Assembly (NCBI GenBank): GCA_963667365.1
Contig: OY763324.1
Coordinates: 1,210,071-1,274,070, forward strand
Direction: 5' to 3'
Length of the DNA stretch: 64,000 bases
DNA from: Candidatus Poribacteria bacterium
Lineage (GTDB): Bacteria > Poribacteria > WGA-4E > WGA-3G
Shown: positions 1 through 64,000 of the stretch, one piece after another
Numbering within the stretch: the stretch's first letter is position 1
How the letters are laid out: the number at the start of each line of letters is the position of its first letter
Made by a program: the position numbers and the translations under genes
The notes under the pieces: model-generated
Seen by the model: the letters and a program-made list of their open reading frames with translations, nothing else
Told to the model about the DNA's origin: nothing
Database searches by the model: none

Positions 1-124
1 TAAGTTAAACATGTCCTTTTTCCTAATTATTATAGGATTCTCCTAATTCTGGATATTAAGGTGTGGCAAGGTTACGTTCCCTTACTTGACTATTTACCGA
101 ATATTCGTTGTTTCTTTTTTATTC

Positions 125-829
125 TTAACTTCTCCAAAAGATGAGAAAACTCAAAAACATCATTATTCCCATGAAGAGACCACACCTTATCCCTGCAATT
201 AAGGCAGGTTGATTACGATGATAATAGTATGGACATAGGGTAAAGGTAAGCAAAAATGTAATTGGCATAAAGATTGGTACTGATGCGATGTTCGGAATGT
301 GGTCAACACGTAGGGCGTTCCATTCCCATAATTCTTTCCCGAGTCCATAGACTGTGATGCTACCGAGTGCTGACACAATGCCTGTTATCCCTGAAGCAAC
401 AAAACGGTGTTGCCCAAACAATTGCAGTCGATGGTAGAGGTAAACTGCCAAGGTCGCAAGAACCACCCACGTCAATATGAGACCAATCGGGGTCGTAACA
501 TTTCCAAAAAAGTCTGAGCTGCGGTAGATAATAAACTGCACCTTTTTTGAAAATAACCAATCCATCGGTAGGTAAATTAATGTTGCTGTGAATCCAAACA
601 GGACACTTTGCCATAGTATATCTGGCGATTCATCCTCGGCATTACCTGGACCTTTCCGGATGAGATAACCGAACCACCCGATTGCAAGTAACACGTTCGG
701 ATATAGCAACCAGATAGCACGAATTCCTAACGACCTTATCGGCAATAAAAACAATAATAAGAACGTTAAAAACGTAGTTAAGGCTACAGTGAATACGGCT
801 TTATCTGTTTTGAGATTCATTTCGTTCAT
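125..829 (-). CDS. multi-pass integral membrane protein (about 6 predicted TM helices), function unknown
   Basis: The 234-aa ORF has repeated ~20-aa hydrophobic segments. It starts 40 nt downstream of the ArsA-like gene on the same strand, making it the likely last gene of a four-gene operon. Confidence 0.5.
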   Translation of the reverse strand: MNEMNLKTDKAVFTVALTTFLTFLLLFLLPIRSLGIRAIWLLYPNVLLAIGWFGYLIRKGPGNAEDESPDILWQSVLFGFTATLIYLPMDWLFSKKVQFIIYRSSDFFGNVTTPIGLILTWVVLATLAVYLYHRLQLFGQHRFVASGITGIVSALGSITVYGLGKELWEWNALRVDHIPNIASVPIFMPITFLLTFTLCPYYYHRNQPALIAGIRCGLFMGIMMFLSFLIFWRS

Positions 830-868
830 CTAAAGGCTCAATTTGAGACGTTTCACTTTACTAAAAGT

Positions 869-2047
869 TTATCTGAACGTGATAACAAGTTGCTGTCCGG
901 TAAGTTTGGCACCTGTTGCTTTAGTGCTTGACAGACTACGAGGTAGGGCAACATGTCGTTTAAAGCCGCCAATAGTTATGATTAACTCGTCACCATGCTT
1001 GGAGAGATCGACCTCTTGTTTTGATAAAAAAGGAAGTTGCATCACAAGTTGATATCCATCATCAACTTTTTTAAATTGATACGGACTTTGTTCGGAAAAT
1101 ATGTCTGCTGGATCAATATCGGAATAAAGCATATTTCCTAACTTACGGAGTCCTTTTTCTCCAATTATTTGATCGTCAAAAAGGTTTACTTTCCAAATCG
1201 GGACATCCGAGAAATAGTTTTCTGCTTCCGCTATATATTGCTGTTGTGTCTGTTTCCAAACTTCAAAAAACTTCTCCTCTACACCTTCTGGGAAGATACG
1301 ATTGATAATGACAGCATCAATACATAACCCATAAAGGCAAAAGTACATAAACGCTCGTTGTGTTTCTTTGATAACGATCTTTTCTGGATTTGTAACAAGG
1401 CGGACGCTGGTTATTTTTGGGTCCGTTAGTACTGTGTCAATCCCTTCAAGTTTCTCAAATAGGTTTTGGATATTTTGAAAGTATGCATCTTTTGGTATCG
1501 GGACAGAACTGACAGTCTCTATGATCGGTCCTGCAATTTTTGCGAGGTTACGTTCTAATTTGAATATGCGATTCATATACCATTCAAGCGTAGTAGGGAT
1601 GCTAACGAACCTCAACGATTCTCCGGTTGGTGCGCAGTCAAGTATAATTACATCATAAGTGTCTTCACGGACGTACTGGTTAATGTAAAGAAGCGCGCAG
1701 ATTTCCTCCATACCCGGAAATACCGCAATCTCTTCTGCGACGAGGCTTTCCAAACCTGAGCGATTCAGCATAGAACGGATGTAATTGTAAACTTCGTCCC
1801 AGTATTCAACGATTGCCTCTTGGACGTTAATTTCTTGGATCCAGAGATTTTCATTAATTTGTATCTGTTTTTCATTCGTTTTTGCAATGAGACGTTTTTC
1901 ACTATCAAAAGAATCGCGCAGCGAATGTGCTACATCAAGTGAGATGACAATCGTCTTATGTCCAAGTGATGCCAACTTCAAGCCAGTTGCGGCGGAGATA
2001 GTTGTTTTACCGACTCCCCCTTTACCCGTGTATAAAATAATTCGCAC
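869..2047 (-). CDS. ArsA/GET3-family P-loop ATPase with a C-terminal Hsp20/alpha-crystallin-like domain (Get3d-like architecture)
   Basis: The N-terminus carries the P-loop GKGGVGKTT. ISLDVAHSL matches the ArsA/Get3 DPAHSL signature, and DCAPTGESLRF matches the DTAPTGHT switch-II signature. A ~90-aa beta-rich C-terminal extension (ELIITIGGFKRHVALP...LVITF) resembles the Hsp20/CS fold. Confidence 0.8.
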   Translation of the reverse strand: MRIILYTGKGGVGKTTISAATGLKLASLGHKTIVISLDVAHSLRDSFDSEKRLIAKTNEKQIQINENLWIQEINVQEAIVEYWDEVYNYIRSMLNRSGLESLVAEEIAVFPGMEEICALLYINQYVREDTYDVIILDCAPTGESLRFVSIPTTLEWYMNRIFKLERNLAKIAGPIIETVSSVPIPKDAYFQNIQNLFEKLEGIDTVLTDPKITSVRLVTNPEKIVIKETQRAFMYFCLYGLCIDAVIINRIFPEGVEEKFFEVWKQTQQQYIAEAENYFSDVPIWKVNLFDDQIIGEKGLRKLGNMLYSDIDPADIFSEQSPYQFKKVDDGYQLVMQLPFLSKQEVDLSKHGDELIITIGGFKRHVALPRSLSSTKATGAKLTGQQLVITFR

Positions 2048-2342
2048 TTTATGATATCCTACCTATCTGTTTATTTTTAATTAAGTATACCTTAAAAACA
2101 TCCAATATGCAAACAAGCCTGTGTATCCAATTACCCAGTCTTGAAGCACTATTCACCTGCTCCCAATAATGCTACCTTTATGTGGAGATAGACTTGCTAT
2201 ACAATTTTCTGTATTGATATAACATTATTTCGTAAGTTGGGTTTTGCAAACTCAACTTACCAATTTATTGGTATTATTAGGATGGTAGATGTGAAGCAGG
2301 AAGGATATGGTGTGAATTAAACCGTTGACCTTTGACATGTAG

Positions 2343-4331
2343 TTACGGAAGGCTATAAACACCCCACCGCACCTTTACAATCTCACCCGTACTAACAAGA
2401 CGACCAAGTTCATTTTTTATTGCTTTTGGATGTCCTTCTATGGCTTCAATAAGTTCCGCAGTTCTTTTTTCACCATCAGCAAGGAGCGATAAGATTTGTA
2501 CTCGGAAAGGGATACGGAGCGGTCTTCCGCCTCGAAGTTTGTGCAGGACACGGTTCGCTTGCCTTGATGAGCATCCCAAGATATATTCTACCTGTTCTCT
2601 GCTGGATTTATCAGTTAGATTGTCACGTTCTTTTTCAAATCGTTCGCGTATTGCTACCACTTCAGGTAGTTTCTCAAGTCCACCAGCAACTTCAAAATCC
2701 TCCCAGTCAAAAAGTATGGTTTCTTGCCTGTTGGTGATTTGGGGCAGTGCCATGCTGGAAAGTAATATCACCTTTTTGTTAGGTAGCTGGTCCAACTTTG
2801 TCCATTGAACAATGCGAGAGAGTTTCGGTATGACACTTTGTTCATAAACACTTTTAACTCGTTTATCTATATAGTGTCCGACTTCCGTATCTTCGTCATA
2901 GAATAGGGGTTCTTTATCGTTTCCAAACAGAATCTGTGAATGTTTCCAAATGTCTCCCTGTGGGAGTGTTGGTGTGCCAATTATCCATACGACATTAGCC
3001 TCTTCAAAAGCAGAATTTAACCCTTTCGTATTTTCAAAATGTGCCACGGCACATACGTTTGCATTTTTTTCCAGGTGTGTTAACTGCTGGGCAACTGCCT
3101 TATAGGAAATAATGGCATGCTTAAATTTTGGATATCTTTCAATTTCAGTATAGATACCATGAAAAAAACGCTGTCCGATTTTAGATATACCAATAAAATC
3201 CAAGTTGTCGTTGTATTCTAAAATAGTTTTCCGCGGATAGATACCTGTCCGAATCTGAAAAACTCTGTTCCCCGTAACCCAAGCCGATGGTTCAGAATGA
3301 CGTACCTCAATGTTCTCATCTGGAAATGCTCTACGGAGATGTTGTTCCGACAAGTTCCCTGACATTAATAAGAGACGTTTGACGTTTGGGTGTAGAACCG
3401 GCGGCATCCAGAATTTTAACATTTTACCTGTCCACCTTATTGGAGAATCTGCATCACGCGTATAATGAGAGAAGAAAAATTTGAGTTGATGCCAATATGT
3501 CCAGTTTGGATCAGGACTGATTGTAGGTAATTTCTGAATATCTGCAACAGTCTCTACAGGGAAAATACCTAATTGGATGGCTTGTGTCATAGACATCAGA
3601 ATTTTTATTTCTTCGTTAAGTGCAAATGAAGGTAATGGATGATTAGGTAAACCTTTAGCAGCGAGTTTTTCTGTAGCATCCTCGTCAAGAGGAATGTAAG
3701 CAAATGCACCGCCTTCAAAAGTAATGCCAAAACGTGCTAATTGCTCTCCAGTGTCGGTATCAACAAATCTTTTCTTAACGACTCTACCTCGCACACCGAC
3801 TTGACACATCTGATTATTAAGTTTTTCTTCTTGCCATTCAAATGCTTGTATTACTGCACGAATTCGTTTTACAGCATTTGCATGAGGTATATCCTTAATT
3901 ACTACTGCATGCAATAAAGCCTTAGCAAAGTTCCCTAAGGCACTCCCTTGCCAGTTAACACTCCATTCTTCCAATACCTTTTTTGATAGATTACATTCAG
4001 GAAACAACTTGTGTGCTTCCATCCTATCAATGATGCAAAGCCTTTCCGTGTCATCCATCTGTTTGAGAATTTCTTCAGCAATTTCTGCGTATTGTGGATC
4101 GAAAAAAAGCTCGGGGAGTGCCATTATTTGTGTCTTAGCGCGATTTAATGATGTGGGTTGTGATAGAAATCCGCGCTGCTGGCACGTAGTATAAACAGAA
4201 CACTGTGGACAGATGCTCTCACTGGCATCTCCACCTTTTTCCTCAATGGCATCGCAACGTTCAGGATCTTCACATACGTTACCCAGTTGGAAGGGTGTTG
4301 CCATGCGAACGTCGACAGGTATCTTTTTCAC
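2343..4331 (-). CDS. hypothetical 662-aa protein with an N-terminal Cys cluster and a C-terminal winged-helix-like region
   Basis: A GTG start sits 5 nt after a GGGAG Shine-Dalgarno sequence and 27 nt downstream of the preceding ORF. The N-terminus contains CPQCSVYTTC, the C-terminal ~70 aa look like a wHTH, and there is no Walker A or other enzymatic motif. Confidence 0.55.
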   Translation of the reverse strand: MKKIPVDVRMATPFQLGNVCEDPERCDAIEEKGGDASESICPQCSVYTTCQQRGFLSQPTSLNRAKTQIMALPELFFDPQYAEIAEEILKQMDDTERLCIIDRMEAHKLFPECNLSKKVLEEWSVNWQGSALGNFAKALLHAVVIKDIPHANAVKRIRAVIQAFEWQEEKLNNQMCQVGVRGRVVKKRFVDTDTGEQLARFGITFEGGAFAYIPLDEDATEKLAAKGLPNHPLPSFALNEEIKILMSMTQAIQLGIFPVETVADIQKLPTISPDPNWTYWHQLKFFFSHYTRDADSPIRWTGKMLKFWMPPVLHPNVKRLLLMSGNLSEQHLRRAFPDENIEVRHSEPSAWVTGNRVFQIRTGIYPRKTILEYNDNLDFIGISKIGQRFFHGIYTEIERYPKFKHAIISYKAVAQQLTHLEKNANVCAVAHFENTKGLNSAFEEANVVWIIGTPTLPQGDIWKHSQILFGNDKEPLFYDEDTEVGHYIDKRVKSVYEQSVIPKLSRIVQWTKLDQLPNKKVILLSSMALPQITNRQETILFDWEDFEVAGGLEKLPEVVAIRERFEKERDNLTDKSSREQVEYILGCSSRQANRVLHKLRGGRPLRIPFRVQILSLLADGEKRTAELIEAIEGHPKAIKNELGRLVSTGEIVKVRWGVYSLP

Positions 4332-4358
4332 CTGCTCCCACAGGTAGATGCGAGGTTT

Positions 4359-5705
4359 TCAGCGTTCGTACAATCGTAGATTCTGACTCTGATAGCGATT
4401 TTCTAATTTTTCTGCGTACTTGTAAGTCGGTACGTTCAGACAAGTTGCCTCTTCGTTATGTACGAAGGAATCTGCTTCATAGTTTTGCTCTGTGCCTGAA
4501 TCTGCAATCAGTCCAAGTATACGATCTGTCTGCTCAAAGATAGTTTGTGCCTTGTTGCCATTTGGTTGGGGTTGTTCTGATTTTTGCAACATAGGTGAAG
4601 GACGTTTTATCGCCAAAGGACTAAGTTTTCCTTTCCGAACTGTGAGGATTGTGTCGGGTAAAGGTATGTCTACATGCGATATCTGTGTAGGAATCCCTGT
4701 GTCATTCCATACCTCCGTTATTGGTGTGGAGATGGTGGGTACTTCAATATTAGCGGAGGAGGCGCGTATCCACACGGTGCCTTCGTTTTCCCATAATGAG
4801 ATATTATGGTCACGAACAACTTTGCCAGGTGGAGTCCAAATATATGATTCATTATGTTTTCGGACATAGGAGAAACCTCGCTGGAGAAGTGACTCTTTGG
4901 CGAGGTCAAGGTTGTGCGAACCCAGTGAGATAGGTACTTCAGATATATTTGTATTTTGATTTATTTTTTCTGGTGCGGGTTCATGTAATTCAGCACGTAG
5001 GGCATCAATAGGTGCAAAGACTACTTCTTTGTCAATGATAGGCGGATCTAACAGATTCCCAAGTAGGATTTCATATCGCGCATCCCAGCGGCTGTAACCT
5101 TTTTCACCATTGATCTTAAGATATATATCACGAGCATACGGATTATCCGTTTTGGGTGTGTACTTGTAGATATAAGGTTTACCATCCTCGGTATTTGGAT
5201 GTAGATAATCTGGCACCCTACAGGAAAATCGCAATCCTCCAGATTTCGTCATCGCTAACAACGGGTTTGAAACAGCGTTCGTCAGCGTTTCTATACAGTT
5301 AAGCACACCATCAGGGAAGGCACAAATTGCTGTATATGTAAAATTGAAGTCGTGCCATCTTGCACCGTCAAGCTCAGAAGGAATGCCGGTATACACCTGA
5401 ATTCCCCAAGACGCGTGCCAATACCTCATTCCCCAATTTTGTATCCCCTGCCGCGTCAAGAAGCGTTCACCACCTAAGGTCCTTGGACCACGATCATTGT
5501 CGGGAGCACGTCCTATTGGCATGAATGAGAGTTTGGCATTTTCCAAATCGGCAAGTAGCAAAGGATATTTGTAGGCACAATAAACCGTTAAGTGGTAAGG
5601 AAAACCTATATTATACAGAGCGGGTTTTACCACTGTTCTTCGCTGTAGAAGCGGTTTTTCGCGCCGTTCGTGGCATCGCTGAATAAGATCTTTTATGGAA
5701 TCCAT
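4359..5705 (-). CDS. hypothetical 448-aa protein with weak resemblance to archaeo-eukaryotic primase (Prim-Pol) motifs
   Basis: This is the first gene of the module. It contains DND followed ~80 aa later by TKSGGLRF, reminiscent of AEP motif I (DxD) and motif II (T-x-SGG-x-H-x-YF). The similarity is weak and unverified. Confidence 0.45.
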   Translation of the reverse strand: MDSIKDLIQRCHERREKPLLQRRTVVKPALYNIGFPYHLTVYCAYKYPLLLADLENAKLSFMPIGRAPDNDRGPRTLGGERFLTRQGIQNWGMRYWHASWGIQVYTGIPSELDGARWHDFNFTYTAICAFPDGVLNCIETLTNAVSNPLLAMTKSGGLRFSCRVPDYLHPNTEDGKPYIYKYTPKTDNPYARDIYLKINGEKGYSRWDARYEILLGNLLDPPIIDKEVVFAPIDALRAELHEPAPEKINQNTNISEVPISLGSHNLDLAKESLLQRGFSYVRKHNESYIWTPPGKVVRDHNISLWENEGTVWIRASSANIEVPTISTPITEVWNDTGIPTQISHVDIPLPDTILTVRKGKLSPLAIKRPSPMLQKSEQPQPNGNKAQTIFEQTDRILGLIADSGTEQNYEADSFVHNEEATCLNVPTYKYAEKLENRYQSQNLRLYER

Positions 5706-5883
5706 AACTAAAGAATAACAATTTTGGAGGTCAAAATTGCCTTACAGAATAACATGTTAGTTGATTATAACTATAGAACGATGGATCTTATATATTAGTT
5801 TAACATAATTTAAATTTTAAAGCAATATTTTCGAGAATATTGTAAGGGTGTGTAAAGTTTATGTCAATATTTACTCAATAAAT

Positions 5884-5980
5884 CCCTGTAGAAGCACTCT
5901 CCGAATCGCGACCTATCGTGCCAAATCAACGGTATGGAATACCATCTAAGCATTCCCCGGAGTTCCCTCCTACAATGAAT
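5884..5980. repeat. MITE/REP-like palindromic element (inverted arms CTGTAGAAGCACTCTCCGAATCGCGAC ... CCGGAGTTCCCTCCTACAATGA)
   Basis: Both arms match the arms of the element at 36905-36980 (in reverse orientation) and the solo motifs at 35467, 46323 and 52445. Confidence 0.6.
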
Positions 5981-6373
5981 TGTGCGGTTTCAGTTCTCTA
6001 CATAGTATCTGAAAACTAAATCAGCGGTACAAAATAGTATAATATGGCTTATCGAATCCACTTTCAATAATATGAGAATACCGGTACAGAGGACTTTCTG
6101 ATTAGTTCACAGAGTGTCGTTTTTCCATAATTTGCAATAGAATCTAAATTTATTCAAATTTAATTTGACATATTAAGTTACTGTAGAGTATAATTAGCCA
6201 TATTAGGACTAATATATTATTATTTCATAAATTAGTAATATAAGTCTTAACGCAACTTGGTTATATCTTATTTATTATATGTAAGATGAGTTTAATCAAA
6301 AAAGTAATAAATTTACTTTGTAGAAATAGTACCACAGTATATTGACTGACTGATGTGAGTTGAACTACAAAGA

Positions 6374-6948
6374 GTGGGTGATGATTACACAACACCTTTT
6401 GATATGTCCTATGATATGCAAGCAGCCTTTTCAAGAGGTGAGAAGGCATTTTTTAAAGTATTCACACCGGAAGAAGGTTTGGGACCGGTATTCAATAATA
6501 CTGGATGTGTCAGTTGTCATCCATCAAACGGACGCGGCACACCAGATTTAATTCTTATCCGGTTTAGTATTGGTGATAATCTCATGCTTGATCAGGGAGG
6601 ACCCCAGTTCCAAGACAAAGCCATCCCTGATGTTCCATACGAAATGCTTCCAATAGGTGTGGACAAATCACCACGACTTCCTCCTCCAGTCTTTGGGATG
6701 GGACTTATTGAAAATATACCAGTTGAGACGATTTTAGAAAACGAAGACGAAGTTGGCGAACTCGTTTAGTAGCGGAATTTCTTGGTGGTACTCCGTTTTT
6801 CCTTCACGATGGACGCGCAACAACACTTCGCGGTGCTATTCGGGCACACGGAGGTGAAGCACAAAAAACATAAGAGGAATTTTTTAATCTGTTTAATCTG
6901 TCTGAAACTGATCAACAAGCGGTTATCGCTTTTATCAGTTCACTTTGA
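6374..6948 (+). pseudogene. DUF1111-family di-heme cytochrome c peroxidase-like gene remnant (N-terminal fragment, internal deletion, frameshift, in-frame stop)
   Basis: N-terminal fragment 6374-6769 has GLGPVFNNTGCVSCHPSNGRG (first CxxCH) and RLPPPVFGMGLIENIP. A frame change follows at ~6775 giving EFLGGTPFFLHDGRATTLRGAIRAHGGEAQKT, then an in-frame TAA, then EEFFNLFNLSETDQQAVIAFISSL. About 250 aa of the middle are missing, including the second heme site. Confidence 0.7.
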
Positions 6949-6971
6949 CGATAAAGGTCTAATACTGTAAT

Positions 6972-7406
6972 GTGCGGTATCCCATGTGTTCATCCGCACA
7001 AAATGGTTGTTTGAATGCCATTGAAAGGAAAGTGAAAGTGACATCTTATTTTAATAAAACTTTAATTTTATGGTTATTGGTTTTCATTATATTTTTAATT
7101 CATGTGGTTCTACTCTTTGTAGGGTGTAATGTTCAAAACCCAAGAAAAATCACATCTGAAATAGGAGATACGACGACGGTGCTTGACTTTTGTAGGTCCG
7201 AGGACAGGGAAATCGTGATGAGATTGTCTTACATAATGGACACACCTCCACTAAATCCTACAAATCGTTTTGCCGATGACCCGGATGCAGCGAAGTTAAG
7301 AATGACATTGTCAGGTGAAATGCCACCTGATCATTTGGTACATAAGTTGTCAACCGCACCGTGGTCATTAGGTAATGTATTAATGACGATGTTGCAAAGG
7401 ACGTAA
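6972..7406 (+). CDS. hypothetical small protein with one hydrophobic segment (possible lipobox LFVGC)
   Basis: Only an ORF with no homology signal; possibly spurious. Confidence 0.25.
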   Translation: MRYPMCSSAQNGCLNAIERKVKVTSYFNKTLILWLLVFIIFLIHVVLLFVGCNVQNPRKITSEIGDTTTVLDFCRSEDREIVMRLSYIMDTPPLNPTNRFADDPDAAKLRMTLSGEMPPDHLVHKLSTAPWSLGNVLMTMLQRT

Positions 7407-7446
7407 ACATCTCGCTCTGGGAGAGGCGACAAAAGACAAACCAAGT

Positions 7447-7558
7447 GTATATGGAATGCTGTAGGCGTATTCCATATACTTGGTATGCAAATATTATCTT
7501 CTGAATAACAATTTCATTAGGTTGTTATTCCTCCTTGCGGGGGATTTAAATCCTCCGC
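7447..7558. other. cluster of three stable hairpins in a convergent intergenic region
   Basis: 7447-7479: 11-bp perfect stem GTATATGGAAT/ATTCCATATAC with loop GCTGTAGGCGT, which resembles the MITE core. 7503-7530: 9-bp stem GAATAACAA/TTGTTATTC. 7537-7558: 8-bp stem GCGGGGGA/TCCTCCGC. None has a clean U-tract. Confidence 0.45.
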
Positions 7559-7612
7559 ACTAACACTATCAATTAGAGTGTTAGATGTGTCCTTAACTAA
7601 AGGGACAACGGG

Positions 7613-10045
7613 TTAACGATCTTCACCGTAATCTGGTTCTGTTGCATGTTGGACAACCCAATTTTCAAAAACCGATTTAAACGACTTCGCTTTGTCACCA
7701 AAATGAATATACTGGATACTGTTGATAGGCACCGACACCTCTCCATAAATTTTTGAACGTCCCAACAACCTTTCACCTTTAACCTCAAGTGGTTCAAAAA
7801 TCAGGATCGGATTGTGGATCAATGCAAAGCGAATTTCAGACGTGGGAGTTGTTAACTGTTGGCTATCGGGTTTCTGCAACACATCTGCATTTTCCCCATT
7901 TCCTGTCTCTTCTGCTGGTTCGTCGTGTGCGTCAACACTAATATCAACTACCCGAGCCACGCGTTCAATAGGTAACGTAATTTTTTGTAGTCTTGATTCA
8001 AATTGAATTGTTTTTCCGTTGAAACTCAGTAATTTACCTCGTTTTACATCCCCGTTTTTTGCAATAAGAATGTGGTGGGGCGGATTATCTCGGTTGAATC
8101 GTGGGACGGTGAGTGCGCGTTCTAAATTTACATCTAATTTCTCTGGTTGGGTTTCAAGCGGATCAAACATAAGTTCAACAGCACGTTTAAGAGCAGCAGC
8201 ATCATTATCTGCTAAATCTCCCCCGATTACGACTTTAAGCATCTGCGTGGGGTCATTGATATCCACTTCAATTTCCAGATTACCATCTTTTGTTCTGTGC
8301 ATCTCACCTTCCAAAATTCGACCATCCTCTAATATAATACGGTGTTTGTTCCCTCCAGTGATAGTAATAGGATTTCGGTTTTCCTTTCGTGCGTGTGTTT
8401 TTCCGCGTGAGAATTCAATACCTTTTATATGTTCTGTGCTGATGTGTGTCTTACCTACAAAAGGTGATCGGAAGTTAATGCGGGATTCATCTATAGACAA
8501 GATTTGAGATGGAATAACTTCTCCGTTTTTTAGATGCATTAGATGCGGGAACGTCTTTATATCAAAGGGGTGTAATCTTGAAACATGTTTATTGTGGCGT
8601 TCGACGCGGGGAGATAGGTTATTTGCTATCTGAACTGGCTCGGAAGTACCTACAGGCTGCCAATTGATACTGGATTTATTTTCAGTGTCAATAATCAATT
8701 GACCACGAAGACTACTTGAAGGGAAAAACATTGTGTCATAAGATGCAATAGGTCCCTTTACTTTAGGGTCAGACCCAAGCCGTAGTAGAGACGCTCCATT
8801 GAGAGAACAAGTTATAGGTTTGACTGCATACTTTGTTTCGATTATAGCACTATCTGCGTTCAATTGTAGTACTTGTCCACTAATAACGGAACCATTAAGA
8901 TATGTCAATTCCATGTTTTGTTCTGTCTCTACCAACGTCCGTCCTGGTTGTACAACACGATCAATCTGCAATAGGTCAATATTCGATTTCGTGCCATCGG
9001 TATCAAGGACATAGGTGTTACCATTTTCAATATATAGTTTACCGTGAAAAGCTTCTCCGCTCATCATGTGGACTCGCGGTTTGGAAAAGTCGATTTGCTG
9101 ATGTCTAAATTCAGAGGGTTGCCGATAGACCCTCAACCTTTGCACAGTCATGTCTTGTCCTCGGTTATAAATATAAATACCGGGTACCTCAGTGGTTGGA
9201 CTTACTTCATCCAATTTCAACAGCAAATTACCGTTAACATCAAATACCTTTAACACTCCAGTTTCTTGGTCATAAGCGAGGCGTAACCGGAAGTTCCGGT
9301 GATGCGGTTGGATTGTCAATATTTTTTCATAAAGTGTGCCTTGGACAACAACAAGATCTTTTGCCCATGTTTCTACACGTAATGCTTCATAAAGGTTTTT
9401 GCCGAGTGAGAAAACAAAGCCTGGTGGACCTGTAGCAGATCCCAATTCAACGTCAATTTCAAAGCGCGTGGGCCATTCAAGGGGATAAAATATGCTTGTC
9501 TTAGACTTTTCTGTCCGCGGTTGTCCACCACGTTCGGCATACCAACCTGTAGTCTTATTTTTTGTTTGGTTTTCATTCTGTTCGGATAATTGCCATGCTG
9601 CCAGTTGTGAACCGTCAAAAATGAGATTGGAATGTGCTCGATTTTCGAGTGAGTAAATCATTTCCCTATTTACTCTAAAATCACCGTATTGTTCGCTGAA
9701 AAAGTGAATGGTGTTTTCATCTGAACCTGTAATGTCCGCTATCCAGATATCACCTGATACTGTACCGACGCGAAATGTACCATTGACTGGTGAGGTTTGT
9801 TTTGAGAAAACAATCGAATCCAATACGTTGATGTCAATATTTAGATCGTCTATAAAGTATGGAGACTTCCAGCGAATTTCCCCAGGTTTACCCTCTAACA
9901 GTTCACCAGCGAGAGAATCACCATTTTTCCAACGTAATTTTGTTTCCTCAGCATGTGTATTGATGGGAAGCCATATCCCCGCAAGGGTTATGAGAATCCC
10001 TGAGATGATGTGTAGGCATCTACGCATTGCATTTCTCCTTGACAT
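7613..10045 (-). CDS. secreted 810-aa beta-rich protein, function unknown
   Basis: N-terminal signal peptide (MRRCLHIISGILITLAGIWLPINTHAEE). It is the last gene of the long minus-strand array. Confidence 0.6.
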   Translation of the reverse strand: MSRRNAMRRCLHIISGILITLAGIWLPINTHAEETKLRWKNGDSLAGELLEGKPGEIRWKSPYFIDDLNIDINVLDSIVFSKQTSPVNGTFRVGTVSGDIWIADITGSDENTIHFFSEQYGDFRVNREMIYSLENRAHSNLIFDGSQLAAWQLSEQNENQTKNKTTGWYAERGGQPRTEKSKTSIFYPLEWPTRFEIDVELGSATGPPGFVFSLGKNLYEALRVETWAKDLVVVQGTLYEKILTIQPHHRNFRLRLAYDQETGVLKVFDVNGNLLLKLDEVSPTTEVPGIYIYNRGQDMTVQRLRVYRQPSEFRHQQIDFSKPRVHMMSGEAFHGKLYIENGNTYVLDTDGTKSNIDLLQIDRVVQPGRTLVETEQNMELTYLNGSVISGQVLQLNADSAIIETKYAVKPITCSLNGASLLRLGSDPKVKGPIASYDTMFFPSSSLRGQLIIDTENKSSINWQPVGTSEPVQIANNLSPRVERHNKHVSRLHPFDIKTFPHLMHLKNGEVIPSQILSIDESRINFRSPFVGKTHISTEHIKGIEFSRGKTHARKENRNPITITGGNKHRIILEDGRILEGEMHRTKDGNLEIEVDINDPTQMLKVVIGGDLADNDAAALKRAVELMFDPLETQPEKLDVNLERALTVPRFNRDNPPHHILIAKNGDVKRGKLLSFNGKTIQFESRLQKITLPIERVARVVDISVDAHDEPAEETGNGENADVLQKPDSQQLTTPTSEIRFALIHNPILIFEPLEVKGERLLGRSKIYGEVSVPINSIQYIHFGDKAKSFKSVFENWVVQHATEPDYGEDR

Positions 10046-10124
10046 ACATTAGTTATTCGCTCCACGGTGTTATAAAGTAGTTATTCAATAAGATATTACT
10101 TTCATTCCAGAGTAGCGATAGTAT

Positions 10125-11252
10125 TTATCTCTCGTAGATGGGTAGAAGGCGGTAGTTCAAAGCTAAGGTTAACACAGCCATTCCCGTTCCATAGGCTTTT
10201 CCGTAGGAACTGTTGAAACTTCCATCAGTTTGTTGCATTTTTTGTAGTCGTTCAATAGTACGTTGATTCCAAGATTGCCACGCCTCTAAATCGCTTTGAA
10301 ATAGAGCTTGTGCCATATAATATAGAGTATAAAACATATAACTACTACCTATATTATAATTCGCTCTGCGTTTGATGTATTCGGAAGTTGCTTTATATTC
10401 AGGTGTATCTTTCCGCTTTCCAATAGCGTAAACGAGTGCGCCAATCGCAGATCGGGTCAGGCTATCACCATGGCTGCCTGATGCCGTATAAGAGACACTT
10501 CCACCTCGCGTGGTACAGGTTTGAAAATAATTTAATGCCTTGTTAACGGCTTCATTTGGCACCTCAATACCGGCGTTTCGTGCACCGAGTATCCCCATTA
10601 ATACCGTTCCAGTGACGGTTGTATCGGCATCCCGGGCTTGTGGAGAGTATCTCCAACCGCCCCATGGGTTTTTTTCTTGTGCAGTCAGAGCACATCTCAC
10701 CGCAAGTTCTAAGGCTTCACTAAGGGTTCGTCTGCGGTTAATAGGGACATCACTATCCTTCCAAAGTAGGTCTTCATTTACCGCACCATACGCCTCAGAC
10801 AGTGCTAACGTGGCAAAACCGTGATGATACATTGATGCATGTCCACTTGTTCCCATGTATCCTGTTTTGGGGTCTTGGCTGACGATCATGCTGCGGACGG
10901 CTTTACGTATGTGTGTGGCATAAGGACCGTAATCTGGGTCTTCACCACTTGCCATGAATGCCATAACGCAAATACCTGTTGTTCCCGCACCATTCCGTGA
11001 ACCTTGCCAACTGCCATCTTTCATCTGGGTGTTTGCAAGGTATCGCAAACATCTGTCATTGATGCTTCTCACAGCAGGTGGGACACCTGTTCCATAGCGT
11101 AGGGTTGGATCTTGGGCGTATGCCGATTCGCTGACAAATATGCTCATGAAACTCAATATACCAATGATACCAATAATTCGTATATGGTTTTTCATTAGTA
11201 AACCTGTAACTTTTTTGTATTGTGTCATGTTTTTATTCTCCTCTAATTTCAA
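10125..11252 (-). CDS. secreted prenyltransferase/squalene-oxidase-repeat (alpha/alpha-toroid) protein
   Basis: QW-like repeats DGSWQG, WGGWRYS and TDGSFNSS, plus a signal peptide. The true start is probably the internal Met at ~11195, which removes the 20-nt overlap with the upstream gene. Confidence 0.6.
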   Translation of the reverse strand: MKLEENKNMTQYKKVTGLLMKNHIRIIGIIGILSFMSIFVSESAYAQDPTLRYGTGVPPAVRSINDRCLRYLANTQMKDGSWQGSRNGAGTTGICVMAFMASGEDPDYGPYATHIRKAVRSMIVSQDPKTGYMGTSGHASMYHHGFATLALSEAYGAVNEDLLWKDSDVPINRRRTLSEALELAVRCALTAQEKNPWGGWRYSPQARDADTTVTGTVLMGILGARNAGIEVPNEAVNKALNYFQTCTTRGGSVSYTASGSHGDSLTRSAIGALVYAIGKRKDTPEYKATSEYIKRRANYNIGSSYMFYTLYYMAQALFQSDLEAWQSWNQRTIERLQKMQQTDGSFNSSYGKAYGTGMAVLTLALNYRLLPIYER

Positions 11253-13023
11253 ATTGACTCTGTTGCCAAGAACTCCAAGTCTCAGGACCTGTTCTTAGGT
11301 AAAGTTCGAGAATGATAAAAAGTAGTCCGTCAACACTTATAAACGGAAGAGCCAACTGTTCTGTTGTTACCATTAACTGTTCACGTTGTGTATTATTCAT
11401 AAGTAGGTGCAGATCAAAGATTGCAACAATCACATCATGCGCTGTCTGTTGTAGAAAAGTCTCTGCTTCCTTCTGCTTTTTAATATATTGCTCGTAAGCA
11501 TCTACAGAAAGAACGTCTTTAATAGTTTGTTGATAAAGCGGATGATTTATAATACCAGAAATTCTGTCAAAAATCAGACTGTTGAGTGTTTGTTGATAAA
11601 TGGGAATATAAGTTATGACAGCTATGTCATATTTCCATTGTAAGTTGTTTGTGTTTTTATTATCCTGTAAGTCCTTCAGTATAGCTTTGAGTTCTTGAAC
11701 AGCCTCTTCTCGAGTTATTTTGTCAGTTAACGCCTTGAGTGAGAAGCTACCTATGTTTGCTATGAATGGTACCATTGAATCGGCATAGTCATTTTGAGTT
11801 TCGGTGAATTGTTGAACCACACCTTTTGCTGCCAAATCTAAACGTTGAGAGACGGGTTTGTTGCGTAATCCTAACTGTTCTGTATGTGCCGCAAGGACTG
11901 CTTCTGCAAGTTGCCACAGTTGAGATTCTTGGATTTCCTCTTTAGTATTGATCTGAAGTTGTTTCTGTTGTTTATCTGGTTTTGCGGCTGCTTCTCCCGG
12001 TGCTTCAAGCACTTCGACTCCTATTACATCTTTAAATGGCTTACTATCTTCGTGTATATTTAGCATTACACGCAATATTTTGGACTGTGTTTGGTTCAAT
12101 ATACTGTCTAAAGAAAGTTTCAATTCATTTATTATGAAGTCTACTATCTCTTGAAAAGGTTGCGTTATATTTTTTTGTATTTTCAGGTCTTCAATGGTAT
12201 TTAGTTTATTGAGTAGTAATTGTGTTAATTGTATTCTTTGTTCGGTTGTTAGACTAAGTGATTGATTAAGTAATGCAGTTATGAGATGTGCGTAGGCTTG
12301 TTGAATTCGCTGTCGTCGTGCTTTAGTATAATTTATATAATCCTGAAGTTGTTGTGCGTTCAGATGTTTGGCAAATGCACTTTTAGTATCGGGATGAGAC
12401 AACAATGCTTCAAGTATCCCTGTACCGGTACTAGTTGTAAGTCTTGTATCTAAGACGATAGACACCATACTTTTGTCATGTTTTAACGACGTTTCAATTG
12501 AATCATTGATTGACTGACGAAGTTCATTGACAGTTGTCCTGTCTAAGTGGTAAAGCATACCGATATTTTCGGTAATATGATGGACTAAAGGCTCAATTTT
12601 ATTCTTATGAATGCCCTTTGTGTTAACCATTTTCCGTTGGGCAATGTGGGTTCCTCCATTAACCACAACTACAGATTTTCCAGTGCGGGTACCGTATCCT
12701 TCTTTGCGGAAGTTGACAGTATAACGTCTGCCCGGGATGCCAGAGTATTTATAATTGCCGTTAGCATCAGTTTTTGTAGTGAATATCTTGCCATCTGAAC
12801 TAACAATCTTAACTTCAACACCTTCAATTGGAATCAGTTCAGTGTCAAGAATTTCACCTCGAATTGTTCCGCCTTTTACCGCGTTATCTTCTGCGAAAAG
12901 GATGCTTACGGATATAATACTAATACATACAAATGTTATAACCGCAAAACTATAACGGGTCATTTTCTGGGAATCCTTATAAAGATATGTACTTTTCTTT
13001 TTGTCTCTAAACCGGACTGTCAA
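11233..13023 (-). CDS. secreted protein with an N-terminal carboxypeptidase-regulatory-like (transthyretin-like) beta-sandwich domain and a long alpha-helical C-terminal region; paralog A
   Basis: Signal peptide followed by GGTIRGEILD...GVEVKIVSSDGKIFTTKTDANGNYKY. It is paralogous to 13020-14774 along its whole length. The likely start is the internal Met at ~12963. Confidence 0.6.
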   Translation of the reverse strand: MTVRFRDKKKSTYLYKDSQKMTRYSFAVITFVCISIISVSILFAEDNAVKGGTIRGEILDTELIPIEGVEVKIVSSDGKIFTTKTDANGNYKYSGIPGRRYTVNFRKEGYGTRTGKSVVVVNGGTHIAQRKMVNTKGIHKNKIEPLVHHITENIGMLYHLDRTTVNELRQSINDSIETSLKHDKSMVSIVLDTRLTTSTGTGILEALLSHPDTKSAFAKHLNAQQLQDYINYTKARRQRIQQAYAHLITALLNQSLSLTTEQRIQLTQLLLNKLNTIEDLKIQKNITQPFQEIVDFIINELKLSLDSILNQTQSKILRVMLNIHEDSKPFKDVIGVEVLEAPGEAAAKPDKQQKQLQINTKEEIQESQLWQLAEAVLAAHTEQLGLRNKPVSQRLDLAAKGVVQQFTETQNDYADSMVPFIANIGSFSLKALTDKITREEAVQELKAILKDLQDNKNTNNLQWKYDIAVITYIPIYQQTLNSLIFDRISGIINHPLYQQTIKDVLSVDAYEQYIKKQKEAETFLQQTAHDVIVAIFDLHLLMNNTQREQLMVTTEQLALPFISVDGLLFIILELYLRTGPETWSSWQQSQFEIRGE

Positions 13024-14774
13024 ATTTCATCAATATCTGAAAGTAAAGTATGAAGTTGAGTTTCCTGCCAACGAGTCAGCATTCCGCTTTCTATCTGTCC
13101 AGTAAGTTGATCAAACATATCTCTTTCATCATCTTGGATCAATAGAGGCGCGGACAACTGTGTTGCTATCTTTTCTAACTGCTTCCGTTGGATATCGTTT
13201 AAGAACATCAATATATCCAGGTCTGCTACCACTAAATCACGCAAAGCCTGTTGACGGAAGTTATCTCTTTCTGTTTGGATTGCTATATATTTTGCATACT
13301 CATCTTCAGAAAGAACATCCTTTAGAGTTAGTTGAAAGAGCGGATGATATGTAATATCATAAGTTGGATGATTTAGCGTGCTGACGATATCAATTTCTGA
13401 GTTAAATCCTCTGGGTCCGTTTAGGAGTGCTCTTCTAAGTGAGGCTAATCGGATAAAGTAAGTAAAAAATCGGAAACCGAATAGTCCCGTACCATGAATG
13501 GTTTCATTCGGTATGCTGTTAGATTTTTTCTCATTCCACAACTTTTCGCTCAGGTTTTGTAGTTCCTCATAAGCTTGATATGAAGTTATTTCTTTTGATC
13601 TGGCAGCAGCAATAAGTTTAGCTTCGGCTTCACGATATGTTGTCATTTTTTCTTCGGCTTCAAGGTATTTTTGAGCCACACCTTTGATAGCCAAAGTTAG
13701 TAGTTGTGAGGCATGGTCATTAAGTGTGCCTAACTGTTTGATATGAGAGGCGAATATTGTTTCAACCAACTGTTTCGTTTGTTCATGAGATCTCAACATA
13801 TCCGCTTTTATCTTTAGCTCATCAAGTCTTGCTGTAGCGGTTTTTGTGTCACTCCAATCGAATGCAATTTGATTTTGGGTGCTCCGAATCTCGTGCTTAA
13901 TCGCAGCAACAGCATTTTTTCCTTTTATCCAATTCAATATTTTCTTCTGTGTATCGGTTAATACAGACACCCATGATTCATCATCTTTCGCGCTAAGACG
14001 CAACGGCATTATCTCTTGACGTTGATCCGCTGTGAAGCTAAGTGTTTTATCAAGTACTGCTGTCGAATAGTAGATTGAGGCTTGATTTCTGCGGTGCCGA
14101 CGCACCTTGCTGAAATCGTTAATATCCTTTAGTTGTGTATCGGTTAGGTGTTTAGCAAATGCACCTTTTATATCGGGACGTAACAACAATGCATCAAACA
14201 CATCTATGTTTTCGTCACCATAGTGAATTGCGAATATAGATAGATCTTTTCTGTTTTCTAATGCTGCTTCAATAGATTCACGGATTGACTGACGCAGAGC
14301 ATTAACAACACTCTTATCCAAATTATGTCGACTTGATATGTTATCGGTAACTTGGTAGAGCATAGGTAGGATTCTGCCATGAACCATCTGTTTGGCATGA
14401 TTAAACCAATCAACCATTTTGAGTTCAACAACATGGTCTCCATCATCTTCCACTACAATAGATTGACTACCACTACCCTTGCTTTCAAAACCTTCTTGAC
14501 TGTATTTGAGGGTATATTTTCCCACAGGGAGATGGTCAAATTTATAATTACCATTTACATCAGTTTTTATAGTATGTTCTTTGCCATCAGCATTAACGAT
14601 AGTAACTATTAAGCCCTCAATAGGTTCTGTAGCCTTGCCATATTTAAGTGCCTTACCTCGGATTGTTCCACCATCTGTAATATTGTCTTCTGCGAACGTT
14701 ATACTTGTGTACACACAGATACATGCAACCGACATAAGCATAAAACTCAAACGTGCTATTTTTTTTAGTCGCAT
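13020..14774 (-). CDS. secreted CarbopepD_reg-like domain protein; paralog B
   Basis: GGTIRGKALKYG...GLIVTIVNADGKEHTIKTDVNGNYKF, plus shared downstream helical motifs (HPDTKSAFAKHL vs RPDIKGAFAKHL). The ATGA at 13020-13023 overlaps the stop of this gene and the annotated start of paralog A. Confidence 0.6.
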   Translation of the reverse strand: MRLKKIARLSFMLMSVACICVYTSITFAEDNITDGGTIRGKALKYGKATEPIEGLIVTIVNADGKEHTIKTDVNGNYKFDHLPVGKYTLKYSQEGFESKGSGSQSIVVEDDGDHVVELKMVDWFNHAKQMVHGRILPMLYQVTDNISSRHNLDKSVVNALRQSIRESIEAALENRKDLSIFAIHYGDENIDVFDALLLRPDIKGAFAKHLTDTQLKDINDFSKVRRHRRNQASIYYSTAVLDKTLSFTADQRQEIMPLRLSAKDDESWVSVLTDTQKKILNWIKGKNAVAAIKHEIRSTQNQIAFDWSDTKTATARLDELKIKADMLRSHEQTKQLVETIFASHIKQLGTLNDHASQLLTLAIKGVAQKYLEAEEKMTTYREAEAKLIAAARSKEITSYQAYEELQNLSEKLWNEKKSNSIPNETIHGTGLFGFRFFTYFIRLASLRRALLNGPRGFNSEIDIVSTLNHPTYDITYHPLFQLTLKDVLSEDEYAKYIAIQTERDNFRQQALRDLVVADLDILMFLNDIQRKQLEKIATQLSAPLLIQDDERDMFDQLTGQIESGMLTRWQETQLHTLLSDIDEI

Positions 14775-14843
14775 TGTATACCCTCCAACACCTTGCAGAA
14801 ATACGATTCGCTTAGAAATCTTATATACCAGAACGGGAACCGT

Positions 14844-15785
14844 TTATTGCATTGTAGCCAGACCGGTTTGCCATTCCTTGCCTTTTTTGCCGGCGTAGAG
14901 CATGACGTAGGTATTACCGATTTCGAGTATCTGTCCAGTTAAGACTCCATCGCAATCAAACGTTTCAGGGTCATCAGATGGTGTGAATATGGGATTGTCC
15001 GGGTTCGGTTCGAAGGTCTTGAAATCGCGAGTCCGCACATGTCCGATCCGCCACACTTCGCCATCAAATCCACCATAGAGGATATGGAAGTATTGTGGTC
15101 CTTTGAACAATTCTGTTTCACGAACGGATTGACTGTCCCATGCTTTCCCGCTACCAATGAAAACTGGATTGGCAGGATTTTTTGTGACCGATGCTGGATT
15201 GTCAGTCGGAGCAGTTGCATGACACATCGTCAATCCCTCACCGAACGACTTAGTTGCCTTGCCAGTATAAATGATGTGAATCGTGTCGTTTTCCACTACA
15301 ACGGATGGATGCGTTGAACCGTGTCGTTCGTGATCGGTATCCGCGGGAATGACAGGCGTGTGTTGGACACGTTGCCACTTGCCAAGGTCACCGTCGCTTA
15401 CAAGCAAGCCTGTCTGCTCAGGGGTTGTTTTACCCTTACCCCGATAGTACATATAATACTTGTCATCAACCGGATTTAGGAACGGAAAAGGATACTCAAC
15501 TGCTGCATCATCAAATCCGTGTGCTGACGGTTCAATAATAGGATTGCGTGCATCTTGTGTGATGTCGGTTAGGTCACTGATAGGTGCAGTCGCGTGCATC
15601 ATCACCCACCTACGGTCAATTTCGCGTTTACACCAGATATAATGCACCGTCCTATCAACGATGATTGCATGTGTTGCCGCCGCCCAGAGAGGTGGCGGCA
15701 GAGAAATAATCGGATTCCCTGCCGCTATCCGTTTGAAGTTAGTGAATACCTCAAACGGGATAGCATCTTTTGGTGTCACTGCCAT
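14844..15785 (-). CDS. GH130/GH43-like five-bladed beta-propeller glycoside hydrolase or phosphorylase
   Basis: NPIIEP...FLNPVDDKYYMYYRG matches the GH130 motif (FNPg...DGkYYLlYRa). Repeated Asp/Glu-containing beta-strand motifs are present. Confidence 0.55.
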   Translation of the reverse strand: MAVTPKDAIPFEVFTNFKRIAAGNPIISLPPPLWAAATHAIIVDRTVHYIWCKREIDRRWVMMHATAPISDLTDITQDARNPIIEPSAHGFDDAAVEYPFPFLNPVDDKYYMYYRGKGKTTPEQTGLLVSDGDLGKWQRVQHTPVIPADTDHERHGSTHPSVVVENDTIHIIYTGKATKSFGEGLTMCHATAPTDNPASVTKNPANPVFIGSGKAWDSQSVRETELFKGPQYFHILYGGFDGEVWRIGHVRTRDFKTFEPNPDNPIFTPSDDPETFDCDGVLTGQILEIGNTYVMLYAGKKGKEWQTGLATMQ

Positions 15786-15819
15786 CGGTTTCCCTCTGTT
15801 ACGGCACGTTGTAGATCTA

Positions 15820-17019
15820 TTAATTACCTTCTAATGTATTAAAGTAAGTGTCTAATCCTTGACGAAATTCTTCTGGTAAGACGCGACCTGTTTTGCCTAT
15901 TGCTTGTTTAGGTGCGCGTTTTTCAATGAATGCTGTACCTGAGTCATCACCGCCACCCATGAGTCTTAATGCGGAAGCAATTGATGCTAAAGTACCACCA
16001 CCGCCACCACCTGGAGAATCTCCGCCGCCACCTCCTCCAGGAGTGTTTGGTACGCGTTGTGTCTCAAGCAAGATTTCGATCACTTCCGATATAGCAGCGA
16101 TTGCTTCAGGACCGGTATCAGGCTTTGCCAAGATTGATTCTGCTTCTTCCATAACCTCGGCTGCTCGTGATACTTTACCATATTGTCCCTGGATAAAAGG
16201 TTCGTTGGCAGTAGGTAATAGTGTAATCTCCCTTGCCACTTCGCGTGTGTCCTCAGCAATCTCGTATTGTGTGTCGCTTAATGCTTCGCTTTTCTCATAA
16301 TATGTGTTGGCGTTAAGAGCATCCTTTGCTTGTTCCAATTCGCGCGTTTCTTCACGTAATTGAATTTCGCGATTGATGAGACGCAATATCTCCACGACAA
16401 TTTCAGGTGGTAGGTTCGGGAGTTCCGACATACTATTACCTGCACCTTCTCCTTCAGGCAACGGGTCTACCAGTTGTTCTGCCCAACGATCTAATGTATC
16501 CGCCCAGTATTCTGCCTCAATTGTTGATTGACCGACAAAATTCCTGCTAATTGCTCGAACGAGATCTCGCATCTGGTTTGATATAGACGCGTCTTCCATT
16601 TCAGCAAGGACACGCAGGTAGTTGGCATTTGGACGACGATCAGTATATGCCGCCATATCTTGTATGATAGATGTCACTTTTTTGGACTCAGCAGACTCAA
16701 GTTCTGCTATACGGTTTCGTGCTTTGCGGTTGTCTGTCCCTCTATCTGAAAGACCGAAACTATCCAGATTATTGAGATCAGATGCAATGTCAATTTGCTT
16801 TCTTGACGCTGCTTTCAAACGTTTCACAAAAGTACTGTTTTCAAAGCCGACAAGCAGCTTTTTCATCTCGTCTGATAACGCGGCAAAGGCATCTAACAAT
16901 TCCTCTTGCACTTCAACTGCTTCCGAAACGAGTTCTTCTGCCTGCGGTATTGACGGCTGTTCAATTTGTTCTTGATCACTTCTGCCACTTCCCATTAAAT
17001 TAGTTGTAGGAATGCCCAT
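15820..17019 (-). CDS. hypothetical protein with Gly runs (GGGGGGDSPGGGGGG), in the Bat-like operon
   Basis: The ORF lies 15 nt downstream of the preceding gene, has an acidic helical N-terminal half, and shows no recognised motif. Confidence 0.5.
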   Translation of the reverse strand: MGIPTTNLMGSGRSDQEQIEQPSIPQAEELVSEAVEVQEELLDAFAALSDEMKKLLVGFENSTFVKRLKAASRKQIDIASDLNNLDSFGLSDRGTDNRKARNRIAELESAESKKVTSIIQDMAAYTDRRPNANYLRVLAEMEDASISNQMRDLVRAISRNFVGQSTIEAEYWADTLDRWAEQLVDPLPEGEGAGNSMSELPNLPPEIVVEILRLINREIQLREETRELEQAKDALNANTYYEKSEALSDTQYEIAEDTREVAREITLLPTANEPFIQGQYGKVSRAAEVMEEAESILAKPDTGPEAIAAISEVIEILLETQRVPNTPGGGGGGDSPGGGGGGTLASIASALRLMGGGDDSGTAFIEKRAPKQAIGKTGRVLPEEFRQGLDTYFNTLEGN

Positions 17020-17034
17020 TCCTCCAGTAATCTG

Positions 17035-19365
17035 TCAGGTGCCTCCTGAGTGTGGATCAAGTGGATTGAATCCTGATTCAGTATCTGTAAGACTTGGGAA
17101 TGGATTTGCAGGAGGTGGAGGAGGACCTGATTGACTACCTTCTGGTGGTTTACTCCGATTTACGCTTACAGAATCAGGAGATTTATTTTCATCCTCAGGA
17201 TTGTCAGTTTCCTCGTCTGTCTCCTCAGACAGTGGCACTTTGTTTTCGGGTCCATACTTCTCAATATCGTCTTTTGAACCACTTTGTTGCTCACCAGAAT
17301 TTTGAGATTTTCCGCTTGGCGTTTGGTTCTTCTGTTGTGATGGATCGGTAGGTTTGCTGTCCGATTGGTTTGCGTCTGTCGGTTTTTGGCTGTCAGAATT
17401 CTGTGAAGATTTGTCTTGCTGACTGCTTTCTGCTGACTGCTGATCACTTGGATTTGACTGTTGATCACTTGGGTTTCCAGGTGCTTCGGATGCCTGTGCA
17501 AGTAAATTGGCGACCGATGGCATTTTCTTACTCGCTATATCCTCTAAATTTTCAAGCATGTCTGACCACGATTCGAGTTGTTCTGCATCAAACTCACTGT
17601 TCTTTCCTGCTTCTTCAAGCAACTCTTCACCGCTATCAATGAGACTATCAAGTTTTGCTGCGTTGGCACGTTCTGATGCAGCTTGATTCTGTAGTTTTTT
17701 CCGCTGTGCTGGGTCGTCAAGTGCCTCGGTGGGTAGGTTTTGAAGTTCACGATTAGTTTCATGTAATTGCAGCTCTTTATCGTGGACATCTTTTGCAGCA
17801 CCTGCCCAAAGCTGCATCTGTCCAATTAGCCATTTAAAGTGTTCTGCTGGATTAAGTACATGCAATACGATTTGCGGTGAATGTACACGTTCGCGGTTGG
17901 GGAAATAGTCCTCCGCATAGGCACGTAAACGTAGGCTTTGAGGTGGCACATTTTCACGTTCAACAGAGAATGTCGCAGGTACGGTTAAGGCTTCTGAAGT
18001 CGGAGATCCTGCTGATACGGTTTTGTTGCCAATGGCGGGTTCAGGATTTTGAATCGGATTCTCAATACCTTCCCATTCCAAACCGACCTGTTTTATTCCG
18101 AAGTCATCCTCTGCCTGAATCTCAAATGTGAGCACTTCTGTAGAAAGGACAACCTGATTATTCTTGAGTTTGGTAAGGGCAATCGTTGGTTCTGCGTCAT
18201 CTTGCAGATCAAACTGCAGGACTTGCGGTTCACTTGCTGCGAGTCCAAAACTATCTTTCCATGTCAGCTGCATCTCTGTCGTCTCTTCTACTGAAATTGG
18301 TTCGGTTATTACGTTGGCACCATCCACTTTTTGAGGACGGTCGTTTAACGTTGCTTCCGACAAGTCACGTGTAATTGTTGCTTCCAAGGTGGCAGTGCTA
18401 CCCTTCACCAAGTTAACTATTCCACCACGCACATCATCTATTCTCGGTTCTTCGCGTTGTAGATAGTCGGGTAACTGGACGTTGGCGATGAGTTCTTTCA
18501 GTGCTGGACGCAATTTCGGTTCAACTGGAATGGAACGGCGCGCATCTCCCACGCGTAGGTTAACTTGACCATCCACAGTTTGCGGTGGTAATTGAAACTT
18601 GTAGGATTCGCCTTCTCGTTCTGCAACTATAGGTTCTTGGTCCGCATATCGTGCTTCACCGGATTCGGGTTTCCATTGTGATTCGTCTTTCAATTGCGCT
18701 TCTACATCAAAGGGTTCTGCATAAGCCACGACACGTAGATCTGGATTACCATCCAATTGTGCAAAGGTATATCGTTCCACATTTCGCCAAGGAGTAAGCC
18801 ATCGTGCTAAGGCATTACGACTGGTTGCCGGGATTATAAGTGCCCCGATTATTACCAATACTAATGGGAACCCTACAGCCAATGCCCATCGACGATGTTT
18901 CGGATTCGGCACTGCATCTGTCAAGTTGTGTTTTGCTACCTCTTCGTCAACTTGGCGCATAGCGGCTGCAACCAGTGCAGGACTTGATGATTGATCCGAC
19001 CTTTCTGATGCGAGTTCTACTATACCGAGTACGTGATCACCAAAACGCGGAAACTTATGTTTCAACAACTTCGCGATGCCTTCTAATTGACGATTTCGCC
19101 AGACCCAATTATAATACTTGAATGGTAGGAATATTACCATTCCAACCATGCCGACTATTAGTATGAGGGTGCGCAGCAACGTAGGTGTATCAAACAGTCG
19201 GTCTAAACCAAACACGATAAGATACGATATGATAAGACCAAAGATTGCTGCTAACGTGCCTTCGGCAAGTTTGATTATCCATACACGTTTTTTGTACTGT
19301 TCTAATGCTTTTTTCATTCGCGGAGGTAAGTTCACCCCGTTATTTTGTGGTTGTGTTTGGTTCAT
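17035..19365 (-). CDS. membrane protein (two N-terminal TM helices) with a C-terminal S/Q/P-rich low-complexity tail
   Basis: TM segments LAAIFGLIISYLIVFGL and LILIVGMVGMVIFLPF. The tail is encoded by near-tandem 21-bp repeats around 17400-17480 (SDQQSNPSDQQS). Confidence 0.55.
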   Translation of the reverse strand: MNQTQPQNNGVNLPPRMKKALEQYKKRVWIIKLAEGTLAAIFGLIISYLIVFGLDRLFDTPTLLRTLILIVGMVGMVIFLPFKYYNWVWRNRQLEGIAKLLKHKFPRFGDHVLGIVELASERSDQSSSPALVAAAMRQVDEEVAKHNLTDAVPNPKHRRWALAVGFPLVLVIIGALIIPATSRNALARWLTPWRNVERYTFAQLDGNPDLRVVAYAEPFDVEAQLKDESQWKPESGEARYADQEPIVAEREGESYKFQLPPQTVDGQVNLRVGDARRSIPVEPKLRPALKELIANVQLPDYLQREEPRIDDVRGGIVNLVKGSTATLEATITRDLSEATLNDRPQKVDGANVITEPISVEETTEMQLTWKDSFGLAASEPQVLQFDLQDDAEPTIALTKLKNNQVVLSTEVLTFEIQAEDDFGIKQVGLEWEGIENPIQNPEPAIGNKTVSAGSPTSEALTVPATFSVERENVPPQSLRLRAYAEDYFPNRERVHSPQIVLHVLNPAEHFKWLIGQMQLWAGAAKDVHDKELQLHETNRELQNLPTEALDDPAQRKKLQNQAASERANAAKLDSLIDSGEELLEEAGKNSEFDAEQLESWSDMLENLEDIASKKMPSVANLLAQASEAPGNPSDQQSNPSDQQSAESSQQDKSSQNSDSQKPTDANQSDSKPTDPSQQKNQTPSGKSQNSGEQQSGSKDDIEKYGPENKVPLSEETDEETDNPEDENKSPDSVSVNRSKPPEGSQSGPPPPPANPFPSLTDTESGFNPLDPHSGGT

Positions 19366-19638
19366 TTAAGTTCTCCTTTTGAATGACTTCCTATTTGGTT
19401 TTACATTCTGCAATACTTCGATAAGAATTCCGTTATCACTCAGTCTATATTTACCCGGTGTGCTAAAACTTCAATTTTTCCGTTATCTGCAAAGTCTGTA
19501 ATATAATGCCTTAAAGATTCTATATTTCTATTCCGTCAGTTAAAGTGTGTAAAAGTTGATACTTACGAATTGATATGTTAATTATACACTATTTCGGATT
19601 AAATTATATGAAAAAGAGGGTATTCTACATACATTAGT

Positions 19639-21849
19639 TTATATTGTACCTGCCATCTTCCGTGCAACCCAAAATAATCCCATAAGAAGAATAATGAATC
19701 CTCCCCAAAATGGGTTTGCCCAGATTCGCGTTCGCTTGGTAATCGGTTCAGGTTCTGGTAGTGCTGCGAGGTGATCTAACAACGTTCCCACTTCATCAAT
19801 TGAGACCAATTTGCCGTCTGTGATTTTGGTGATTTCTTCTAAGACATCAAAACGCGCCAAACGACCTTGTTGTTCTCTATTTAAGCCTTGAACTGACAGA
19901 TCCGTTTGAATGGAAGCACCTGTTTCGCTACTGCTTGCAACTAAACGGTAGGTGCCTGCCTCTTTCGGTATATATGTCCCGATAAACAATCCCCATGCAT
20001 CTTCTGTGCCCGGTTGTAACCGAATTGTCTCTGTCTTACCCGAAGGTGAAATTGCCTGCACAATCACTGTACCTCTATCCAATGGTCCACCAAAGTTGTC
20101 AATCACATTAGCATTTAATGTTAGGACATCATCAACGTGTGGTCGGTCAGGGGAATAGAACAATCGTATTGATTCGCTTTGTGCCATCTGCCGTCGATAC
20201 GCCATCCAACGTGCAACTTGGCTCCAGAAGCGGTAATGGTATTTGTCTTCAACACCGTGTCGCCAACGCCATGCACTATCCGTTCCCATAAATAGCACTT
20301 TACCTGTGCCGTATGTCTTGGTCACGATGAGCGGCACCCGACCGGAAACTGTGGATGCTTGGTCGTGAACAGCCAGAGTCTCAGTCCCTACCTTCGCGCG
20401 TCTGGCACCAGCATACCAGAAAAATCCAGGTAATGTTCGCCACACCTCACTACTGTCAAGATCGGTATCACCGAGACGTGTTAACAAACTTCGTTGTCCG
20501 GGTTCGGTAAGTGCAAAATATCCCTGAAGACTTGAACCGACACCTTTCGGTATAGCAGGATCTAAGAGAACAGGATATAGGTCAGCAAGTGGACCGCTCA
20601 TCAAGGAATCATGTGCACCGGTGCGTCCCGGTAGAAAGACGATTCCAGCTGCTTGTGCACTGACGAGTTGTCGTAAGTCTTGTGCTTGTTCAACCGTCAT
20701 TTGGTCTGGTGCTATACCAACATCTCCAAGAAACACTACATCAAATTTACTAAGTTCTCTTGCATCGGGGAACCGTTTAATATAACCGCGTCCACCCCCA
20801 ACTTCAGGTAATTTTGGATGAAAAAGGAGACAAGTTACATCAACACCAGCATCCCGTTCCAAGGCGTTGCGTAGATATCGGTATTCCCAACGTGGAAAAG
20901 ATTCAATGACAAGGACTTTCAACTGCTCTTTACGTATAGATATAGGGGCAGAAAGTTCATTATTTTCAGGAATCAATTCCTGCATATCCTTCGCAATCCG
21001 TAACGTTAGGTCGTAATCACCAGTTTCTGTTGGTGTCCACGCCATGTTATCTTGTGCTTTGCTCATAGCAGGGACAGTGATTACTTTGCTAACCGTTGCC
21101 TCGTTATTTATGCTTAACGTGAGACTCACTTCCCGGTCTTGTCCTAAGGTATTCCGTACGACAAACGGGATCCGAAGTTGTTTCTTCGTTACACCATAAG
21201 TCGGAGCATCCATGCTAACTAACTCAAGATCAGGCAAGGGCACTTCACTGCCGACTCCAACAGCGAATATCGGTATCTCTTGCATGTGAAATCGAGGTGC
21301 TGAATCCACCGCAGGTGAGTCACCGATATTCCAATCACCATCCGTTAACAATACCACACCGCGAAGATTAGAATGATTTTCCAGAACGTATGATAATCCG
21401 GCGTTTATATCAGTAGCTTCTTCCGCAGGATCTAAAAGTGAAGAAAACGGCTCAAATATAATATTAAGATCGGTATCATCCTCTGTTTTCCAAACTTCTT
21501 CGGACATCAGTGGTTGAATCGTTTCAGCACGACTTTTGCGATTGTCAGTCGTGTCTTGCTCATTGAGAACATCCCGTGTTTTCATGCTGTTGGATATGTC
21601 CCAAAGGACAACAAGTGTTGAACGTTGTTCCGGAGGTTGTGATTCCAACCATTCGGGTTGATTTAACGTGAGAATCACAAGGCAGACAAGCACAAAACGG
21701 AGCAACTCGAGCCATCCGATCTGCTTACGGTAACCGCTACGGTGCCATGCATACCAACATAGCACACCGGTTGCGGTGATGATTATAACTCCCAATATTA
21801 TGACGTAAGTGTTTGAAAAGAATTCAAGGTATCCTTGTTGGTCTTGCAT
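19639..21849 (-). CDS. BatA/BatB-like membrane protein with a vWA domain and a C-terminal GATase1-like domain
   Basis: N-terminal double TM, a vWA MIDAS-like VVLWDISNSM, and a large C-terminal domain. Confidence 0.6.
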   Translation of the reverse strand: MQDQQGYLEFFSNTYVIILGVIIITATGVLCWYAWHRSGYRKQIGWLELLRFVLVCLVILTLNQPEWLESQPPEQRSTLVVLWDISNSMKTRDVLNEQDTTDNRKSRAETIQPLMSEEVWKTEDDTDLNIIFEPFSSLLDPAEEATDINAGLSYVLENHSNLRGVVLLTDGDWNIGDSPAVDSAPRFHMQEIPIFAVGVGSEVPLPDLELVSMDAPTYGVTKKQLRIPFVVRNTLGQDREVSLTLSINNEATVSKVITVPAMSKAQDNMAWTPTETGDYDLTLRIAKDMQELIPENNELSAPISIRKEQLKVLVIESFPRWEYRYLRNALERDAGVDVTCLLFHPKLPEVGGGRGYIKRFPDARELSKFDVVFLGDVGIAPDQMTVEQAQDLRQLVSAQAAGIVFLPGRTGAHDSLMSGPLADLYPVLLDPAIPKGVGSSLQGYFALTEPGQRSLLTRLGDTDLDSSEVWRTLPGFFWYAGARRAKVGTETLAVHDQASTVSGRVPLIVTKTYGTGKVLFMGTDSAWRWRHGVEDKYHYRFWSQVARWMAYRRQMAQSESIRLFYSPDRPHVDDVLTLNANVIDNFGGPLDRGTVIVQAISPSGKTETIRLQPGTEDAWGLFIGTYIPKEAGTYRLVASSSETGASIQTDLSVQGLNREQQGRLARFDVLEEITKITDGKLVSIDEVGTLLDHLAALPEPEPITKRTRIWANPFWGGFIILLMGLFWVARKMAGTI

Positions 21850-22017
21850 ATTTTGTATTCCTAATCTTGGTAATCAGTTTTCAGTTCTCAGCATTTTCAG
21901 CAAAATTGTTACATCGTATACTCTCAAAGTTAAATGATGAGATTTTCCCAAACTTGTAATTTCCGAAAATCTTGCATATTCATTCCTAAAAATCAACAGA
22001 CAACTGATTTCTGACTA

Positions 22018-24039
22018 CTAATCCGCGTTTCCATCTGCAGTTGCAAAGTCAATCAGAGGGTTGTTTTCAACCTTCTTACTCGGCAAACTCAGAATCGCTT
22101 CCACAATAAGTGCTACTGCCATAGCAATGAGGAAGATACGCCAAAGTTCATTTGCTAATGAGGATGTGTCTCCCACCTCTACATCTATTCGTCGATATGA
22201 TAATCCGTCAAACAGAGAATCAACAGACTCTGCAGGTGCCGCTTTAGCAGAATCTTCAGCTTCGCTACGGTTTACGGCTACCCAATATTCCTCGTCTCGG
22301 TAGACACCAGCATGTAATCCGCGTTGTGAGACGGATACTGCTCCATCTTCAGGTGCAACCGCTTTCCAATTATCATTACCTGTAAGTGCATCAGGTGTAG
22401 CGTCGCGTTGAGATGCCTCGGCTAAGGCACGACATCCTTCTGCTAACGCACGTTGTAGCATAACATAAAACACAACCCCATCTCGTTCAAAAGAAGAGAA
22501 TTGCGCTGTTGGTAGTGTGCTACAAAAATATACACCACCACGGTCGGTATTCATTCGGGTTAACAACGGGATAGCGTCACCAAACCTTGCTAACGTAGTT
22601 CCAGTGCTTTCAAGAGAACGGTAACGATAGATGCGAAGATCGTTCAATGGCAAGGCATCACCACTTTCCGAACGTGCTAACAGATCCGTATCACTACGCC
22701 ACCAAGACATCTCGTATTGTTGACCATCTTCAGGATTCTGCCAGACGTTCCAATGTGAGTCAAAAAATGTCTCTCCAGCATTCCCATTCGGTGGAAAGAA
22801 GATAACGACCCGTCCACTGTTGACGAAATTTTGAATCTGTTCCGCAACCAACCCATTTGGTAAAGCTGCCTGCCAGATCAACAATCCCGTATTTTCCCAA
22901 TCAATCTCGCCAACGCGGTTTACAGGAATTACATCTGATTGATGTTGAAGTCGTGAATCAGGAGGGATAACAAGTGCACGTTGAAAAGCTTCACCTATTC
23001 TTGCGTCATCACTGACAATGACCGATTGCCTGACTGGCGGTTCAGAAAATACAAAGAAAAATCGGTTGTCTAAGGGATTGGCATCACCCGGTAACCCGAT
23101 GGATCCCCATCCAGAAGTGATTTCGTTGTTAATAGGAATGCGGTGTCCTTGTAAGGATGCACCGCGTGCATCAAGTTCAACTTCAACCACAGAACGCACG
23201 TTATTGACTTCAAACTCAATTGGCACACTTCGTATTGCTGCAGTATTCCCTTCAACACGAACCATTACATCAAGAATGAGTTCCGCCTCGTTGCCTCGTT
23301 GCCAACGTTGTACGTTTTCCACCCGAACAGATAAGTTGTTTGAAGGTGGCGCGGAATATGCCAGCAAGAAATGATGGACACCATCAAGCTGTGAAAATTC
23401 ATCGCGTATAGTGTCCCAACGTCCACTTTCAACAGACCAATCGTTTCCACGAAGGTCAGAACAGAGCCATACGTCTGCACGTCCAGAATTGTTTGCCTTA
23501 AGATAGGCTAAGGCGGATTCATACATGCCGGGTATATTGGCACTGGTTGCACTTGACTCAGTCATAGGTAAGCTCAATAGTGCCTTCGGTGAGTCTACTT
23601 CATGGAGTTGTCCGGTGGCACTGTCAATCAGTATCAGGTGTGTTCCGTAATCACCTTGTTCCAGCAACTGTGTGAGCCTTTTTAGTGCTGTAGATCTTTT
23701 CGACTCACCAGCCTGCAGGTCTTGTGCTTCCATACTCGAGGATCGGTCAAGAAGAACCATAGTGACATCGGGTTTTGCTAATCCAATACTGCCTAACCAG
23801 CCGCCAGATAGTGGACGACTGATCGCAAAAATTAATGCTGCGATAGCGAGAACACGCATAAGTAGGATGAAAATATGGCGAATACGCGCCATACCTTTAC
23901 TCATCCGTTTCGCAGTCATGAGGAACATCATAGCTGCCCAAGGCACGGTTCGGTGCCGCTGTTGATTGATTAGGTGAATGATCACCGGCAGTAACATGAT
24001 GGGTAGTGCTATTAATGCTAAGGGTTGTAAAAAATTCAT
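22018..24039 (-). CDS. BatA-like protein (aerotolerance-regulator N-terminal double-TM domain plus vWA)
   Basis: MNFLQPLALIALPIMLLPVIIHLINQ matches the BatA N-terminal domain; the vWA motif is MVLLDRSSSME. Confidence 0.7.
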   Translation of the reverse strand: MNFLQPLALIALPIMLLPVIIHLINQQRHRTVPWAAMMFLMTAKRMSKGMARIRHIFILLMRVLAIAALIFAISRPLSGGWLGSIGLAKPDVTMVLLDRSSSMEAQDLQAGESKRSTALKRLTQLLEQGDYGTHLILIDSATGQLHEVDSPKALLSLPMTESSATSANIPGMYESALAYLKANNSGRADVWLCSDLRGNDWSVESGRWDTIRDEFSQLDGVHHFLLAYSAPPSNNLSVRVENVQRWQRGNEAELILDVMVRVEGNTAAIRSVPIEFEVNNVRSVVEVELDARGASLQGHRIPINNEITSGWGSIGLPGDANPLDNRFFFVFSEPPVRQSVIVSDDARIGEAFQRALVIPPDSRLQHQSDVIPVNRVGEIDWENTGLLIWQAALPNGLVAEQIQNFVNSGRVVIFFPPNGNAGETFFDSHWNVWQNPEDGQQYEMSWWRSDTDLLARSESGDALPLNDLRIYRYRSLESTGTTLARFGDAIPLLTRMNTDRGGVYFCSTLPTAQFSSFERDGVVFYVMLQRALAEGCRALAEASQRDATPDALTGNDNWKAVAPEDGAVSVSQRGLHAGVYRDEEYWVAVNRSEAEDSAKAAPAESVDSLFDGLSYRRIDVEVGDTSSLANELWRIFLIAMAVALIVEAILSLPSKKVENNPLIDFATADGNAD

Positions 24040-24246
24040 AGTGTATTTTTTATTGCTTTCGGCTAATAGCCGTCAACTATTAGTATTTTAGTAAAGCGGT
24101 TAGCATTTTCTTTACTATTGCTGTTGTATTATTTGTTTTTAAGGATGTATTGTTATATTTAATTCTATTGGAATATGGACAATCGCTTATTTTCGCCAGC
24201 CGTCTGCTGATAGCCATTTGCTGATAACTGACAGCCAGTAACCACC

Positions 24247-25152
24247 CTACGCCCGTTTTTTGGGAGTACGTCCTAATAGGAACTTTGCTAAAACGTCGCC
24301 ATAATCCTCGTTGATACAGATACGGTGGTAGTCAATTTCTGTGTCTTGGATAACTTCGTTTATGCTTTCAATGTACACCTCAAGTGCACGCCGGTACTGT
24401 TCGCCTATAATGATCGGGTCTGCTAATATGGGTTCACCACCTTCCATATCAACAAATCTCATTGGACGATCAAATTCAAAATCAAGTTCGTTCTGTTCCA
24501 TGAGATGGAACACCGCTACATCGTGCTTACGGAATCGTAGATGTTCAAAACAGTTTCGCGCAACTTCAGGTTCAATGAACAGATCTGAAATGATGATAAT
24601 CAGTGCTCTCTGAGGTACACGTTCAGCTGTTTCGTGAAGAATCTCGGCTAATCCTGTTTCACCTGACGGTTCTACAGTTCCGAGTTCATCCAAGACCGTG
24701 CTGAGGTGTGTTGCGCTTCGTTTTGGGGGGATTTCTTTGTGAAAATGCTCACCTGCACAGTAGAGTCCGACTGCATCACCTTGAAGAGCAGCGATATAGG
24801 CTAATGTCCCACCGATGCGTCGGGCATAATCCAGTTTGCTCATACCGTTATAAGCGAATCCCATTGAACCGCTGGTATCAACGATTAAGCACATACGCAG
24901 GTTCGTATCAGCTTCAAATTCCTTGATGTAGTAACGATCATTCCGGGCATAAGCACGCCAATCAAGCCTACGTGTATCATCGCCGGGCACGTATTTACGG
25001 TACTCCGCGAACTCAAGGCTTGAACCGCGAATAGGACTGCGGTGTTTACCAGATACATTGCCTATCATAGGCAAACGGGCATGCAATTGTAACGTTGAGA
25101 GACGTTCAAGGACTTTCTGATTGAGGTAGTCTCGTTTGAGTTGCAGTGCCAT
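24247..25152 (-). CDS. DUF58 family protein (vWA-like), partner of MoxR
   Basis: YVPGDDTRRLDWRAYAR matches the DUF58 signature. The gene lies 3 nt downstream of moxR. Confidence 0.8.
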   Translation of the reverse strand: MALQLKRDYLNQKVLERLSTLQLHARLPMIGNVSGKHRSPIRGSSLEFAEYRKYVPGDDTRRLDWRAYARNDRYYIKEFEADTNLRMCLIVDTSGSMGFAYNGMSKLDYARRIGGTLAYIAALQGDAVGLYCAGEHFHKEIPPKRSATHLSTVLDELGTVEPSGETGLAEILHETAERVPQRALIIIISDLFIEPEVARNCFEHLRFRKHDVAVFHLMEQNELDFEFDRPMRFVDMEGGEPILADPIIIGEQYRRALEVYIESINEVIQDTEIDYHRICINEDYGDVLAKFLLGRTPKKRA

Positions 25153-25155
25153 TTT

Positions 25156-26175
25156 TTACCCCTGCTCAGATAATTCTTCAACGAGACGTTCAACAATGTC
25201 TTGGCTGGTAATGTTCTCGGATTCGGCAGCGAAGGATGTAATGACACGGTGTGCCAATACCGGGTTTGCTACTGCTGTCACATCTTCAAGCCGTGCCATA
25301 TAACTACCGCTTAGTGCAGCCCGTGCTTTAGCACCGAGTATAAGGTATTGAACTGCACGAGGACCTGCTCCCCAAGCAACGAGAGGCTTTAACCATTCTG
25401 GTGCTGCGTCGCCTTTCGGACGTGTACTTCGCGCTAAGTCAACGGCGAATTCGTAGATGTGTTCGGATACTGGAACGCGCCGAACAAGGTTTTGGAACGC
25501 TATCACACGCTCTCCCGTTAGCACGTGTTCCAACGACGGTAGTGACATACCGGTTGTTGTTCTGGCAATTTCGATTTCTTCAGAACGTGCAGGATAATCT
25601 ACCTCAATCCTGAACATAAAGCGGTCTAATTGCGCTTCGGGTAACGGGTACGTTCCCTCCTGCTCAATCGGGTTTTGCGTTGCTAACACAAAGAACGGAG
25701 GATCTAACTGATAGGTCCTTCCGATTACGGTAATCTTATATTCTTGCATGGCTTCAAGCATTGCTGCCTGTGTTTTAGATGGCGCACGGTTGATTTCATC
25801 AGCGAGGATAAGGTTCGCAAACAATGGTCCTTTTACGAACTCAAACTCGCGTCTACCACCCGGAATTTCTTGAAGAATGTCGGTTCCGGTGATATCCATC
25901 GGCATGAGGTCAGGTGTGAATTGGATCCTGCTGAATTCCAATGACATGGTTTCCGCAAATCGACTTACTAAGAGGGTCTTTGCTAAACCGGGTACACCCA
26001 TAAGCAAGGCATGTCCTTGAGCAAAAAGACAGATTGATAAGTTTTCAATGACTTGTTCCTGACCGATGATGATCTTCGCAAGCGATTGTTTTAATTGGTC
26101 ATAGACTTCGCGTAATTCGTCAATTGCAGCAACGTCATCGGCATCCATTTGGTCAATGTGTTGTGGCGTTTGCAT
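25156..26175 (-). CDS. moxR: MoxR-family AAA+ ATPase
   Basis: Walker A GVPGLAKT, a Walker B and arginine finger in the ADEINRA region, and a ~330-aa length. Confidence 0.85.
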   Translation of the reverse strand: MQTPQHIDQMDADDVAAIDELREVYDQLKQSLAKIIIGQEQVIENLSICLFAQGHALLMGVPGLAKTLLVSRFAETMSLEFSRIQFTPDLMPMDITGTDILQEIPGGRREFEFVKGPLFANLILADEINRAPSKTQAAMLEAMQEYKITVIGRTYQLDPPFFVLATQNPIEQEGTYPLPEAQLDRFMFRIEVDYPARSEEIEIARTTTGMSLPSLEHVLTGERVIAFQNLVRRVPVSEHIYEFAVDLARSTRPKGDAAPEWLKPLVAWGAGPRAVQYLILGAKARAALSGSYMARLEDVTAVANPVLAHRVITSFAAESENITSQDIVERLVEELSEQG

Positions 26176-26323
26176 AAGATTCCTTATTGATTGTCAGTTA
26201 TCGTTATCCGATTCTGAGGTTTTGAATAAAAGGTTAGTTTTTTGACTCTTAAGGTATTTTAATTGTCTGTACCAGGATTTATATATTTTATGTTCTCATT
26301 TAGCGAAGGTCTGTATTTACAGG

Positions 26324-27007
26324 TTAATTCTCAGATTTCGTATGTATGTGATGTCCGTTGCAGCTTGCTTTAAAGACAGCATCAATTGCTCCGAAAAGGT
26401 GCTGCAAGTTATCCATCGTTACACTTGTTCTATTTCGGGTAAAGTCATCACCAACAAGTTGTCCAAATTCCCACAACTTTCCGTCACTCACAATTCCATA
26501 GACAGGGAAATCTATATCATCATTAATTTTTTGAGAGGCGACTAATTCTGCAAGACATTGTCCCCAGCCTTGATCAAAATCATTTTTCTTTGCCTCAACG
26601 AGGATGATCAAAGGTATTCCAACAACAGGGAGTCCTAACTCAGACCTTGTAGAGATAAAGTAATCAGGAGTGCCGCTCAGTGTTTCATCGTAGGTGATTG
26701 CTTTCTTAATCCATAGCGCGTAGTCTTTAGCGTATGCTTTGTAAACCTCCTTCAAAATTGGAAAAATAATAGCCTCACAACGTGCTGCCTCGGAGGCGAA
26801 TATATCTATATGTTGAGTACAAAACTCAAATTCTTCCAAGAATTGTGCTGATGGAGTGACTGTTGGCTCCTCAATTTGGACGAAATCTTTTACAGTGTAT
26901 GTAATTCTGAATTTTTCTAACACTTCTGGGATTGTTTTGAAATCGCTAAAAGCCATGTGTTTGACCTCTTCTTTAAGCATTTTAGCATACTTTAGGGAGT
27001 ATGTCAA
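26324..27007 (-). CDS. PD-(D/E)xK nuclease-fold protein (HsdR-N/restriction-endonuclease-like), orphan
   Basis: TPDYF ... IPLIILVEAKK gives the D...(hydrophobic beta-strand)-EAK motif. It is a stand-alone gene flanked by 148- and 417-bp gaps. Confidence 0.55.
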   Translation of the reverse strand: MTYSLKYAKMLKEEVKHMAFSDFKTIPEVLEKFRITYTVKDFVQIEEPTVTPSAQFLEEFEFCTQHIDIFASEAARCEAIIFPILKEVYKAYAKDYALWIKKAITYDETLSGTPDYFISTRSELGLPVVGIPLIILVEAKKNDFDQGWGQCLAELVASQKINDDIDFPVYGIVSDGKLWEFGQLVGDDFTRNRTSVTMDNLQHLFGAIDAVFKASCNGHHIHTKSEN

Positions 27008-27424
27008 GGGTTAGGCAAACCATTTAGTATTCGGTATTCTAACCCAGAAGCATGAAGAAATCCAATATACACAGAACTGTCGCAAAATATTTGACATGGA
27101 TCAGTTAAAACAGTCATGCCATATAACCTTCATAATTTAAAGACGCAATATTAAGTCGGAAAGGATGCATAAAATGAAAATAGTCAGATAATTATTCCTC
27201 AGTATAAATAATGACGGCTACTTCGGAAATCGATTCGTTGTCAATAGAGATGATAAAAATATAACCGTGCATGGCTTTGTCTCTTGAGTTTAGAAGGGGA
27301 TATCATCGTGGTCAGTTGTGTGTGGGTCTGTTGGTCTGTCTCGTTTGCGCGATGATCTATCGTTTCGGAGTCGGCTCTTTCGTCTGATGACGCAATTCAA
27401 ATAATTGTGTAAGTCCTGATATAT

Positions 27425-28996
27425 TTAATGACTGGCTTCAGATATTCCACCGATGGCGTATAGATGATTAGTGGTTCGCAGATATAGTGTATTTCCAGCG
27501 ATTGCAGGTGTTGCAAAAATCTCTTCACCAAATTTATTCCTTGCGAGAACTTCAAGTTTATCTCCAATTTGAATAACCGTGACCGTTCCCTGATTTGAAA
27601 CCGTGATGAGTTTGTCTCCTACAGCGATTGGTGAAGCTATATATTGTCCCCTTGCCCCTATTCGTTCCCGGAATATTTGTGCACCGTCTGATGCCTGTAT
27701 GCATGTCAGAATACCACCTTTTCGCAGCAGATATATCCTTCCATGACTATAAAGCGGAGATGGTATCTCAGGTATACCGGTATGTATTTCCCAAGCAACG
27801 TTCAATGGTCGCGCATTTCCCTCAGCACCCGGTTTGATTGCGATGAGAGTCGGTTGGCTTTCCATCGCAAACCCAGACATAAGTTGCAGCCAGTCTGATT
27901 TGTTAAGAATGCCATCTCCATCTTTGTCCAAGTGTTTGAACCAATAGTTGACCTGTTGAGGTTTGATCGGATAGGAAGATCCGAGTTCGTGTTTCTCTAA
28001 TTCGCTTCGTAAAGGGATTCTAAAACCTTTTGCCATCTCTTCACGTTGTATTTTGTTGTCATGGTTTTTATCGAAATCTTCAAGTGTAACCTGCCACGAT
28101 GCCTCAGCGTCCCACTCAGTTTCACCGCGTCCACCTGCTGCAGCATCACTTACAAAGAGATGTCCTTCCCCAACAACAGGTATTCCAATGGTTTCTGTAG
28201 AAAATCCACCTGACCACCAAAGTTCTTCACCAGTAGCAGGATCATACGATGTCAACTTCCTGAAACCTAAAACGACGAGTTCATCGCGGTGTTCATGATG
28301 CCAGATCATCGGAGTTGACCAACCTGCTTGAAACATAGGTCTCGGTTGTTCCCAAGCAGCATTTCCTGTGTCACAATTCATTGCAAGAAGACGGGAGTTT
28401 CCTCGGTTATCATCTAAAACAAGGATAACAGTGTTTTGATATAATATCGGTGAGGTTGACACACCGAACTGATTATCAGGAGGATCAATTTCACGTTCCC
28501 ATACCTTGGTTCCCTCATGAGTATAGCAGACCATGCCGTAAGTGCCGAAGTAAGCGTAAACATGTTTCTTATCAACTGCTGGGGTCGGTGATGCGGGACC
28601 GTTCATCAACGGATAATACTTTGCTTTTTTTCGTGAACTGACTGATTTACGCCACAGGATGTCACCTTTCTGCCGATCAAAGCAGACTACTGTGAGTTGA
28701 TCACTATATTTTGGTGGAAAAGTCGTGATAAAGATTCGGTTTCCCCAAATAACAGGTGATGACTGTCCTCCATCAATTTTCTGTTTCCATAAGATATTTT
28801 TATCTGGTCCAAAGTGGATCGGAATATCAGCATCTTTTATTACACCGCTGCCGTTTGGTCCGCGAAACTGATTCCAATATGTTTCATCTTCACTGTTCTG
28901 TGCATAATTGACATTGGAAAAAATAAATGTTGACATTAAGGAGATTATTAAAATTGTTTTGTATGTGTTTTTCATATTGATTGTAGGTTGTAGCAA
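27425..28996 (-). CDS. secreted PQQ-like (BamB-like) beta-propeller repeat protein with an EF-hand-containing insert
   Basis: Signal peptide plus repeated ILWKQ/DILWRK...G..SSPV blades. EF-hand-like loops DKNHDNKIQREE and DKDGDGILNKSD. Confidence 0.6.
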   Translation of the reverse strand: MLQPTINMKNTYKTILIISLMSTFIFSNVNYAQNSEDETYWNQFRGPNGSGVIKDADIPIHFGPDKNILWKQKIDGGQSSPVIWGNRIFITTFPPKYSDQLTVVCFDRQKGDILWRKSVSSRKKAKYYPLMNGPASPTPAVDKKHVYAYFGTYGMVCYTHEGTKVWEREIDPPDNQFGVSTSPILYQNTVILVLDDNRGNSRLLAMNCDTGNAAWEQPRPMFQAGWSTPMIWHHEHRDELVVLGFRKLTSYDPATGEELWWSGGFSTETIGIPVVGEGHLFVSDAAAGGRGETEWDAEASWQVTLEDFDKNHDNKIQREEMAKGFRIPLRSELEKHELGSSYPIKPQQVNYWFKHLDKDGDGILNKSDWLQLMSGFAMESQPTLIAIKPGAEGNARPLNVAWEIHTGIPEIPSPLYSHGRIYLLRKGGILTCIQASDGAQIFRERIGARGQYIASPIAVGDKLITVSNQGTVTVIQIGDKLEVLARNKFGEEIFATPAIAGNTLYLRTTNHLYAIGGISEASH

Positions 28997-29014
28997 TTAG
29001 GTGACCGCCATTCC

Positions 29015-30499
29015 TTAGTATTTATTATACCCCCGAGAATATTGGCGTTTTTGAGGTAACAATTCAATATGCTTATCCATCCAACGTAGCCGAGTCCTCA
29101 GCCAAGATTTCATATCCATTACCTCATTTTCGTATGTTAATCGTCCAGGTCCGGGGTTGCCAAAAAGTGAACGACCCAACACACGCCATTTTTGGAAGTT
29201 CCGTTTTTGTGCTTCAGACAGAAATTCAGCAGTTTCGTCAATTTCGCCAAGGATTTTGGAATTCGACAGTTCATTTTTACGAAGCGTTTTCCACTTCCTA
29301 ACAAGTTTCTGTTTGAAGTTATTATCAGTTAACAACCGATGCCACCAGAATGGAACAGGGTTTGTATATATTAGCCAACTATCAGTCTCCCAACCGTTAT
29401 GAAAAACTGTATTTCCAATAGATAGATTGAAATCCCATACCGGACCCATTGCAAGTTTTCCACCTCTATCAATGTACATATATGTACTATAACGAAATCC
29501 ATCTGTGTTTTTGAATAGTTCATTGATGATGAAATGGTCAATGAATGAATCTACATCAATATACTTTGCATATCCTTTCTCTGGATCCTTATATGCCGTT
29601 CCACTTAACACAGATTCGAATGTGTTCATATAGTTCTGAATCCAATTTTTTTGAATATATGAGATCTCGTGTCCTTTCGGATAGACATAGGCAAGATGGG
29701 TGCCGCGTCGGGTGTAGAAGAAAGTCTCTTTATGATCCATTTTGTCGATTTTTATGATATATCCACCAGTTATTTCAGGTGGTTTCACATGGATGGACTG
29801 CAGTGATTGTATATCAACGCGGTTTTTCCCACGCTTAATCTTTTCTATTAGAAGATAGACTCCTGCATAATGTTTTGGTTGGATCTTCTTATCACCCTTA
29901 TTATTGAGAAACACTTCTACAAACTTTGTTCTGCTGGCGTATCTGCCGATCCGATTGCTGAACTCATAAGCCAAGTAGTTACGCATCAGGGTTTTATCTG
30001 AATAGGGACCATGCAGCACCCAATCCGATTCAGCAGGTAATTGGAATATAGATACATCTTTGTCTTCACCATTTTCGTCCTGAAATTCAAAACCGTACTG
30101 CCTTTTCGGGAACCCACGCGATGTTTGCCCTCTTACTTCTATACCGATTTTTCCTTCAAAATGGGTATTAGGGCTATCTATTGAGTTTCTACCACCAGAT
30201 TCATCATATATTATCTTCATCTGTGCTGGGATTTTGGGTTCGTCGGGTATCCATCTTCCATTTGTGTCAATAATCACAATCGGTAAATTAGATGTGTGTG
30301 GCCACGGGATATTGACAGGGGTTTGACGATTGACAAATCGTTGGCGATTCCGATAATCTTGTTGGTTCCGATACTCTTGACGATTCACAGTTCTTTCTGA
30401 TCGCGTGGATTGACGAGGTGGATCGGTTAAACAACTTATAAGTGTAGAAAATAAAAGACCACCGAGAAACAACAGTATGATATTTTTACAATGATTCAT
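29015..30499 (-). CDS. CotH-family (atypical kinase-like) lipoprotein
   Basis: Lipobox LISC and the CotH core FIDHFIINELFKNTDGFRYSTYMYIDRGGKLAMGPVWDFNLSIG. Confidence 0.65.
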   Translation of the reverse strand: MNHCKNIILLFLGGLLFSTLISCLTDPPRQSTRSERTVNRQEYRNQQDYRNRQRFVNRQTPVNIPWPHTSNLPIVIIDTNGRWIPDEPKIPAQMKIIYDESGGRNSIDSPNTHFEGKIGIEVRGQTSRGFPKRQYGFEFQDENGEDKDVSIFQLPAESDWVLHGPYSDKTLMRNYLAYEFSNRIGRYASRTKFVEVFLNNKGDKKIQPKHYAGVYLLIEKIKRGKNRVDIQSLQSIHVKPPEITGGYIIKIDKMDHKETFFYTRRGTHLAYVYPKGHEISYIQKNWIQNYMNTFESVLSGTAYKDPEKGYAKYIDVDSFIDHFIINELFKNTDGFRYSTYMYIDRGGKLAMGPVWDFNLSIGNTVFHNGWETDSWLIYTNPVPFWWHRLLTDNNFKQKLVRKWKTLRKNELSNSKILGEIDETAEFLSEAQKRNFQKWRVLGRSLFGNPGPGRLTYENEVMDMKSWLRTRLRWMDKHIELLPQKRQYSRGYNKY

Positions 30500-30783
30500 A
30501 GTCGTCGATTACCTCATTAGAAAATTAGAGGGTAACAGATGAAGCCGTTATTCTATATAAATTGGTGTGGTGTTATGGTCTGCAACGGGATTATATATTC
30601 CGTGGTTGGCAGATGTCTTAAAAGAATTAGCGAAGGATTTTAAGTTCGTTAGAAATAGTATATCAGAATAGAAATAGAAATCACAAGCAAATTCTATTAC
30701 AAATGGTTGGCGATATATTTGAACAAGATATTGAAAATGGTTTGTCGTCTTCTATTGAAATAGAACGTGCTATCTCGTACCCA

Positions 30784-32199
30784 TCATTGTGTTACTGACG
30801 ACACCCACTCTTGTATCAGACTTAAAGCTTCTGGTGAGATTGTTTCTTCAATCAAAGCATACTCATTGACCAGTCCTGTTATTGCTCGTTGAAACAGATG
30901 ATTGTGTTTCGGCAGACGATGTGTCGTTACACTACGATTTCCACCTTGCTCAAGAGCATCCGTAATGGCAGTGAGATTCTGTTCGGCATCAACCTGCACA
31001 TCAAGTTCACCGTTCAGTGCTAACACAGGCACCTTAACTTTTTTCAGTACAAGACGTGGATTGAAGGCAAGAAAATATCGCATCCATGGGTTAAGGACTT
31101 GTTCGACCGCTGTCTGTATCTGTGTTTCGTCCTGTTGTTGGATGGGAACACCATTGGCTTCAAACTGTTTCCGCACAATTGCATCAATTTGCTGCCGCAG
31201 TTCATCATCAGGCATCTTTGAGGATAAGGTTGTGAATAACTCATCAAGAAGCATTAGTAAAGTATCCTTACGTTCACCTACTATTCCCATGGCGTTGAAA
31301 ATACGTTCATTCTGTTTACGTAAGAGTTCTGCTCCCAAGACCCCGGGGGCAGCCATCAGTACCACAAAACTTATGTCGTCACATCGACTTGCTACGATTG
31401 CTGCGATAGCACCACCTTCACTATGACCGATCAGTCCAATAGAACTAATTCGTTTATCCTGTTTGAGAAATGCTACACCTGCTTCCGCATCAGTTGCAAA
31501 GTCTACTGTCGTTGGTTGCTTCGGATATGGTGTTGACTTGCCGATACCTGGGTCATCAACTCGTAGTACAGCAATTCCAGCACGGGTTAGGTAGTCAGCC
31601 AGCACCCAAAACGGTTTGTGTCCGAATATCGTCTGGTCACGATCTTGTAAACCACTACCAGAGATAAGCAGTACCGCAGGAAACGGTCCATCATCTGGTG
31701 GTAGTGTCAAAGTGCCAGCAAGGTTGAAAGTCCCGTTGTTAAAAGCAACTTCTTCAATTTTGTAGGGAAAAGGTGGTTTAGGTTCTTGGGGACGGGAAGG
31801 ATTAGATACAATGTCGCGGGAAAGTGTGAAATCAAATGTGGCACCACCTTGAGTGAATTTACCACTGATGATACTATCGCGTAAATATCCATTGAAAGTT
31901 GGATTTCCAGGTACACTGCTAATAGTGAATTTTACACCCACACCATCTTCGGTTGCCTCAATTTGGATATCGGACAAAGGCAATCCTTTCGCACCTTGAG
32001 TTGGAATGTCAATGGTCCCTTTCCAGTTATTGTCCTCGTTAGAAAGATCAACCTTTATGATTAATGGTTGAATTGGTGTGTCTATCTTTCCTTTCCAGTG
32101 TCCGGAAACACGATCTTCCGCGTGGGAGAACGCGACGATCACAGCGAATATCATTGCGAAAAGGAGCACCTTGCGATAGTTTTTACGATTTGTTTCCAT
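30784..32199 (-). CDS. secreted alpha/beta-hydrolase (S9/dienelactone-hydrolase-like)
   Basis: Signal peptide and nucleophile elbow GHSEGG. Confidence 0.65.
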   Translation of the reverse strand: METNRKNYRKVLLFAMIFAVIVAFSHAEDRVSGHWKGKIDTPIQPLIIKVDLSNEDNNWKGTIDIPTQGAKGLPLSDIQIEATEDGVGVKFTISSVPGNPTFNGYLRDSIISGKFTQGGATFDFTLSRDIVSNPSRPQEPKPPFPYKIEEVAFNNGTFNLAGTLTLPPDDGPFPAVLLISGSGLQDRDQTIFGHKPFWVLADYLTRAGIAVLRVDDPGIGKSTPYPKQPTTVDFATDAEAGVAFLKQDKRISSIGLIGHSEGGAIAAIVASRCDDISFVVLMAAPGVLGAELLRKQNERIFNAMGIVGERKDTLLMLLDELFTTLSSKMPDDELRQQIDAIVRKQFEANGVPIQQQDETQIQTAVEQVLNPWMRYFLAFNPRLVLKKVKVPVLALNGELDVQVDAEQNLTAITDALEQGGNRSVTTHRLPKHNHLFQRAITGLVNEYALIEETISPEALSLIQEWVSSVTQ

Positions 32200-32293
32200 G
32201 GATATTCAATGAATAGTGTCCGGTTGGAGAAAGTCTGTAGATTAGCCTATATATCCCTTTTCGTAGTACACTTATAACGTTATTATTGCATTT

Positions 32294-32509
32294 TTAAATC
32301 CTCTTATATTTCTGTTCAAGAAGCAAAAAAAGTCTCGCAACCGTCAACGAATTACCTTTTTTATCAGTAATTGAAATCTTTTTGTCTACTAATGCCTTTC
32401 GAAGCTGCCTCTCAATTTTCTTCCGCGTATGGTCTACATATCCTGTCAACAAACCTATACTCAAACCAAGAGCAAGACCAAGTGCAAGACCAAGACCTAA
32501 ACCTTCCAT
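32294..32509 (-). CDS. possible small membrane peptide (GLxLGLALGL repeats)
   Basis: ORF only. Confidence 0.2.
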   Translation of the reverse strand: MEGLGLGLALGLALGLSIGLLTGYVDHTRKKIERQLRKALVDKKISITDKKGNSLTVARLFLLLEQKYKRI

Positions 32510-32749
32510 AATAACGTTACCTCCTTGTTTTAATAGCGAAATACAATTCTGGTTTTCCGATGGCTGACAACTGATTACTAATTGCTATTCTTCTTTTTTC
32601 CTCAAGACTCTCTTTAGCAAATCAACAGCGTTCGTAGGTTTCTCTGCATTGACCTTCTTCTCATCAGCGACATGGAAGATGAAATCGTTACTGAACATTC
32701 CATCAGGATTCTGGATCTGTATAAGATGCAGACCAACCTCTGGCAGTTC

Positions 32750-35452
32750 CTACAATTTGACGGTGATATCTGGGTCAAGAAACTTACCTTGCTGGGAGGT
32801 GATAGTGCCATCTACTCGTCTTCCATTGACGTAAAGGTATGCCCCTTCGTGGATATGTCTACCATTGACTGTCATAGAGGTATTGTCGGAAGACAAGACA
32901 GGAAACTTTTGGTGTCCACGTTGTGCTTCAATCGGTCCTAAAGTCCAAATCCCCGGTTGTGGATAATCAACACCTACCTTTGCGCCATGTCTTGCTGTGA
33001 ACGTCCCAACAAATTTCCCTTCAGATGCTAACAAAACCAATTGAGCGCGGGTGAAAGTTTTATCTTCATTATCAGTTGTGACGTAGGTGTTTTCCTTGAA
33101 CTGCAACGCAACAACTGTAGATTCTTCCCCATCAATGAGTATGCCTTCACCAAGAAGCACAATACCATTTTCCTTAGCGGACAGTTCCAATGCATTCAAA
33201 AGGTCTCGAGTAGAACGAGCAAACGCAGAATCCTTATTGAGTGTTACTTGTCGTGCAAAAGCACCAGAAAAACCGGTCCCACCTTCCAAAACCATATTCC
33301 AAACAGGATCAAAACGCCGTCTGCCTGCCCATGAGAATTGCCATACGCGTTGTTCGGGGATTCCACGTTCTGCAACCCGTTCATAGAAATCGAAATCTAT
33401 TAGGTTCAATCTTCCCTGAGGCAGAATCAGCCATCGGTCATAAGCACCTCGCCATGTAGGTGCTTCCATTCCAGTTCCCGGTGTGTTGGTGCTTACCCAA
33501 AACGGCATACGATGGCAATCTCCGCACACATTCGGTTCTGGTTTCCCTTGGAGGTCACCATCAATATGAAAAAGCTTGAATCCTTCTTTAGCCGTTGTTG
33601 ACAGTACGTTCGTATAGGCACGTTTTTGGGCAGGCGGGTAGAGAACATTCAACAAGAATATCGCAAGGTCATCACGTTCTACCTTTGACAATGTGCCACG
33701 TTTTCCCTCATCATTTTCTACGTCAACACCTTCCATACTCATGGTTGTTGCAAGGCTCCCGTCTATGAGATGCCGAATACTGCTTTCTGGGTTACCAATT
33801 ATACTGTTAGGTTCAACCTTTTTATGTACATTCGCGCTGTTATTACCACCGTAAGGGTCACCGGGAATACCGTCCCAGTGATAAGGTTCAGTATCACGCA
33901 AACCACGAACAGGCATCGTTGAACGAGGCATAATCTGTTTAGCACCTGTAACAATTGGAGTAGCCAGCACCCAAAGCAATTGGTCAGTATGTCCATCAGG
34001 ATGGCAACTCGCACAGGAAAAAGTGCCAGTTGTTGATACGTCAGCATCGTTGAATGCTATCCGACCGCGCTTAACTGCTGGATGTGTGGGATCGTCTAAC
34101 GCAATGCTCTTAACTACTTTCGGACGTGTAAGATCCGTTAGACCAACAAAAGATACCGTGTTTGCAACCGCGTTAAAAACCCAAGCGTGTGAAGGTTTAC
34201 CGTCGTCATCAGACCCAAGCACAATACCTCGCGGCACAGAGTCAACATCCACGCGCCCTAATATCTCACCGCTCTCAGCATTAACAGTAAATATCTTGTC
34301 CGATCCTGCAGCGGATACAACCAACGTCTTATCGTCATCACTAACCTGAATAGCAAACGGAGTTGCCAACGCCTCACCTTGTTTCGGATGTGCAGGCGGC
34401 AACGGTTCAAGGTCAAAAAACATCGGTTCTTCTGCAGAATCACCATTGAAACTGACACTCGTAATCTGGTTCAAAAACGCACGGTTTTCCATCTCCGCCA
34501 AACCGTGGTTTTGTGTGCCAGCCAAACCGTTCACATCATTGCGAGCATCTGTTTGCGCGATAAAAACACGTCCTGTGGAGTCAACTGTCAATCCATAAAG
34601 CAGTGTACCGAGTGTGTCAACCGTCTCAACCAATTCGTCAGTGTGTGTATCAAATACATACAGATCCCGATCTGGCACTTTCGGGTGTTTTATGATGTCC
34701 AAAACTGCACCTATTGACAATACATTGTTGTTATCAATCACATGTTTTTGCGCATCAAAAGTTATCATTTTTCCATCAATTGGACCGGTGCCACCAGAAA
34801 GCTGCGTTTTGTTGTTAGATTCAAAAGGGATGACGTAGAGTCGGTCTCCACGGACGACAATAGCGCGCGGATCCTGTGCAGTGATGTCAAGTCTTTTATC
34901 TACTTGACGAGTGGTTACATTAATTACTGCAATCTGATTTTCGGAGGAGAGTGCAACGTACGCCTTTTCATTACTCGCGAAGGCAATACCTACAGGTTCG
35001 TCAAAGTGAGTGGCGCGGGTTTCGGGGTCAAATTCCTGCACCGTAGCAATAATTTGAAGCCACGTTGAACTTATAGGATTTGTATCAATCACGCTAACCG
35101 AATCCGAAACGTGGTTTGCTACCCATACCTCTTTGCCATCAGGACGGACAGCAATACTGACAGGATCAATACCGACGTTGATACGTTTCACGATGGCATG
35201 GGTTTCGGAGTCAATGATGTCGACTGTATCAGCAGGTGTATTCACGACAAAGACATAACCAGCGTTCACAACAATTGGCGATGCATGTGGACTCATGAAC
35301 GTAGGATGACCAACGTTTTCTGGTGGGAGATATACCTCGGTTGCAATATCATAGTTACGAGATGCAATTTCAGTTTGTGTCAATTCCTGTGTGATGTTAC
35401 AAGCATAAAATACTGCCGTTAACATCAATATGATAGCCAATTTCCTTATCAT
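32750..35452 (-). CDS. YVTN-family beta-propeller protein fused to a C-terminal di-heme cytochrome c domain (lipoprotein)
   Basis: YVFVVNTPADTVDIIDSETH-type YVTN repeats, and two heme sites CASCH and CGDCH about 150 aa apart. The start is set at the ATG at 35452 (MIRKLAIILMLTAVFYAC lipobox, with an AAAGGA SD). The track ORF begins at 35722 and would overlap argG by 155 nt. Confidence 0.65.
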   Translation of the reverse strand: MIRKLAIILMLTAVFYACNITQELTQTEIASRNYDIATEVYLPPENVGHPTFMSPHASPIVVNAGYVFVVNTPADTVDIIDSETHAIVKRINVGIDPVSIAVRPDGKEVWVANHVSDSVSVIDTNPISSTWLQIIATVQEFDPETRATHFDEPVGIAFASNEKAYVALSSENQIAVINVTTRQVDKRLDITAQDPRAIVVRGDRLYVIPFESNNKTQLSGGTGPIDGKMITFDAQKHVIDNNNVLSIGAVLDIIKHPKVPDRDLYVFDTHTDELVETVDTLGTLLYGLTVDSTGRVFIAQTDARNDVNGLAGTQNHGLAEMENRAFLNQITSVSFNGDSAEEPMFFDLEPLPPAHPKQGEALATPFAIQVSDDDKTLVVSAAGSDKIFTVNAESGEILGRVDVDSVPRGIVLGSDDDGKPSHAWVFNAVANTVSFVGLTDLTRPKVVKSIALDDPTHPAVKRGRIAFNDADVSTTGTFSCASCHPDGHTDQLLWVLATPIVTGAKQIMPRSTMPVRGLRDTEPYHWDGIPGDPYGGNNSANVHKKVEPNSIIGNPESSIRHLIDGSLATTMSMEGVDVENDEGKRGTLSKVERDDLAIFLLNVLYPPAQKRAYTNVLSTTAKEGFKLFHIDGDLQGKPEPNVCGDCHRMPFWVSTNTPGTGMEAPTWRGAYDRWLILPQGRLNLIDFDFYERVAERGIPEQRVWQFSWAGRRRFDPVWNMVLEGGTGFSGAFARQVTLNKDSAFARSTRDLLNALELSAKENGIVLLGEGILIDGEESTVVALQFKENTYVTTDNEDKTFTRAQLVLLASEGKFVGTFTARHGAKVGVDYPQPGIWTLGPIEAQRGHQKFPVLSSDNTSMTVNGRHIHEGAYLYVNGRRVDGTITSQQGKFLDPDITVKL

Positions 35453-35466
35453 AAATTGTCCTTTTA

Positions 35467-35495
35467 CCTCTGTAGGAGCGATCTCCAAATAGCAC
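35467..35495. repeat. solo MITE/REP-like arm (CCTCTGTAGGAGCGATCTCCAAATAGCAC)
   Basis: Matches the family core TCTGTAGGAGCGATCTCC. Confidence 0.55.
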
Positions 35496-35567
35496 TTTAC
35501 GACTAAAACATCTATAGAATAGACACTTGAATAGTTCGGAGGTTCAAATAATGTAGTGTTGTTCCTG

Positions 35568-36806
35568 CTACTCTTGCGTCTGTCCCGCAACGGCAGCAGC
35601 ACGCGCACCAACACCAAGCACTGCCAGAAAACCTTCCGAATCTGCGTGGTCGAAATCTCCAACATCCTCCATTGACGCTGTCTCCTCAGAATAAAGCGAA
35701 TGTGGCACACCACCTGCAGCATGGAATGCTACATTACCTTTATAAAGTGCAACCGTAATCGTTCCACTCGCTAATCGCGTCAACGGTTCAATGGATGCTA
35801 ACATAGATTGCGTAGCGGAATCGAACCAGTAACCCTGATAGATCTGTTCTGCCACATCGGAGGAGATACCATCAAAAAGTTTTCTCGCACGTCTGTCTAA
35901 AATCAACTGTAAAAGATACTCATAACACTTGCCAAGTAATTCCATACCGGGTGATTCATATACACCACGACTTTTTATTCCAACAAACCGATTTTCAACA
36001 GTATGAATTCCGATACCGACTCCGTTTCGTCCACCAATGCGGTTTGCTTCCATTAAACTCATGAGTGGTGTGCAAGGACTACCGTTTACTTCAACAGGCA
36101 TGCCACGAGCAAATGTAACGGTGAAATGTTCTATATCATCCGGTGCGTCTTTCGGATGCACACCCATCCCTGGCGTAATAAATCCCGCAGGTGTTTTCAA
36201 CGATTCTAACCTACCCGCCTCGTGCGTTAATCCCAACAAATTCGCATCTGTAGAGTAAGGCTTTTCATGCGTTGCAGTAATCGGTAAGTTGTGTTCTTGG
36301 CAGAAATCTATCATCTCTTTCCTACCACCGAACTGCTTGAGAAATTCGGAATCTCGCCACGGTGCGTATACAGAAAAGTGTGGATTTAACATGTTCGTAG
36401 CAAGTTGAAATCGCACCTGATCATTACCACGTCCAGTGGCACCGTGTGTCATAATAGAAATGTCGCGCGCTTCCATCTCTGTCAACAATGCTTTTACTGT
36501 AACGTGGCGGGCAATGCCAGTCGTGTTCCAATATCCTCCCTCATACATTGCCTGACATTGTATAAGACGAATTCCGTCCTCAGCAAGCGCGTCCTTCGCG
36601 TCAACCATTACCGCTTCTTGAGCACCACAAGCCAACATCCGTTCCCGAATCTCGTCAACGTCTCGTTCATCGGGTTGTCCAATGTCGGCAGTTAAACAGA
36701 CGACGTTAACACCGTTGTCAACTAACCACTTAGTAATTGTGCAGCTATCAAGACCGCCTGAGACCGCAGCTCCGACGGTTTTGCCTTTTAATTGATGTAT
36801 ATTCAT
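35568..36806 (-). CDS. argG: argininosuccinate synthase
   Basis: AVSGGLDSC PP-loop, and a ~410-aa length from the internal ATG at 36806. Confidence 0.85.
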   Translation of the reverse strand: MNIHQLKGKTVGAAVSGGLDSCTITKWLVDNGVNVVCLTADIGQPDERDVDEIRERMLACGAQEAVMVDAKDALAEDGIRLIQCQAMYEGGYWNTTGIARHVTVKALLTEMEARDISIMTHGATGRGNDQVRFQLATNMLNPHFSVYAPWRDSEFLKQFGGRKEMIDFCQEHNLPITATHEKPYSTDANLLGLTHEAGRLESLKTPAGFITPGMGVHPKDAPDDIEHFTVTFARGMPVEVNGSPCTPLMSLMEANRIGGRNGVGIGIHTVENRFVGIKSRGVYESPGMELLGKCYEYLLQLILDRRARKLFDGISSDVAEQIYQGYWFDSATQSMLASIEPLTRLASGTITVALYKGNVAFHAAGGVPHSLYSEETASMEDVGDFDHADSEGFLAVLGVGARAAAVAGQTQE

Positions 36807-36904
36807 AAATAAAATTATATCACGATTAGCCATAATTCGCAATATACAAACGCATATAACACGGATATTTTGTGTCCTAACAATTGGATTTGTGGAATAA
36901 TCCG

Positions 36905-36980
36905 CTTCTTTGTAGGAGGGAACTCCGATTCCCGACCATACATATCCATAGTCGCGATTCGGAGATCGCTCCTACAGAAG
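36905..36980. repeat. MITE/REP-like palindromic element (two ~30-bp inverted arms around a 15-bp spacer)
   Basis: CTTCTTTGTAGGAGGGAACTCCGATTCCCGACC ... GTCGCGATTCGGAGATCGCTCCTACAGAAG; the two arms are mutually reverse-complementary. Confidence 0.6.
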
Positions 36981-37023
36981 ATGTGTAAACATATTTTTAT
37001 ATTTCACTATAAATAAAAAATGT

Positions 37024-37052
37024 TTGACTCGCATAAAAACATGTGATATACT
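37024..37052 (+). promoter_or_regulatory. sigma70-type promoter for the tRNA(CAT)-tilS-hpt unit
   Basis: TTGACT, a 17-nt spacer, then TATACT, ending 21 nt before the tRNA 5' end. Confidence 0.6.
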
Positions 37053-37073
37053 TTAAAAAATAGATTTTAACGT

Positions 37074-37145
37074 GCCGGTGTAGCTCAGTGGTAGAGCACA
37101 CGACTCATAATCGTGCTGTCCGGAGTTCGACTCTCCGCACCGGCA
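37074..37145 (+). tRNA. tRNA with anticodon CAT, elongator type (Met or lysidine tRNA-Ile2)
   Basis: Cloverleaf with G1:C72 (not an initiator) and anticodon loop CUCAUAA. The anticodon stem C29:G41/G30:C40/A31:U39 resembles E. coli tRNA-Ile2, and tilS lies 23 nt downstream. Confidence 0.85.
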
Positions 37146-37168
37146 TTGTTCTTTGAAGGTCCCACCTC

Positions 37169-38584
37169 ATGGAACCCCGTTTTGTGCAAGAGATGCATCA
37201 CTTCATTTCACAGCACACGATGATTGAGGACGGTGAGACGGTGCTCGTTGCAGTCTCAGGTGGCACTGATTCCCTCGCATTGCTCTACGGGTTGCATGCC
37301 CTACATACACATCTAAACTGCCACCTACACGTCGTTCACCTTGATCATGGTCTCAGACAAGATTCTTCCACCGATGCTGATTTCGTCCGTGAACACGCTG
37401 TTCGTTTAGGATTGCCTTTCACTGGACACTCCGTTGAATTACCACAATTCATTAAAAAGTGGAAACTTTCCGTAGAAGCTGCAGCTCGAAAAGCGCGTTA
37501 CGACTTCTATGAATCTGTCTGCACGCAGGTAGGGGCAACCAAAGTTGCACTTGGACACCAACAGGACGATATCGCTGAAACGGTTTTGATGAACTTAATT
37601 CGTGGCGCAGGAACAACTGGTTTAAAAGGGATTGAACCCATCAGAGACGGCAAATTCATCCGACCACTTGCACAGTTTACTCGAAAAGAAATTGAAACAT
37701 ACCTCGAATCAATGGATCTTGTTCCAAGACAGGATCCAACAAATACAGACAAACGTTATCTCCGCAACCGAATCCGACACGAGTTGATACCACTGTTGGA
37801 ACAAAATTATAATCCGAATATTAAGGCAGGATTAAGTCGAACTGCTGAAATATTAGGTGCTGAATCGGAGTATCTTGACGGGATCGCGCAAGCAGTATAT
37901 GATGTGTGCCGACTTTCCATCTCTCGACCTACATGCATTGTGTTGGATAGAGACGCACTTTTACAACATCATATTATATTACAAAGACGAGTTCTAAGAC
38001 ATAGCATCACTGATATGTTGGGACATGTGAAAAACTTTTCTTATGAACATTACAAAGCGATGCTTGACGTTATTAATTCAGATAAGCCAAATGCGATGTT
38101 AACATTACCAAACGGGTTACAGTTTAAACGTGCTTATCAACAACTTATCATTAATAACAATCATATTGAAACTGAGGATATTGACTACCCGTTAAACATA
38201 ATTGGCATTACAGATATTCCTGCATTAAATGCAGTTATCACAGCAGATTTATATGATATTACGCCAGACAATGTTCCTTCTATACCTGATGGAACTTATG
38301 AGGCAGTGTTCGATTATAGCCATATTAAATTACCATTAAAGATTCGCAATCGACGGGACGGAGACAGGTTTCAGCCTCATGGCATGGATGGAACAAAAAA
38401 GATAAAGGATTATTTGATGGATGCAAAAGTGCCACGTTATGAACGTGATCGTATCCCAATCCTCGTTTGTGGTGATGAAATATTGTGGGTGATAGGTTTT
38501 ACCACAAATGAAAAATTCAAAGTTCACCAACAAACACAAAGGTGTCTTCATTTACATTATGCAAGAAATAAAATCGTGTCCTAA
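37169..38584 (+). CDS. tilS: tRNA(Ile)-lysidine synthetase
   Basis: PP-loop VAVSGGTDS, a 471-aa length, and the conserved tilS-hpt synteny. Confidence 0.85.
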   Translation: MEPRFVQEMHHFISQHTMIEDGETVLVAVSGGTDSLALLYGLHALHTHLNCHLHVVHLDHGLRQDSSTDADFVREHAVRLGLPFTGHSVELPQFIKKWKLSVEAAARKARYDFYESVCTQVGATKVALGHQQDDIAETVLMNLIRGAGTTGLKGIEPIRDGKFIRPLAQFTRKEIETYLESMDLVPRQDPTNTDKRYLRNRIRHELIPLLEQNYNPNIKAGLSRTAEILGAESEYLDGIAQAVYDVCRLSISRPTCIVLDRDALLQHHIILQRRVLRHSITDMLGHVKNFSYEHYKAMLDVINSDKPNAMLTLPNGLQFKRAYQQLIINNNHIETEDIDYPLNIIGITDIPALNAVITADLYDITPDNVPSIPDGTYEAVFDYSHIKLPLKIRNRRDGDRFQPHGMDGTKKIKDYLMDAKVPRYERDRIPILVCGDEILWVIGFTTNEKFKVHQQTQRCLHLHYARNKIVS

Positions 38585-39116
38585 TAATGTTCTGCTATCT
38601 GAATCACAGATTCGGAACAGGATTCGGGAACTTGGTGAGCAAATATCCAAAGATTATGAGAATCAAGAACTTGTTTTAGTTTGCGTGCTTAGAGGGGCTG
38701 CGCTGTTTTTCGCGGATCTCGCACGTGAAATTTCGCTACCACTCAGGTTTGAATTCTTGCAAACATCAAGTTACGACGATAGCACTGAACCATCAAAAAA
38801 TATAAAATTTATACGAGCCGGAAGTGGATATGTAAAAGATAGAAATGTCCTTATTGTAGAGGATATTATAGATTCAGGAAGGACTTTACAGTTTCTGGTG
38901 AAACACCTACAAACTTTAAATCCTAAAACTATTAAAATCTGCACACTTCTTGATAAACCCGCTCGCCGTCAAGTTCCAGTACCTATTGATTATTCCGGGT
39001 TTATAATACCAAACGTTTTTGTAGTCGGATACGGACTTGATCATGGACAGATGTATAGAAATTTACCATACATTGCTATATTAGATACTACATCAGAAAA
39101 AGGAATACATACGTAA
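38559..39116 (+). CDS. hpt: hypoxanthine phosphoribosyltransferase
   Basis: PRPP-binding VLIVEDIIDSGRT; the start (MQEIKSC) overlaps the end of tilS. Confidence 0.85.
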   Translation: MQEIKSCPNNVLLSESQIRNRIRELGEQISKDYENQELVLVCVLRGAALFFADLAREISLPLRFEFLQTSSYDDSTEPSKNIKFIRAGSGYVKDRNVLIVEDIIDSGRTLQFLVKHLQTLNPKTIKICTLLDKPARRQVPVPIDYSGFIIPNVFVVGYGLDHGQMYRNLPYIAILDTTSEKGIHT

Positions 39117-39184
39117 ATTTAAATAAATTCAGTAAACATTTTATGTCAACATACGTTTTGTATATGAATATTTGTAGTTTTTTC

Positions 39185-39214
39185 TTGACAATTAATATTT
39201 TAATTTGATAAACT
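39185..39214 (+). promoter_or_regulatory. candidate sigma70 promoter (TTGACA, 18-nt spacer, TAAACT)
   Basis: Sequence match upstream of the cytochrome gene. Confidence 0.3.
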
Positions 39215-39250
39215 TCATAGAGAATGATTTTGATAGTGAAGGAGATTTTG

Positions 39251-40033
39251 ATGCGTAAGTTTGTTTCGTTTTCAATTGGCGTTTTACTGATTGCAGGAAT
39301 AGTGTATTTTACTCAAGCGCAACAGATGTCAGACAAAGCGCAGCTTGGACGCGAATTATTCCACGATCCAACATTTAAAGGAACCTTAAGTCCAACCGGT
39401 AAAAAAGCAGCAACAGGATTAACCTGTGCAAACTGCCACGCAGATTTTGATGAAGCTGCAAAACCTGACGGTGTAATCCGAGCAGGACATAGTATTATCG
39501 GTGTCCCGCAGCGCGGTTCTGCTAAAGGCGGGATGATTTCAGGCGCGAATTTCGCACGTGCTGCTGGTGGTGGTGGTTTCTGTTATGAGCACTTTTTACA
39601 AAGAGTTGCTCCCCCTGATGTTAACCCCACAGCTATACCCGCTGAACATGCGGAAGCACTCATGGCTTATTTTGAAGCCGTTTCGGGTGACAATAAAGGA
39701 CCCCAATTTAAAATTGAGATGTTAGATGCTGAGGCAAAAGCAGCAGCTGGTGAAAAAATTGCTGCAATGGACGGTGATGTGAAGAACGGATGGCAGCTTT
39801 TTGGACGCGCATGCGTCACATGCCACCCAACCGCAACAAAAGCCGGTATCGGTAGCCAACTTGTCAGAAGTAGAGCACCCCGTAACATTGATACAACCAT
39901 GGTTCGATGGGCAACTAAAATACGTGGTGGTGGCACACTGATGCCGTTCTATGCTTCCGATATCCTCAGTGACCAAGATATCGCTGACATTCTTGCCTTT
40001 CTGCGAGATCTAATGGAAAGCACAGCAAGATAA
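39251..40033 (+). CDS. secreted di-heme c-type cytochrome
   Basis: Heme motifs CANCH and CVTCH, a signal peptide, and a GAAGGAG SD. Confidence 0.75.
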   Translation: MRKFVSFSIGVLLIAGIVYFTQAQQMSDKAQLGRELFHDPTFKGTLSPTGKKAATGLTCANCHADFDEAAKPDGVIRAGHSIIGVPQRGSAKGGMISGANFARAAGGGGFCYEHFLQRVAPPDVNPTAIPAEHAEALMAYFEAVSGDNKGPQFKIEMLDAEAKAAAGEKIAAMDGDVKNGWQLFGRACVTCHPTATKAGIGSQLVRSRAPRNIDTTMVRWATKIRGGGTLMPFYASDILSDQDIADILAFLRDLMESTAR

Positions 40034-40278
40034 TCTATAAATTTGGTAGGGATAATATTTCCCTGCCAAATTTTTTAGTGTTCTTACCTAATTTTTGTAA
40101 CCGCCTTTCTGATCTATCCGTAATTAAAATTGTGTTCTTATATTTAGTCAAGTCTTCTTATTAATATAGCAATGCTGCATGGATGATTCAAATAGGCAGT
40201 ATGTTGTCTGTGGAAAATGCTATATGAGAGACTGTGCGTCCGCGTTCTATGCCTGAAATTTACAGCAAAGGTGGAGTC

Positions 40279-40785
40279 ATGAGAATATCTCTATATATCG
40301 GATTAGTTTTTTCTGTTTTACTTTTTGGATCAGTTTTTAATATCTCGGGTTGTGGTGGTAGCAACCTGAATAACCCAATGTCTGACACTGATATGACCGA
40401 AGAAACTGACGATACGATCGTTGAAGATGATGGAGACGAAGAACAAGCAGAAGAACTTGATGTATCTGTCACCGTTACGAAAAAAACTGTCAGACCGGGT
40501 GAACAGGTGGAGTTAACCGCATCGGTACAAGGGGTTAGGGGAACGAGCGTTGTTTTAAATTGGTTGAACATTACAGAATATGGAACACTTTCTTCTGCTA
40601 ACGACAACCCAGTTACATGGACAGCTCCAGATACTTTAGGTGAAGTTAATACTCAAGTTGAAGTTCTACAGCTTGTTGTAACGGTTATCAGTGAAGTCGT
40701 TTCAGTCGGCGCTTCTGGTATAACAACCGATACCCAGATTTTTTCTGACACGAAAGAGATATTGCTAAAAGTTGTTCGTGAATAG
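40279..40785 (+). CDS. lipoprotein with an Ig-like domain
   Basis: Lipobox ISGC and an acidic linker. Confidence 0.5.
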   Translation: MRISLYIGLVFSVLLFGSVFNISGCGGSNLNNPMSDTDMTEETDDTIVEDDGDEEQAEELDVSVTVTKKTVRPGEQVELTASVQGVRGTSVVLNWLNITEYGTLSSANDNPVTWTAPDTLGEVNTQVEVLQLVVTVISEVVSVGASGITTDTQIFSDTKEILLKVVRE

Positions 40786-41079
40786 CATTGTTTAAAAATC
40801 ATTAAATCATTATTCACAATTTCAATATGTAAAAATTGACACAAATAAACAACTAAAATACTTTTTTTAATAAAAACAAACTATTTATTGTTAGATTTGT
40901 CCTAATATTAAATCACAAGATTAATCATTTAAAAGTACTCTATAAAATTATGTTGACATATTTTATATTTTGCTATAAATTAGTTAAATCTTATTACTAA
41001 CCCGTAGGCAAGGGTCTATTGACACTATTATTCATGCTATATGATAGGTTCTCGCAAGCGTAACCAAATTAGGAATGAA

Positions 41080-41889
41080 ATGAAGAAAAACAAAATACAA
41101 TTAGTCACAGCCATTTTAATAATGGTTTTTTCGGCATCGTTGACAAATTCATGTATTGGAATGCTACATAAGGTCAAAAAAGGGGAGACATTGTCGGGAA
41201 TAGCAAAAATGTATGATGTACCCATGAAATCCATCGCTCAAACCAATAGCATTGCTTCTTTGGACCGCTTACAAATTGGAGAAAAGTTAGTAATCCCAAT
41301 AGGAAATAAGCCGATAAACACTCCAGCGAATGCAGGAGGAACCTGGTACACTGTAAAAAATGGAGATACATTATACAGTATCGCACGGAAGCATAATATT
41401 GAGGATTGGAGTAGACTTCAGCAGATAAATGGTATTTCCAAACCAAAACTGATTAGAGCAGGTCAGAAAATTTTTATTCCAGGAGATTGGGGAGTCGGCT
41501 TCAATAAACCATTGCGAATCCCTTTAGTTGTCACATCACAATACGGTTACCGACGACACCCGATAAGACGCAAAGTCCTTATGCACGAAGGTATAGATTT
41601 TCGAGCAGCTACTGGCACTCGGGTTTATGCTTCAAAAACAGGAACGGTTACATACGCTGCAAGAAAAATGGGTTACGGAAAGATCGTTATCATACAACAT
41701 GAAGACGATTTCAGCACATCTTATGGGCACTTGTCCAGAATTAATGTTACCGTCGGCACTATCGTCAGACAAGGTCAGGTTATCGGTTTATCCGGAAACA
41801 CCGGAATTTCAACAGGACCCCACCTCCATTTTGAAATCAGGTACAAAGGGAAAAGTGAAAACCCAGCTCGCCACCTTGCCCTACCGTGA
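41080..41889 (+). CDS. LysM-domain M23 metallopeptidase
   Basis: Two LysM motifs (YKVKKGETLSGIAKMY and YTVKNGDTLYSIARKH) and the M23 motifs HEGIDF...HLHFE. Confidence 0.8.
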   Translation: MKKNKIQLVTAILIMVFSASLTNSCIGMLHKVKKGETLSGIAKMYDVPMKSIAQTNSIASLDRLQIGEKLVIPIGNKPINTPANAGGTWYTVKNGDTLYSIARKHNIEDWSRLQQINGISKPKLIRAGQKIFIPGDWGVGFNKPLRIPLVVTSQYGYRRHPIRRKVLMHEGIDFRAATGTRVYASKTGTVTYAARKMGYGKIVIIQHEDDFSTSYGHLSRINVTVGTIVRQGQVIGLSGNTGISTGPHLHFEIRYKGKSENPARHLALP

Positions 41890-43411
41890 ACGCAGATGGT
41901 ATCTTATTGCCATCTTACTCCTCGTAATCACAGGTTTTTTCTCTGAAAAATCTGTATTTTCAGATTCGCACAACAGTCAGAACAAACATGACATGAGACC
42001 AGCAGTTGGTACGCGTGGACTCGGATTAAGTCACGCGTTTATTAGTAACGCTGACGATGCAACAAGTCCACTTTGGAACCCAGCAGGACTTGCAGCTCTT
42101 GACCATAAAAACTTAATCTACGATTTTTCACAGGGAGCGTTATCTGTTGCTTATCCTATAGAACTGATTGGAACTTTTGGTATTAACCTCCTTGATCTCA
42201 ACCCTTCTGACCGCTTCTTTGTCCACCACACATCCAATCCTATAGGCACGTTTGAATACGGATACAATCAAGCTCTACTTTCTTATGCAAGGAAATTCGG
42301 ATCGCTGCAGCTTGGTGCAAGTACAGGATATAGTCGGGCACCCTATAAAAACAGCCTTTGGGCTCCAAATTATGACATTGGCGCACTAATGACTTTTTCC
42401 CCAAACGTTGTCATAGGAATGCAGTTTCGCGATATTAGTGGTGTATCCATACTGGATCAAAATGGAATCGTTTTGCAAACATTTGATCCACAATTTGCTA
42501 TAGGAACAACACTGTCACCCCACCCACTTATACGATGGCATTCATGCTATAATGTTACCGCAACAAGTTTTGGCACAAGTGTTGAATTTGTGACGGGTCC
42601 TCTTTCTGCTAATGTCGGTTCGCATTTCTCGTTTGATTCTGGAACATCTGCTCAATCGTGGAGTTTAGGACTCGCATTCAATAAGTGGGGTAAGCAAACA
42701 TATTATACTTTTTTGAATGAAGATAACCTGAATTATAAGCACCTACTTGCATTTGGTTTGACTTTTGGTACGGCAAAACAAACATCTGACAATCCAAATA
42801 AGGATAATAGTAAACCCACAATTTCAAGTGATAGGCTGCAGACACCAGATAAACCTAAAGATACAGACTTTATCAGCACACCCAAAGCAGCTGATAGACC
42901 TACACCCACAAAAATTGATCCGGTACCAAAATCTACAGAAAAGAAGAGTATACAAATTGCAAAAAGACACAACATCTCTGTAGAACTCATGCTTGCTATC
43001 ATTTATGTTGAATCAAAGTTTAATCCTGTGGCTGTATCAAAATCAGGGGCAGGAGGTTTAATGCAGATGGTACCAGCAACTGCAAGAGAACTCGGATTAA
43101 AGGTGCCGATGTACAAAAATAAACTGAAACCAAGCCTTGATGGAAATGTAGATGAACGATTTGACGCAGAAAAAAATCTAAATGCAGGATTGATCTATTA
43201 CAACCGACTTCTCAAGAAATATCTAAATAATATAACATTAGCACTTGGTGCATATAATGTTGGTCCTGGCAAAGTTAGGGTGAGAGGTCCCCTTATCAGC
43301 AGAGGTAAGGCATACGCTAATACGGTAATTACACGTCGGAATCTATATCGTAAGGATTCGAAACTGTTGGAAACTGATTTGAACCGATTAGAGATAATAC
43401 TTAATAAGTAG
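41879..43411 (+). CDS. membrane-anchored or outer-membrane protein with a C-terminal family-1 lytic transglycosylase (SLT) domain
   Basis: SLT motifs ES...GLMQ...AYN(VGPG). The start is uncertain: a TTG at 41879 overlapping the M23 stop would give a signal anchor RERRWYLIAILLLVITGFF, while the next in-frame ATG lies ~120 nt further downstream. Confidence 0.6.
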   Translation, partial: PYRERRWYLIAILLLVITGFFSEKSVFSDSHNSQNKHDMRPAVGTRGLGLSHAFISNADDATSPLWNPAGLAALDHKNLIYDFSQGALSVAYPIELIGTFGINLLDLNPSDRFFVHHTSNPIGTFEYGYNQALLSYARKFGSLQLGASTGYSRAPYKNSLWAPNYDIGALMTFSPNVVIGMQFRDISGVSILDQNGIVLQTFDPQFAIGTTLSPHPLIRWHSCYNVTATSFGTSVEFVTGPLSANVGSHFSFDSGTSAQSWSLGLAFNKWGKQTYYTFLNEDNLNYKHLLAFGLTFGTAKQTSDNPNKDNSKPTISSDRLQTPDKPKDTDFISTPKAADRPTPTKIDPVPKSTEKKSIQIAKRHNISVELMLAIIYVESKFNPVAVSKSGAGGLMQMVPATARELGLKVPMYKNKLKPSLDGNVDERFDAEKNLNAGLIYYNRLLKKYLNNITLALGAYNVGPGKVRVRGPLISRGKAYANTVITRRNLYRKDSKLLETDLNRLEIILNK

Positions 43412-43420
43412 GAATAAGAC

Positions 43421-44683
43421 ATGGATAAAATACGATTGGCGATTGTTGGTTGTGGCGGTATGGGACACCGGCACATGTACGGATTGGCAGAACTGCATCG
43501 AGCAGGATGGGAGCGGTTTGAACTTGTCGGTGCATGCGACCCTGTCCTTGATAACGCTGAATCTCTTGCAGAAAAAGCGGAGGAACGTTTCGGTAAAAAA
43601 CCTACCGTTGTCGGAAACCTTGAGGAGTTGGCAGAAGTTGGTATTGATGCAGTAGACGTAACAACTACACCACCTTATCACCACACTGTTGCCGTTGAGA
43701 CACTTCAACGCGGATGGCACACAATGGTTGAAAAACCGATGGGATTAACCGTCCGAGCGTGTAACCTAATCCGATCTGCTGCGGAAAAAACTGATGCCGT
43801 GCTCAGCGTGGCAGAAAACTATCGGAGAGATCCTGTCAATCGACTCGCGAAAGCATTGCTTGATGCGGAGGTTATCGGCAAACCGCGCTTTCTCATTCAC
43901 CATGCTATTGGTGGGTCAAACCGTATGTTGATCTCTGTTTGGCGGCACCAGAAAGATCAAAGTGGTGTCTTGCTTGACGTAGGTGTCCATTATGCTGACA
44001 TGATTGAGTATCTGCTCGGTGAGGTAGATACCGTCTATGCACAAACCCGTCTCCATGAACCTATCCGACACAACCCCGCTGCAGTAACCGGTGAATCAGG
44101 TTCAAATCCCGCGGGTGTCTATACGGAATGGCAACGTAAAATGCCTGCTGAATTTGAGGCAACGGCAGAGGATGCTGCCTATGCAACGTTGACATTCAAA
44201 AACGGCGTTGTCGGGCAGTATATTGAAGACCACGGCGCGTGGGGACAAGGCAGTTGGGTACGTCAGATTCACGGTTCTCAAGGGTCGATGACGCTGCCGG
44301 GAGATAGAAGTGGCAGGATTATTTCACTACAGATTGATGGACACGGAACTATAAACGACGAGAAACTATTGGAACTTGTACCTGATTTCCGTCTTGATGC
44401 CGTTACAACAGACCTATTCGGTGGTGACCGTCTATGGCAATTCAACTTTCCTTTTCCCGACACTGATGCAAAGATTATCGCAATTGAATATGGCGATTTT
44501 GCTGAAGCAATCGCAGGCAACCATCCTATTGAAGTTGATGCTTACCAAGGCACACGTTCTGTTGCAATCTCTTACGCTATGTTGGAATCCGGGGCAACTG
44601 GGCAAATCGTTCATTTGGACAAGATGTTAGACGAATCCATCAATACCTACCAACGTGAAATTGATGATGGATTGGGAATTTGA
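43421..44683 (+). CDS. Gfo/Idh/MocA-family NAD(P)-dependent oxidoreductase
   Basis: Rossmann motif IVGCGGMG. Confidence 0.75.
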   Translation: MDKIRLAIVGCGGMGHRHMYGLAELHRAGWERFELVGACDPVLDNAESLAEKAEERFGKKPTVVGNLEELAEVGIDAVDVTTTPPYHHTVAVETLQRGWHTMVEKPMGLTVRACNLIRSAAEKTDAVLSVAENYRRDPVNRLAKALLDAEVIGKPRFLIHHAIGGSNRMLISVWRHQKDQSGVLLDVGVHYADMIEYLLGEVDTVYAQTRLHEPIRHNPAAVTGESGSNPAGVYTEWQRKMPAEFEATAEDAAYATLTFKNGVVGQYIEDHGAWGQGSWVRQIHGSQGSMTLPGDRSGRIISLQIDGHGTINDEKLLELVPDFRLDAVTTDLFGGDRLWQFNFPFPDTDAKIIAIEYGDFAEAIAGNHPIEVDAYQGTRSVAISYAMLESGATGQIVHLDKMLDESINTYQREIDDGLGI

Positions 44684-44729
44684 ATAATAGGTGTCAATTT
44701 AGCGAACCAAATAGGGAATAACAAAACCC

Positions 44730-45794
44730 ATGGCAAATTTGCAAGACCTCGGTATCGGGTTGATAGGTTTAGGAATAGGGCAACAGCATCTACTCGGCTA
44801 TCAACGCAAGGATCTACGGGTTGCAGCGATTTGTGATAAAGACGAAGCAAGACTGCACGAGGTTGGCGATAAGTTTGGCATCAACAAACGTTACACCCGC
44901 ATCGTTGACCTGATAGATGATGCCGATGTCAACATAGTGGACATGGCAGTTCATCCGTGGATACGTTCCCCCATTGTGAATGCCGCCGCACTGGCAGGAA
45001 AACACATCTTTTGCCAAAAACCCTTTTCCATGACCATGTCCCAAGCAATTGAGATGGTAGAAATCTGTGAAAAGCGCAATGTGCAGCTCATGGTAAACCA
45101 AAACTCGTGCTTTGTTCCTGGATTCCTTGCCATTGAACCCTATATCAATACCGATCACCTCGGTGAAATCTATCACGTTTCCATTACCTGCAACGGATTT
45201 TATACGGGCTATCCGGGAAAACATCTCATCCCAGTAATGCAGGTGCATCACATTAGTCTTATCCATAAATGGTTCGGTGAATTTGAGACCATTTATTGCC
45301 AAGCACATGGACATGACCGCTCCGTTGAAGCGGGTGAAACTATGTCTGTTGCAATGTTCAAGTGTCGGGACGGTGTAAAAGGGTTGCTATCGTGCAATTG
45401 GTCATTCCTCGCAAATTCTGGACATAACCTTCAACATCCGCACGAAGAAATCCGTATTCAAGGCACTAAGGGCGCAATTTACGGAAACAGCGCGGACATG
45501 ACGGTTCACCTTACAGAACCAGACACACGAGATATAAAACCTGAGATAGATGGGGTTTGGTTTCCTGATGCCTTCGGAAACGCAATGGTTCACTTTATTG
45601 AATGCTTGCAAACAGGTAAAAAACCTATAACTGATGGACTTAGTAATCTACATATCATCCAAACTATTTTCGCTATGCACCAATCCGCGCTATCAGAGAG
45701 ATCCGTTAGGGTTGATGATATTTCCTTAGATGGCAACTATGACATAAGTCCCTATCCGGTGCATCCTGCCGAAGACGTTACCGTCTTACACTAA
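44730..45794 (+). CDS. Gfo/Idh/MocA-family oxidoreductase
   Basis: LIGLGIGQQHL. Confidence 0.7.
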   Translation: MANLQDLGIGLIGLGIGQQHLLGYQRKDLRVAAICDKDEARLHEVGDKFGINKRYTRIVDLIDDADVNIVDMAVHPWIRSPIVNAAALAGKHIFCQKPFSMTMSQAIEMVEICEKRNVQLMVNQNSCFVPGFLAIEPYINTDHLGEIYHVSITCNGFYTGYPGKHLIPVMQVHHISLIHKWFGEFETIYCQAHGHDRSVEAGETMSVAMFKCRDGVKGLLSCNWSFLANSGHNLQHPHEEIRIQGTKGAIYGNSADMTVHLTEPDTRDIKPEIDGVWFPDAFGNAMVHFIECLQTGKKPITDGLSNLHIIQTIFAMHQSALSERSVRVDDISLDGNYDISPYPVHPAEDVTVLH

Positions 45795-45846
45795 CCAAAT
45801 TTATTGTTATTTTTACGGGTGATAAATACGGAGTGAAGAAAAGGGA

Positions 45847-45920
<74 letters not shown>

Positions 45921-45932
45921 ATAAGAAAAATA

Positions 45933-46019
45933 TGGTCGAGGAGGGACTTGAACCCTCACGCCTGTGTTAGGGGCGATGGATTTTAAGTCCATTGTGTCTA
46001 CCGATTCCACCACTCGACC
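45933..46019 (-). tRNA. tRNA-Leu (TAA)
   Basis: Type II long variable arm, anticodon loop CUUAAAA, and a G13:A22-type D-arm. Confidence 0.8.
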
Positions 46020-46035
46020 GATTGCATAGAATAAT

Positions 46036-46064
46036 AGTATACACAATTTCCAAGAAGTTGTCAA
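46036..46064 (-). promoter_or_regulatory. sigma70-type promoter for tRNA-Leu/tRNA-fMet
   Basis: On the minus strand: TTGACA, a 17-nt spacer, then TATACT, ending 15 nt before the tRNA-Leu 5' end. Confidence 0.55.
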
Positions 46065-46322
46065 CTTTTTTTCATACTATTTAAAATACGGAGTGTTTTC
46101 TATTAAGGAGAAGATATAGCGCGGGTTTAACGTCTCCGCGCAGGACGGTTAGGGGATTTATGAACACGGATATTTATACTCGCCTCCGTTGGGGCAAGGT
46201 GTATATGTCGCGTCATATCAGTTGATCAAGATTCAGGATTTCTGTTTACGAAATACATCCTTCTTGATACAAATGATAAATAATACCATTTCTAATTGAT
46301 TGTGTCCCATTTTATCTCACTC

Positions 46323-46344
46323 CTCTTCTGTAGGAGCGATCTTC
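46323..46344. repeat. solo MITE/REP-like arm (CTCTTCTGTAGGAGCGATCTTC)
   Basis: Family core. Confidence 0.5.
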
Positions 46345-46707
46345 ATTTACAACGGTTAATGTCATAGTGATTTATAGAAATGGTATAATCATATTAAGCC
46401 GTTATTGTATAATATTGGAATGATTAATATTTATCTAATGCAATATATGATATATTGTATTTATTTACAATAGAATAGTCAACAAAATATTGACTTTTAG
46501 GAGTTAATGTAAGTCAAAATCTATATATTTGAATTTTTTGATGCAGATATTAACCTTGTAAACACAATATTGCATTTAACAGACTAAGTCCAACTACCGA
46601 TTTCAAACTTTCTATCCACTCATATTTCTCTTGACTTTTTTCCAGAATAGAATATCATGCAGTAAAAAGGAGCGTTGGGTATTACTTGCGAACCCACATA
46701 ATAACCT

Positions 46708-47478
46708 ATGAAAAATGTCACACTTGCATCAGGACACGAGATGCCTATGTTAGGCTTGGGTACTTGGCGACTCAAAGGCAAAGAATGTGAAAAAGTTATC
46801 AAAATAGCGATTGAATTGGGATATACTCATATTGATACAGCGTGGATGTATGACAACCAAAAAGCAGTTGGAAAAGCACTTCGAGAAATTTCCGTAGATC
46901 GTGAAGAACTCTTTATTACAACCAAAATTTGGCATACCCATCTTAAACATGATGAAGTACTGTCCCAATTTGATGTGTGTATAAGTGATTTACAGATGGA
47001 CTATGTCGACTTGTTACTAATTCATTGGCCAAGTGACACCGTGCCGTTTGAAGAAACTTTCACAGCCTTTCAGGAAATATACGACGCAGGTAAAGTGAAA
47101 AGTATCGGCATCAGCAATTTCAGCATTGCTCAGGTACAACGAGCATGTGAGATATCTGATCTCCCGATATGCACGAATCAGGTTGAATATCATGTTCGGA
47201 GCAAAAAAGAAGAATTGCGTGAGTATTGTGAGACACGCAACATTCCTATCACAGCACACAGACCTCTTGCTGTGGGAAATCTTGCGGAAGACACAGAATT
47301 GACAGAAATCGGAAACAAACACGGGAAAACAGCAGCACAAGTAGCATTGCGATGGCTCATACAGAAAAGTATTGTCACAATTCCTAAATCTGGTTCGGAG
47401 CCACATCTGCGGGAGAATTTAGACATCTTTGATTGGCAGTTGACAGATACGGAAATGCAGACACTTGAAAATACATAG
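46708..47478 (+). CDS. aldo/keto reductase
   Basis: GLGTW and IDTAWMYDNQ. Confidence 0.8.
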   Translation: MKNVTLASGHEMPMLGLGTWRLKGKECEKVIKIAIELGYTHIDTAWMYDNQKAVGKALREISVDREELFITTKIWHTHLKHDEVLSQFDVCISDLQMDYVDLLLIHWPSDTVPFEETFTAFQEIYDAGKVKSIGISNFSIAQVQRACEISDLPICTNQVEYHVRSKKEELREYCETRNIPITAHRPLAVGNLAEDTELTEIGNKHGKTAAQVALRWLIQKSIVTIPKSGSEPHLRENLDIFDWQLTDTEMQTLENT

Positions 47479-47505
47479 GCATCAAGAAAGGAACAACATA
47501 AACGT

Positions 47506-48789
47506 ATGAAATTCGGGTTGTTTTATGAACACCAAATCCCGCGTCCATGGGAAGAAGGAGCAGAACATAAACTTTTCCAAGATGCATTAGATCAGGTAGA
47601 ATTGGCTGACAAACTTGGGTTTGACTATATATGGGAGGTAGAACACCATTTCCTTGAAGAGTATTCACATTCTTCTGCGCCAGAGGTATTCCTCGCAGCA
47701 TGCAGTCAACGGACAAAACAGATTCGGCTTGGACACGGAATTGTCCTGATGCCTCCCGCGTATAACCACCCCGCACGTGTAGCCGAACGCATCTCTACAC
47801 TTGATTTGGTTTCAAACGGACGTGTAGAATGGGGTACAGGTGAATCAGCATCGCACATGGAACTCGGTGGATTCAACGTTGACCCAAAGTGTAAACGAGA
47901 AATGTGGGAGGAATGTACGCGCGAAACTGCGAAGATGATGATGCAATCACCTTATGCAGGTTATGATGGAAAACACTTCTCAATGCCAGTTCGTAATGTT
48001 GTTCCAAAACCGTTGCAAACACCACACCCACCACCATGGGTCGCTTGTTCCAGCCGAGATAGTTTACGATTCGCTGCCAGATACGGATTAGGCGCGCTTA
48101 CCTTCGCCTTTGTTGATGCAAATGAAGCTAAATTTTGGGTAGAGGAATACTATGAAATCTTTGAAAACGAATGTACCCCGCTGACACAGAGGGTGAACCC
48201 AAATATTGCAATGGTATCAGGCTTTTCCTGCCATGAAAACGAGGAGATTGCACTTGCCCGCGGTTTAGATGGATTCCGATTCTTCCGATTTGCCCTCGCA
48301 CACTACTATTACAACGGTTCACAAATTCCCGGTGAAACAGATATTTGGAACCTGTATAAACAAGCAAAACATGACCCAACCGAAGCACGCGCGGGAATCG
48401 GCACGCCAGATCAGGTCAGGGAACATTTAGAAATAATGGAAAACGCAGGCGTGGATCAAGTTGTTTTCATTCAACAAGCGGGTGCGAATCAGCATGAGGA
48501 TATATGCGACTCGCTACAACTATTTGCTGATCAGGTGCTACCGGACTTCAAAGCACGCGACGCAACACACACAGAACAAAAAAATGAGCGGTTGGCAACG
48601 GCAATCACAGCAGCCGATGCACGTAAACCTACTTTGACATCTCTAAGTAAGATCCCAATAGTTGATTCTTATCCTGTACTCAAGAAAAAACTTGAGGAAC
48701 AAGCAGCGGAAGTGAGTGAACCTGAGATGAGCGATGATAGTAAAAACTTTCTACTTTCAATAGAGGGTGGTCCTCGACAAGAGAAGTAA
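47506..48789 (+). CDS. LLM-class (luciferase-like) flavin-dependent oxidoreductase
   Basis: N-terminal TIM-barrel motifs matching bacterial luciferase-like monooxygenases. Confidence 0.75.
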   Translation: MKFGLFYEHQIPRPWEEGAEHKLFQDALDQVELADKLGFDYIWEVEHHFLEEYSHSSAPEVFLAACSQRTKQIRLGHGIVLMPPAYNHPARVAERISTLDLVSNGRVEWGTGESASHMELGGFNVDPKCKREMWEECTRETAKMMMQSPYAGYDGKHFSMPVRNVVPKPLQTPHPPPWVACSSRDSLRFAARYGLGALTFAFVDANEAKFWVEEYYEIFENECTPLTQRVNPNIAMVSGFSCHENEEIALARGLDGFRFFRFALAHYYYNGSQIPGETDIWNLYKQAKHDPTEARAGIGTPDQVREHLEIMENAGVDQVVFIQQAGANQHEDICDSLQLFADQVLPDFKARDATHTEQKNERLATAITAADARKPTLTSLSKIPIVDSYPVLKKKLEEQAAEVSEPEMSDDSKNFLLSIEGGPRQEK

Positions 48790-48802
48790 TGGACAGATTA
48801 TC

Positions 48803-50239
48803 ATGAAAAATGTGTTGGTGATTGACGACGACGAGAAAATCTGTTGGGCATTTCAGCAATTCCTTGAGGGTGAGGGGTACTCTCCCAGCATTGCACACAA
48901 CGCTGAAGAAGGTCTACGCCAAATTGCATCCGACAAGCCGGATGTCGTTCTCCTTGACGTCGGACTCCCTGGAATGAGTGGCTTGGAAGCGTTGGCTGAG
49001 ATTAAAAATCAACACCCGTCAGTAATTGTAGTTATCATCACTGCCTACGACGATGTTGAGACGACAATAGAGGCAATGCGCCTACACGCATTCGATTTTG
49101 TACCAAAACCAATTGATTTAGAAGTTGTTAAAAGTGTGCTTGAGCGAGCATTCCGGACACAGTCTGTCCGAAGTACATTGCCTATAGAGACAGAAACCCA
49201 TTCCTCAACAGAACAACGTGGACATCGACTCGTTGGGAAAAGCGAGCAGATGCGCGAAATATATAAACTCATCGGGGTATTGGCAAGTAATACGACCACA
49301 GTGCTCATCGAAGGTGAGACAGGAACAGGAAAAGACCTTGTTGCACGTGCAATTCATGCAGGGAGTGTACGCAAAGATATGCCTTTCATTCCTGTTGACT
49401 GTGGGGCACTGCCAGATGATCTTTTAGAGAGTGAGCTATTCGGATACGAAGCAGGAGCATTCACCGGGGCAAAAAAAGAGGGCAAACCGGGTCGTTTCGA
49501 ATTGGCAGATGGTGGCACGCTTTTTCTTGATGAAGTCGCGAATATGAGTCCCGCATTACAAGTAAAGTTGCTCCGCACATTACAAACCCAGGAGATTGGA
49601 AGGTTAGGCGGAACGCGCACTCTTAAGGTGGATGTGCGTGTCATTGCAGCTACCAATCAGGAACTCGGGCAAATGGTTAAACTGGGACAGTTTCGCACAG
49701 ATCTTTACTACCGATTCAAACGTATCGCACTCCATCTACCACCTTTACGGGAAAGGAAAGAGGATATACCGTTACTTATCACACATTTCCTACACCTCGT
49801 CCAAGATGAACTCGGTAAACCGATCCGCGGAATTTCTCAAGAAGGTATGAAATTACTTCAAAATTATGTTTGGCCAGGAAATGTTCGCGAGTTAGAAAAT
49901 AGCATCAGAAGTGCTGCAGCACTCTCACGTTCTGATGTAATCCTACCGGACGACCTACCAGAAGAAATCCATTCAGGTCTAAGTGCTACCATCCCCAATA
50001 CTTCACACGTGGAAACTTCACTAAAATCTGTCTTAAAAGATATTACAAAAGTAGGTATTGCCGAAGGCAGTCAACAACTATACGATGATGCTATCGGAAT
50101 GTTTGATAAGACTATCATTGAACTCGCATTAGATGAATGCTCGGGCAATCAGAGCAAGACTGCCGAATTACTCGGTATTAGCCGAACCACACTCATAAAA
50201 AAGATGAAGCAACACAAAATCGGAGAAAATGGAGCATAG
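48803..50239 (+). CDS. sigma54-dependent response regulator (NtrC family)
   Basis: REC domain (VLLDVGLPGMSG), an AAA+ domain with GETGTGKD and GAFTGA, and a C-terminal Fis-type HTH. Confidence 0.85.
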   Translation: MKNVLVIDDDEKICWAFQQFLEGEGYSPSIAHNAEEGLRQIASDKPDVVLLDVGLPGMSGLEALAEIKNQHPSVIVVIITAYDDVETTIEAMRLHAFDFVPKPIDLEVVKSVLERAFRTQSVRSTLPIETETHSSTEQRGHRLVGKSEQMREIYKLIGVLASNTTTVLIEGETGTGKDLVARAIHAGSVRKDMPFIPVDCGALPDDLLESELFGYEAGAFTGAKKEGKPGRFELADGGTLFLDEVANMSPALQVKLLRTLQTQEIGRLGGTRTLKVDVRVIAATNQELGQMVKLGQFRTDLYYRFKRIALHLPPLRERKEDIPLLITHFLHLVQDELGKPIRGISQEGMKLLQNYVWPGNVRELENSIRSAAALSRSDVILPDDLPEEIHSGLSATIPNTSHVETSLKSVLKDITKVGIAEGSQQLYDDAIGMFDKTIIELALDECSGNQSKTAELLGISRTTLIKKMKQHKIGENGA

Positions 50240-50245
50240 GATATT

Positions 50246-50962
50246 ATGGATACGTGGATTCGGATTGCGCACCGAGGTGCATCGAAAATTGCTCCAGAAA
50301 ACACACTCGCTGCATTCAAGAAAGCAATTGAAATCGGTGTGGATGCCATTGAACTTGATTTACACGGAACCGAAGACGGTGAGATTGTTGTCATACACGA
50401 CCCTTCCTTAGATAGAACCACAAACCTAAGTGGTCCAATAAACCAAACAACCTTAGAGACTATCAAACAGGCGGATGCAGGTGCATGGTTTAATCCGCAG
50501 TTTACTGGTGAAAAGGTCCCAACACTTGCTGAAGTATTAGCATGTATCGGAGACAAAACAATTGCGGTTTTGGAAATAAAAGATACTTTAATCTCCGAAA
50601 CAGTTGTTGAGAATATTCGCGATATGAATATGCTTGAACAGGTTGTTATTATATCCTTCCATACATCCGTATTACAAACCGTTCGTGCTATAGAACCGCG
50701 GATCCCGACAGGATGGCTTATCGGTAGTAGCAACGGATACACGCATACTGTCCAACTGTGTCAACAACTCGGTTCACTCGGTAGCGCTCTACTTAATGTC
50801 AATCACCACCTGATAACTGCTGAATTCGCTTACGAAGTCCGTAGACGTGGTATCGCCTTATGGAGTTGGACAGTAGATGATATTGTACGGATGCGACAGA
50901 TGTTGGCTTTTGGTGTACAGGGAATCACATCTAATCAACCAGAGTGTTTTTCCGATGTATGA
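50246..50962 (+). CDS. glycerophosphodiester phosphodiesterase
   Basis: HRG...E(L)D(L)H...HD motifs. Confidence 0.8.
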   Translation: MDTWIRIAHRGASKIAPENTLAAFKKAIEIGVDAIELDLHGTEDGEIVVIHDPSLDRTTNLSGPINQTTLETIKQADAGAWFNPQFTGEKVPTLAEVLACIGDKTIAVLEIKDTLISETVVENIRDMNMLEQVVIISFHTSVLQTVRAIEPRIPTGWLIGSSNGYTHTVQLCQQLGSLGSALLNVNHHLITAEFAYEVRRRGIALWSWTVDDIVRMRQMLAFGVQGITSNQPECFSDV

Positions 50963-52293
50963 CTTTTCCGCCAGAATTCAATCGCAATATACGCAAAGAT
51001 CGGATAAGAAAGCAAAGTGGTTGACCAAGCAATCCCTTCTAATCCCCAATACCGCATAAAAACCCAATTGAGAACCGGATTTAGTATAAGTCTGATTAGT
51101 GTCGCAGAGAGAATTGTCATGTGATTTTGACTCGCCAGATGCGCACGGATCAGCAATCTGCTAATTAGACGTGGGAGCATACCGATAAGATAAATGCCTA
51201 ACAGGGAAGCAATATGCTGTTGTCCCACAATAGACAACTTTCCATGTCCAAATAATAACGCTACAATATCTGACCGAAACAGATAAAAACCGATTAGAAA
51301 CGGTGCCATCAGGACGATTACTGCTAACACGCCTCTCCAAACACTCTGTTGTAATTCCTCTGCGTTCTCTAACGATGAGATCCTTGACCAATGGGAAAGC
51401 AGGACAGGAAGTGTTACACCCGAAAGTGTTTCCGGAATAGCACACAAACGGAGTGAATAATCAAGTTTTGAGACCGAACTTGGACCGAGTGTACTCGACA
51501 TTCCTCTGTCAACAACAGGGTTCATGCCATCCGAAATAGCTGCCCCAGCCATTAACATACATTGTCGCAAAAATTGTTTGGTATATGGGAATTCTGCTGT
51601 ACCTTTATGGATTCGTGTCACTCTAAATAGACTGTGTAAAGGTATATTTAGGACAACACTACAACGTTGAAATAGGATAATTGTTTGAAAAAGTTCACCG
51701 ATGACAAGTGCAATCGGGATACTAAACCAACTCACGTAAGGTTTGGATAGAAAAATAGCAGCGATGACTATAATAGCACGGAGTCCATGCACAATAACAG
51801 GTATGTGAAACACTTGGTAGGTGTCTAAAATCGCTTTTAAAATCCATCGAATTGATGAAATGATCGTTAAACAAAGAAATCCGAAGATAATACCGGTTGT
51901 AGTAGATACCGTGAGTCCAACGTTTGGAAAAAAGAGTTGTGAGATTCCCCATGAAATAGCAACTAAAATGCAACAAAGTCCCGGCATAAGTGTAATATAA
52001 CGGGAAAAGATGGATTGGACACATTCCTGTGCTTCCGTTTCACCTTTCTCCCTCGCTTCTGCTAACAGTGGGACAAGGACAGAGTATGCAGTCGCCGCAC
52101 TTAGCAACTCAATCAGAAATGCTGCGATACCCCAATAATAGTAGATGAAATCCATCTCCGCTGTATCACCGAACCAATTAGCGAGTACAATGTAAATGAG
52201 AAATGTACCTGCGCGTCCTATGAGACTGAGTGGTGTAATAAGCAGGATATTCTTGAGGAGGGACCTTTGGGTTTGGGGAACATTATTCGGCAT
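50935..52293 (-). CDS. MOP-superfamily flippase (MurJ/MviN-like)
   Basis: About 12 TM helices with a MurJ-like N-terminus. The 452-aa length is shorter than canonical MurJ. Confidence 0.55.
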   Translation of the reverse strand: MPNNVPQTQRSLLKNILLITPLSLIGRAGTFLIYIVLANWFGDTAEMDFIYYYWGIAAFLIELLSAATAYSVLVPLLAEAREKGETEAQECVQSIFSRYITLMPGLCCILVAISWGISQLFFPNVGLTVSTTTGIIFGFLCLTIISSIRWILKAILDTYQVFHIPVIVHGLRAIIVIAAIFLSKPYVSWFSIPIALVIGELFQTIILFQRCSVVLNIPLHSLFRVTRIHKGTAEFPYTKQFLRQCMLMAGAAISDGMNPVVDRGMSSTLGPSSVSKLDYSLRLCAIPETLSGVTLPVLLSHWSRISSLENAEELQQSVWRGVLAVIVLMAPFLIGFYLFRSDIVALLFGHGKLSIVGQQHIASLLGIYLIGMLPRLISRLLIRAHLASQNHMTILSATLIRLILNPVLNWVFMRYWGLEGIAWSTTLLSYPIFAYIAIEFWRKSHTSEKHSG

Positions 52294-52379
52294 GAAATGG
52301 TTGAGGTGGTGTTTGTTCAGCCACTATATTTGCACTGTGCGTATAGATTCATTATACATCTGCTCAAGAAAAAAGTCAA

Positions 52380-52400
52380 GGTTCTGAATCCAACAATTCA
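52380..52400. repeat. 21-bp direct repeat copy 1 (GGTTCTGAATCCAACAATTCA)
   Basis: Identical to 52653-52673. Confidence 0.7.
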
Positions 52401-52444
52401 GTCCAATTTAATTTTCTGGTAGTTGCTATTTACGCTCAAAATGC

Positions 52445-52461
52445 CTCTTCTGTAGGAGCGA
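52445..52461. repeat. solo MITE/REP-like arm (CTCTTCTGTAGGAGCGA)
   Basis: Family core. Confidence 0.5.
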
Positions 52462-52481
52462 CCCGACGAATACCATACGGG

Positions 52482-52590
52482 GAATGCCTTAATGGCATTC
52501 ATACCCGGGGAACGCCCACAGGCGTTCATACCGTTGATTTCTTGATTTGGCGTATTCGGCGTTGATTTGGGGGAATGCCATAAGGCATTT
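52482..52590. repeat. three tandem diverged ~45-bp hairpin units (GAATGCC-loop-GGCATTC / GAACGCC-CACA-GGCGTTC / GAATGCC-ATAA-GGCATTT), each followed by ATACC(G)TTGATTTC
   Basis: Perfect 7-bp stems at 52482-52500 and 52510-52527, and a near-perfect one at 52573-52590. Confidence 0.6.
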
Positions 52591-52652
52591 ATACCGTTGA
52601 TTTCCCAGTCGAGACTTTCTGACTGTACCTTGAGAAAACTTGAAAATTGAAT

Positions 52653-52673
52653 GGTTCTGAATCCAACAATTCA
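52653..52673. repeat. 21-bp direct repeat copy 2
   Basis: Identical to 52380-52400. Confidence 0.7.
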
Positions 52674-52674
52674 C

Positions 52675-52703
52675 TTGACAAACGGATTAATATGTGTTAA
52701 AAT
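52675..52703 (+). promoter_or_regulatory. sigma70-type promoter for the tRNA cluster
   Basis: TTGACA, a 17-nt spacer, then TAAAAT, ending 25 nt before tRNA-Ser(TGA). Confidence 0.55.
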
Positions 52704-52728
52704 TAAAATCGGTTAATTATCTAAAATT

Positions 52729-52816
52729 GGTGGGATGGCTGAGCGGACGAAGGCGGCGGTCTTGAAAACCGTTGTGGCGTAAGTCACCGTGGGTTCGAAT
52801 CCTACTCCCACCGCCA
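52729..52816 (+). tRNA. tRNA-Ser (TGA), CCA encoded
   Basis: Type II, anticodon loop CUUGAAA. Confidence 0.85.
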
Positions 52817-52821
52817 TATAT

Positions 52822-52906
52822 GGAGAGGTGCAGGAGTGGTTGAACTGGACTGCCTGCTAAGCAGTTATGGCGCAAGCCATCGTGGGTTCGAATCCCACCC
52901 TCTCCG
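52822..52906 (+). tRNA. tRNA-Ser (GCT)
   Basis: Type II, anticodon loop CUGCUAA. Confidence 0.85.
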
Positions 52907-52999
52907 TTTTTAACTTATAATCACGCATACAGTGTCGTTGGGATAAACTTTAAAAACCCTGCGAAATCATATTAGATCACCGAAACTTTGGTGAAACAT

Positions 53000-53073
53000 G
53001 CGCCTGTAGCTCAGTGGATTAGAGCATCTGACTACGGATCAGAAGGCCGGGGGTTCGAATCCTCTCAGGCGCT
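53000..53073 (+). tRNA. tRNA-Arg (ACG)
   Basis: Anticodon loop CUACGGA. Confidence 0.85.
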
Positions 53074-53147
53074 TTTTGACTCTTGAGATAATGCAGCAAA
53101 AGACCTTAAGAGTTAGGGAAAATAATAGTTGAAACGTTGTTCCTGTT

Positions 53148-53606
53148 ATGCAAATTTTGGATAACGATGTCTTGTGGATGGAGCAAGCACTTGAATTAGC
53201 AAGGCAGGCTGACGAAAAAGGTGAAGTTCCTGTCGGTGCGATAATTGTTAAAGACAATGCTTGTATCGCAGCTGCTCATAATCTTCGGGAACATACTGGA
53301 AATCCAATTGCACACGCAGAGATGCTTGCGATACAGGAAGCAGCTGAAAAACTTGGCAACTGGCGTTTGACAGATACCATATTATATGTGACTTTGGAAC
53401 CGTGTCCGATGTGTGCTGGGGCGATAGTTTTGTCACGTATTCCCAAGGTTGTTTATGCTGCTACCGATCCGAGAGCAGGTGCAGCGGGAACACTTTACAA
53501 TATTGTTCAAGATGAACGTTTGAATCATCGAGTGGAATTGGTAAGCGGAGTATTTGCCGAAGAAAGCAGTGCACTGTTGAAATCGTTTTTTAAAAACCAT
53601 CGTTGA
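53148..53606 (+). CDS. tadA: tRNA-specific adenosine-34 deaminase
   Basis: HAEMLAI...PCPMCAGA zinc-binding CDA motifs and a 152-aa length. Confidence 0.85.
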   Translation: MQILDNDVLWMEQALELARQADEKGEVPVGAIIVKDNACIAAAHNLREHTGNPIAHAEMLAIQEAAEKLGNWRLTDTILYVTLEPCPMCAGAIVLSRIPKVVYAATDPRAGAAGTLYNIVQDERLNHRVELVSGVFAEESSALLKSFFKNHR

Positions 53607-53631
53607 TACCTATAGTTAACAGTCCGAATAA

Positions 53632-53716
53632 GGAGAGATGCAGGAGCGGTTGAACTGGACAGTCTCGAAAACTGTTGTGGCGCAAGTCACCGTGGGTTCG
53701 AATCCCACTCTCTCCG
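53632..53716 (+). tRNA. tRNA-Ser (CGA)
   Basis: Type II, anticodon loop CUCGAAA. Confidence 0.85.
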
Positions 53717-53845
53717 TTTTGATCGGTGTATAAACGAACCATTCCACACATATTAACGGTTTGTGCTACAATATACTTCTTGAATAAACGGCAAATATAT
53801 CGGGACGGATGTCCATAAGACTAAAAACAATGTTTCAGTTACCTT

Positions 53846-53918
53846 GGGGCAGTAGCTCAGTTGGGAGAGCGCATCCCTCGCACGGATGAGGTCACGGGTT
53901 CAAATCCCGTCTGCTCCA
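53846..53918 (+). tRNA. tRNA-Ala (CGC)
   Basis: G3:U70 identity pair and anticodon loop CUCGCAC. Confidence 0.8.
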
Positions 53919-53935
53919 TTTTTGTAACACTTTTC

Positions 53936-54027
53936 GGAGAGATGCAGGAGTTGGTTGAACTGGCATGACTGGAAATCATGTGTGCTGTTTTGCAGTACCG
54001 TGGGTTCGAATCCCACTCTCTCCGCCA
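53936..54027 (+). tRNA. tRNA-Ser (GGA), CCA encoded
   Basis: Type II, anticodon loop CUGGAAA. Confidence 0.85.
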
Positions 54028-54099
54028 TTTTTTGGAGCAACGCCGGTTTAGCGTTCTTAAACCGGCAAATCTCACATCCGATGAAGAATATAACGCCTT

Positions 54100-54369
54100 G
54101 GCTATGCTAGGTGGGGAGGTAGCGGTGCCTTGTATCTGCAATCCGCTATAGCAGAACTGAATTCCCAGTATGAGGCCTGTTTTTGTGGGGACTGTCCCAA
54201 GCACGTAGCGTTGATAGTCGGGTCTTGAGCAACGGGTGCTTATTGAACCCCGTCAGGTCTGGAAGGAAGCAGCGGCAGATGAGTTTTCTCGTGTGACGCA
54301 AGGTAGCCTGACTTGAGCCAACGACCTGGGCAACGCCCGGAAAAGCTTGTCAAATCTGGGTGCATAGCC
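54100..54369 (+). ncRNA. ffs: signal recognition particle RNA, long (Bacillus-type, ~270 nt) form
   Basis: Domain IV motif GTCAGGTCTGGAAGGAAGCAGC at 54252-54273 followed by GGCAGATGA. The 5' GGCTATGC can pair with the 3' GCATAGCC. It sits immediately upstream of dnaX-ybaB-recR, the conserved synteny. Boundaries are approximate. Confidence 0.7.
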
Positions 54370-54512
54370 ATTATATTTAATTTACACGCGGTGTTATCAT
54401 GTTTAATTCCACTTACCAATTTCATAGGTGTGTTTTTTGAGTTTACACCTATTTTGCTACTTACAAATAGCAAAGCATAAGGTTCTATTTTTGCCTGTCT
54501 AAGGTTTCAAAC

Positions 54513-56273
54513 ATGTCATACGAAGTTTTTGCACAGAAATGGCGACCTCAGTACTTCAGAGACGTTGTTGGACAGGCGCACGTGACCGCCACACTACAGA
54601 ACCAAATTCGGTCCGAGCGTCTCGGCCATGCATACCTTTTTTGGGGACCAAGAGGCACGGGTAAGACAACGGTGGCACGACTCTTTGCCAAAGCTGTCAA
54701 CTGCTTGAATCCATCACAAGAAACCGAGGTAGGTATGGTAACGACTGGAGAACCTTGTAATGACTGTGATGCCTGCCACGAAATTACACAAGGTTCATCC
54801 TTTGATGTTATTGAGATGGATGCCGCTTCTAACCGTGGAATTGATACGATACGTGATCTTCGCGAGAATGTAAAACTTTCCCCCGCAGCCTATAAATTCA
54901 AAATCTACATTATTGATGAAGTCCATATGCTTACGAAGGAAGGGTTTAACGCGCTCCTCAAAACGTTAGAAGAACCTCCAGCACATGTCATTTTCATCAT
55001 GGCAACAACCGAACACTCTCAAATCCCAAAGACGATCATCTCCCGATGCCAAGACTTTGATTTTCGTCATCTCATTCCTGAACAGATTATTTCTCGACTA
55101 CAACTTATATCCGATGATGAAGATATATCAGCAGATAGCGAAGTGTTGGCACTCATTGCTCGTCAATCCGAAGGATGCCTACGGGATGCCGAAAACTTAC
55201 TGGAACGGTTGGTATCTTCTGCCGGGAAAGATTTGACACTTGAAAATGTTGAAGAAACACTCGGACTCAGTTCAAGCCACCTTCTACACGAACTTATTGA
55301 GGCAATAGCTCAGCGGGACATTGCCTCGGGACTGGCTGCATTAAACAAACTTACCATACAGGGAGTGGATTTAGCACAATGTCTTCACCAAGTCATCGCT
55401 TATTTTCGTGACCTGCGTCTACTCGCTATTGATAACCAACTTGAAGACCTCATTCAGAGTCCTAAATCTGAACTGGTACATCTCAAGGAAATGGCAGAAC
55501 AAATTTCTGTCGAAAGGTTGTCTCGGATCATCAAAATACTGATGCATACCAACCGCGAAATTATAGAATACGGTTATGACCAATTGCATCTTGAGAGTGC
55601 ACTAATTCAAATTAACTCCATCAATGAGACAATTCAACTTGACGAAATCGTCAACAAACTGATTGCCATAGAACAGAAATTTGGTAGTACTCAGATGGAA
55701 TCGGGCACCACGCCAAATCTCACACATCCTATTACCACTCAAAGTAGACCAGTTGAACCGATCTTTGAAGTAGAGAGTCCTACTGGTTCCGCACAAGAAA
55801 CGAAACCCTCACCTAAAGCATTCATTGAACACGACCCAGAGACCAGTACATCAGAAACTGATAACGATCAGTCTCAGCAAAATTCCACTCGGAATTTAGA
55901 TGAGATTTGGGGAGAAGTGATGCTACAGCTTAAGGAAACATCACCTCATTTAGTCCTGGGTACATTTAATGGCGCGATTCCATCTGAAAATGGGGAAGAT
56001 CGTATTAAAGTCGTTTGTTTACCTGAAGCGAGTTTTACATTTGTTGATGACGAGGTAATGCAACGCATCACTAAAATGTTTTCAGACTTAAGCGGAAAGC
56101 GGGTCCAGATCGAACTTGTTAGAGCAGAAGTGGTCACAAAACCAGAGGAAACGACGGAACAACCACAGGAAGAAGTAAAAACGACACCAATGATGCGTAA
56201 ACGCCAAGCCGAAGAAGACGAACAAATCCAACCCGTGCTTGAGTTATTTGACGCAAGAATTTTAGAAATCTAA
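54513..56273 (+). CDS. dnaX: DNA polymerase III subunit gamma/tau
   Basis: GPRGTGKTT Walker A, a zinc Cys cluster CNDCDAC, and SRC. Confidence 0.9.
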   Translation: MSYEVFAQKWRPQYFRDVVGQAHVTATLQNQIRSERLGHAYLFWGPRGTGKTTVARLFAKAVNCLNPSQETEVGMVTTGEPCNDCDACHEITQGSSFDVIEMDAASNRGIDTIRDLRENVKLSPAAYKFKIYIIDEVHMLTKEGFNALLKTLEEPPAHVIFIMATTEHSQIPKTIISRCQDFDFRHLIPEQIISRLQLISDDEDISADSEVLALIARQSEGCLRDAENLLERLVSSAGKDLTLENVEETLGLSSSHLLHELIEAIAQRDIASGLAALNKLTIQGVDLAQCLHQVIAYFRDLRLLAIDNQLEDLIQSPKSELVHLKEMAEQISVERLSRIIKILMHTNREIIEYGYDQLHLESALIQINSINETIQLDEIVNKLIAIEQKFGSTQMESGTTPNLTHPITTQSRPVEPIFEVESPTGSAQETKPSPKAFIEHDPETSTSETDNDQSQQNSTRNLDEIWGEVMLQLKETSPHLVLGTFNGAIPSENGEDRIKVVCLPEASFTFVDDEVMQRITKMFSDLSGKRVQIELVRAEVVTKPEETTEQPQEEVKTTPMMRKRQAEEDEQIQPVLELFDARILEI

Positions 56274-56323
56274 ATTTAGTCTATATTCGGCTAAAAGAAT
56301 AAATTACATTTAAGGAGAAACTT

Positions 56324-56345
56324 CCAACTCTCTTTTGAGAGTTGG
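56324..56345 (+). terminator. hairpin (9-bp perfect stem CCAACTCTC/GAGAGTTGG, loop TTTT) between dnaX and ybaB
   Basis: Followed by the moderately U-rich TACATTTTACTATT; possibly a partial terminator or attenuator. Confidence 0.35.
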
Positions 56346-56359
56346 TACATTTTACTATT

Positions 56360-56668
56360 ATGAAGATGAATGATTTGATGAAACAGGCACAGCAGATGCA
56401 AAAACGCATGCTCGAAATACGAGAAGAACTCGCTAACCGGACTGTAGAAGCAACCGTCGGCGGCGGCATGGTTACGGCAGTTGTCAATGGACAACAAGAA
56501 CTTGTTTCACTTCGCATTACACCAGAAGTCGTTGATCCAGATGATACCGAGATGCTTGAGGATTTAGTCGTCGCTGCTGTGAATGAAGCACTACAACAAT
56601 CACAAGAACTGATGTCTGATGAGATGAGTAAACTAACTGGGGCACTCAAGATTCCGGGACTTCCGTAA
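56360..56668 (+). CDS. ybaB: nucleoid-associated protein YbaB/EbfC
   Basis: MNDLMKQAQQMQ...TVEATVGGGMV. Confidence 0.85.
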   Translation: MKMNDLMKQAQQMQKRMLEIREELANRTVEATVGGGMVTAVVNGQQELVSLRITPEVVDPDDTEMLEDLVVAAVNEALQQSQELMSDEMSKLTGALKIPGLP

Positions 56669-56723
56669 CAGCAAATTAACAACAGTAATTTGCTTGAAAA
56701 TCTGCTAATGCAGTAGGCAAAAC

Positions 56724-57323
56724 ATGCAGGGATATCCACTACCCTTGGAGCGGCTTATCCTGCAGCTCCAAAAACTTCCAACGGTCGGTCCCAAAACAGC
56801 ACAACGTTTAGCTTTTTTTATGCTAACATTACCAGACATTGAGACAAACCAAATAGCGGAAGCGATATTGGAAGTTAAAAAAAACTTGTCAGATTGCAAG
56901 ATTTGTGGTACTATCACAGATATCAATCCGTGCCAGATATGTTCAAATCCGAGACGTGACCAACAGATTATCTGTGTTGTTGAACAACCCGATGATCTAT
57001 GGGCGATTGAACGCACTGAATGTCATAAAGGACTTTATCATGTACTCGGAGGTACTTTGTCGCCTTTAGATGGAGTCGGTCCAGATTCTCTACGTATTGA
57101 TGCTCTCTTTAACCGAGTTCACAACGGTTCTGTCAAGGAGGTAATCCTCGCTACCAATTGGGATACAGAAGGACAGGCTACTGCACTTTACTTAACACAG
57201 CAACTTGAACAGTTTCAGGTAACCGTAACACGAATCGCATACGGTATCCCTGTCGGAGGAGATTTAGAATACATTGATGAAGTAACCCTCGCAAAAGCCT
57301 TGGAAGGCAGACGGACAGTGTAA
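56724..57323 (+). CDS. recR: recombination protein RecR
   Basis: HhH, a C4 zinc finger CKICGTITDINPCQIC, and Toprim. Confidence 0.9.
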   Translation: MQGYPLPLERLILQLQKLPTVGPKTAQRLAFFMLTLPDIETNQIAEAILEVKKNLSDCKICGTITDINPCQICSNPRRDQQIICVVEQPDDLWAIERTECHKGLYHVLGGTLSPLDGVGPDSLRIDALFNRVHNGSVKEVILATNWDTEGQATALYLTQQLEQFQVTVTRIAYGIPVGGDLEYIDEVTLAKALEGRRTV

Positions 57324-57372
57324 GCATATTTCATAGGAATCGTTAACGAAATCGGAAGTCAGATGAGATTGA

Positions 57373-58383
57373 TTGAAAGGATTCATTTTAATTTTATCAC
57401 TGATTTCCATATTTGCTTTTATAAACACCTATACATTGACGATGAAAATCATCCAATTAAGTGCTCTTATTGTAATCTTGTGTGGTGGTATATTCACTTG
57501 GGCGTGTGCAGAACCAGTGAATCCACCAGTTCAGAATGCACCTATGACATTTGACGGCAACCGCGCCTTTGATATCTTGAAGAAACAGTGCGAATTCGGA
57601 CCGCGTCCACCCGAATCAGAAGCACATCGTAAAACACAAGATTATTTGTTAACAGAACTTAAGAAATATTCTGATACTGTGGTGCTACAACCTTATACTT
57701 CTGAGGTAGACACGATGAGCGAACCACCTCAGCGAAAAATGCTTCACATGAACAACATCATAGCGGAATTTGGGAGTGGGCATCAAGAAACGCTTCTTCT
57801 CGCGGCACATTGGGACACACGTCCATGTGCCGATAAAGATCCAGATCTTGAGAGACAACGGGAACCGATTCTCGGTGCGAATGACGGGGCTTCGGGGGTG
57901 GCAGTATTACTTGAAATCGCACGCATATTAAAAATAAAACCACCACCAAGACGAATCATCATTATTTTGTTTGATGGTGAAGATTACGGCAAAACATCAG
58001 AACAAATGTTCCTCGGATCCCGATACTTCGCAAAAAATATGGGAAAATGGAGACCAAACTACGGAATCCTGTTGGACATGATCGGCGACAAGGATTTGCA
58101 AATACCAAAAGAACAATACTCCCTGGTGGCAAATGCAGAATTTGTTGATTTAATCTGGGAACGCGCAGAGAAACTCAATTTAGCACCTTTTCAAGACAGA
58201 ATAGGTCCAGCGGTGATGGATGACCATGTACCGTTAATCGAAGTTGGCATTCCGATGGTTAATATCATTGATTTCGATTATCCGCACTGGCATACACTTG
58301 AAGATACGGTCGACAAATGTAGTCCAAAGAGTTTAGAGATTGTTGGAAAACTTGTTGTCAGCATCATTTATGAAGGACTTTAA
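57373..58383 (+). CDS. secreted M28-family peptidase (glutaminyl-cyclase-like)
   Basis: HWDTRP...ANDGASGVA...FDGEDYG metal-ligand motifs. Confidence 0.7.
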   Translation: MKGFILILSLISIFAFINTYTLTMKIIQLSALIVILCGGIFTWACAEPVNPPVQNAPMTFDGNRAFDILKKQCEFGPRPPESEAHRKTQDYLLTELKKYSDTVVLQPYTSEVDTMSEPPQRKMLHMNNIIAEFGSGHQETLLLAAHWDTRPCADKDPDLERQREPILGANDGASGVAVLLEIARILKIKPPPRRIIIILFDGEDYGKTSEQMFLGSRYFAKNMGKWRPNYGILLDMIGDKDLQIPKEQYSLVANAEFVDLIWERAEKLNLAPFQDRIGPAVMDDHVPLIEVGIPMVNIIDFDYPHWHTLEDTVDKCSPKSLEIVGKLVVSIIYEGL

Positions 58384-58449
58384 CATTTTTCAAACGGGAC
58401 AAGACTATTAAAGAAATGTGTCAAAGATTATAGTAGTTTAGGTAATAAG

Positions 58450-60324
58450 ATGAATATATATCATAAGCATTACGATGTCATTGTTGTCGGAGCAGGTCAT
58501 GCAGGATGTGAAGCAGCACTCGCTGCTGCACGAATGGGCTGCGATACACTCATCGTTACAATCAATCTGGATACTATCGCAAAGATGTCATGCAATCCTG
58601 CTATCGGTGGACTCGCAAAGGGACATCTCGTCAAAGAGATAGATGCCCTCGGTGGAGAGATGGCAAAGAACATTGACAAGACCGGTATCCAATTTCGCCG
58701 CTTGAATACCAAAAAAGGACCGGCGGTTAGATCAAGTCGCGCACAAGCGGACAAAAAGGCATACCAAGATGAGATGAAACGGGTACTGGAAAAGCAAGAA
58801 CACCTTGACATCAAACAGGTATTAGTGGAAGAATTACTCGTTGATAATGAGCAATGTGTCGGGATAAAAAGCCAAACGCAAACCGCTTATTATGGTGATT
58901 CGGTTATTCTAACCACAGGCACATTCCTGAGAGGATTAATTCATATCGGAGATGTGTCGTATAGTGCTGGCAGGGCAGGCGAATCCTCTGCAGAAAAACT
59001 CTCAGAAAGTTTTCTGAACCTCGGTTTTGAAATCGGAAGGCTAAAAACGGGTACACCACCCCGTGTCAACGCACATACCATTGACATAAACCAGATGGAG
59101 ATTCAACCCGGGGATCAAGACCCACTTCCGTTTTCCTTCTCTACCGAACGAATAACCCAACCACAAGTACCGTGCTACCTTACCTATACCAATGAAAAGA
59201 CACATGATGTAATCCGAGAAAATCTCCACCGTTCCGCAATGTACAGTGGTCGGATCGTCGGCATCGGTCCCCGCTACTGTCCATCAATTGAGGATAAAGT
59301 TGTCCGTTTTGCTGAAAAAAATGAACACCAAGTATTTGTCGAACCCGAAGGGTTAGATACCGATGAAATTTATCTCAACGGCATCTCTGCCAGTCTACCG
59401 GAAGATGTACAGGTAGATATGGTGCATAGTATCAGAGGATTAGAGAATGCAGAGATTATGCGTTTTGGATATGCTGTTGAATACGACTTCGCTCCTGCCA
59501 CCCAGCTCCATCCAACGCTTGAAACGAAAGCAGTTCCCGGACTCTATTTCGCTGGACAACTCAACGGCACTACCGGCTATGAGGAAGCCGCCGCGCAGGG
59601 ACTTATAGCAGGAATTAATGCTGCCTTAAAGGTTAAAGGCGAAGAATCCCTCATCCTTGATAGATCACAAGCATACATAGCAGTTCTCATTGACGACTTG
59701 GTTACATTGGATATCCGTGAACCTTACCGCATGTTTACATCTCGGGCAGAATACCGGTTAGCATTGCGAGAGGATAACGCCGATTTGCGACTCACAGAAA
59801 TAGGGAGAAAGATAGGACTTGTTGATGATGAAGTGTACACCAGATTCCAAAAGAAAGCGTCCTCTATACAGACAGAACTGGAACGACTTGACGAAACTCG
59901 TTTGACACCAAACGCAGCAACTATTGAACGGTTAGCAGACATCGTACAAACTGGAGAGATAAAACAACCTACAGTATTGGCAGATTTGCTCAAACGTCCT
60001 GAACTCTGTTATGAACATATAGCGAATCTGGCACCACCTGACACGGAACTACCACACGCAGTCAAAGAACAGGTAGAAATCCAGATTAAGTATGACGGCT
60101 ATATACAACGACAACAACGGCAAATTCAACAATTCAAAAGACTGGAGAATCTACACATACCCGATACCTTCAACTATGTAGATGTGCACGGACTGAAAAC
60201 AGAAGCACGTGAGAAATTGGATAAAATTCGTCCTGCATCTATAGGACAAGCATCACGACTTCCTGGCGTTTCTCCCGCAGACATCTCAATATTAATGGTC
60301 ATGCTACATCAGCAAAACCGGTAG
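58450..60324 (+). CDS. mnmG: tRNA uridine-5-carboxymethylaminomethyl modification enzyme MnmG (GidA)
   Basis: FAD-binding VVGAGHAGCEAA and a 624-aa length. Confidence 0.9.
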   Translation: MNIYHKHYDVIVVGAGHAGCEAALAAARMGCDTLIVTINLDTIAKMSCNPAIGGLAKGHLVKEIDALGGEMAKNIDKTGIQFRRLNTKKGPAVRSSRAQADKKAYQDEMKRVLEKQEHLDIKQVLVEELLVDNEQCVGIKSQTQTAYYGDSVILTTGTFLRGLIHIGDVSYSAGRAGESSAEKLSESFLNLGFEIGRLKTGTPPRVNAHTIDINQMEIQPGDQDPLPFSFSTERITQPQVPCYLTYTNEKTHDVIRENLHRSAMYSGRIVGIGPRYCPSIEDKVVRFAEKNEHQVFVEPEGLDTDEIYLNGISASLPEDVQVDMVHSIRGLENAEIMRFGYAVEYDFAPATQLHPTLETKAVPGLYFAGQLNGTTGYEEAAAQGLIAGINAALKVKGEESLILDRSQAYIAVLIDDLVTLDIREPYRMFTSRAEYRLALREDNADLRLTEIGRKIGLVDDEVYTRFQKKASSIQTELERLDETRLTPNAATIERLADIVQTGEIKQPTVLADLLKRPELCYEHIANLAPPDTELPHAVKEQVEIQIKYDGYIQRQQRQIQQFKRLENLHIPDTFNYVDVHGLKTEAREKLDKIRPASIGQASRLPGVSPADISILMVMLHQQNR

Positions 60325-60382
60325 TTTGACATCATTGAAATGCTTGCGACATCGGTTAGGATGGTCGTTGTAAACAGTAAAC

Positions 60383-61051
60383 ATGGAAACGCAATTTCGT
60401 CATCAACTTGAAGAGGTCTTTGACCAACATGGGTTTCCACTCACACCAGAGCAAAGTCAACAATTAACTATGTATCGTAATGAATTACAGCGGTGGAATG
60501 CTCGTATTAACTTAACAGCACTTCATGATGACGTTGAGGTAATTTACAAACATTTTCTCGATTCCCTGAGTGTCCTCGAACATTTTACTATTACGGAAGG
60601 TCAAACAGTTATTGACGTTGGAACAGGTGCTGGATTTCCTGGAGTTGTATTAAAAATATATGTCCCCAATATTTGTCTAACGCTTATTGAGGCATCACAT
60701 AAAAAGGTGGCATTTCTCAAATATCTTGTTACCCAATTGGGGTTGGATACATCAATTCAGGTTTATGCCAAACGGGCTGAAGTTTGTGCTGAGACTGACG
60801 AATTCGTGAATGCATACGATTGGGTATTAACGCGATACGTCGCTTCACTGGAGAAGTCCGCAAAATACTGTTTGCCGATGCTAAATGCAACAGGTAGGTG
60901 GATCGCATATAAATCCAGTGAGTCAGATGCTGAGATAAAACAAAGTAAGGAAATTCTGTATGATCTTGGAGCCACAATTGATAGCATGCACACAAGTCGT
61001 ATTCCACAACTTAATCGCACCTATGTTGTTGTGAGCCGTATAAATGGATAG
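60383..61051 (+). CDS. rsmG: 16S rRNA m7G527 methyltransferase RsmG (GidB)
   Basis: SAM motif IDVGTGAGFPG, immediately after mnmG. Confidence 0.85.
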   Translation: METQFRHQLEEVFDQHGFPLTPEQSQQLTMYRNELQRWNARINLTALHDDVEVIYKHFLDSLSVLEHFTITEGQTVIDVGTGAGFPGVVLKIYVPNICLTLIEASHKKVAFLKYLVTQLGLDTSIQVYAKRAEVCAETDEFVNAYDWVLTRYVASLEKSAKYCLPMLNATGRWIAYKSSESDAEIKQSKEILYDLGATIDSMHTSRIPQLNRTYVVVSRING

Positions 61052-61149
61052 AATCGAAGCCCTAATGACTTGCTTATTGTGCGTAGATGTTCGCTGTTAT
61101 CAACTTTATTGCCACCAAAAGCGGTTCAGTAGGGAAGGAGTTTTATGTA

Positions 61150-61485
61150 ATGTTTGATGTTACAACAGACGCTCAAAATACTGCAGTTGTCCACGTTCAA
61201 GGCAAGATTATCGGCAGAACCGTTACACAGTTGCACGAGGAAATAGAACGACAGCTGCAAAATGGGAATAATAAATTGATTATTGATCTAAAGAATGTCC
61301 CGCTCCTTGACAGCACTGCACTCGGTGTCATAATATTAGCATTCCAAGTATTACAAAGATCAGGTGGAAAATTGGTGCTGCTAAGTCCACAGAAAGCAGT
61401 CAGAAGTGTATTGGAAGTTACGCGTCTAACCTCGATTTTAGAAGTATACGAGACTGAAGAAGCCGCGCGCAACGCTTTCTTATAG
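61150..61485 (+). CDS. STAS-domain protein (anti-sigma-factor-antagonist-like)
   Basis: LDSTALGVII, a ~110-aa length, and a GGAAGGA SD. Confidence 0.7.
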   Translation: MFDVTTDAQNTAVVHVQGKIIGRTVTQLHEEIERQLQNGNNKLIIDLKNVPLLDSTALGVIILAFQVLQRSGGKLVLLSPQKAVRSVLEVTRLTSILEVYETEEAARNAFL

Positions 61486-61555
61486 ACAGCATTTCATAAT
61501 GCTACGTTAGCTGCTGTACAGATGCGGATCAGTTATCCCGGACAGGAGAACAGGG

Positions 61556-64000
61556 ATGAAAGACAGAAAACCCGCAATGCGGTCTTGGTTTAAGATGGGG
61601 TTGCGCAGCCAACAAGTCGTTCTGTTTCTGCTTGTTTCGCTTACTCCATTATTAGTTGTTTCATTAACTATCAAGGTGTTGGGTGGAAAAGCACTGAAAA
61701 GCAGTGTTGGTGAAGGGTTGGCTTTGCTGGCACGAGAGAAACTATCACGAGCAGATCGGGCTATTTACCAGAGGATCGCAAACATCAGGAAAGAACTGCC
61801 AAATCTCACAGCTGAGGTTATTAGGACAAACAATGCCATCCAGAACAAGGATGTACTTTTGAATGTCCATGAAAACTTAGAGGATAGCATTCGATTGTTT
61901 GAGACTTATGCTGGTGGTATTAGAAGGCGAAGAAATAGGAATAGAAATAGAAGAGATATACATGAGGTGACAATCACAAATCTACAGGGATATGTCCTCA
62001 GTTCAACCAATCCTGCACTTGACTACAATGAGAACAAAAATATTCCTTCCAAGGTTGATAAGCAAGAATGGTGGAATTTGGCTAAAAATAACGAATACGG
62101 GTCTTATTATGCTGAAGATGTTGATTATGATGCAACACAGAATATGCATTTTTTATCAGTGGCATTGCCAATCCGTAGGGGAAACCCAAGATCCACAGTT
62201 CCTGAAAAGAATGTTGTCGGTGTACTCAGAGTCGTTATTATGCTACCTGAAATAAACAATATTGTGGAATTACTGCCAGATATGGAAAAAGCACACACTA
62301 TTTTGACATCGCAATCTGGTGAAATTGTTGCTGTTTCAGAAGGAAGCGGATATAAAATCGGGGATAGACTACTATCAGAACATGCCACAGCAGAAGCAAT
62401 TATTGAATCTAAAAGGGAAGATGGGGAAACCTATGGATATGAAGCAGAAGGTGAAACGGATCGTTTCCATGAATCCCGCGTATATGGATGGGCACGCACA
62501 AAACCTTCAAGAGGACAGCCGTGGAAAACACATCAAAATTTCAGCCATTGGCTCGTTTTTGTTTCATATCCAAGTTCTGAGGCGTATGCAGGGGTGTCTA
62601 AATTGAATCAATACGTCTTTTGGGTCACTATATTATCTTGTATTATCGTTGTGCCGATTGCTTATGCTGTGGCACAGCAGATTTCCCAACCTGTAATGGA
62701 GTTGGCGCAAGTAGCAAAACGTATTGGGCAAGAAGCAAGCGATGTTATACAAGAAGATTCCGATCAAGTCCGAAAGCAGATTGCCAATATGCAATGGTAC
62801 CAAAGTGATGAAACCGAACTAATCTCTGTTACCAGTAAGAACGAAGTCGGAATGCTGGCACAAGAATTTAATGACATGCACCGCAATCTGAAAATCGCTG
62901 TTGAGAAACTTGTCAGTGCTGAGGAACAGATGACGACTATCGTTGATTGCCTTAGTGAAGGACTTATTGTCGTTGATACACAAGACCACATACTATACTC
63001 TAACCCATCAGCAAAGCATTTACTTAACTTTGAAAAATCAGAGTTTCCAGACCGTTTCAGCGACTTGTTGAGTACCACCGACCTAAGTATTTTAGCAAAC
63101 ACGCAGGGAAGCGATGCACGCGCAACAGTTGAAATCAATTTAGATCAGGAAGGTGAAAATCGTATTCTTCGTGTTGTGACAAGCCACTTTCACTCAATTA
63201 GTACATCAACCAATAGCGATACAATGTCTGATGATAATACTACTTTGGCAGGGACGGTTTTTGTATTTGACGATATAACCCGTGAACATGAGATTGACAA
63301 GATGAAATCAGATTTTGTGGCACTTGTCTCACATGAATTGCGAACACCGTTAACCTCAATCATCGGATTCATAGCGTTGATACTTGACAGAAAGTTGGGA
63401 CCTCTAAACAAGGATCAACAACAGAGTTTGACTCGCGCACACCGACAGTCAAAACGACTCGAGTTGATGATTAATGATTTGCTTGATATATCACGTATTG
63501 AAGCAGGACGCATCGTGATGAATCTTGAACCTGTCAACCTTGCTGAAATCGTCCAACAACGTATTGAGGAACTCAAACCACAAGCAGACGAAAAAACTAT
63601 CAAATTAGAATTAAGTGTTGAACCTGATTTACCGGAACTAAATGGGGATGAAGAACGTCTCGGTCAGATTTTCACCAATCTGATAGGAAATGCTGTAAAA
63701 TTCACGCCATCAAACGGTGAAGTCACCGTAAAATTGTCACACAAGAAATGTCCACTTGATGACAACGATACTGATACCGAAGTAAGCGACGGTATCCATG
63801 TTGAAGTGATTGATACGGGACCAGGAATTCCTGTGCAAGACCGTGAAAACGTCTTTGACAAGTTTAGACAACTTAGCAATATCCAAACAAGAGAACAGGG
63901 CGGGACCGGTTTAGGGCTTTCTATCGCGCGAGGTTTTGTTGAAGCGCACAACGGCAAAATCTGGGTTGGTGCAGGTGAAAATGATAAAGGTTGCAACTTT
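61556..64000 (+). CDS. sensor histidine kinase (periplasmic sensor domain, HAMP, PAS, HisKA, HATPase_c), 3'-truncated by the window end
   Basis: Hand translation gives a continuous frame from the ATG at 61556 to 64000 with no stop. This frame is absent from the supplied ORF track, presumably because the track lists only stop-bounded ORFs. There are two TM segments, H-box SHELRTPL, N-box GNAVKFT and G-box GTGLGLSI. Confidence 0.8.
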   Translation, partial: MKDRKPAMRSWFKMGLRSQQVVLFLLVSLTPLLVVSLTIKVLGGKALKSSVGEGLALLAREKLSRADRAIYQRIANIRKELPNLTAEVIRTNNAIQNKDVLLNVHENLEDSIRLFETYAGGIRRRRNRNRNRRDIHEVTITNLQGYVLSSTNPALDYNENKNIPSKVDKQEWWNLAKNNEYGSYYAEDVDYDATQNMHFLSVALPIRRGNPRSTVPEKNVVGVLRVVIMLPEINNIVELLPDMEKAHTILTSQSGEIVAVSEGSGYKIGDRLLSEHATAEAIIESKREDGETYGYEAEGETDRFHESRVYGWARTKPSRGQPWKTHQNFSHWLVFVSYPSSEAYAGVSKLNQYVFWVTILSCIIVVPIAYAVAQQISQPVMELAQVAKRIGQEASDVIQEDSDQVRKQIANMQWYQSDETELISVTSKNEVGMLAQEFNDMHRNLKIAVEKLVSAEEQMTTIVDCLSEGLIVVDTQDHILYSNPSAKHLLNFEKSEFPDRFSDLLSTTDLSILANTQGSDARATVEINLDQEGENRILRVVTSHFHSISTSTNSDTMSDDNTTLAGTVFVFDDITREHEIDKMKSDFVALVSHELRTPLTSIIGFIALILDRKLGPLNKDQQQSLTRAHRQSKRLELMINDLLDISRIEAGRIVMNLEPVNLAEIVQQRIEELKPQADEKTIKLELSVEPDLPELNGDEERLGQIFTNLIGNAVKFTPSNGEVTVKLSHKKCPLDDNDTDTEVSDGIHVEVIDTGPGIPVQDRENVFDKFRQLSNIQTREQGGTGLGLSIARGFVEAHNGKIWVGAGENDKGCNF

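Follow-up and report, generated by a model that had tools for sequence, protein, structure and literature searches.

A conserved Get3-like ATPase gene cluster and a split helicase-like gene, probably independent of each other, in a sponge symbiont of Candidatus Poribacteria

Results

Four co-directional genes at the left end of the window (the whole 64,000-nucleotide stretch analysed here, from a sponge-symbiont Candidatus Poribacteria) probably represent two independent units that merely came to lie side by side in this lineage. The genes g3 and g4 are the start of a phylum-wide conserved cluster with HslVU, which seems to serve proteostasis, while g1 and g2 are the halves of one split gene, whose product would be an ATPase-dead relic. 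A reading of the sequence alone had joined the four genes in a single module around the ATPase, naming a lack of co-occurrence elsewhere as a reason to abandon it. Our results do not support such a module, because the genes do not co-occur: among 80 species-level Poribacteria loci, 64 have g3-g4 without g1-g2, and homologues of g1-g2 are usually solitary elsewhere in the chromosome.

The four ORFs themselves are present on the minus strand with the spacing given by the sequence-only reading (27 nt between g1 and g2, 295 nt between g2 and g3, 39 nt between g3 and g4; Table 1), and its domain calls for g2, g3 and g4 are correct. The g2-g3 gap holds a hairpin with a 13-bp stem. The AT-rich stretch (GC of 0.30 over 5751-6500), the small repeat and the decayed pseudogene are equally real. 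A second copy of the repeat, reversed, was found at 36906-36977 of the window, and pieces of it occur in three other loci (L018, L022 and L025). The pseudogene, recognized by tblastn, still contains residues 43-174 and 356-412 of the di-haem oxidoreductase (DHOR), with the middle deleted, a frameshift and an in-frame stop; DHOR Pfam matches are found in L001 and L005. Promoter-like sites of the kind listed in Table 1 are no more numerous in the region than expected from shuffling.

Table 1. Features of the locus, in window coordinates
Feature	Coordinates	Strand	Description
g4	125-829	-	234-aa ORF; DUF6989-family membrane protein
g3	869-2047	-	392-aa ORF; Get3/ArsA-fold ATPase with alpha-crystallin/HSP20-like domain
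Species-variable segment	2097-7612		g1-g2, AT-rich spacer, DHOR pseudogene and 144-aa ORF
g2	2343-4331	-	662-aa ORF; C-terminal half of the protein begun by g1
C-terminal winged helix-turn-helix	2346-2534	-	g2 residues ~600-662
Degenerate motif VI	2793-2819	-	SRIVQWTKL; intact relatives QAxGRxRL
Degenerate motif III	3348-3365	-	MSGNLS; intact relatives MSATL
Degenerate motif II	4011-4034	-	IIDRMEAH; intact relatives hhDE[AV]xAH
Cys cluster	4182-4274	-	g2 C20, C26, C41, C44, C50; read from sequence
g1	4359-5705	-	448-aa ORF; N-terminal half of a split ~1130-aa protein
Degenerate Walker A	4482-4505	-	g1 residues 401-408, ADSGTEQN; MAFFT and hmmalign against distant relatives
Near-invariant g1 residues	5070-5357	-	WHD119-F-N121-F, S155-G-G-L-R159, W207-D208-x-R-x-E212; column counts, 260 homologues
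Promoter-like site	5839-5867	-	TTGACA-17-TACAAT, 11/12; consensus match only; ~135 nt 5' of g1
MITE/REP-like repeat	5886-5979		~90 nt, inverted ends; in AT-rich spacer
DHOR (PF06537) pseudogene	6359-6945	+	tblastn with intact 412-aa L005 protein

The g3-g4-hslV-hslU cluster

The g3 protein matches ArsA_ATPase (9.7e-97) and ArsA_HSP20 (2.5e-21) in Pfam, with a single ATPase domain at residues 1-308, an alpha-crystallin/HSP20-like domain at residues 329-391 and the motifs GKGGVGKTT, DVAHSL and DCAPTGES. It reaches 260.9 bits with the NCBIfam model TIGR00345 (cut-off 135) and 150 bits with the NosAFP equivalog, below the cut-off of 325. Its best PDB relatives are archaeal Get3 proteins (3ug6, 7e-46; 3zq6, 7e-44), and the alignment to MjGet3 spans the TRC40-insert region. 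Identity is 75-91% over 76 Poribacteria species, with a dN/dS of about 0.05 (0.04-0.07), indicating strong purifying selection. The g4 protein has 6-7 hydrophobic segments, predicted to be transmembrane, and a dN/dS of about 0.15. Its score with DUF6989 is 26.2 bits against a cut-off of 27, and g4 orthologues carry PF22497.

The order g3>g4>hslV>hslU was found in 76 of the 79 informative loci, a figure inflated by shared ancestry because the linkage was checked inside one phylum. Three species lack g3 beside g4 (L016, L018 and L049). Median spacings are about 9 nt between g3 and g4, which often overlap, 121 nt between g4 and hslV and 110 nt between hslV and hslU. Here the cluster runs beyond the left edge of the window, with hslV and hslU just outside. 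Proteasome and AAA_2 genes lie 3' even in loci where g4 is only 46-47% identical, and both g3 and g4 belong to the core genome rather than to an island.

Order and spacing suggest that g3, g4 and hslVU are co-transcribed, and we interpret them as a putative membrane-proximal protein quality-control cluster, not as arsenic resistance. In the manner of Get3, the ATPase dimer formed by g3 would capture hydrophobic segments exposed by membrane proteins or unfolded proteins, acting both as a targeting factor and as a holdase; Get3 is reported to work as a holdase (PMC3613179). The alpha-crystallin domain could add or regulate the holdase activity, the DUF6989 protein could be the docking or hand-over partner at the membrane, and clients impossible to place might be handed to HslVU. 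A Get3-like unit with a membrane partner was one of the two roles offered by the sequence-only reading, and it is viable for g3-g4 but does not extend to g1-g2.

The gene order could also be inherited synteny without functional coupling, g4 being an unrelated membrane protein. All 80 loci come from one phylum, three species break the g3-g4 link, and the distance between g4 and hslV leaves room for separate promoters. On the other hand, both flanks vary by clade while the block persists at g4 identity down to 43%, and g3 and g4 are very close or overlapping, so that we consider uncoupled synteny unlikely, although worth keeping in mind.

g1 and g2 are one split gene

Over their full lengths, g1 and g2 align with fused ~1130-aa proteins, the form present in most relatives; g1 corresponds to residues 1-456 of the fused 1133-aa P0023, with 59% identity. 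The split point lies between Walker A and the Cys cluster. In g1 there are a conserved N-terminal domain (residues 1-250), a small beta-rich middle domain (~260-330) and the start of a helicase-like core. The g2 protein has the Cys cluster and ends in a winged helix, with a degenerate SF2 (XPD/DinG-like) helicase core between them. We found no match to g1 in Pfam, NCBIfam, PADLOC, PHROGs or PDB sequences, and its AF2 model is poor (pLDDT 55). Its near-invariant residues bear an unproven resemblance to AEP motifs I-III; hhalign of the N-terminal domain against the BT4734-like_N set gave a probability of 0.3%, with the SGG region alone aligned.

The Walker A of motif-intact relatives reads xxTGxGK[TSDN], and the copy in the window is degenerate at this motif as well as at motifs II, III and VI. 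The Cys cluster, with the family-wide core C-x20-C-x2-C-x5-C between Walker A and motif II, is nearly invariant in the homologue alignment and kept in distant relatives. This four-Cys cluster is probably Fe-S; the same region of the g2 structure model has pLDDT below 50.

A gene that is split, has lost Walker A and motifs II, III and VI, adjoins a true pseudogene and is absent from related genomes could be a non-functional relic, in which a nonsense mutation broke an already inactive gene kept by chance. We find this improbable. Both halves are full-length ORFs in at least 12 species, with identity down to 61% (g1) and 69% (g2), and the dN/dS of 0.10-0.15 (0.13-0.15 for g1), equal to that of g4, reveals purifying selection despite the lost motifs. 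The near-invariance of the Cys cluster is shared by the winged helix and by many N-terminal-domain residues. With purifying selection acting on them, the two halves are not just in decay.

The wider g1-g2 family

The split gene belongs to a large, unannotated family, from which a profile search gives 602 cluster representatives. In its architecture, an N-terminal domain is followed by an SF2 XPD/DinG-like helicase, in which the four-Cys cluster separates motifs I and II, and the protein ends in a winged helix. Some distant members carry a true AEP primase domain (BT4734-like_N and PriCT_2), as in P0416 and P0449, which match BT4734-like_N (1e-21), PriCT_2, PrimPol_Db (1e-25), ResIII weakly, and AbiEi_4. 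All four helicase motifs were found in 33 of 70 diverse representatives versus 1 of 94 close Poribacteria homologues; 44 of these 94 have none of Walker A GK, motif II DE and motif VI GRxR. Grouped at 90% identity, the family yields at least 1227 clusters and the single-copy g4 yields 132; there are about nine stand-alone family copies per genome, and three copies lie on one 5.3-Mb contig. Fused paralogues stand alone or in tandem, among varied neighbours.

Two of the three family contexts read (L093 and L094/L095) sit among runs of short ORFan genes, and the surroundings of P0412 and P0392 resemble mobile elements. We saw no hallmark gene such as an integrase or a capsid gene, and no family member is present in IMG/VR, among GenBank phages or among PLSDB plasmids. 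From the domain composition and the ORFan-rich contexts, we infer that the ancestor was the replication primase-helicase of a mobile element. Chromosomal copies would have been retained, perhaps exapted, as two-subunit ATP-independent DNA-binding proteins, which might regulate, sense or compete with related elements. We suggest that g1-g2 is such a relic: a mobile-element replication protein that has lost its ATPase but still binds DNA, and that the host has retained or exapted.

Relationship between the two units

The pair g1>g2 lies upstream of g3 in 15 of the 80 loci, and g1-g2-like genes occupy this position in two distinct clades, one with 12 loci (61-79% identity) and the other with 3 (44-47%). 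In L027 and L029 we found empty sites, with about 600-850 bp in place of the species-variable segment of the window, which is bounded by a conserved 810-aa gene and the region just 5' of g3. Homology with these two loci and with L024 ends at position 7613 and restarts at about 2096 (blastn and tblastn). It restarts 49 nt upstream of g3, so that the sequence immediately before g3 is its own. Unrelated genes follow the g1-g2 pair in L005. We interpret g1-g2 as having no functional tie to the ATPase; the recurrence in two clades is above a naive chance estimate, and therefore a local functional link may exist.

A single Get3-like targeting or chaperone module of all four genes, in which g1 and g2 serve as dedicated accessory factors, would be in line with their common direction and short gaps, and with the same order in the closest relatives and in 11 of the 80 species, a divergent paralogue being upstream of g3 in 3 more. 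The gene distribution largely refutes this reading, because most species have g3-g4-hslVU without g1-g2, the L005 pair has other neighbours and the family has many stand-alone copies per genome. The upstream region kept by g3 and the hairpin-containing gap that divides it from g2 also count against a single module, which we regard as very improbable.

Equally improbable is a reading of the block in its entirety as a mobile or defence island in decay, with a primase-polymerase, a DNA-binding protein and a SIMIBI ATPase. The segment is indeed variable between species and contains a pseudogene and a MITE-like repeat, and some g1-g2 relatives have AEP primase domains or mobile-element-like contexts, and the mobile-element remnant proposed from the sequence alone fits g1-g2. 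It does not fit g3 and g4, which are core genes, strongly constrained and outside the variable segment. Besides, g1 and g2 are one gene rather than a primase and a separate DNA-binding protein, PADLOC gives only a weak winged-helix match, and both halves are under purifying selection.

Finally, g3 is almost certainly not an arsenite-pump ATPase (ArsA) with partner genes elsewhere, in agreement with the earlier doubt about arsenic resistance: despite the ArsA_ATPase match and best PDB relatives deposited as 'arsenical pump-driving ATPase', these are really archaeal Get3 proteins, g3 has one ATPase domain in 392 aa versus the tandem form of about 580 aa, it scores 105 and 123 bits with the ArsA equivalogs, whose cut-offs are 650 and 800, and ars genes are missing both from the called neighbours at eleven loci and from the 24 kb scanned within the window.

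Comparison with known systems

The closest known proteins to g3 are the bacterial Get3 homologues with a C-terminal alpha-crystallin domain, which are widespread and uncharacterised (Bodensohn et al. 2019, PMC6593721), and Get3d of plants and cyanobacteria, whose partners are unknown (Barlow et al. 2023, PMC10248533). Like them, g3 combines one ATPase domain of the Get3/ArsA fold with a C-terminal ArsA_HSP20; its P-loop and both switches (I and II) are intact, it has the TRC40-insert region, and it lacks a CxxC zinc motif. It differs in its host, a non-photosynthetic sponge-associated phylum, and in its ATPase domain, to which archaeal Get3 (7e-46) is a closer match than Nostoc All4481 (1e-21) or AtGet3d (1e-10). 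A fixed neighbourhood with DUF6989 and HslVU is not described in the two Get3 reviews consulted, and 'DUF6989' appears in no searchable paper.

As in the eukaryotic and archaeal GET pathway, where Get3 works with the Get1/Get2 or WRB/CAML receptor-insertase, there is a soluble Get3-fold ATPase here, and its gene adjoins that of a small polytopic membrane protein, which might take over its clients. However, g4 differs from the GET receptors in being a DUF6989 protein with 6-7 predicted transmembrane segments, equivalents of Get4/5 and Sgt2 are absent, and the link to HslVU has no counterpart in that pathway.

Compared with Fe-S SF2 helicases of the XPD/DinG/Rad3 type, g1-g2 is extended by an N-terminal domain and ends in a winged helix; the copy in the window lacks every catalytic motif and is made of two polypeptides. 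At the sequence level, g1-g2 matches no helicase of Pfam, NCBIfam or PDB.

Replication proteins of plasmids and viruses can join a primase-polymerase, a helicase and a winged helix, as in ORF904 of the Sulfolobus plasmid pRN1, and BT4734-like primases occur in Bacteroides conjugative elements. The g1-g2 family has the same order of AEP prim-pol (in P0416 and P0449), helicase and winged helix, but its helicase is of the SF2 (XPD/DinG-like) type, not SF3, and in Poribacteria the family is chromosomal and multi-copy, its solitary genes having degenerate motifs.

Two gene units in the window

Four minus-strand genes, g1 to g4, lie in a row in the window, a segment of bacterial chromosome that carries the SRP RNA and nine tRNAs. 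They are separated by gaps of 27 nt (g1/g2), 295 nt (g2/g3) and 39 nt (g3/g4), and all named homologues of their proteins come from Candidatus Poribacteria. A sequence-only reading of this DNA described its features accurately, since the ORFs, gaps, domains, AT-rich spacer, repeat and decayed gene are all present. It also took the four genes for one module around a Get3d-like ATPase, and it named a lack of co-occurrence elsewhere as the finding that would speak against this. Such a lack was found: across Poribacteria loci the four genes do not co-occur as a set, so a single operon g1-g4 was rejected. The conserved four-gene unit around the ATPase is instead g3-g4-hslV-hslU, with hslV and hslU immediately beyond the window's left end.

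Features of the window discussed in the text, in order of position
Feature	Position	Strand	Description
g4	125-829	minus	234-aa ORF
g3	869-2047	minus	392-aa ORF
Hairpin	2232-2260		13-bp stem, inside the g2/g3 gap
g2	2343-4331	minus	662-aa ORF
g1	4359-5705	minus	448-aa ORF
Repeat of ~90 nt, first copy	5886-5979		intergenic; inverted ends (CTGTAGRAGC ... CCCTCCTACA)
Sigma-70 consensus	6165-6194	plus	TTGACA-18-TATAAT, 12/12 positions
DHOR pseudogene	6359-6945		di-haem oxidoreductase; residues 43-174 and 356-412 of 412 left; frameshift and in-frame stop
Gene of 810-aa protein	7613-10045	minus	no Pfam match
Repeat of ~90 nt, second copy	36906-36977	reverse	intergenic
RNA gene cluster	52729-54367		four tRNA-Ser, tRNA-Arg, tRNA-Ala, then large bacterial SRP RNA

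No long direct or inverted repeats were detected bounding the four genes or the variable segment (2097-7612), and a promoter and terminator scan gave sites not above shuffled expectation. The hairpin between g2 and g3 is no canonical terminator, because the coding (minus) strand has no T-run after the stem. The GC content drops to 0.30 upstream of g1, and the MITE-like element and decayed pseudogene reported beside the AT-rich stretch are both real. The former is likely a MITE/REP-like element, pieces of which are found in several Poribacteria genomes (homologous loci L018, 1132-1169; L022, 7783-7813; L025, 8569-8604); its second copy in the window is found some 100 nt 5' of the gene for a tRNA-Met. 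The perfect sigma-70 consensus points at the DHOR pseudogene, which starts at about 6359, and may be the still-intact promoter of a recently decayed gene.

Linkage of the ATPase gene with g4, hslV and hslU

A scan of one genome per species gave 80 loci encoding g4, all from Poribacteria, and these were compared by tblastn with six proteins. The order g3>g4>hslV>hslU is found in 75 of them and g3>g4>hslV in one more on a truncated contig, which makes 76 of the 79 informative loci; an accessory-island origin of g3-g4 was rejected on this conservation. Over the 80-locus set, identity is 75-91% for g3 and 43-84% for g4, and the median spacings are about 9 nt (g3-g4), 121 nt (g4-hslV) and 110 nt (hslV-hslU). 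The region upstream of g3 varies by clade, being occupied by rplM-rpsI-purA, the 810-aa gene or g1-g2, and the genes 3' of hslU also differ between clades. Since the flanks change while the four genes stay joined, the comparison of loci argues for a linkage kept by selection. Values of dN/dS, calculated against the orthologous loci L012 and L013, are 0.05 for g3 and 0.15 for g4.

The g4 product, which had been described as a membrane protein with 6 TM segments, shows 6-7 hydrophobic segments. Its score against DUF6989 (PF22497) is 26.2 bits, with a gathering threshold of 27, and many orthologues carry a precomputed PF22497 match. A literature search on DUF6989 found nothing relevant, and we found no published description of a g3 neighborhood with DUF6989 and HslVU. 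At three homologous loci (L016, L018 and L049) the ArsA-HSP20 gene is absent from its usual place beside DUF6989. In L018 (4838-7696), g2 nearly abuts g4, with 177 nt between them, and an IS5-like transposase ORF is found upstream in L016.

A variable segment upstream of g3

The g1-g2 pair precedes g3 in 11 loci and directly precedes g4 in L018, which gives 12 loci with g1 identities of 61-79%; in 3 more loci, a g1-g2 paralogue with 44-47% identity is upstream of g3. Two loci without the pair, L027 and L029, contain the 810-aa gene, then 600-850 bp, then g3. In both, alignment with the window breaks off at 7613 and picks up again near 2096, 49 nt 5' of g3. In locus L005, DHOR-g1-g2 is followed by unrelated genes. 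This presence/absence polymorphism between Poribacteria loci indicates that g1-g2 is a variable insertion at this site. We found no integrase with g1-g2 and detected no bounding repeats, and the intergenic DNA has diverged too far for the insertion ends to be placed. In several Poribacteria species the 810-aa protein is conserved at 63-68% identity in a syntenic position 5' of the ArsA site, and it appears to be phylum-specific.

g1 and g2 as one split gene

A search with g2 found more than 1200 clusters, the best matches being mostly proteins of about 1130 aa. In one of these fused proteins, P0023 (1133 aa), residues 1-456 align to g1 (59% identity) and residues 469-1131 to g2 (66%); we rejected separate functions for g1 and g2 on this alignment, and the two should be annotated as one split gene. 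The split is real and old, because the split form (448-455 aa plus 653-670 aa) was called in independent assemblies and, in at least 12 species, each half has its own match at the g1-g2 site, with identities as low as 61% (g1) and 69% (g2). One homologue, P0121, is 100% identical to g1. Both halves are under purifying selection, with dN/dS of 0.13-0.15 for g1 and 0.15 for g2 against the orthologous loci L012 and L013.

Searches of curated libraries (Pfam, NCBIfam, PADLOC, PHROGs, PDB sequences) with g1 and g2 revealed only weak winged-helix matches, those of g2 in the PADLOC defence models being to AbiEi, and no family-level match was found in Pfam, NCBIfam or PHROGs. A profile built from 30 fused proteins picked out, from 1.84 billion proteins, 602 representatives at 50% identity. 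In the distant relatives P0416 and P0449, the N-terminus matches BT4734-like_N (1e-21), PriCT_2 and the NCBIfam model PrimPol_Db (1e-25); both proteins also show a weak ResIII/DEAD match, located at a Walker A, and an AbiEi_4 winged helix at the C-terminus. Aligned with the window protein, the distant relatives have TGxGK[TSDN] (I), hhDE[AV]xAH (II), MSATL (III) and QAxGRxRL (VI), which we identify from the alignment as SF2 helicase motifs.

These XPD/DinG-like catalytic motifs are present in the distant relatives but absent from the window copy, where the corresponding positions read ADSGTEQN (I), IIDRMEAH (II), MSGNLS (III) and SRIVQWTKL (VI), all degenerate. The Poribacteria branch shows this loss generally: all four motifs are present in only one of 94 close homologues, 44 of which have none of the three key ones. 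Of 70 diverse representatives, 33 have all four. A RecA-like helicase fold was found in the g1-g2 protein, as was a C-terminal wHTH fold (AbiEi_4/ArsR-like) on g2. The Cys cluster (residues 20-50) and winged helix that had been noticed in g2 were both recovered and, together with many residues of the N-terminal domain, they are nearly invariant. The cysteines, which could bind either Fe-S or Zn, form a conserved C-x20-C-x2-C-x5-C between motifs I and II, where the model has pLDDT below 50. XPD/DinG helicases carry an Fe-S domain between the same two motifs, and a spacing of C-x2-C-x5-C is characteristic of the 4Fe-4S clusters of DNA enzymes. We place g1-g2, split and with its motifs dead, in a helicase-like family that is large and unannotated.

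The faint AEP motifs noted in g1 have their counterpart in hD119-x-[D/E/N]121, S155-G-G-L-R159 and D208. Across 260 homologues D119, SGGLR and D208 hardly vary; at the second acidic position the window copy has Asn. An AEP nature of the g1 N-terminal domain is plausible, given that the corresponding position in some sister proteins is taken by a true AEP domain. No AEP homology was found in Pfam (g1), NCBIfam (g1 and fused P0023) or PHROGs (g1), none of 37 family members matched a primase in Pfam, and hhalign of this domain against the BT4734-like_N alignment returned a probability of 0.3%. The AF2 model of g1 is too poor for fold comparison.

Genomic context and possible origin of the family

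The fused paralogues are solitary or in tandem, with unrelated neighbors. The loci L007 (5847-13225) and L006 (7480-16499) comprise a tandem pair (1145 and 1074 aa) and a paralogue in a neighborhood resembling a defence or mobile island, next to TnpB, a HaeII-type restriction-modification pair, a VWA protein and a DDE transposase. One 5.3-Mb contig bears three family copies. At 90% identity the family forms at least 1227 clusters, against 132 for the single-copy g4 in the same database, a ratio that works out at roughly nine copies per genome on average.

The relatives P0412 and P0392, whose motifs are intact, sit in extended same-strand stretches of short ORFan genes, with genes of the RHH and STIV_B116-like kinds nearby, and P0416 is near an AAA_25 gene; these contexts look like virus or plasmid DNA. 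PHROG scans of the neighbors of intact-motif relatives gave no viral hallmark, and family scans of IMG/VR, GenBank phages and PLSDB plasmids found nothing. The loci of relatives with intact motifs, L093 (1-23237), L094 and L095, in which the short same-strand ORFs are devoid of Pfam/PHROG matches and are accompanied by RHH_1 and STIV_B116-like genes, may be uncharacterised viruses or plasmids of sponge metagenomes.

We suggest that the ancestor of g1-g2 was a replication primase-helicase of a mobile element, and that the Poribacteria chromosomal copies would be retained, ATPase-dead derivatives that can still carry a metal cluster and, by way of the winged helix, attach to DNA. The sequence-only reading had offered a mobile or defence remnant as one role for the four genes, which suits g1-g2 and does not fit g3-g4. 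A literature search on Poribacteria primase/helicase returned nothing relevant. The pair exposes a large unannotated family in which a winged helix and a four-Cys helicase are combined with a primase-type N-terminus. In the Poribacteria branch the family has grown to about nine copies per genome, with ATPase motifs lost and still selected; this might be an instance of a mobile-element replication protein domesticated in sponge symbionts.

Proposed role of g3-g4 and relation to known Get3 systems

The identification of g3 as an ArsA/GET3-family ATPase with an Hsp20/alpha-crystallin-like domain is borne out by Pfam (ArsA_ATPase, 9.7e-97; ArsA_HSP20, PF17886, 2.5e-21, residues 329-391, covering the full profile 1-63) and by its motifs: the deviant Walker A GKGGVGKTT (residues 8-16) and the switch I/II motifs DVAHSL (38-43) and DCAPTGES (137-144). 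It scores 260.9 bits on the Get3/TRC40/ArsA superfamily model TIGR00345 (cut-off 135), has no CxxC motif, and matches the PADLOC defence models at the P-loop only. Its closest solved relatives are archaeal Get3 proteins, nearer than 3igf or 8elf, and its alignment with MjGet3 spans, with only small gaps, the TRC40-insert/helix 7-9 region, which forms the hydrophobic groove in such proteins.

Arsenic resistance, already thought unlikely, is rejected: g3 has one ATPase domain in 392 aa instead of the tandem domains of the ~580-aa ArsA chain, falls below the ArsA equivalogs (105 bits against 650 for TIGR04291; 123 against 800 for NF041417), and no ars families (arsB/acr3, arsD, arsR) were found among the called genes of homologous loci L001-L011 or the window ORFs scanned to 24 kb. 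It should not be labelled an arsenic pump.

The other role put forward at the outset, a Get3-like targeting or chaperone unit, fits the g3-g4 half and does not extend to g1-g2. For g3-g4-hslV-hslU, the most economical reading would be a quality-control cluster near the membrane, in which the g3 ATPase would bind hydrophobic segments, the DUF6989 protein g4 would dock or receive it, and HslVU would remove failed clients. The loci compared document the composition and linkage of this unit, and the working mode is our proposal. Get3 doubles as a holdase (PMC3613179). More specifically, the DUF6989 protein could be the missing membrane partner (receptor or insertase) of bacterial Get3 plus alpha-crystallin ATPases and, with HslVU, triage hydrophobic or tail-anchored proteins between insertion and degradation, an idea we judge rather unlikely as it stands. 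Less likely than this partnership is that the motif-dead primase-helicase paralogues, roughly nine to a genome, counter related mobile elements by serving as decoys or as dominant-negative inhibitors. The region offers two testable leads rather than a demonstrated new mechanism.

Get3 homologues that bear an alpha-crystallin domain occur widely among bacteria, with no known function or partner (PMC6593721, PMC10248533). Bodensohn et al. (PMC6593721) found this architecture in many non-photosynthetic bacteria and stated its function as unknown, and according to Barlow et al. (PMC10248533) Get3d would require new, yet-unidentified partners. The maintenance of DUF6989 and HslVU beside the ATPase throughout the phylum provides a concrete, testable hypothesis for this class and, if the partnership is true, a candidate for the partner of plant and cyanobacterial Get3d. 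We consider g3 a new member of this known, uncharacterised class. Like Get3d and the bacterial Get3 proteins with alpha-crystallin, it has a single Get3 domain with ArsA_HSP20 fused at the C-terminus; it differs from Get3d of the Nostoc type, falling below the NosAFP (Nostoc Get3d) equivalog with 150 bits against 325, and these scores, rather than a tree, place it outside the Get3d clade of cyanobacteria, green bacteria and plants.

Follow-up and report, generated by a model that had tools for sequence, protein, structure and literature searches.

GTAG-tagged REPs (Di Nocera et al., 2013, PMC3733652; Nunvar et al., 2010, PMC2817692) are multicopy extragenic repeats carrying an unpaired GTAG tag, which occur in several classes per genome, form clusters and arrays, and are predominantly arranged as head-to-head dimers. 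GTAG-1 and GTAG-2 REPs, likewise mostly head-to-head dimers, add two extra bases (GW), a stem of 5-13 bp and a 3-bp tail (PMC3733652), and in Pseudomonas the REPs TGTAGGAGCGGATTCATCCGCGAT and TGTAGGAGCGGCCTTGcGTCGCGAA flank rayt genes (PMC2817692). In REPIN-RAYT systems, two inverted REPs separated by a short spacer pair into one long, imperfect hairpin (Bertels and Rainey; PMC3116915, bioRxiv 10.1101/2021.07.10.451892), and in Anabaena variabilis GTAG-15 dimers lie inside TATAGGA..TCCTATA palindromes (TATAGGAnTnnnATTTGATT...AATCAAAT...TCCTATA; PMC3733652). The repeat analysed here is real and of the familiar GTAG-tagged REP type, apparently undescribed in Candidatus Poribacteria, a phylum absent from the published surveys. 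We consider it very likely that it constitutes a dispersed GTAG-REP/MITE family, and favour, with some reservation, a full explanation in which GTAG-tagged REP-type modules have spread across Candidatus Poribacteria through both hitch-hiking in MITEs and RAYT-type mobility.

The window, a stretch of 64,000 nucleotides, comes from a Candidatus Poribacteria genome that is AT-rich (42% GC), in a difference from the hosts of described GTAG-tagged REPs. Poribacteria are a phylum of sponge symbionts. The 13-mer TCTGTAGGAGCGA, for which a first-pass annotation had claimed four occurrences, is indeed present as four exact copies (35469, 46327 and 52449 on the forward strand, 36966 on the reverse) and in none of 100 dinucleotide-preserving shuffles of the window (expectation 0), which argues against chance. 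A database search with a 21-mer from the motif located at least 118 loci in at least 40 assemblies; 116 of the 118 matches listed bear Poribacteria in the assembly title, and two 'uncultured bacterium'. Metagenomes contained the 21-mer at only 93 loci from a few projects, and viral contigs had no matches. On OZ244563.1 the motif falls in at least 14 separate 8-kb blocks, so that absence elsewhere, which would have told against a mobile family, is contradicted by many loci along single chromosomes. Searched with blastn-short against Poribacteria loci, the window segments 5884-5919, 5950-5975, 35467-35486, 36907-37014, 46323-46342 and 52478-52603 were each recovered with at least four hits.

The repeat unit is a 27-nt arm that opens with C-T-GTAG-GA, in which the GA after the tag is two unpaired bases. 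A 5-bp stem then encloses the 6-nt loop CTCCGA, and the 3-nt tail GAC ends the arm; TCTGTAGGAGCGA is the 5' head of this unit. The GTAG tag is present in 397 of 475 arms and the GAC tail in 403. Two main types, T1 (stem GCGAT/ATCGC) and T2 (GGGAA/TTCCC), differ solely by compensatory stem changes. Pairing in the stem 9-13/20-24 holds for 95% of cells, with CG/GC/UA and AU/UA/CG/GC among the pair types, and the covariation score of this stem, 0.44 (0.126 in shuffles), was reached by 0 of 500 shuffles; no covariation was detected for the alternative stem 6-9/14-17. The intra-arm hairpin is therefore shown to be maintained through compensatory change. Among stem mismatches, G-T (15) and A-C (13) were equally frequent, giving no sign of strand-specific selection on RNA or on one DNA strand.

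This anatomy, with its unpaired tag, two extra bases, short compensated stem and 3-nt tail, is the defining one of GTAG-tagged REPs and bears out the REP half of the MITE/REP-like label originally proposed; T1 also has the same head TGTAGGAGCG and tail CGCGA as the RAYT-flanking Pseudomonas REPs (PMC2817692). As in GTAG-tagged REPs, the arms are numerous, extragenic, found in clusters and arrays, and accompanied by other GTAG-hairpin classes, which coexist with T1 and T2 in the same shells. Their stem, in contrast, lies at the short end of the described range, their 6-mer loop is conserved, and the 27-mer is common to dozens of species rather than to one species or genus. It is identical in species with TilS proteins about 65-75% identical, and arms within 0-1 mismatch of it are present in species with ~73% TilS identity and unalignable intergenic DNA.

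Arms associate mostly head-to-head (80 dimers, against 12 tail-to-tail and ~33 tandem), the commonest dimer being T1, a spacer of 13-14 nt (mode 14) and a reverse-complemented T2; T1/T1 pairing was seen in only four dimers. This T1/T2 doublet is REPIN/BIME-like and usually centred in a longer palindromic shell. A single-arm hairpin is weak (-3.9 kcal/mol). For a canonical element of 135 nt the folding energy was -24.6 kcal/mol (z -6.0). The arms are consistently of two types, as are the Y and Z REPs of E. coli BIMEs, but their differences are compensatory within the arm, so that the long hairpin carries four fixed mismatches, and unlike REPINs and BIMEs the dimers have additional palindromic shells around them.

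The window holds an intact dimer (B), a decayed dimer (A), a solo arm (C), a truncated relic (D) and a MITE with target duplication (TSD) (E), all intergenic, as the first reading had it (Table 1). The palindrome described at 36905-36980 does consist of two inverted arms, with a spacer one nucleotide shorter than the 15 nt given. Its left shell (about 36858-36909) is decayed, and the tRNA-Met promoter (37024-37052) starts just beyond the right one. Folded as single-stranded DNA, the dimer of copy B reaches -19.5 kcal/mol (z -6.2). At 5884-5980, the same arms in opposite orientation with a longer spacer were also correctly recognised: a T1-like arm and part of a T2 arm lie 45 nt apart. A DNA fold of this segment gave z -0.6, no better than shuffles, indicating that copy A is decayed; its matching right terminus (…TTTACACACCC) is lost and its right shell is decayed to about 6022. 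Copy C occupies the spacer that follows argG, with 17 nt between it and the downstream ATG (35452) of a minus-strand beta-propeller gene, and is between genes according to the gene calls of a same-species contig (L120).

Table 1. Coordinates of repeat modules in the window.
Feature	Position	Strand	Remarks
Copy A, left TIR and shell-2 shell (GGGTGTGTAAAGTTT...)	5846..5883	+	same TIR elsewhere in Poribacteria
Copy A, T1-type arm CTGTAGAAGCACTCTCCGAATCGCGAC	5886..5912	+	3 mismatches to consensus; tag and stem damaged
Copy A, H-module (GGGGAATGC..GGTATTCCATACCGTTGATTT)	5921..5957	- (reverse orientation)	replaces inner part of T2 arm
Copy A, T2-type arm, outer part	5958..5975	-	CGGAGTTCCCTCCTACAA on + strand
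Copy C, solo T1 arm CTGTAGGAGCGATCTCCAAATAGCACT	35470..35496	+	head and first stem half intact, 3' half decayed
Copy B, T2 arm TTGTAGGAGGGAACTCCGATTCCCGAC	36910..36936	+	exact T2 body
Copy B, spacer, 14 nt	36937..36950	.	modal length of head-to-head dimers in the family
Copy B, T1 arm, exact 27-nt consensus CTGTAGGAGCGATCTCCGAATCGCGAC	36951..36977	-	+ strand reads GTCGCGATTCGGAGATCGCTCCTACAG
Copy B, shell-1 outer arm aagatgtgtaaacatatttttatatttcACTATAA	36978..37012	+	matches Poribacteria loci
Copy D, truncated relic CTCTTCTGTAGGAGCGATCT	46323..46342	+	T1 head and first stem half only
Copy E, left TSD TCCAACAA	52389..52396	.	within 21-nt perfect direct repeat
Copy E, family-3 MITE, 265 nt	52397..52661	+	left TIR TTCAGTCCAATTTAATTTTCTGGTAGTT, right TIR GAAAACTTGAAAATTGAATGGTTCTGAA
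Copy E, shortened arm CTGTAGGAGCGACCCGAC	52450..52467	+	T1 head joined to T2 tail; loop region missing
Copy E, H-module array	52479..52604	+	three good units and one degenerate; fold z -3.7
Copy E, right TSD TCCAACAA	52662..52669	.	directly followed by -35 box (TTGACA) of tRNA-Ser cluster promoter

Copy E is bracketed by a 21-nt perfect direct repeat (52380-52400/52653-52673), and its interior combines a T1/T2-hybrid arm with an array of H-modules, each a hairpin GGGGAATGCC-n4-GGCATTC plus ATACCGTTGATTT. The GGAATGCC hairpins noted in this array are genuine repeats, although they form a second family, one member of which lies in reverse inside the spacer of copy A. Homologues of copy E at three other loci (L018, L076, L089) have target duplications of 7-8 bp, and its predicted empty site was not found in metagenomes.

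All the segments initially singled out match repeats of other genomes, except a hairpin at 7458-7468. This had been said to share family sub-motifs, but the structure (7440-7480, loop GCTGTAGGCGT) has only a 6-mer in common with the family and no match in any related locus; we rejected it as a member, and it has the appearance of a common hairpin in the gap between convergent genes.

Two shell types, family 3 and shell-2, are true MITEs with TIRs. We counted 64 occurrences of the shell-2 TIR in 1.78 Mb of Poribacteria sequence; five of 11 complete copies have a perfect 9-bp target duplication, two of them with T1/T2 inside, while family 3, including copy E, makes 8-bp duplications. Such duplications imply DDE-type transposases acting in trans, which would mobilise the arm-carrying MITEs. 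It is thus shown that the arms spread partly by hitch-hiking inside true MITEs, and the MITE half of the original proposal stands for the shells of copies A and E; the elements are modular composites rather than one simple element. Family 3 recalls the BOX elements of Streptococcus pneumoniae, which are modular (boxA-(boxB)n-boxC): a variable number of tandem units lies between two partly complementary end modules, and in family 3 these units are T1 arms (period 38 nt), H-modules or both. Family 3 has no relation to BOX in sequence or phylum, and its 8-bp target duplications are clear.

Shell-1, the commonest shell, has putative ends TTATAGT...ACTATAA and showed no target duplication beyond a possible TA. 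The Anabaena GTAG-15 dimers are likewise head-to-head and centred in an AT-rich palindrome with ends beginning TATAG (shell-1: TTATAGTrrAyT...ACTATAA); shell, core sequences and phylum differ, and in Poribacteria there is more than one shell type, with target duplications made by two of several. Neisseria Correia elements (end TATAGTGGATTAACAAAAATCAGGACAA) are also palindromic, intergenic and about 100-155 nt long, with TA-rich ends compatible with a TA duplication. The first 12 nt of the Correia terminus, TATAGTGGATTA, equal many shell-1 ends, a short match that may be coincidence; the Correia interior is unrelated and lacks the GTAG hairpin dimer, and Correia elements further have a TA duplication, an IHF site and promoters.

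Being carried inside MITEs with target duplications, T1 arms do not need a dedicated enzyme in order to multiply. The arms could therefore be conserved internal modules of DDE-type MITEs (shell-1, shell-2, family 3, family 4) with no transposase of their own, spreading solely by hitch-hiking, tandem amplification and recombination between MITEs, as the 8- and 9-bp duplications and the tandem arrays of arms in or as MITEs (periods of 38-40 and 126 nt) would suggest. We regard this as rather unlikely. At least four unrelated shells contain the same T1/T2 dimer and, conversely, unrelated GTAG-hairpin cores are found in these shells, so core and shell assort independently. The termini are normally the conserved part of MITEs, whereas here it is the centre that is most conserved; solo arms exist without any shell, and the arms match RAYT-associated GTAG-1 REPs specifically in head, extra bases, stem and tail.

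The proposed mover of the dimers is a Y1/HUH transposase of RAYT type that acts in trans from another part of the genome; it would recognise the GTAG dimers as single-stranded DNA hairpins, place them in the centres of different shells and keep the 27-mer identical across species. That such an enzyme moves the dimers is a tentative proposal, to which we give somewhat less than even credence. A tblastn search with E. coli RayT, combined with the pattern HUH...Y..NP and recovering its positive control, identified no RAYT/IS200-like ORF, either in ~1.75 Mb of Poribacteria sequence near T1 loci or in the window itself, where its absence had already been remarked; the single-copy, repeat-flanked RAYT of REPIN-RAYT systems was likewise not identified in this DNA. 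The result is a weak negative, because only about one hit was expected, yet it counts against the RAYT step, since a cognate RAYT is the key feature for membership. It is also in line with arms that are modules of MITEs only, as does the reported lack of a dedicated transposase in CGTC-type REPs (PMC3733652).

Of 173 element groups, 157 (~90%) are intergenic, though ORFs make up 81% of the DNA, and the modules are shown to be non-coding, non-autonomous repeats confined to intergenic DNA. They are also shown to be gained and lost between species at orthologous sites: element B is missing from the argG/tRNA-Met/tilS spacer in two related species, and the 28-nt spacer at 47478-47506, empty in the window, holds T1 modules in two others. 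A site conserved across species at orthologous positions, the finding that would have spoken against mobility, is contradicted by these two spacers. Some copies do lie near promoters, and tandem arm arrays exist, but a conserved cis-regulatory site, chance or a CRISPR-like array has a negligible probability: the orthologous-site comparisons and the array structure, with 'spacers' of 11 nt that are mutually identical rather than unique, refute them, and no Rfam family matched.

Alternatively, a host function might keep the 27-mer, as the site of a nucleoid or regulatory protein or as an RNA hairpin for mRNA stability, termination or translation, mobility being only the original means of spread. 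E. coli REPs bind gyrase and IHF and stabilise mRNA (PMC3733652); the 27-mer identity across species, the compensated stem, a slight enrichment in divergent-gene spacers (24% against a 13% background) and the position of window copies next to tRNA promoters and in a 5' leader are consistent with such a role. We nevertheless consider it improbable, given the gain and loss of copies, the decay or truncation of A, C and D, the weak single-arm hairpin and the lack of any G-U excess over A-C. Solo arms showed no orientation bias relative to genes, and the shell no sigma-70-like promoter or terminator-like T-run.

In favour of mobility, a family-4 MITE truncates a TnpB gene. Against the favoured explanation, the genes flanked by repeats are ordinary metabolic genes, and between two strains of the window's species no insertion polymorphism was found over 38 kb. 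The compared strain, 99.0-99.5% identical over two stretches, shares the window copies, with small indels in copy E where identity is 99.5%, and all five copies therefore appear old.

The repeats of the window are GTAG-tagged REP hairpins from a family found across the Poribacteria, whose members are mostly arranged as T1/T2 dimers and nested in several MITE shells. T1 (CTGTAGGAGCGATCTCCGAATCGCGAC) and T2 (CTGTAGGAGGGAACTCCGATTCCCGAC), the two main 27-nt arm types, differ at positions 10, 13, 20 and 23, which together make up two base pairs of the 5-bp stem (9-13 paired with 20-24) around the 6-nt loop CTCCGA. In a set of 110 distinct arms, 95% of cells have the stem paired; the covariation score is 0.44, against 0.126 for shuffles (0/500 reaching 0.44) and no more than 0.07 when partners are slid, and the pair types are CG/GC/UA and AU/UA/CG/GC. 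Since arms were gathered for their resemblance to T1 or T2, both of which form the stem, independent evidence comes from minor stem variants that keep the pairing (GCGAC/GTCGC, GCGAG/CTCGC, GTGAT/ATCAC and GGGGA/TCCCC). The stem is therefore maintained by compensatory change. An alternative stem, GGAG/CTCC, is invariant and displays zero covariation, and selection at the RNA level was rejected, there being no excess of G-T over A-C.

Upstream of the arm body, the GTAG tag is present in 397 of 475 arms (84%), the variants being GTCC (n=36) and GCGG (n=20), the latter created by insertion of the H-module, a second small hairpin repeat. The extra bases G7 and A8 are nearly invariant, and 85% of the 475 arms end in the tail GAC, 11% in GAT. 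By the definition of Di Nocera et al. (PMC3733652), a GTAG-tagged REP has GTAG unpaired at one of its ends, a stem of 5-13 bp that varies in a complementary manner, and a loop of 2-20 nt, to which the GTAG-1/2 families add the bases 'GW' between tag and stem and a conserved tail of 3 bp (PMC3733652, Table 1); all of these sequence-level features are found in the Poribacteria arms.

In the window, the 13-mer whose recurrence had first drawn attention (TCTGTAGGAGCGA) has four exact matches (35469+, 36966-, 46327+ and 52449+) and none in 100 shuffles. The first-pass annotation had described an inverted arm pair at site B, which stands, with arms of 27 nt and a spacer of 14 nt rather than 15 nt; it had also seen the same arms in reverse order at site A, where both arm types are indeed present and reversed relative to B. 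When the whole window was compared with related genomes by a sensitive search, matches were confined to the segments already singled out. No noteworthy ORF overlaps any of the copies. The hairpin at 7440-7480, which had been assigned to the family, has no relatives in this comparison and must be removed from it. It is one of three strong hairpins (tatatggaat/attccatata, TGCGGGGGATT/ATCCTCCGCA and CTAACACT/GAGTGTTAG, at 7440-7480 and 7525-7600) lying between convergent genes that end at 7406 (+) and 7613 (-), and these are probably terminators unrelated to the repeats. An Rfam scan of the whole window returned tRNAs and the large SRP RNA only, and no RNA family at the repeats.

Repeat copies in the window, arm arrangements among the first 118 loci, and loci carrying associated hairpins
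Feature	Position or loci	n	Description
Copy A	5884-5980		T1- and T2-type arms, 45-nt spacer; left shell-2 TIR alone (5846-5860), right end decayed
Copy B	36905-36980		head-to-head dimer; shell-1 kept on T1 side only (36978-37012)
Copy C	35470-35496		single arm; start codon 17 nt away
Copy D	46323-46342		truncated arm
Copy E	52397-52661		family 3 MITE; shortened arm (52450-52467), then GGAATGCC hairpin array
H-modules in window	52479-52604; 5921-5957		array of E; spacer of A
Head-to-head T1/T2 dimers, tags outside		80	modal spacer 13-14 nt
Tail-to-tail dimers		12	
Tandem arms		~33	
T1/T1 inverted pairs		4	
T2/T2 pairs		0	
Other hairpin classes	L028 3524, L096 166, L101 885, L112 1986, L118 4849, L168, L187, L200		
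H-module	L019, L027, L041, L043, L044, L063, L070, L085, L112, L116, L118		

The arms follow pairing rules (see table). Known GTAG REPs likewise occur mostly as head-to-head dimers and in clusters, with several classes per genome and frequent association with RAYT genes (PMC3733652). Folding had been proposed as a check on the palindromic sites, and it separates them: as single-stranded DNA, B folds strongly (-19.5 kcal/mol, z -6.2), the four T1/T2 differences forming fixed 1x1 mismatches, whereas A folds no better than its shuffles; a single arm folds weakly (-3.9 kcal/mol). Tandem arms could be mistaken for a CRISPR array, a reading that we reject because the 11-13-nt 'spacers' between the 27-nt arms (L018, L089, L040 and L096) are identical to each other and not unique. 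A conserved ORF of 12 codons (MNSCEKQQNYYV / MNKCQEQLNYYL) starts 3 nt from the T1 head in several loci (L023, L076, L077, L103 and L013), in the left flank of a T1/T2 dimer, two of these places being within one genome; it may be a leader peptide or a piece of another repeat shell.

A scan for the 21-mer CTGTAGGAGCGATCTCCRAAT over one genome per species (185,579 species), whose counts are lower bounds, gave at least 118 blocks in at least 40 assemblies, and 116 of the 118 listed were titled Candidatus or uncultured Poribacteria, the other two being 'uncultured bacterium'. The motif is thus present well beyond the window, with at least 14 separate blocks along the 5.5-Mb chromosome OZ244563.1 alone. 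The family is restricted to the phylum, and the 21-mer, near-exclusive to Poribacteria among the matches listed from these species genomes, can serve as a phylum-specific sequence tag. No match was found among 2.9 million viral contigs, and a phage origin was rejected; in 241 million metagenome records the pattern turned up in 93 stretches, which come from just a few projects. Copy number is high and dispersed: the 1.78 Mb sampled contain 475 arms, and the window, an unbiased 64-kb stretch, holds five sites. As to the host, the TilS protein of the window is 99% identical to one on a 4.5-Mb contig of ERZ24894576 and 59-76% identical to 119 other TilS listed, 15 of which have a source name, Poribacteria in every case. 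In the library searched, we found no paper linking Poribacteria with REP, REPIN, RAYT or MITE.

The repeats are confined to intergenic DNA: 157 of 173 element groups are intergenic, against 81% of the sequence being ORF by a simple ORF heuristic. There is a mild enrichment in divergent-gene spacers (24% vs 13% background) and no orientation preference of solo arms, and the bracketed genes are ordinary (methionyl-tRNA synthetase, OTCase, GGT, UbiA, dehydrogenases and others, from Pfam matches of 20 ORFs). If the motif were a conserved regulatory site, it should be shared across species at orthologous positions. This does not apply, as occupancy differs between species at two spacers: in the argG/tRNA-Met/tilS spacer, B is missing from L122 and L123, possibly leaving a short remnant, and the 28-nt AKR/luciferase-like spacer is empty in the window and in L120 and carries T1 modules in L123 and L022. 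Together with repeat status, intergenic confinement and target duplications, these differences uphold the initial reading of a mobile family of MITE or REP type.

Within the species, two stretches of a second strain (L120 and L218; 99.0% and 99.5% identical to the window) are collinear with it and contain copies B, C, D and E, with no insertion polymorphism between the two strains over 38 kb. The predicted empty site of E was not found among metagenome contigs, and exact-protein look-ups (TilS, MurJ and the gene adjoining A) gave no match. Only two indels separate the strains over 17.3 kb (vs L218). Both are within E, one a tandem duplication of 16 nt in the region of the left TIR (52410-52425) and the other a 1-nt change in a G-run (52566), making E a local hotspot for changes in length. 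The T1 stem of B, 5 bp long in the window, is a perfect 8-bp stem in L120 owing to two adjacent substitutions (GTCGCGAT to GGAGCGAT; L120 ~9786-9812 vs window 36951-36977), which from the sequence looks like a hairpin-templated (intrastrand) correction. Over larger distances, arms with 0-1 mismatches to the same consensus persist in species whose intergenic DNA can no longer be aligned, a pattern that suggests ongoing copying from conserved masters or else purifying selection.

The arms are enclosed in several kinds of outer sequence. Shell-1, the shell of B, is a palindrome of 132-140 nt with the dimer usually at its centre and ends TTATAGT...ACTATAA; its flanks are AT-rich and unconserved, and no target-site duplication was seen, the ends being only TA-rich. 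A comparable arrangement is known from Anabaena, where GTAG dimers sit within long TATAGGA...TCCTATA palindromes (PMC3733652). The shell-1 terminus TATAGTGGATTA is also identical to the opening 12 nt of the Correia repeat of Neisseria, but the identity is short and may be due to chance. A reading of the shell as promoter or terminator was rejected: there is no sigma-70-like or terminator-like site, and the tRNA-Met promoter lies outside B.

Two other shell families, family 3 and shell-2, transpose with target duplications. Family 3 has the TIRs TCAGAGCCATTCAATTG... and ...CTGAATGGCTCTGA, both carried by E, and encloses tandem T1 arms; three copies in one genome (L018, L076 and L089) are flanked by duplications of 7-8 bp (TCCAATAT, TATGTACA and TCTGGTG), and E by TCCAACAA. 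Shell-2, with a left TIR given as GGGTGTGTAAAG... or GGGTGTGTAAAGTTTTTGGCA... and a right one ...TTTACACACCC, accounts for 64 TIRs in the sample, and five of its 11 complete copies have perfect 9-bp duplications, two of these five with T1/T2 inside. Among the sampled loci, no transposase gene was seen between TIRs of either family. Family 4 is a 126-nt MITE with TIR CAGGGYTATTTAGTT and a single T1 arm in the middle, and forms tandem arrays. Those in L089 (OZ250160.1; 1-700, 670-1731 and 1830-1960) are head-to-tail with 4 nt between units, and the 3' end of an IS605-type tnpB (OrfB_IS605 and Cas12f-like TNB) is truncated there by a family 4 MITE.

Other GTAG-hairpin cores (GTAG-GTGCGGTT..AACCGCAC, GTAG-CGCAAAC..GTTTGCG and GTAG-GGGCGGGTCTC..) are likewise found inside shell-1 and shell-2, so core and shell assort independently. 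The tag was counted for the GTGCGGTT and CGCAAAC classes, and the GGGCGGGTCTC-type core was observed after TGTAG in shell-2 copies; a related hairpin found inside shells, GGCGAGGTT..AACCTCGCC, does not have GTAG as its common flank. A regex search of the window for the GTGCGGTT, GGCGAGGTT and CGCAAAC classes found none. The H-module, a hairpin (CGCTGAATGCC-n-GCATTCAGCG or GGGGAATGCC-n-GGCATTC) followed by GTTGATTT, lies singly or arrayed exactly between ...CCCTCC and (T)ACAG in 12 of about 90 T2 arms, splitting GTAG, and judging from this position it looks like a site-specific nested insertion.

A search by tblastn with E. coli RayT (L119) and for an HUH...Y..NP pattern, which recovered its positive control, found no Y1-like ORF in the window or in the ~1.75 Mb around T1 copies (1.06 + 0.70 Mb). 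The RAYT itself is the one defining feature not seen here; as this sample is less than 1% of the genomes and about one match would be expected from it, the negative result is a weak one. Clustering of 1,456 ORFs from the loci revealed no over-represented transposase, and among 20 element-bracketed ORFs the sole transposase relative in Pfam is the tnpB pseudogene. The only other transposase-like ORFs near repeats are a Transposase_31 gene (Rpn/YhgA-like PD-(D/E)XK; L124 17555-18634) and L051 4646-5515 with two similar ORFs, Transposase_31-like by eye and without a Pfam match at 1e-4; none of these has an apparent link to the repeats. We tentatively infer that the hairpin dimers are served by a trans-acting enzyme of RAYT type.

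The REPs flanking Pseudomonas rayt genes (TGTAGGAGCGGATTCATCCGCGAT and TGTAGGAGCGGCCTTGcGTCGCGAA; Nunvar et al., PMC2817692, Table 1) have the same head and tail as T1 (TGTAGGAGCGATCTCCGAATCGCGAC), the shared sequence being TGTAGGAGCG...CGCGA. It is conceivable, if rather unlikely in our judgement, that the T1/T2 dimer is independently mobile and RAYT-driven, inserting specifically at the centre of palindromic MITE shells as a 'parasite of MITEs', with 27 nt unchanged across the sponge-symbiont clade and a Pseudomonas-like head and tail. An independently mobile dimer would imply either very deep conservation of the RAYT-REP code or horizontal transfer of REP-RAYT between Gammaproteobacteria and Poribacteria, and the interest of the system would rise if a RAYT of Pseudomonas-like specificity exists. 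The repeats offer a natural test case for whether REP dimers move alone or only within MITEs, and for how far conservation of this code reaches.

The family of GTAG hairpins nested in MITE shells opens no new kind of mechanism. It extends the range of GTAG-tagged REPs to an uncultivated, sponge-restricted phylum outside published surveys, and one unusually rich in them, with several hairpin classes, several shells, nested insertions and tandem arrays. The repeats account for many unannotated intergenic palindromes, probably explain some of the contig breaks in Poribacteria MAGs, and could be of use in strain typing.

Some further features of the window (42% GC; large SRP RNA, tRNA clusters, argG, tilS, murJ, dnaX and recR) were observed. 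At about 36.8-37.1 kb there is a strand switch, with B exactly at it: as far as argG (36842) nearly every gene is on the minus strand, and from tRNA-Met (37073) onwards most are on the plus strand. Cumulative GC skew is lowest at 36-38 kb. From gene orientation and GC skew, this would fit the pattern of a replication origin or other strand-switch point. Two adjacent minus-strand genes at 11233-14774 (596 and 584 aa) are paralogues, sharing several stretches of 42-85 nt with 72-75% identity, the offset between them being constant at ~1790 nt. Finally, a full-length 'large' bacterial SRP RNA (Rfam RF01854, 175 bits) at 54102-54367 adjoins a six-tRNA cluster and dnaX-ybaB-recR.
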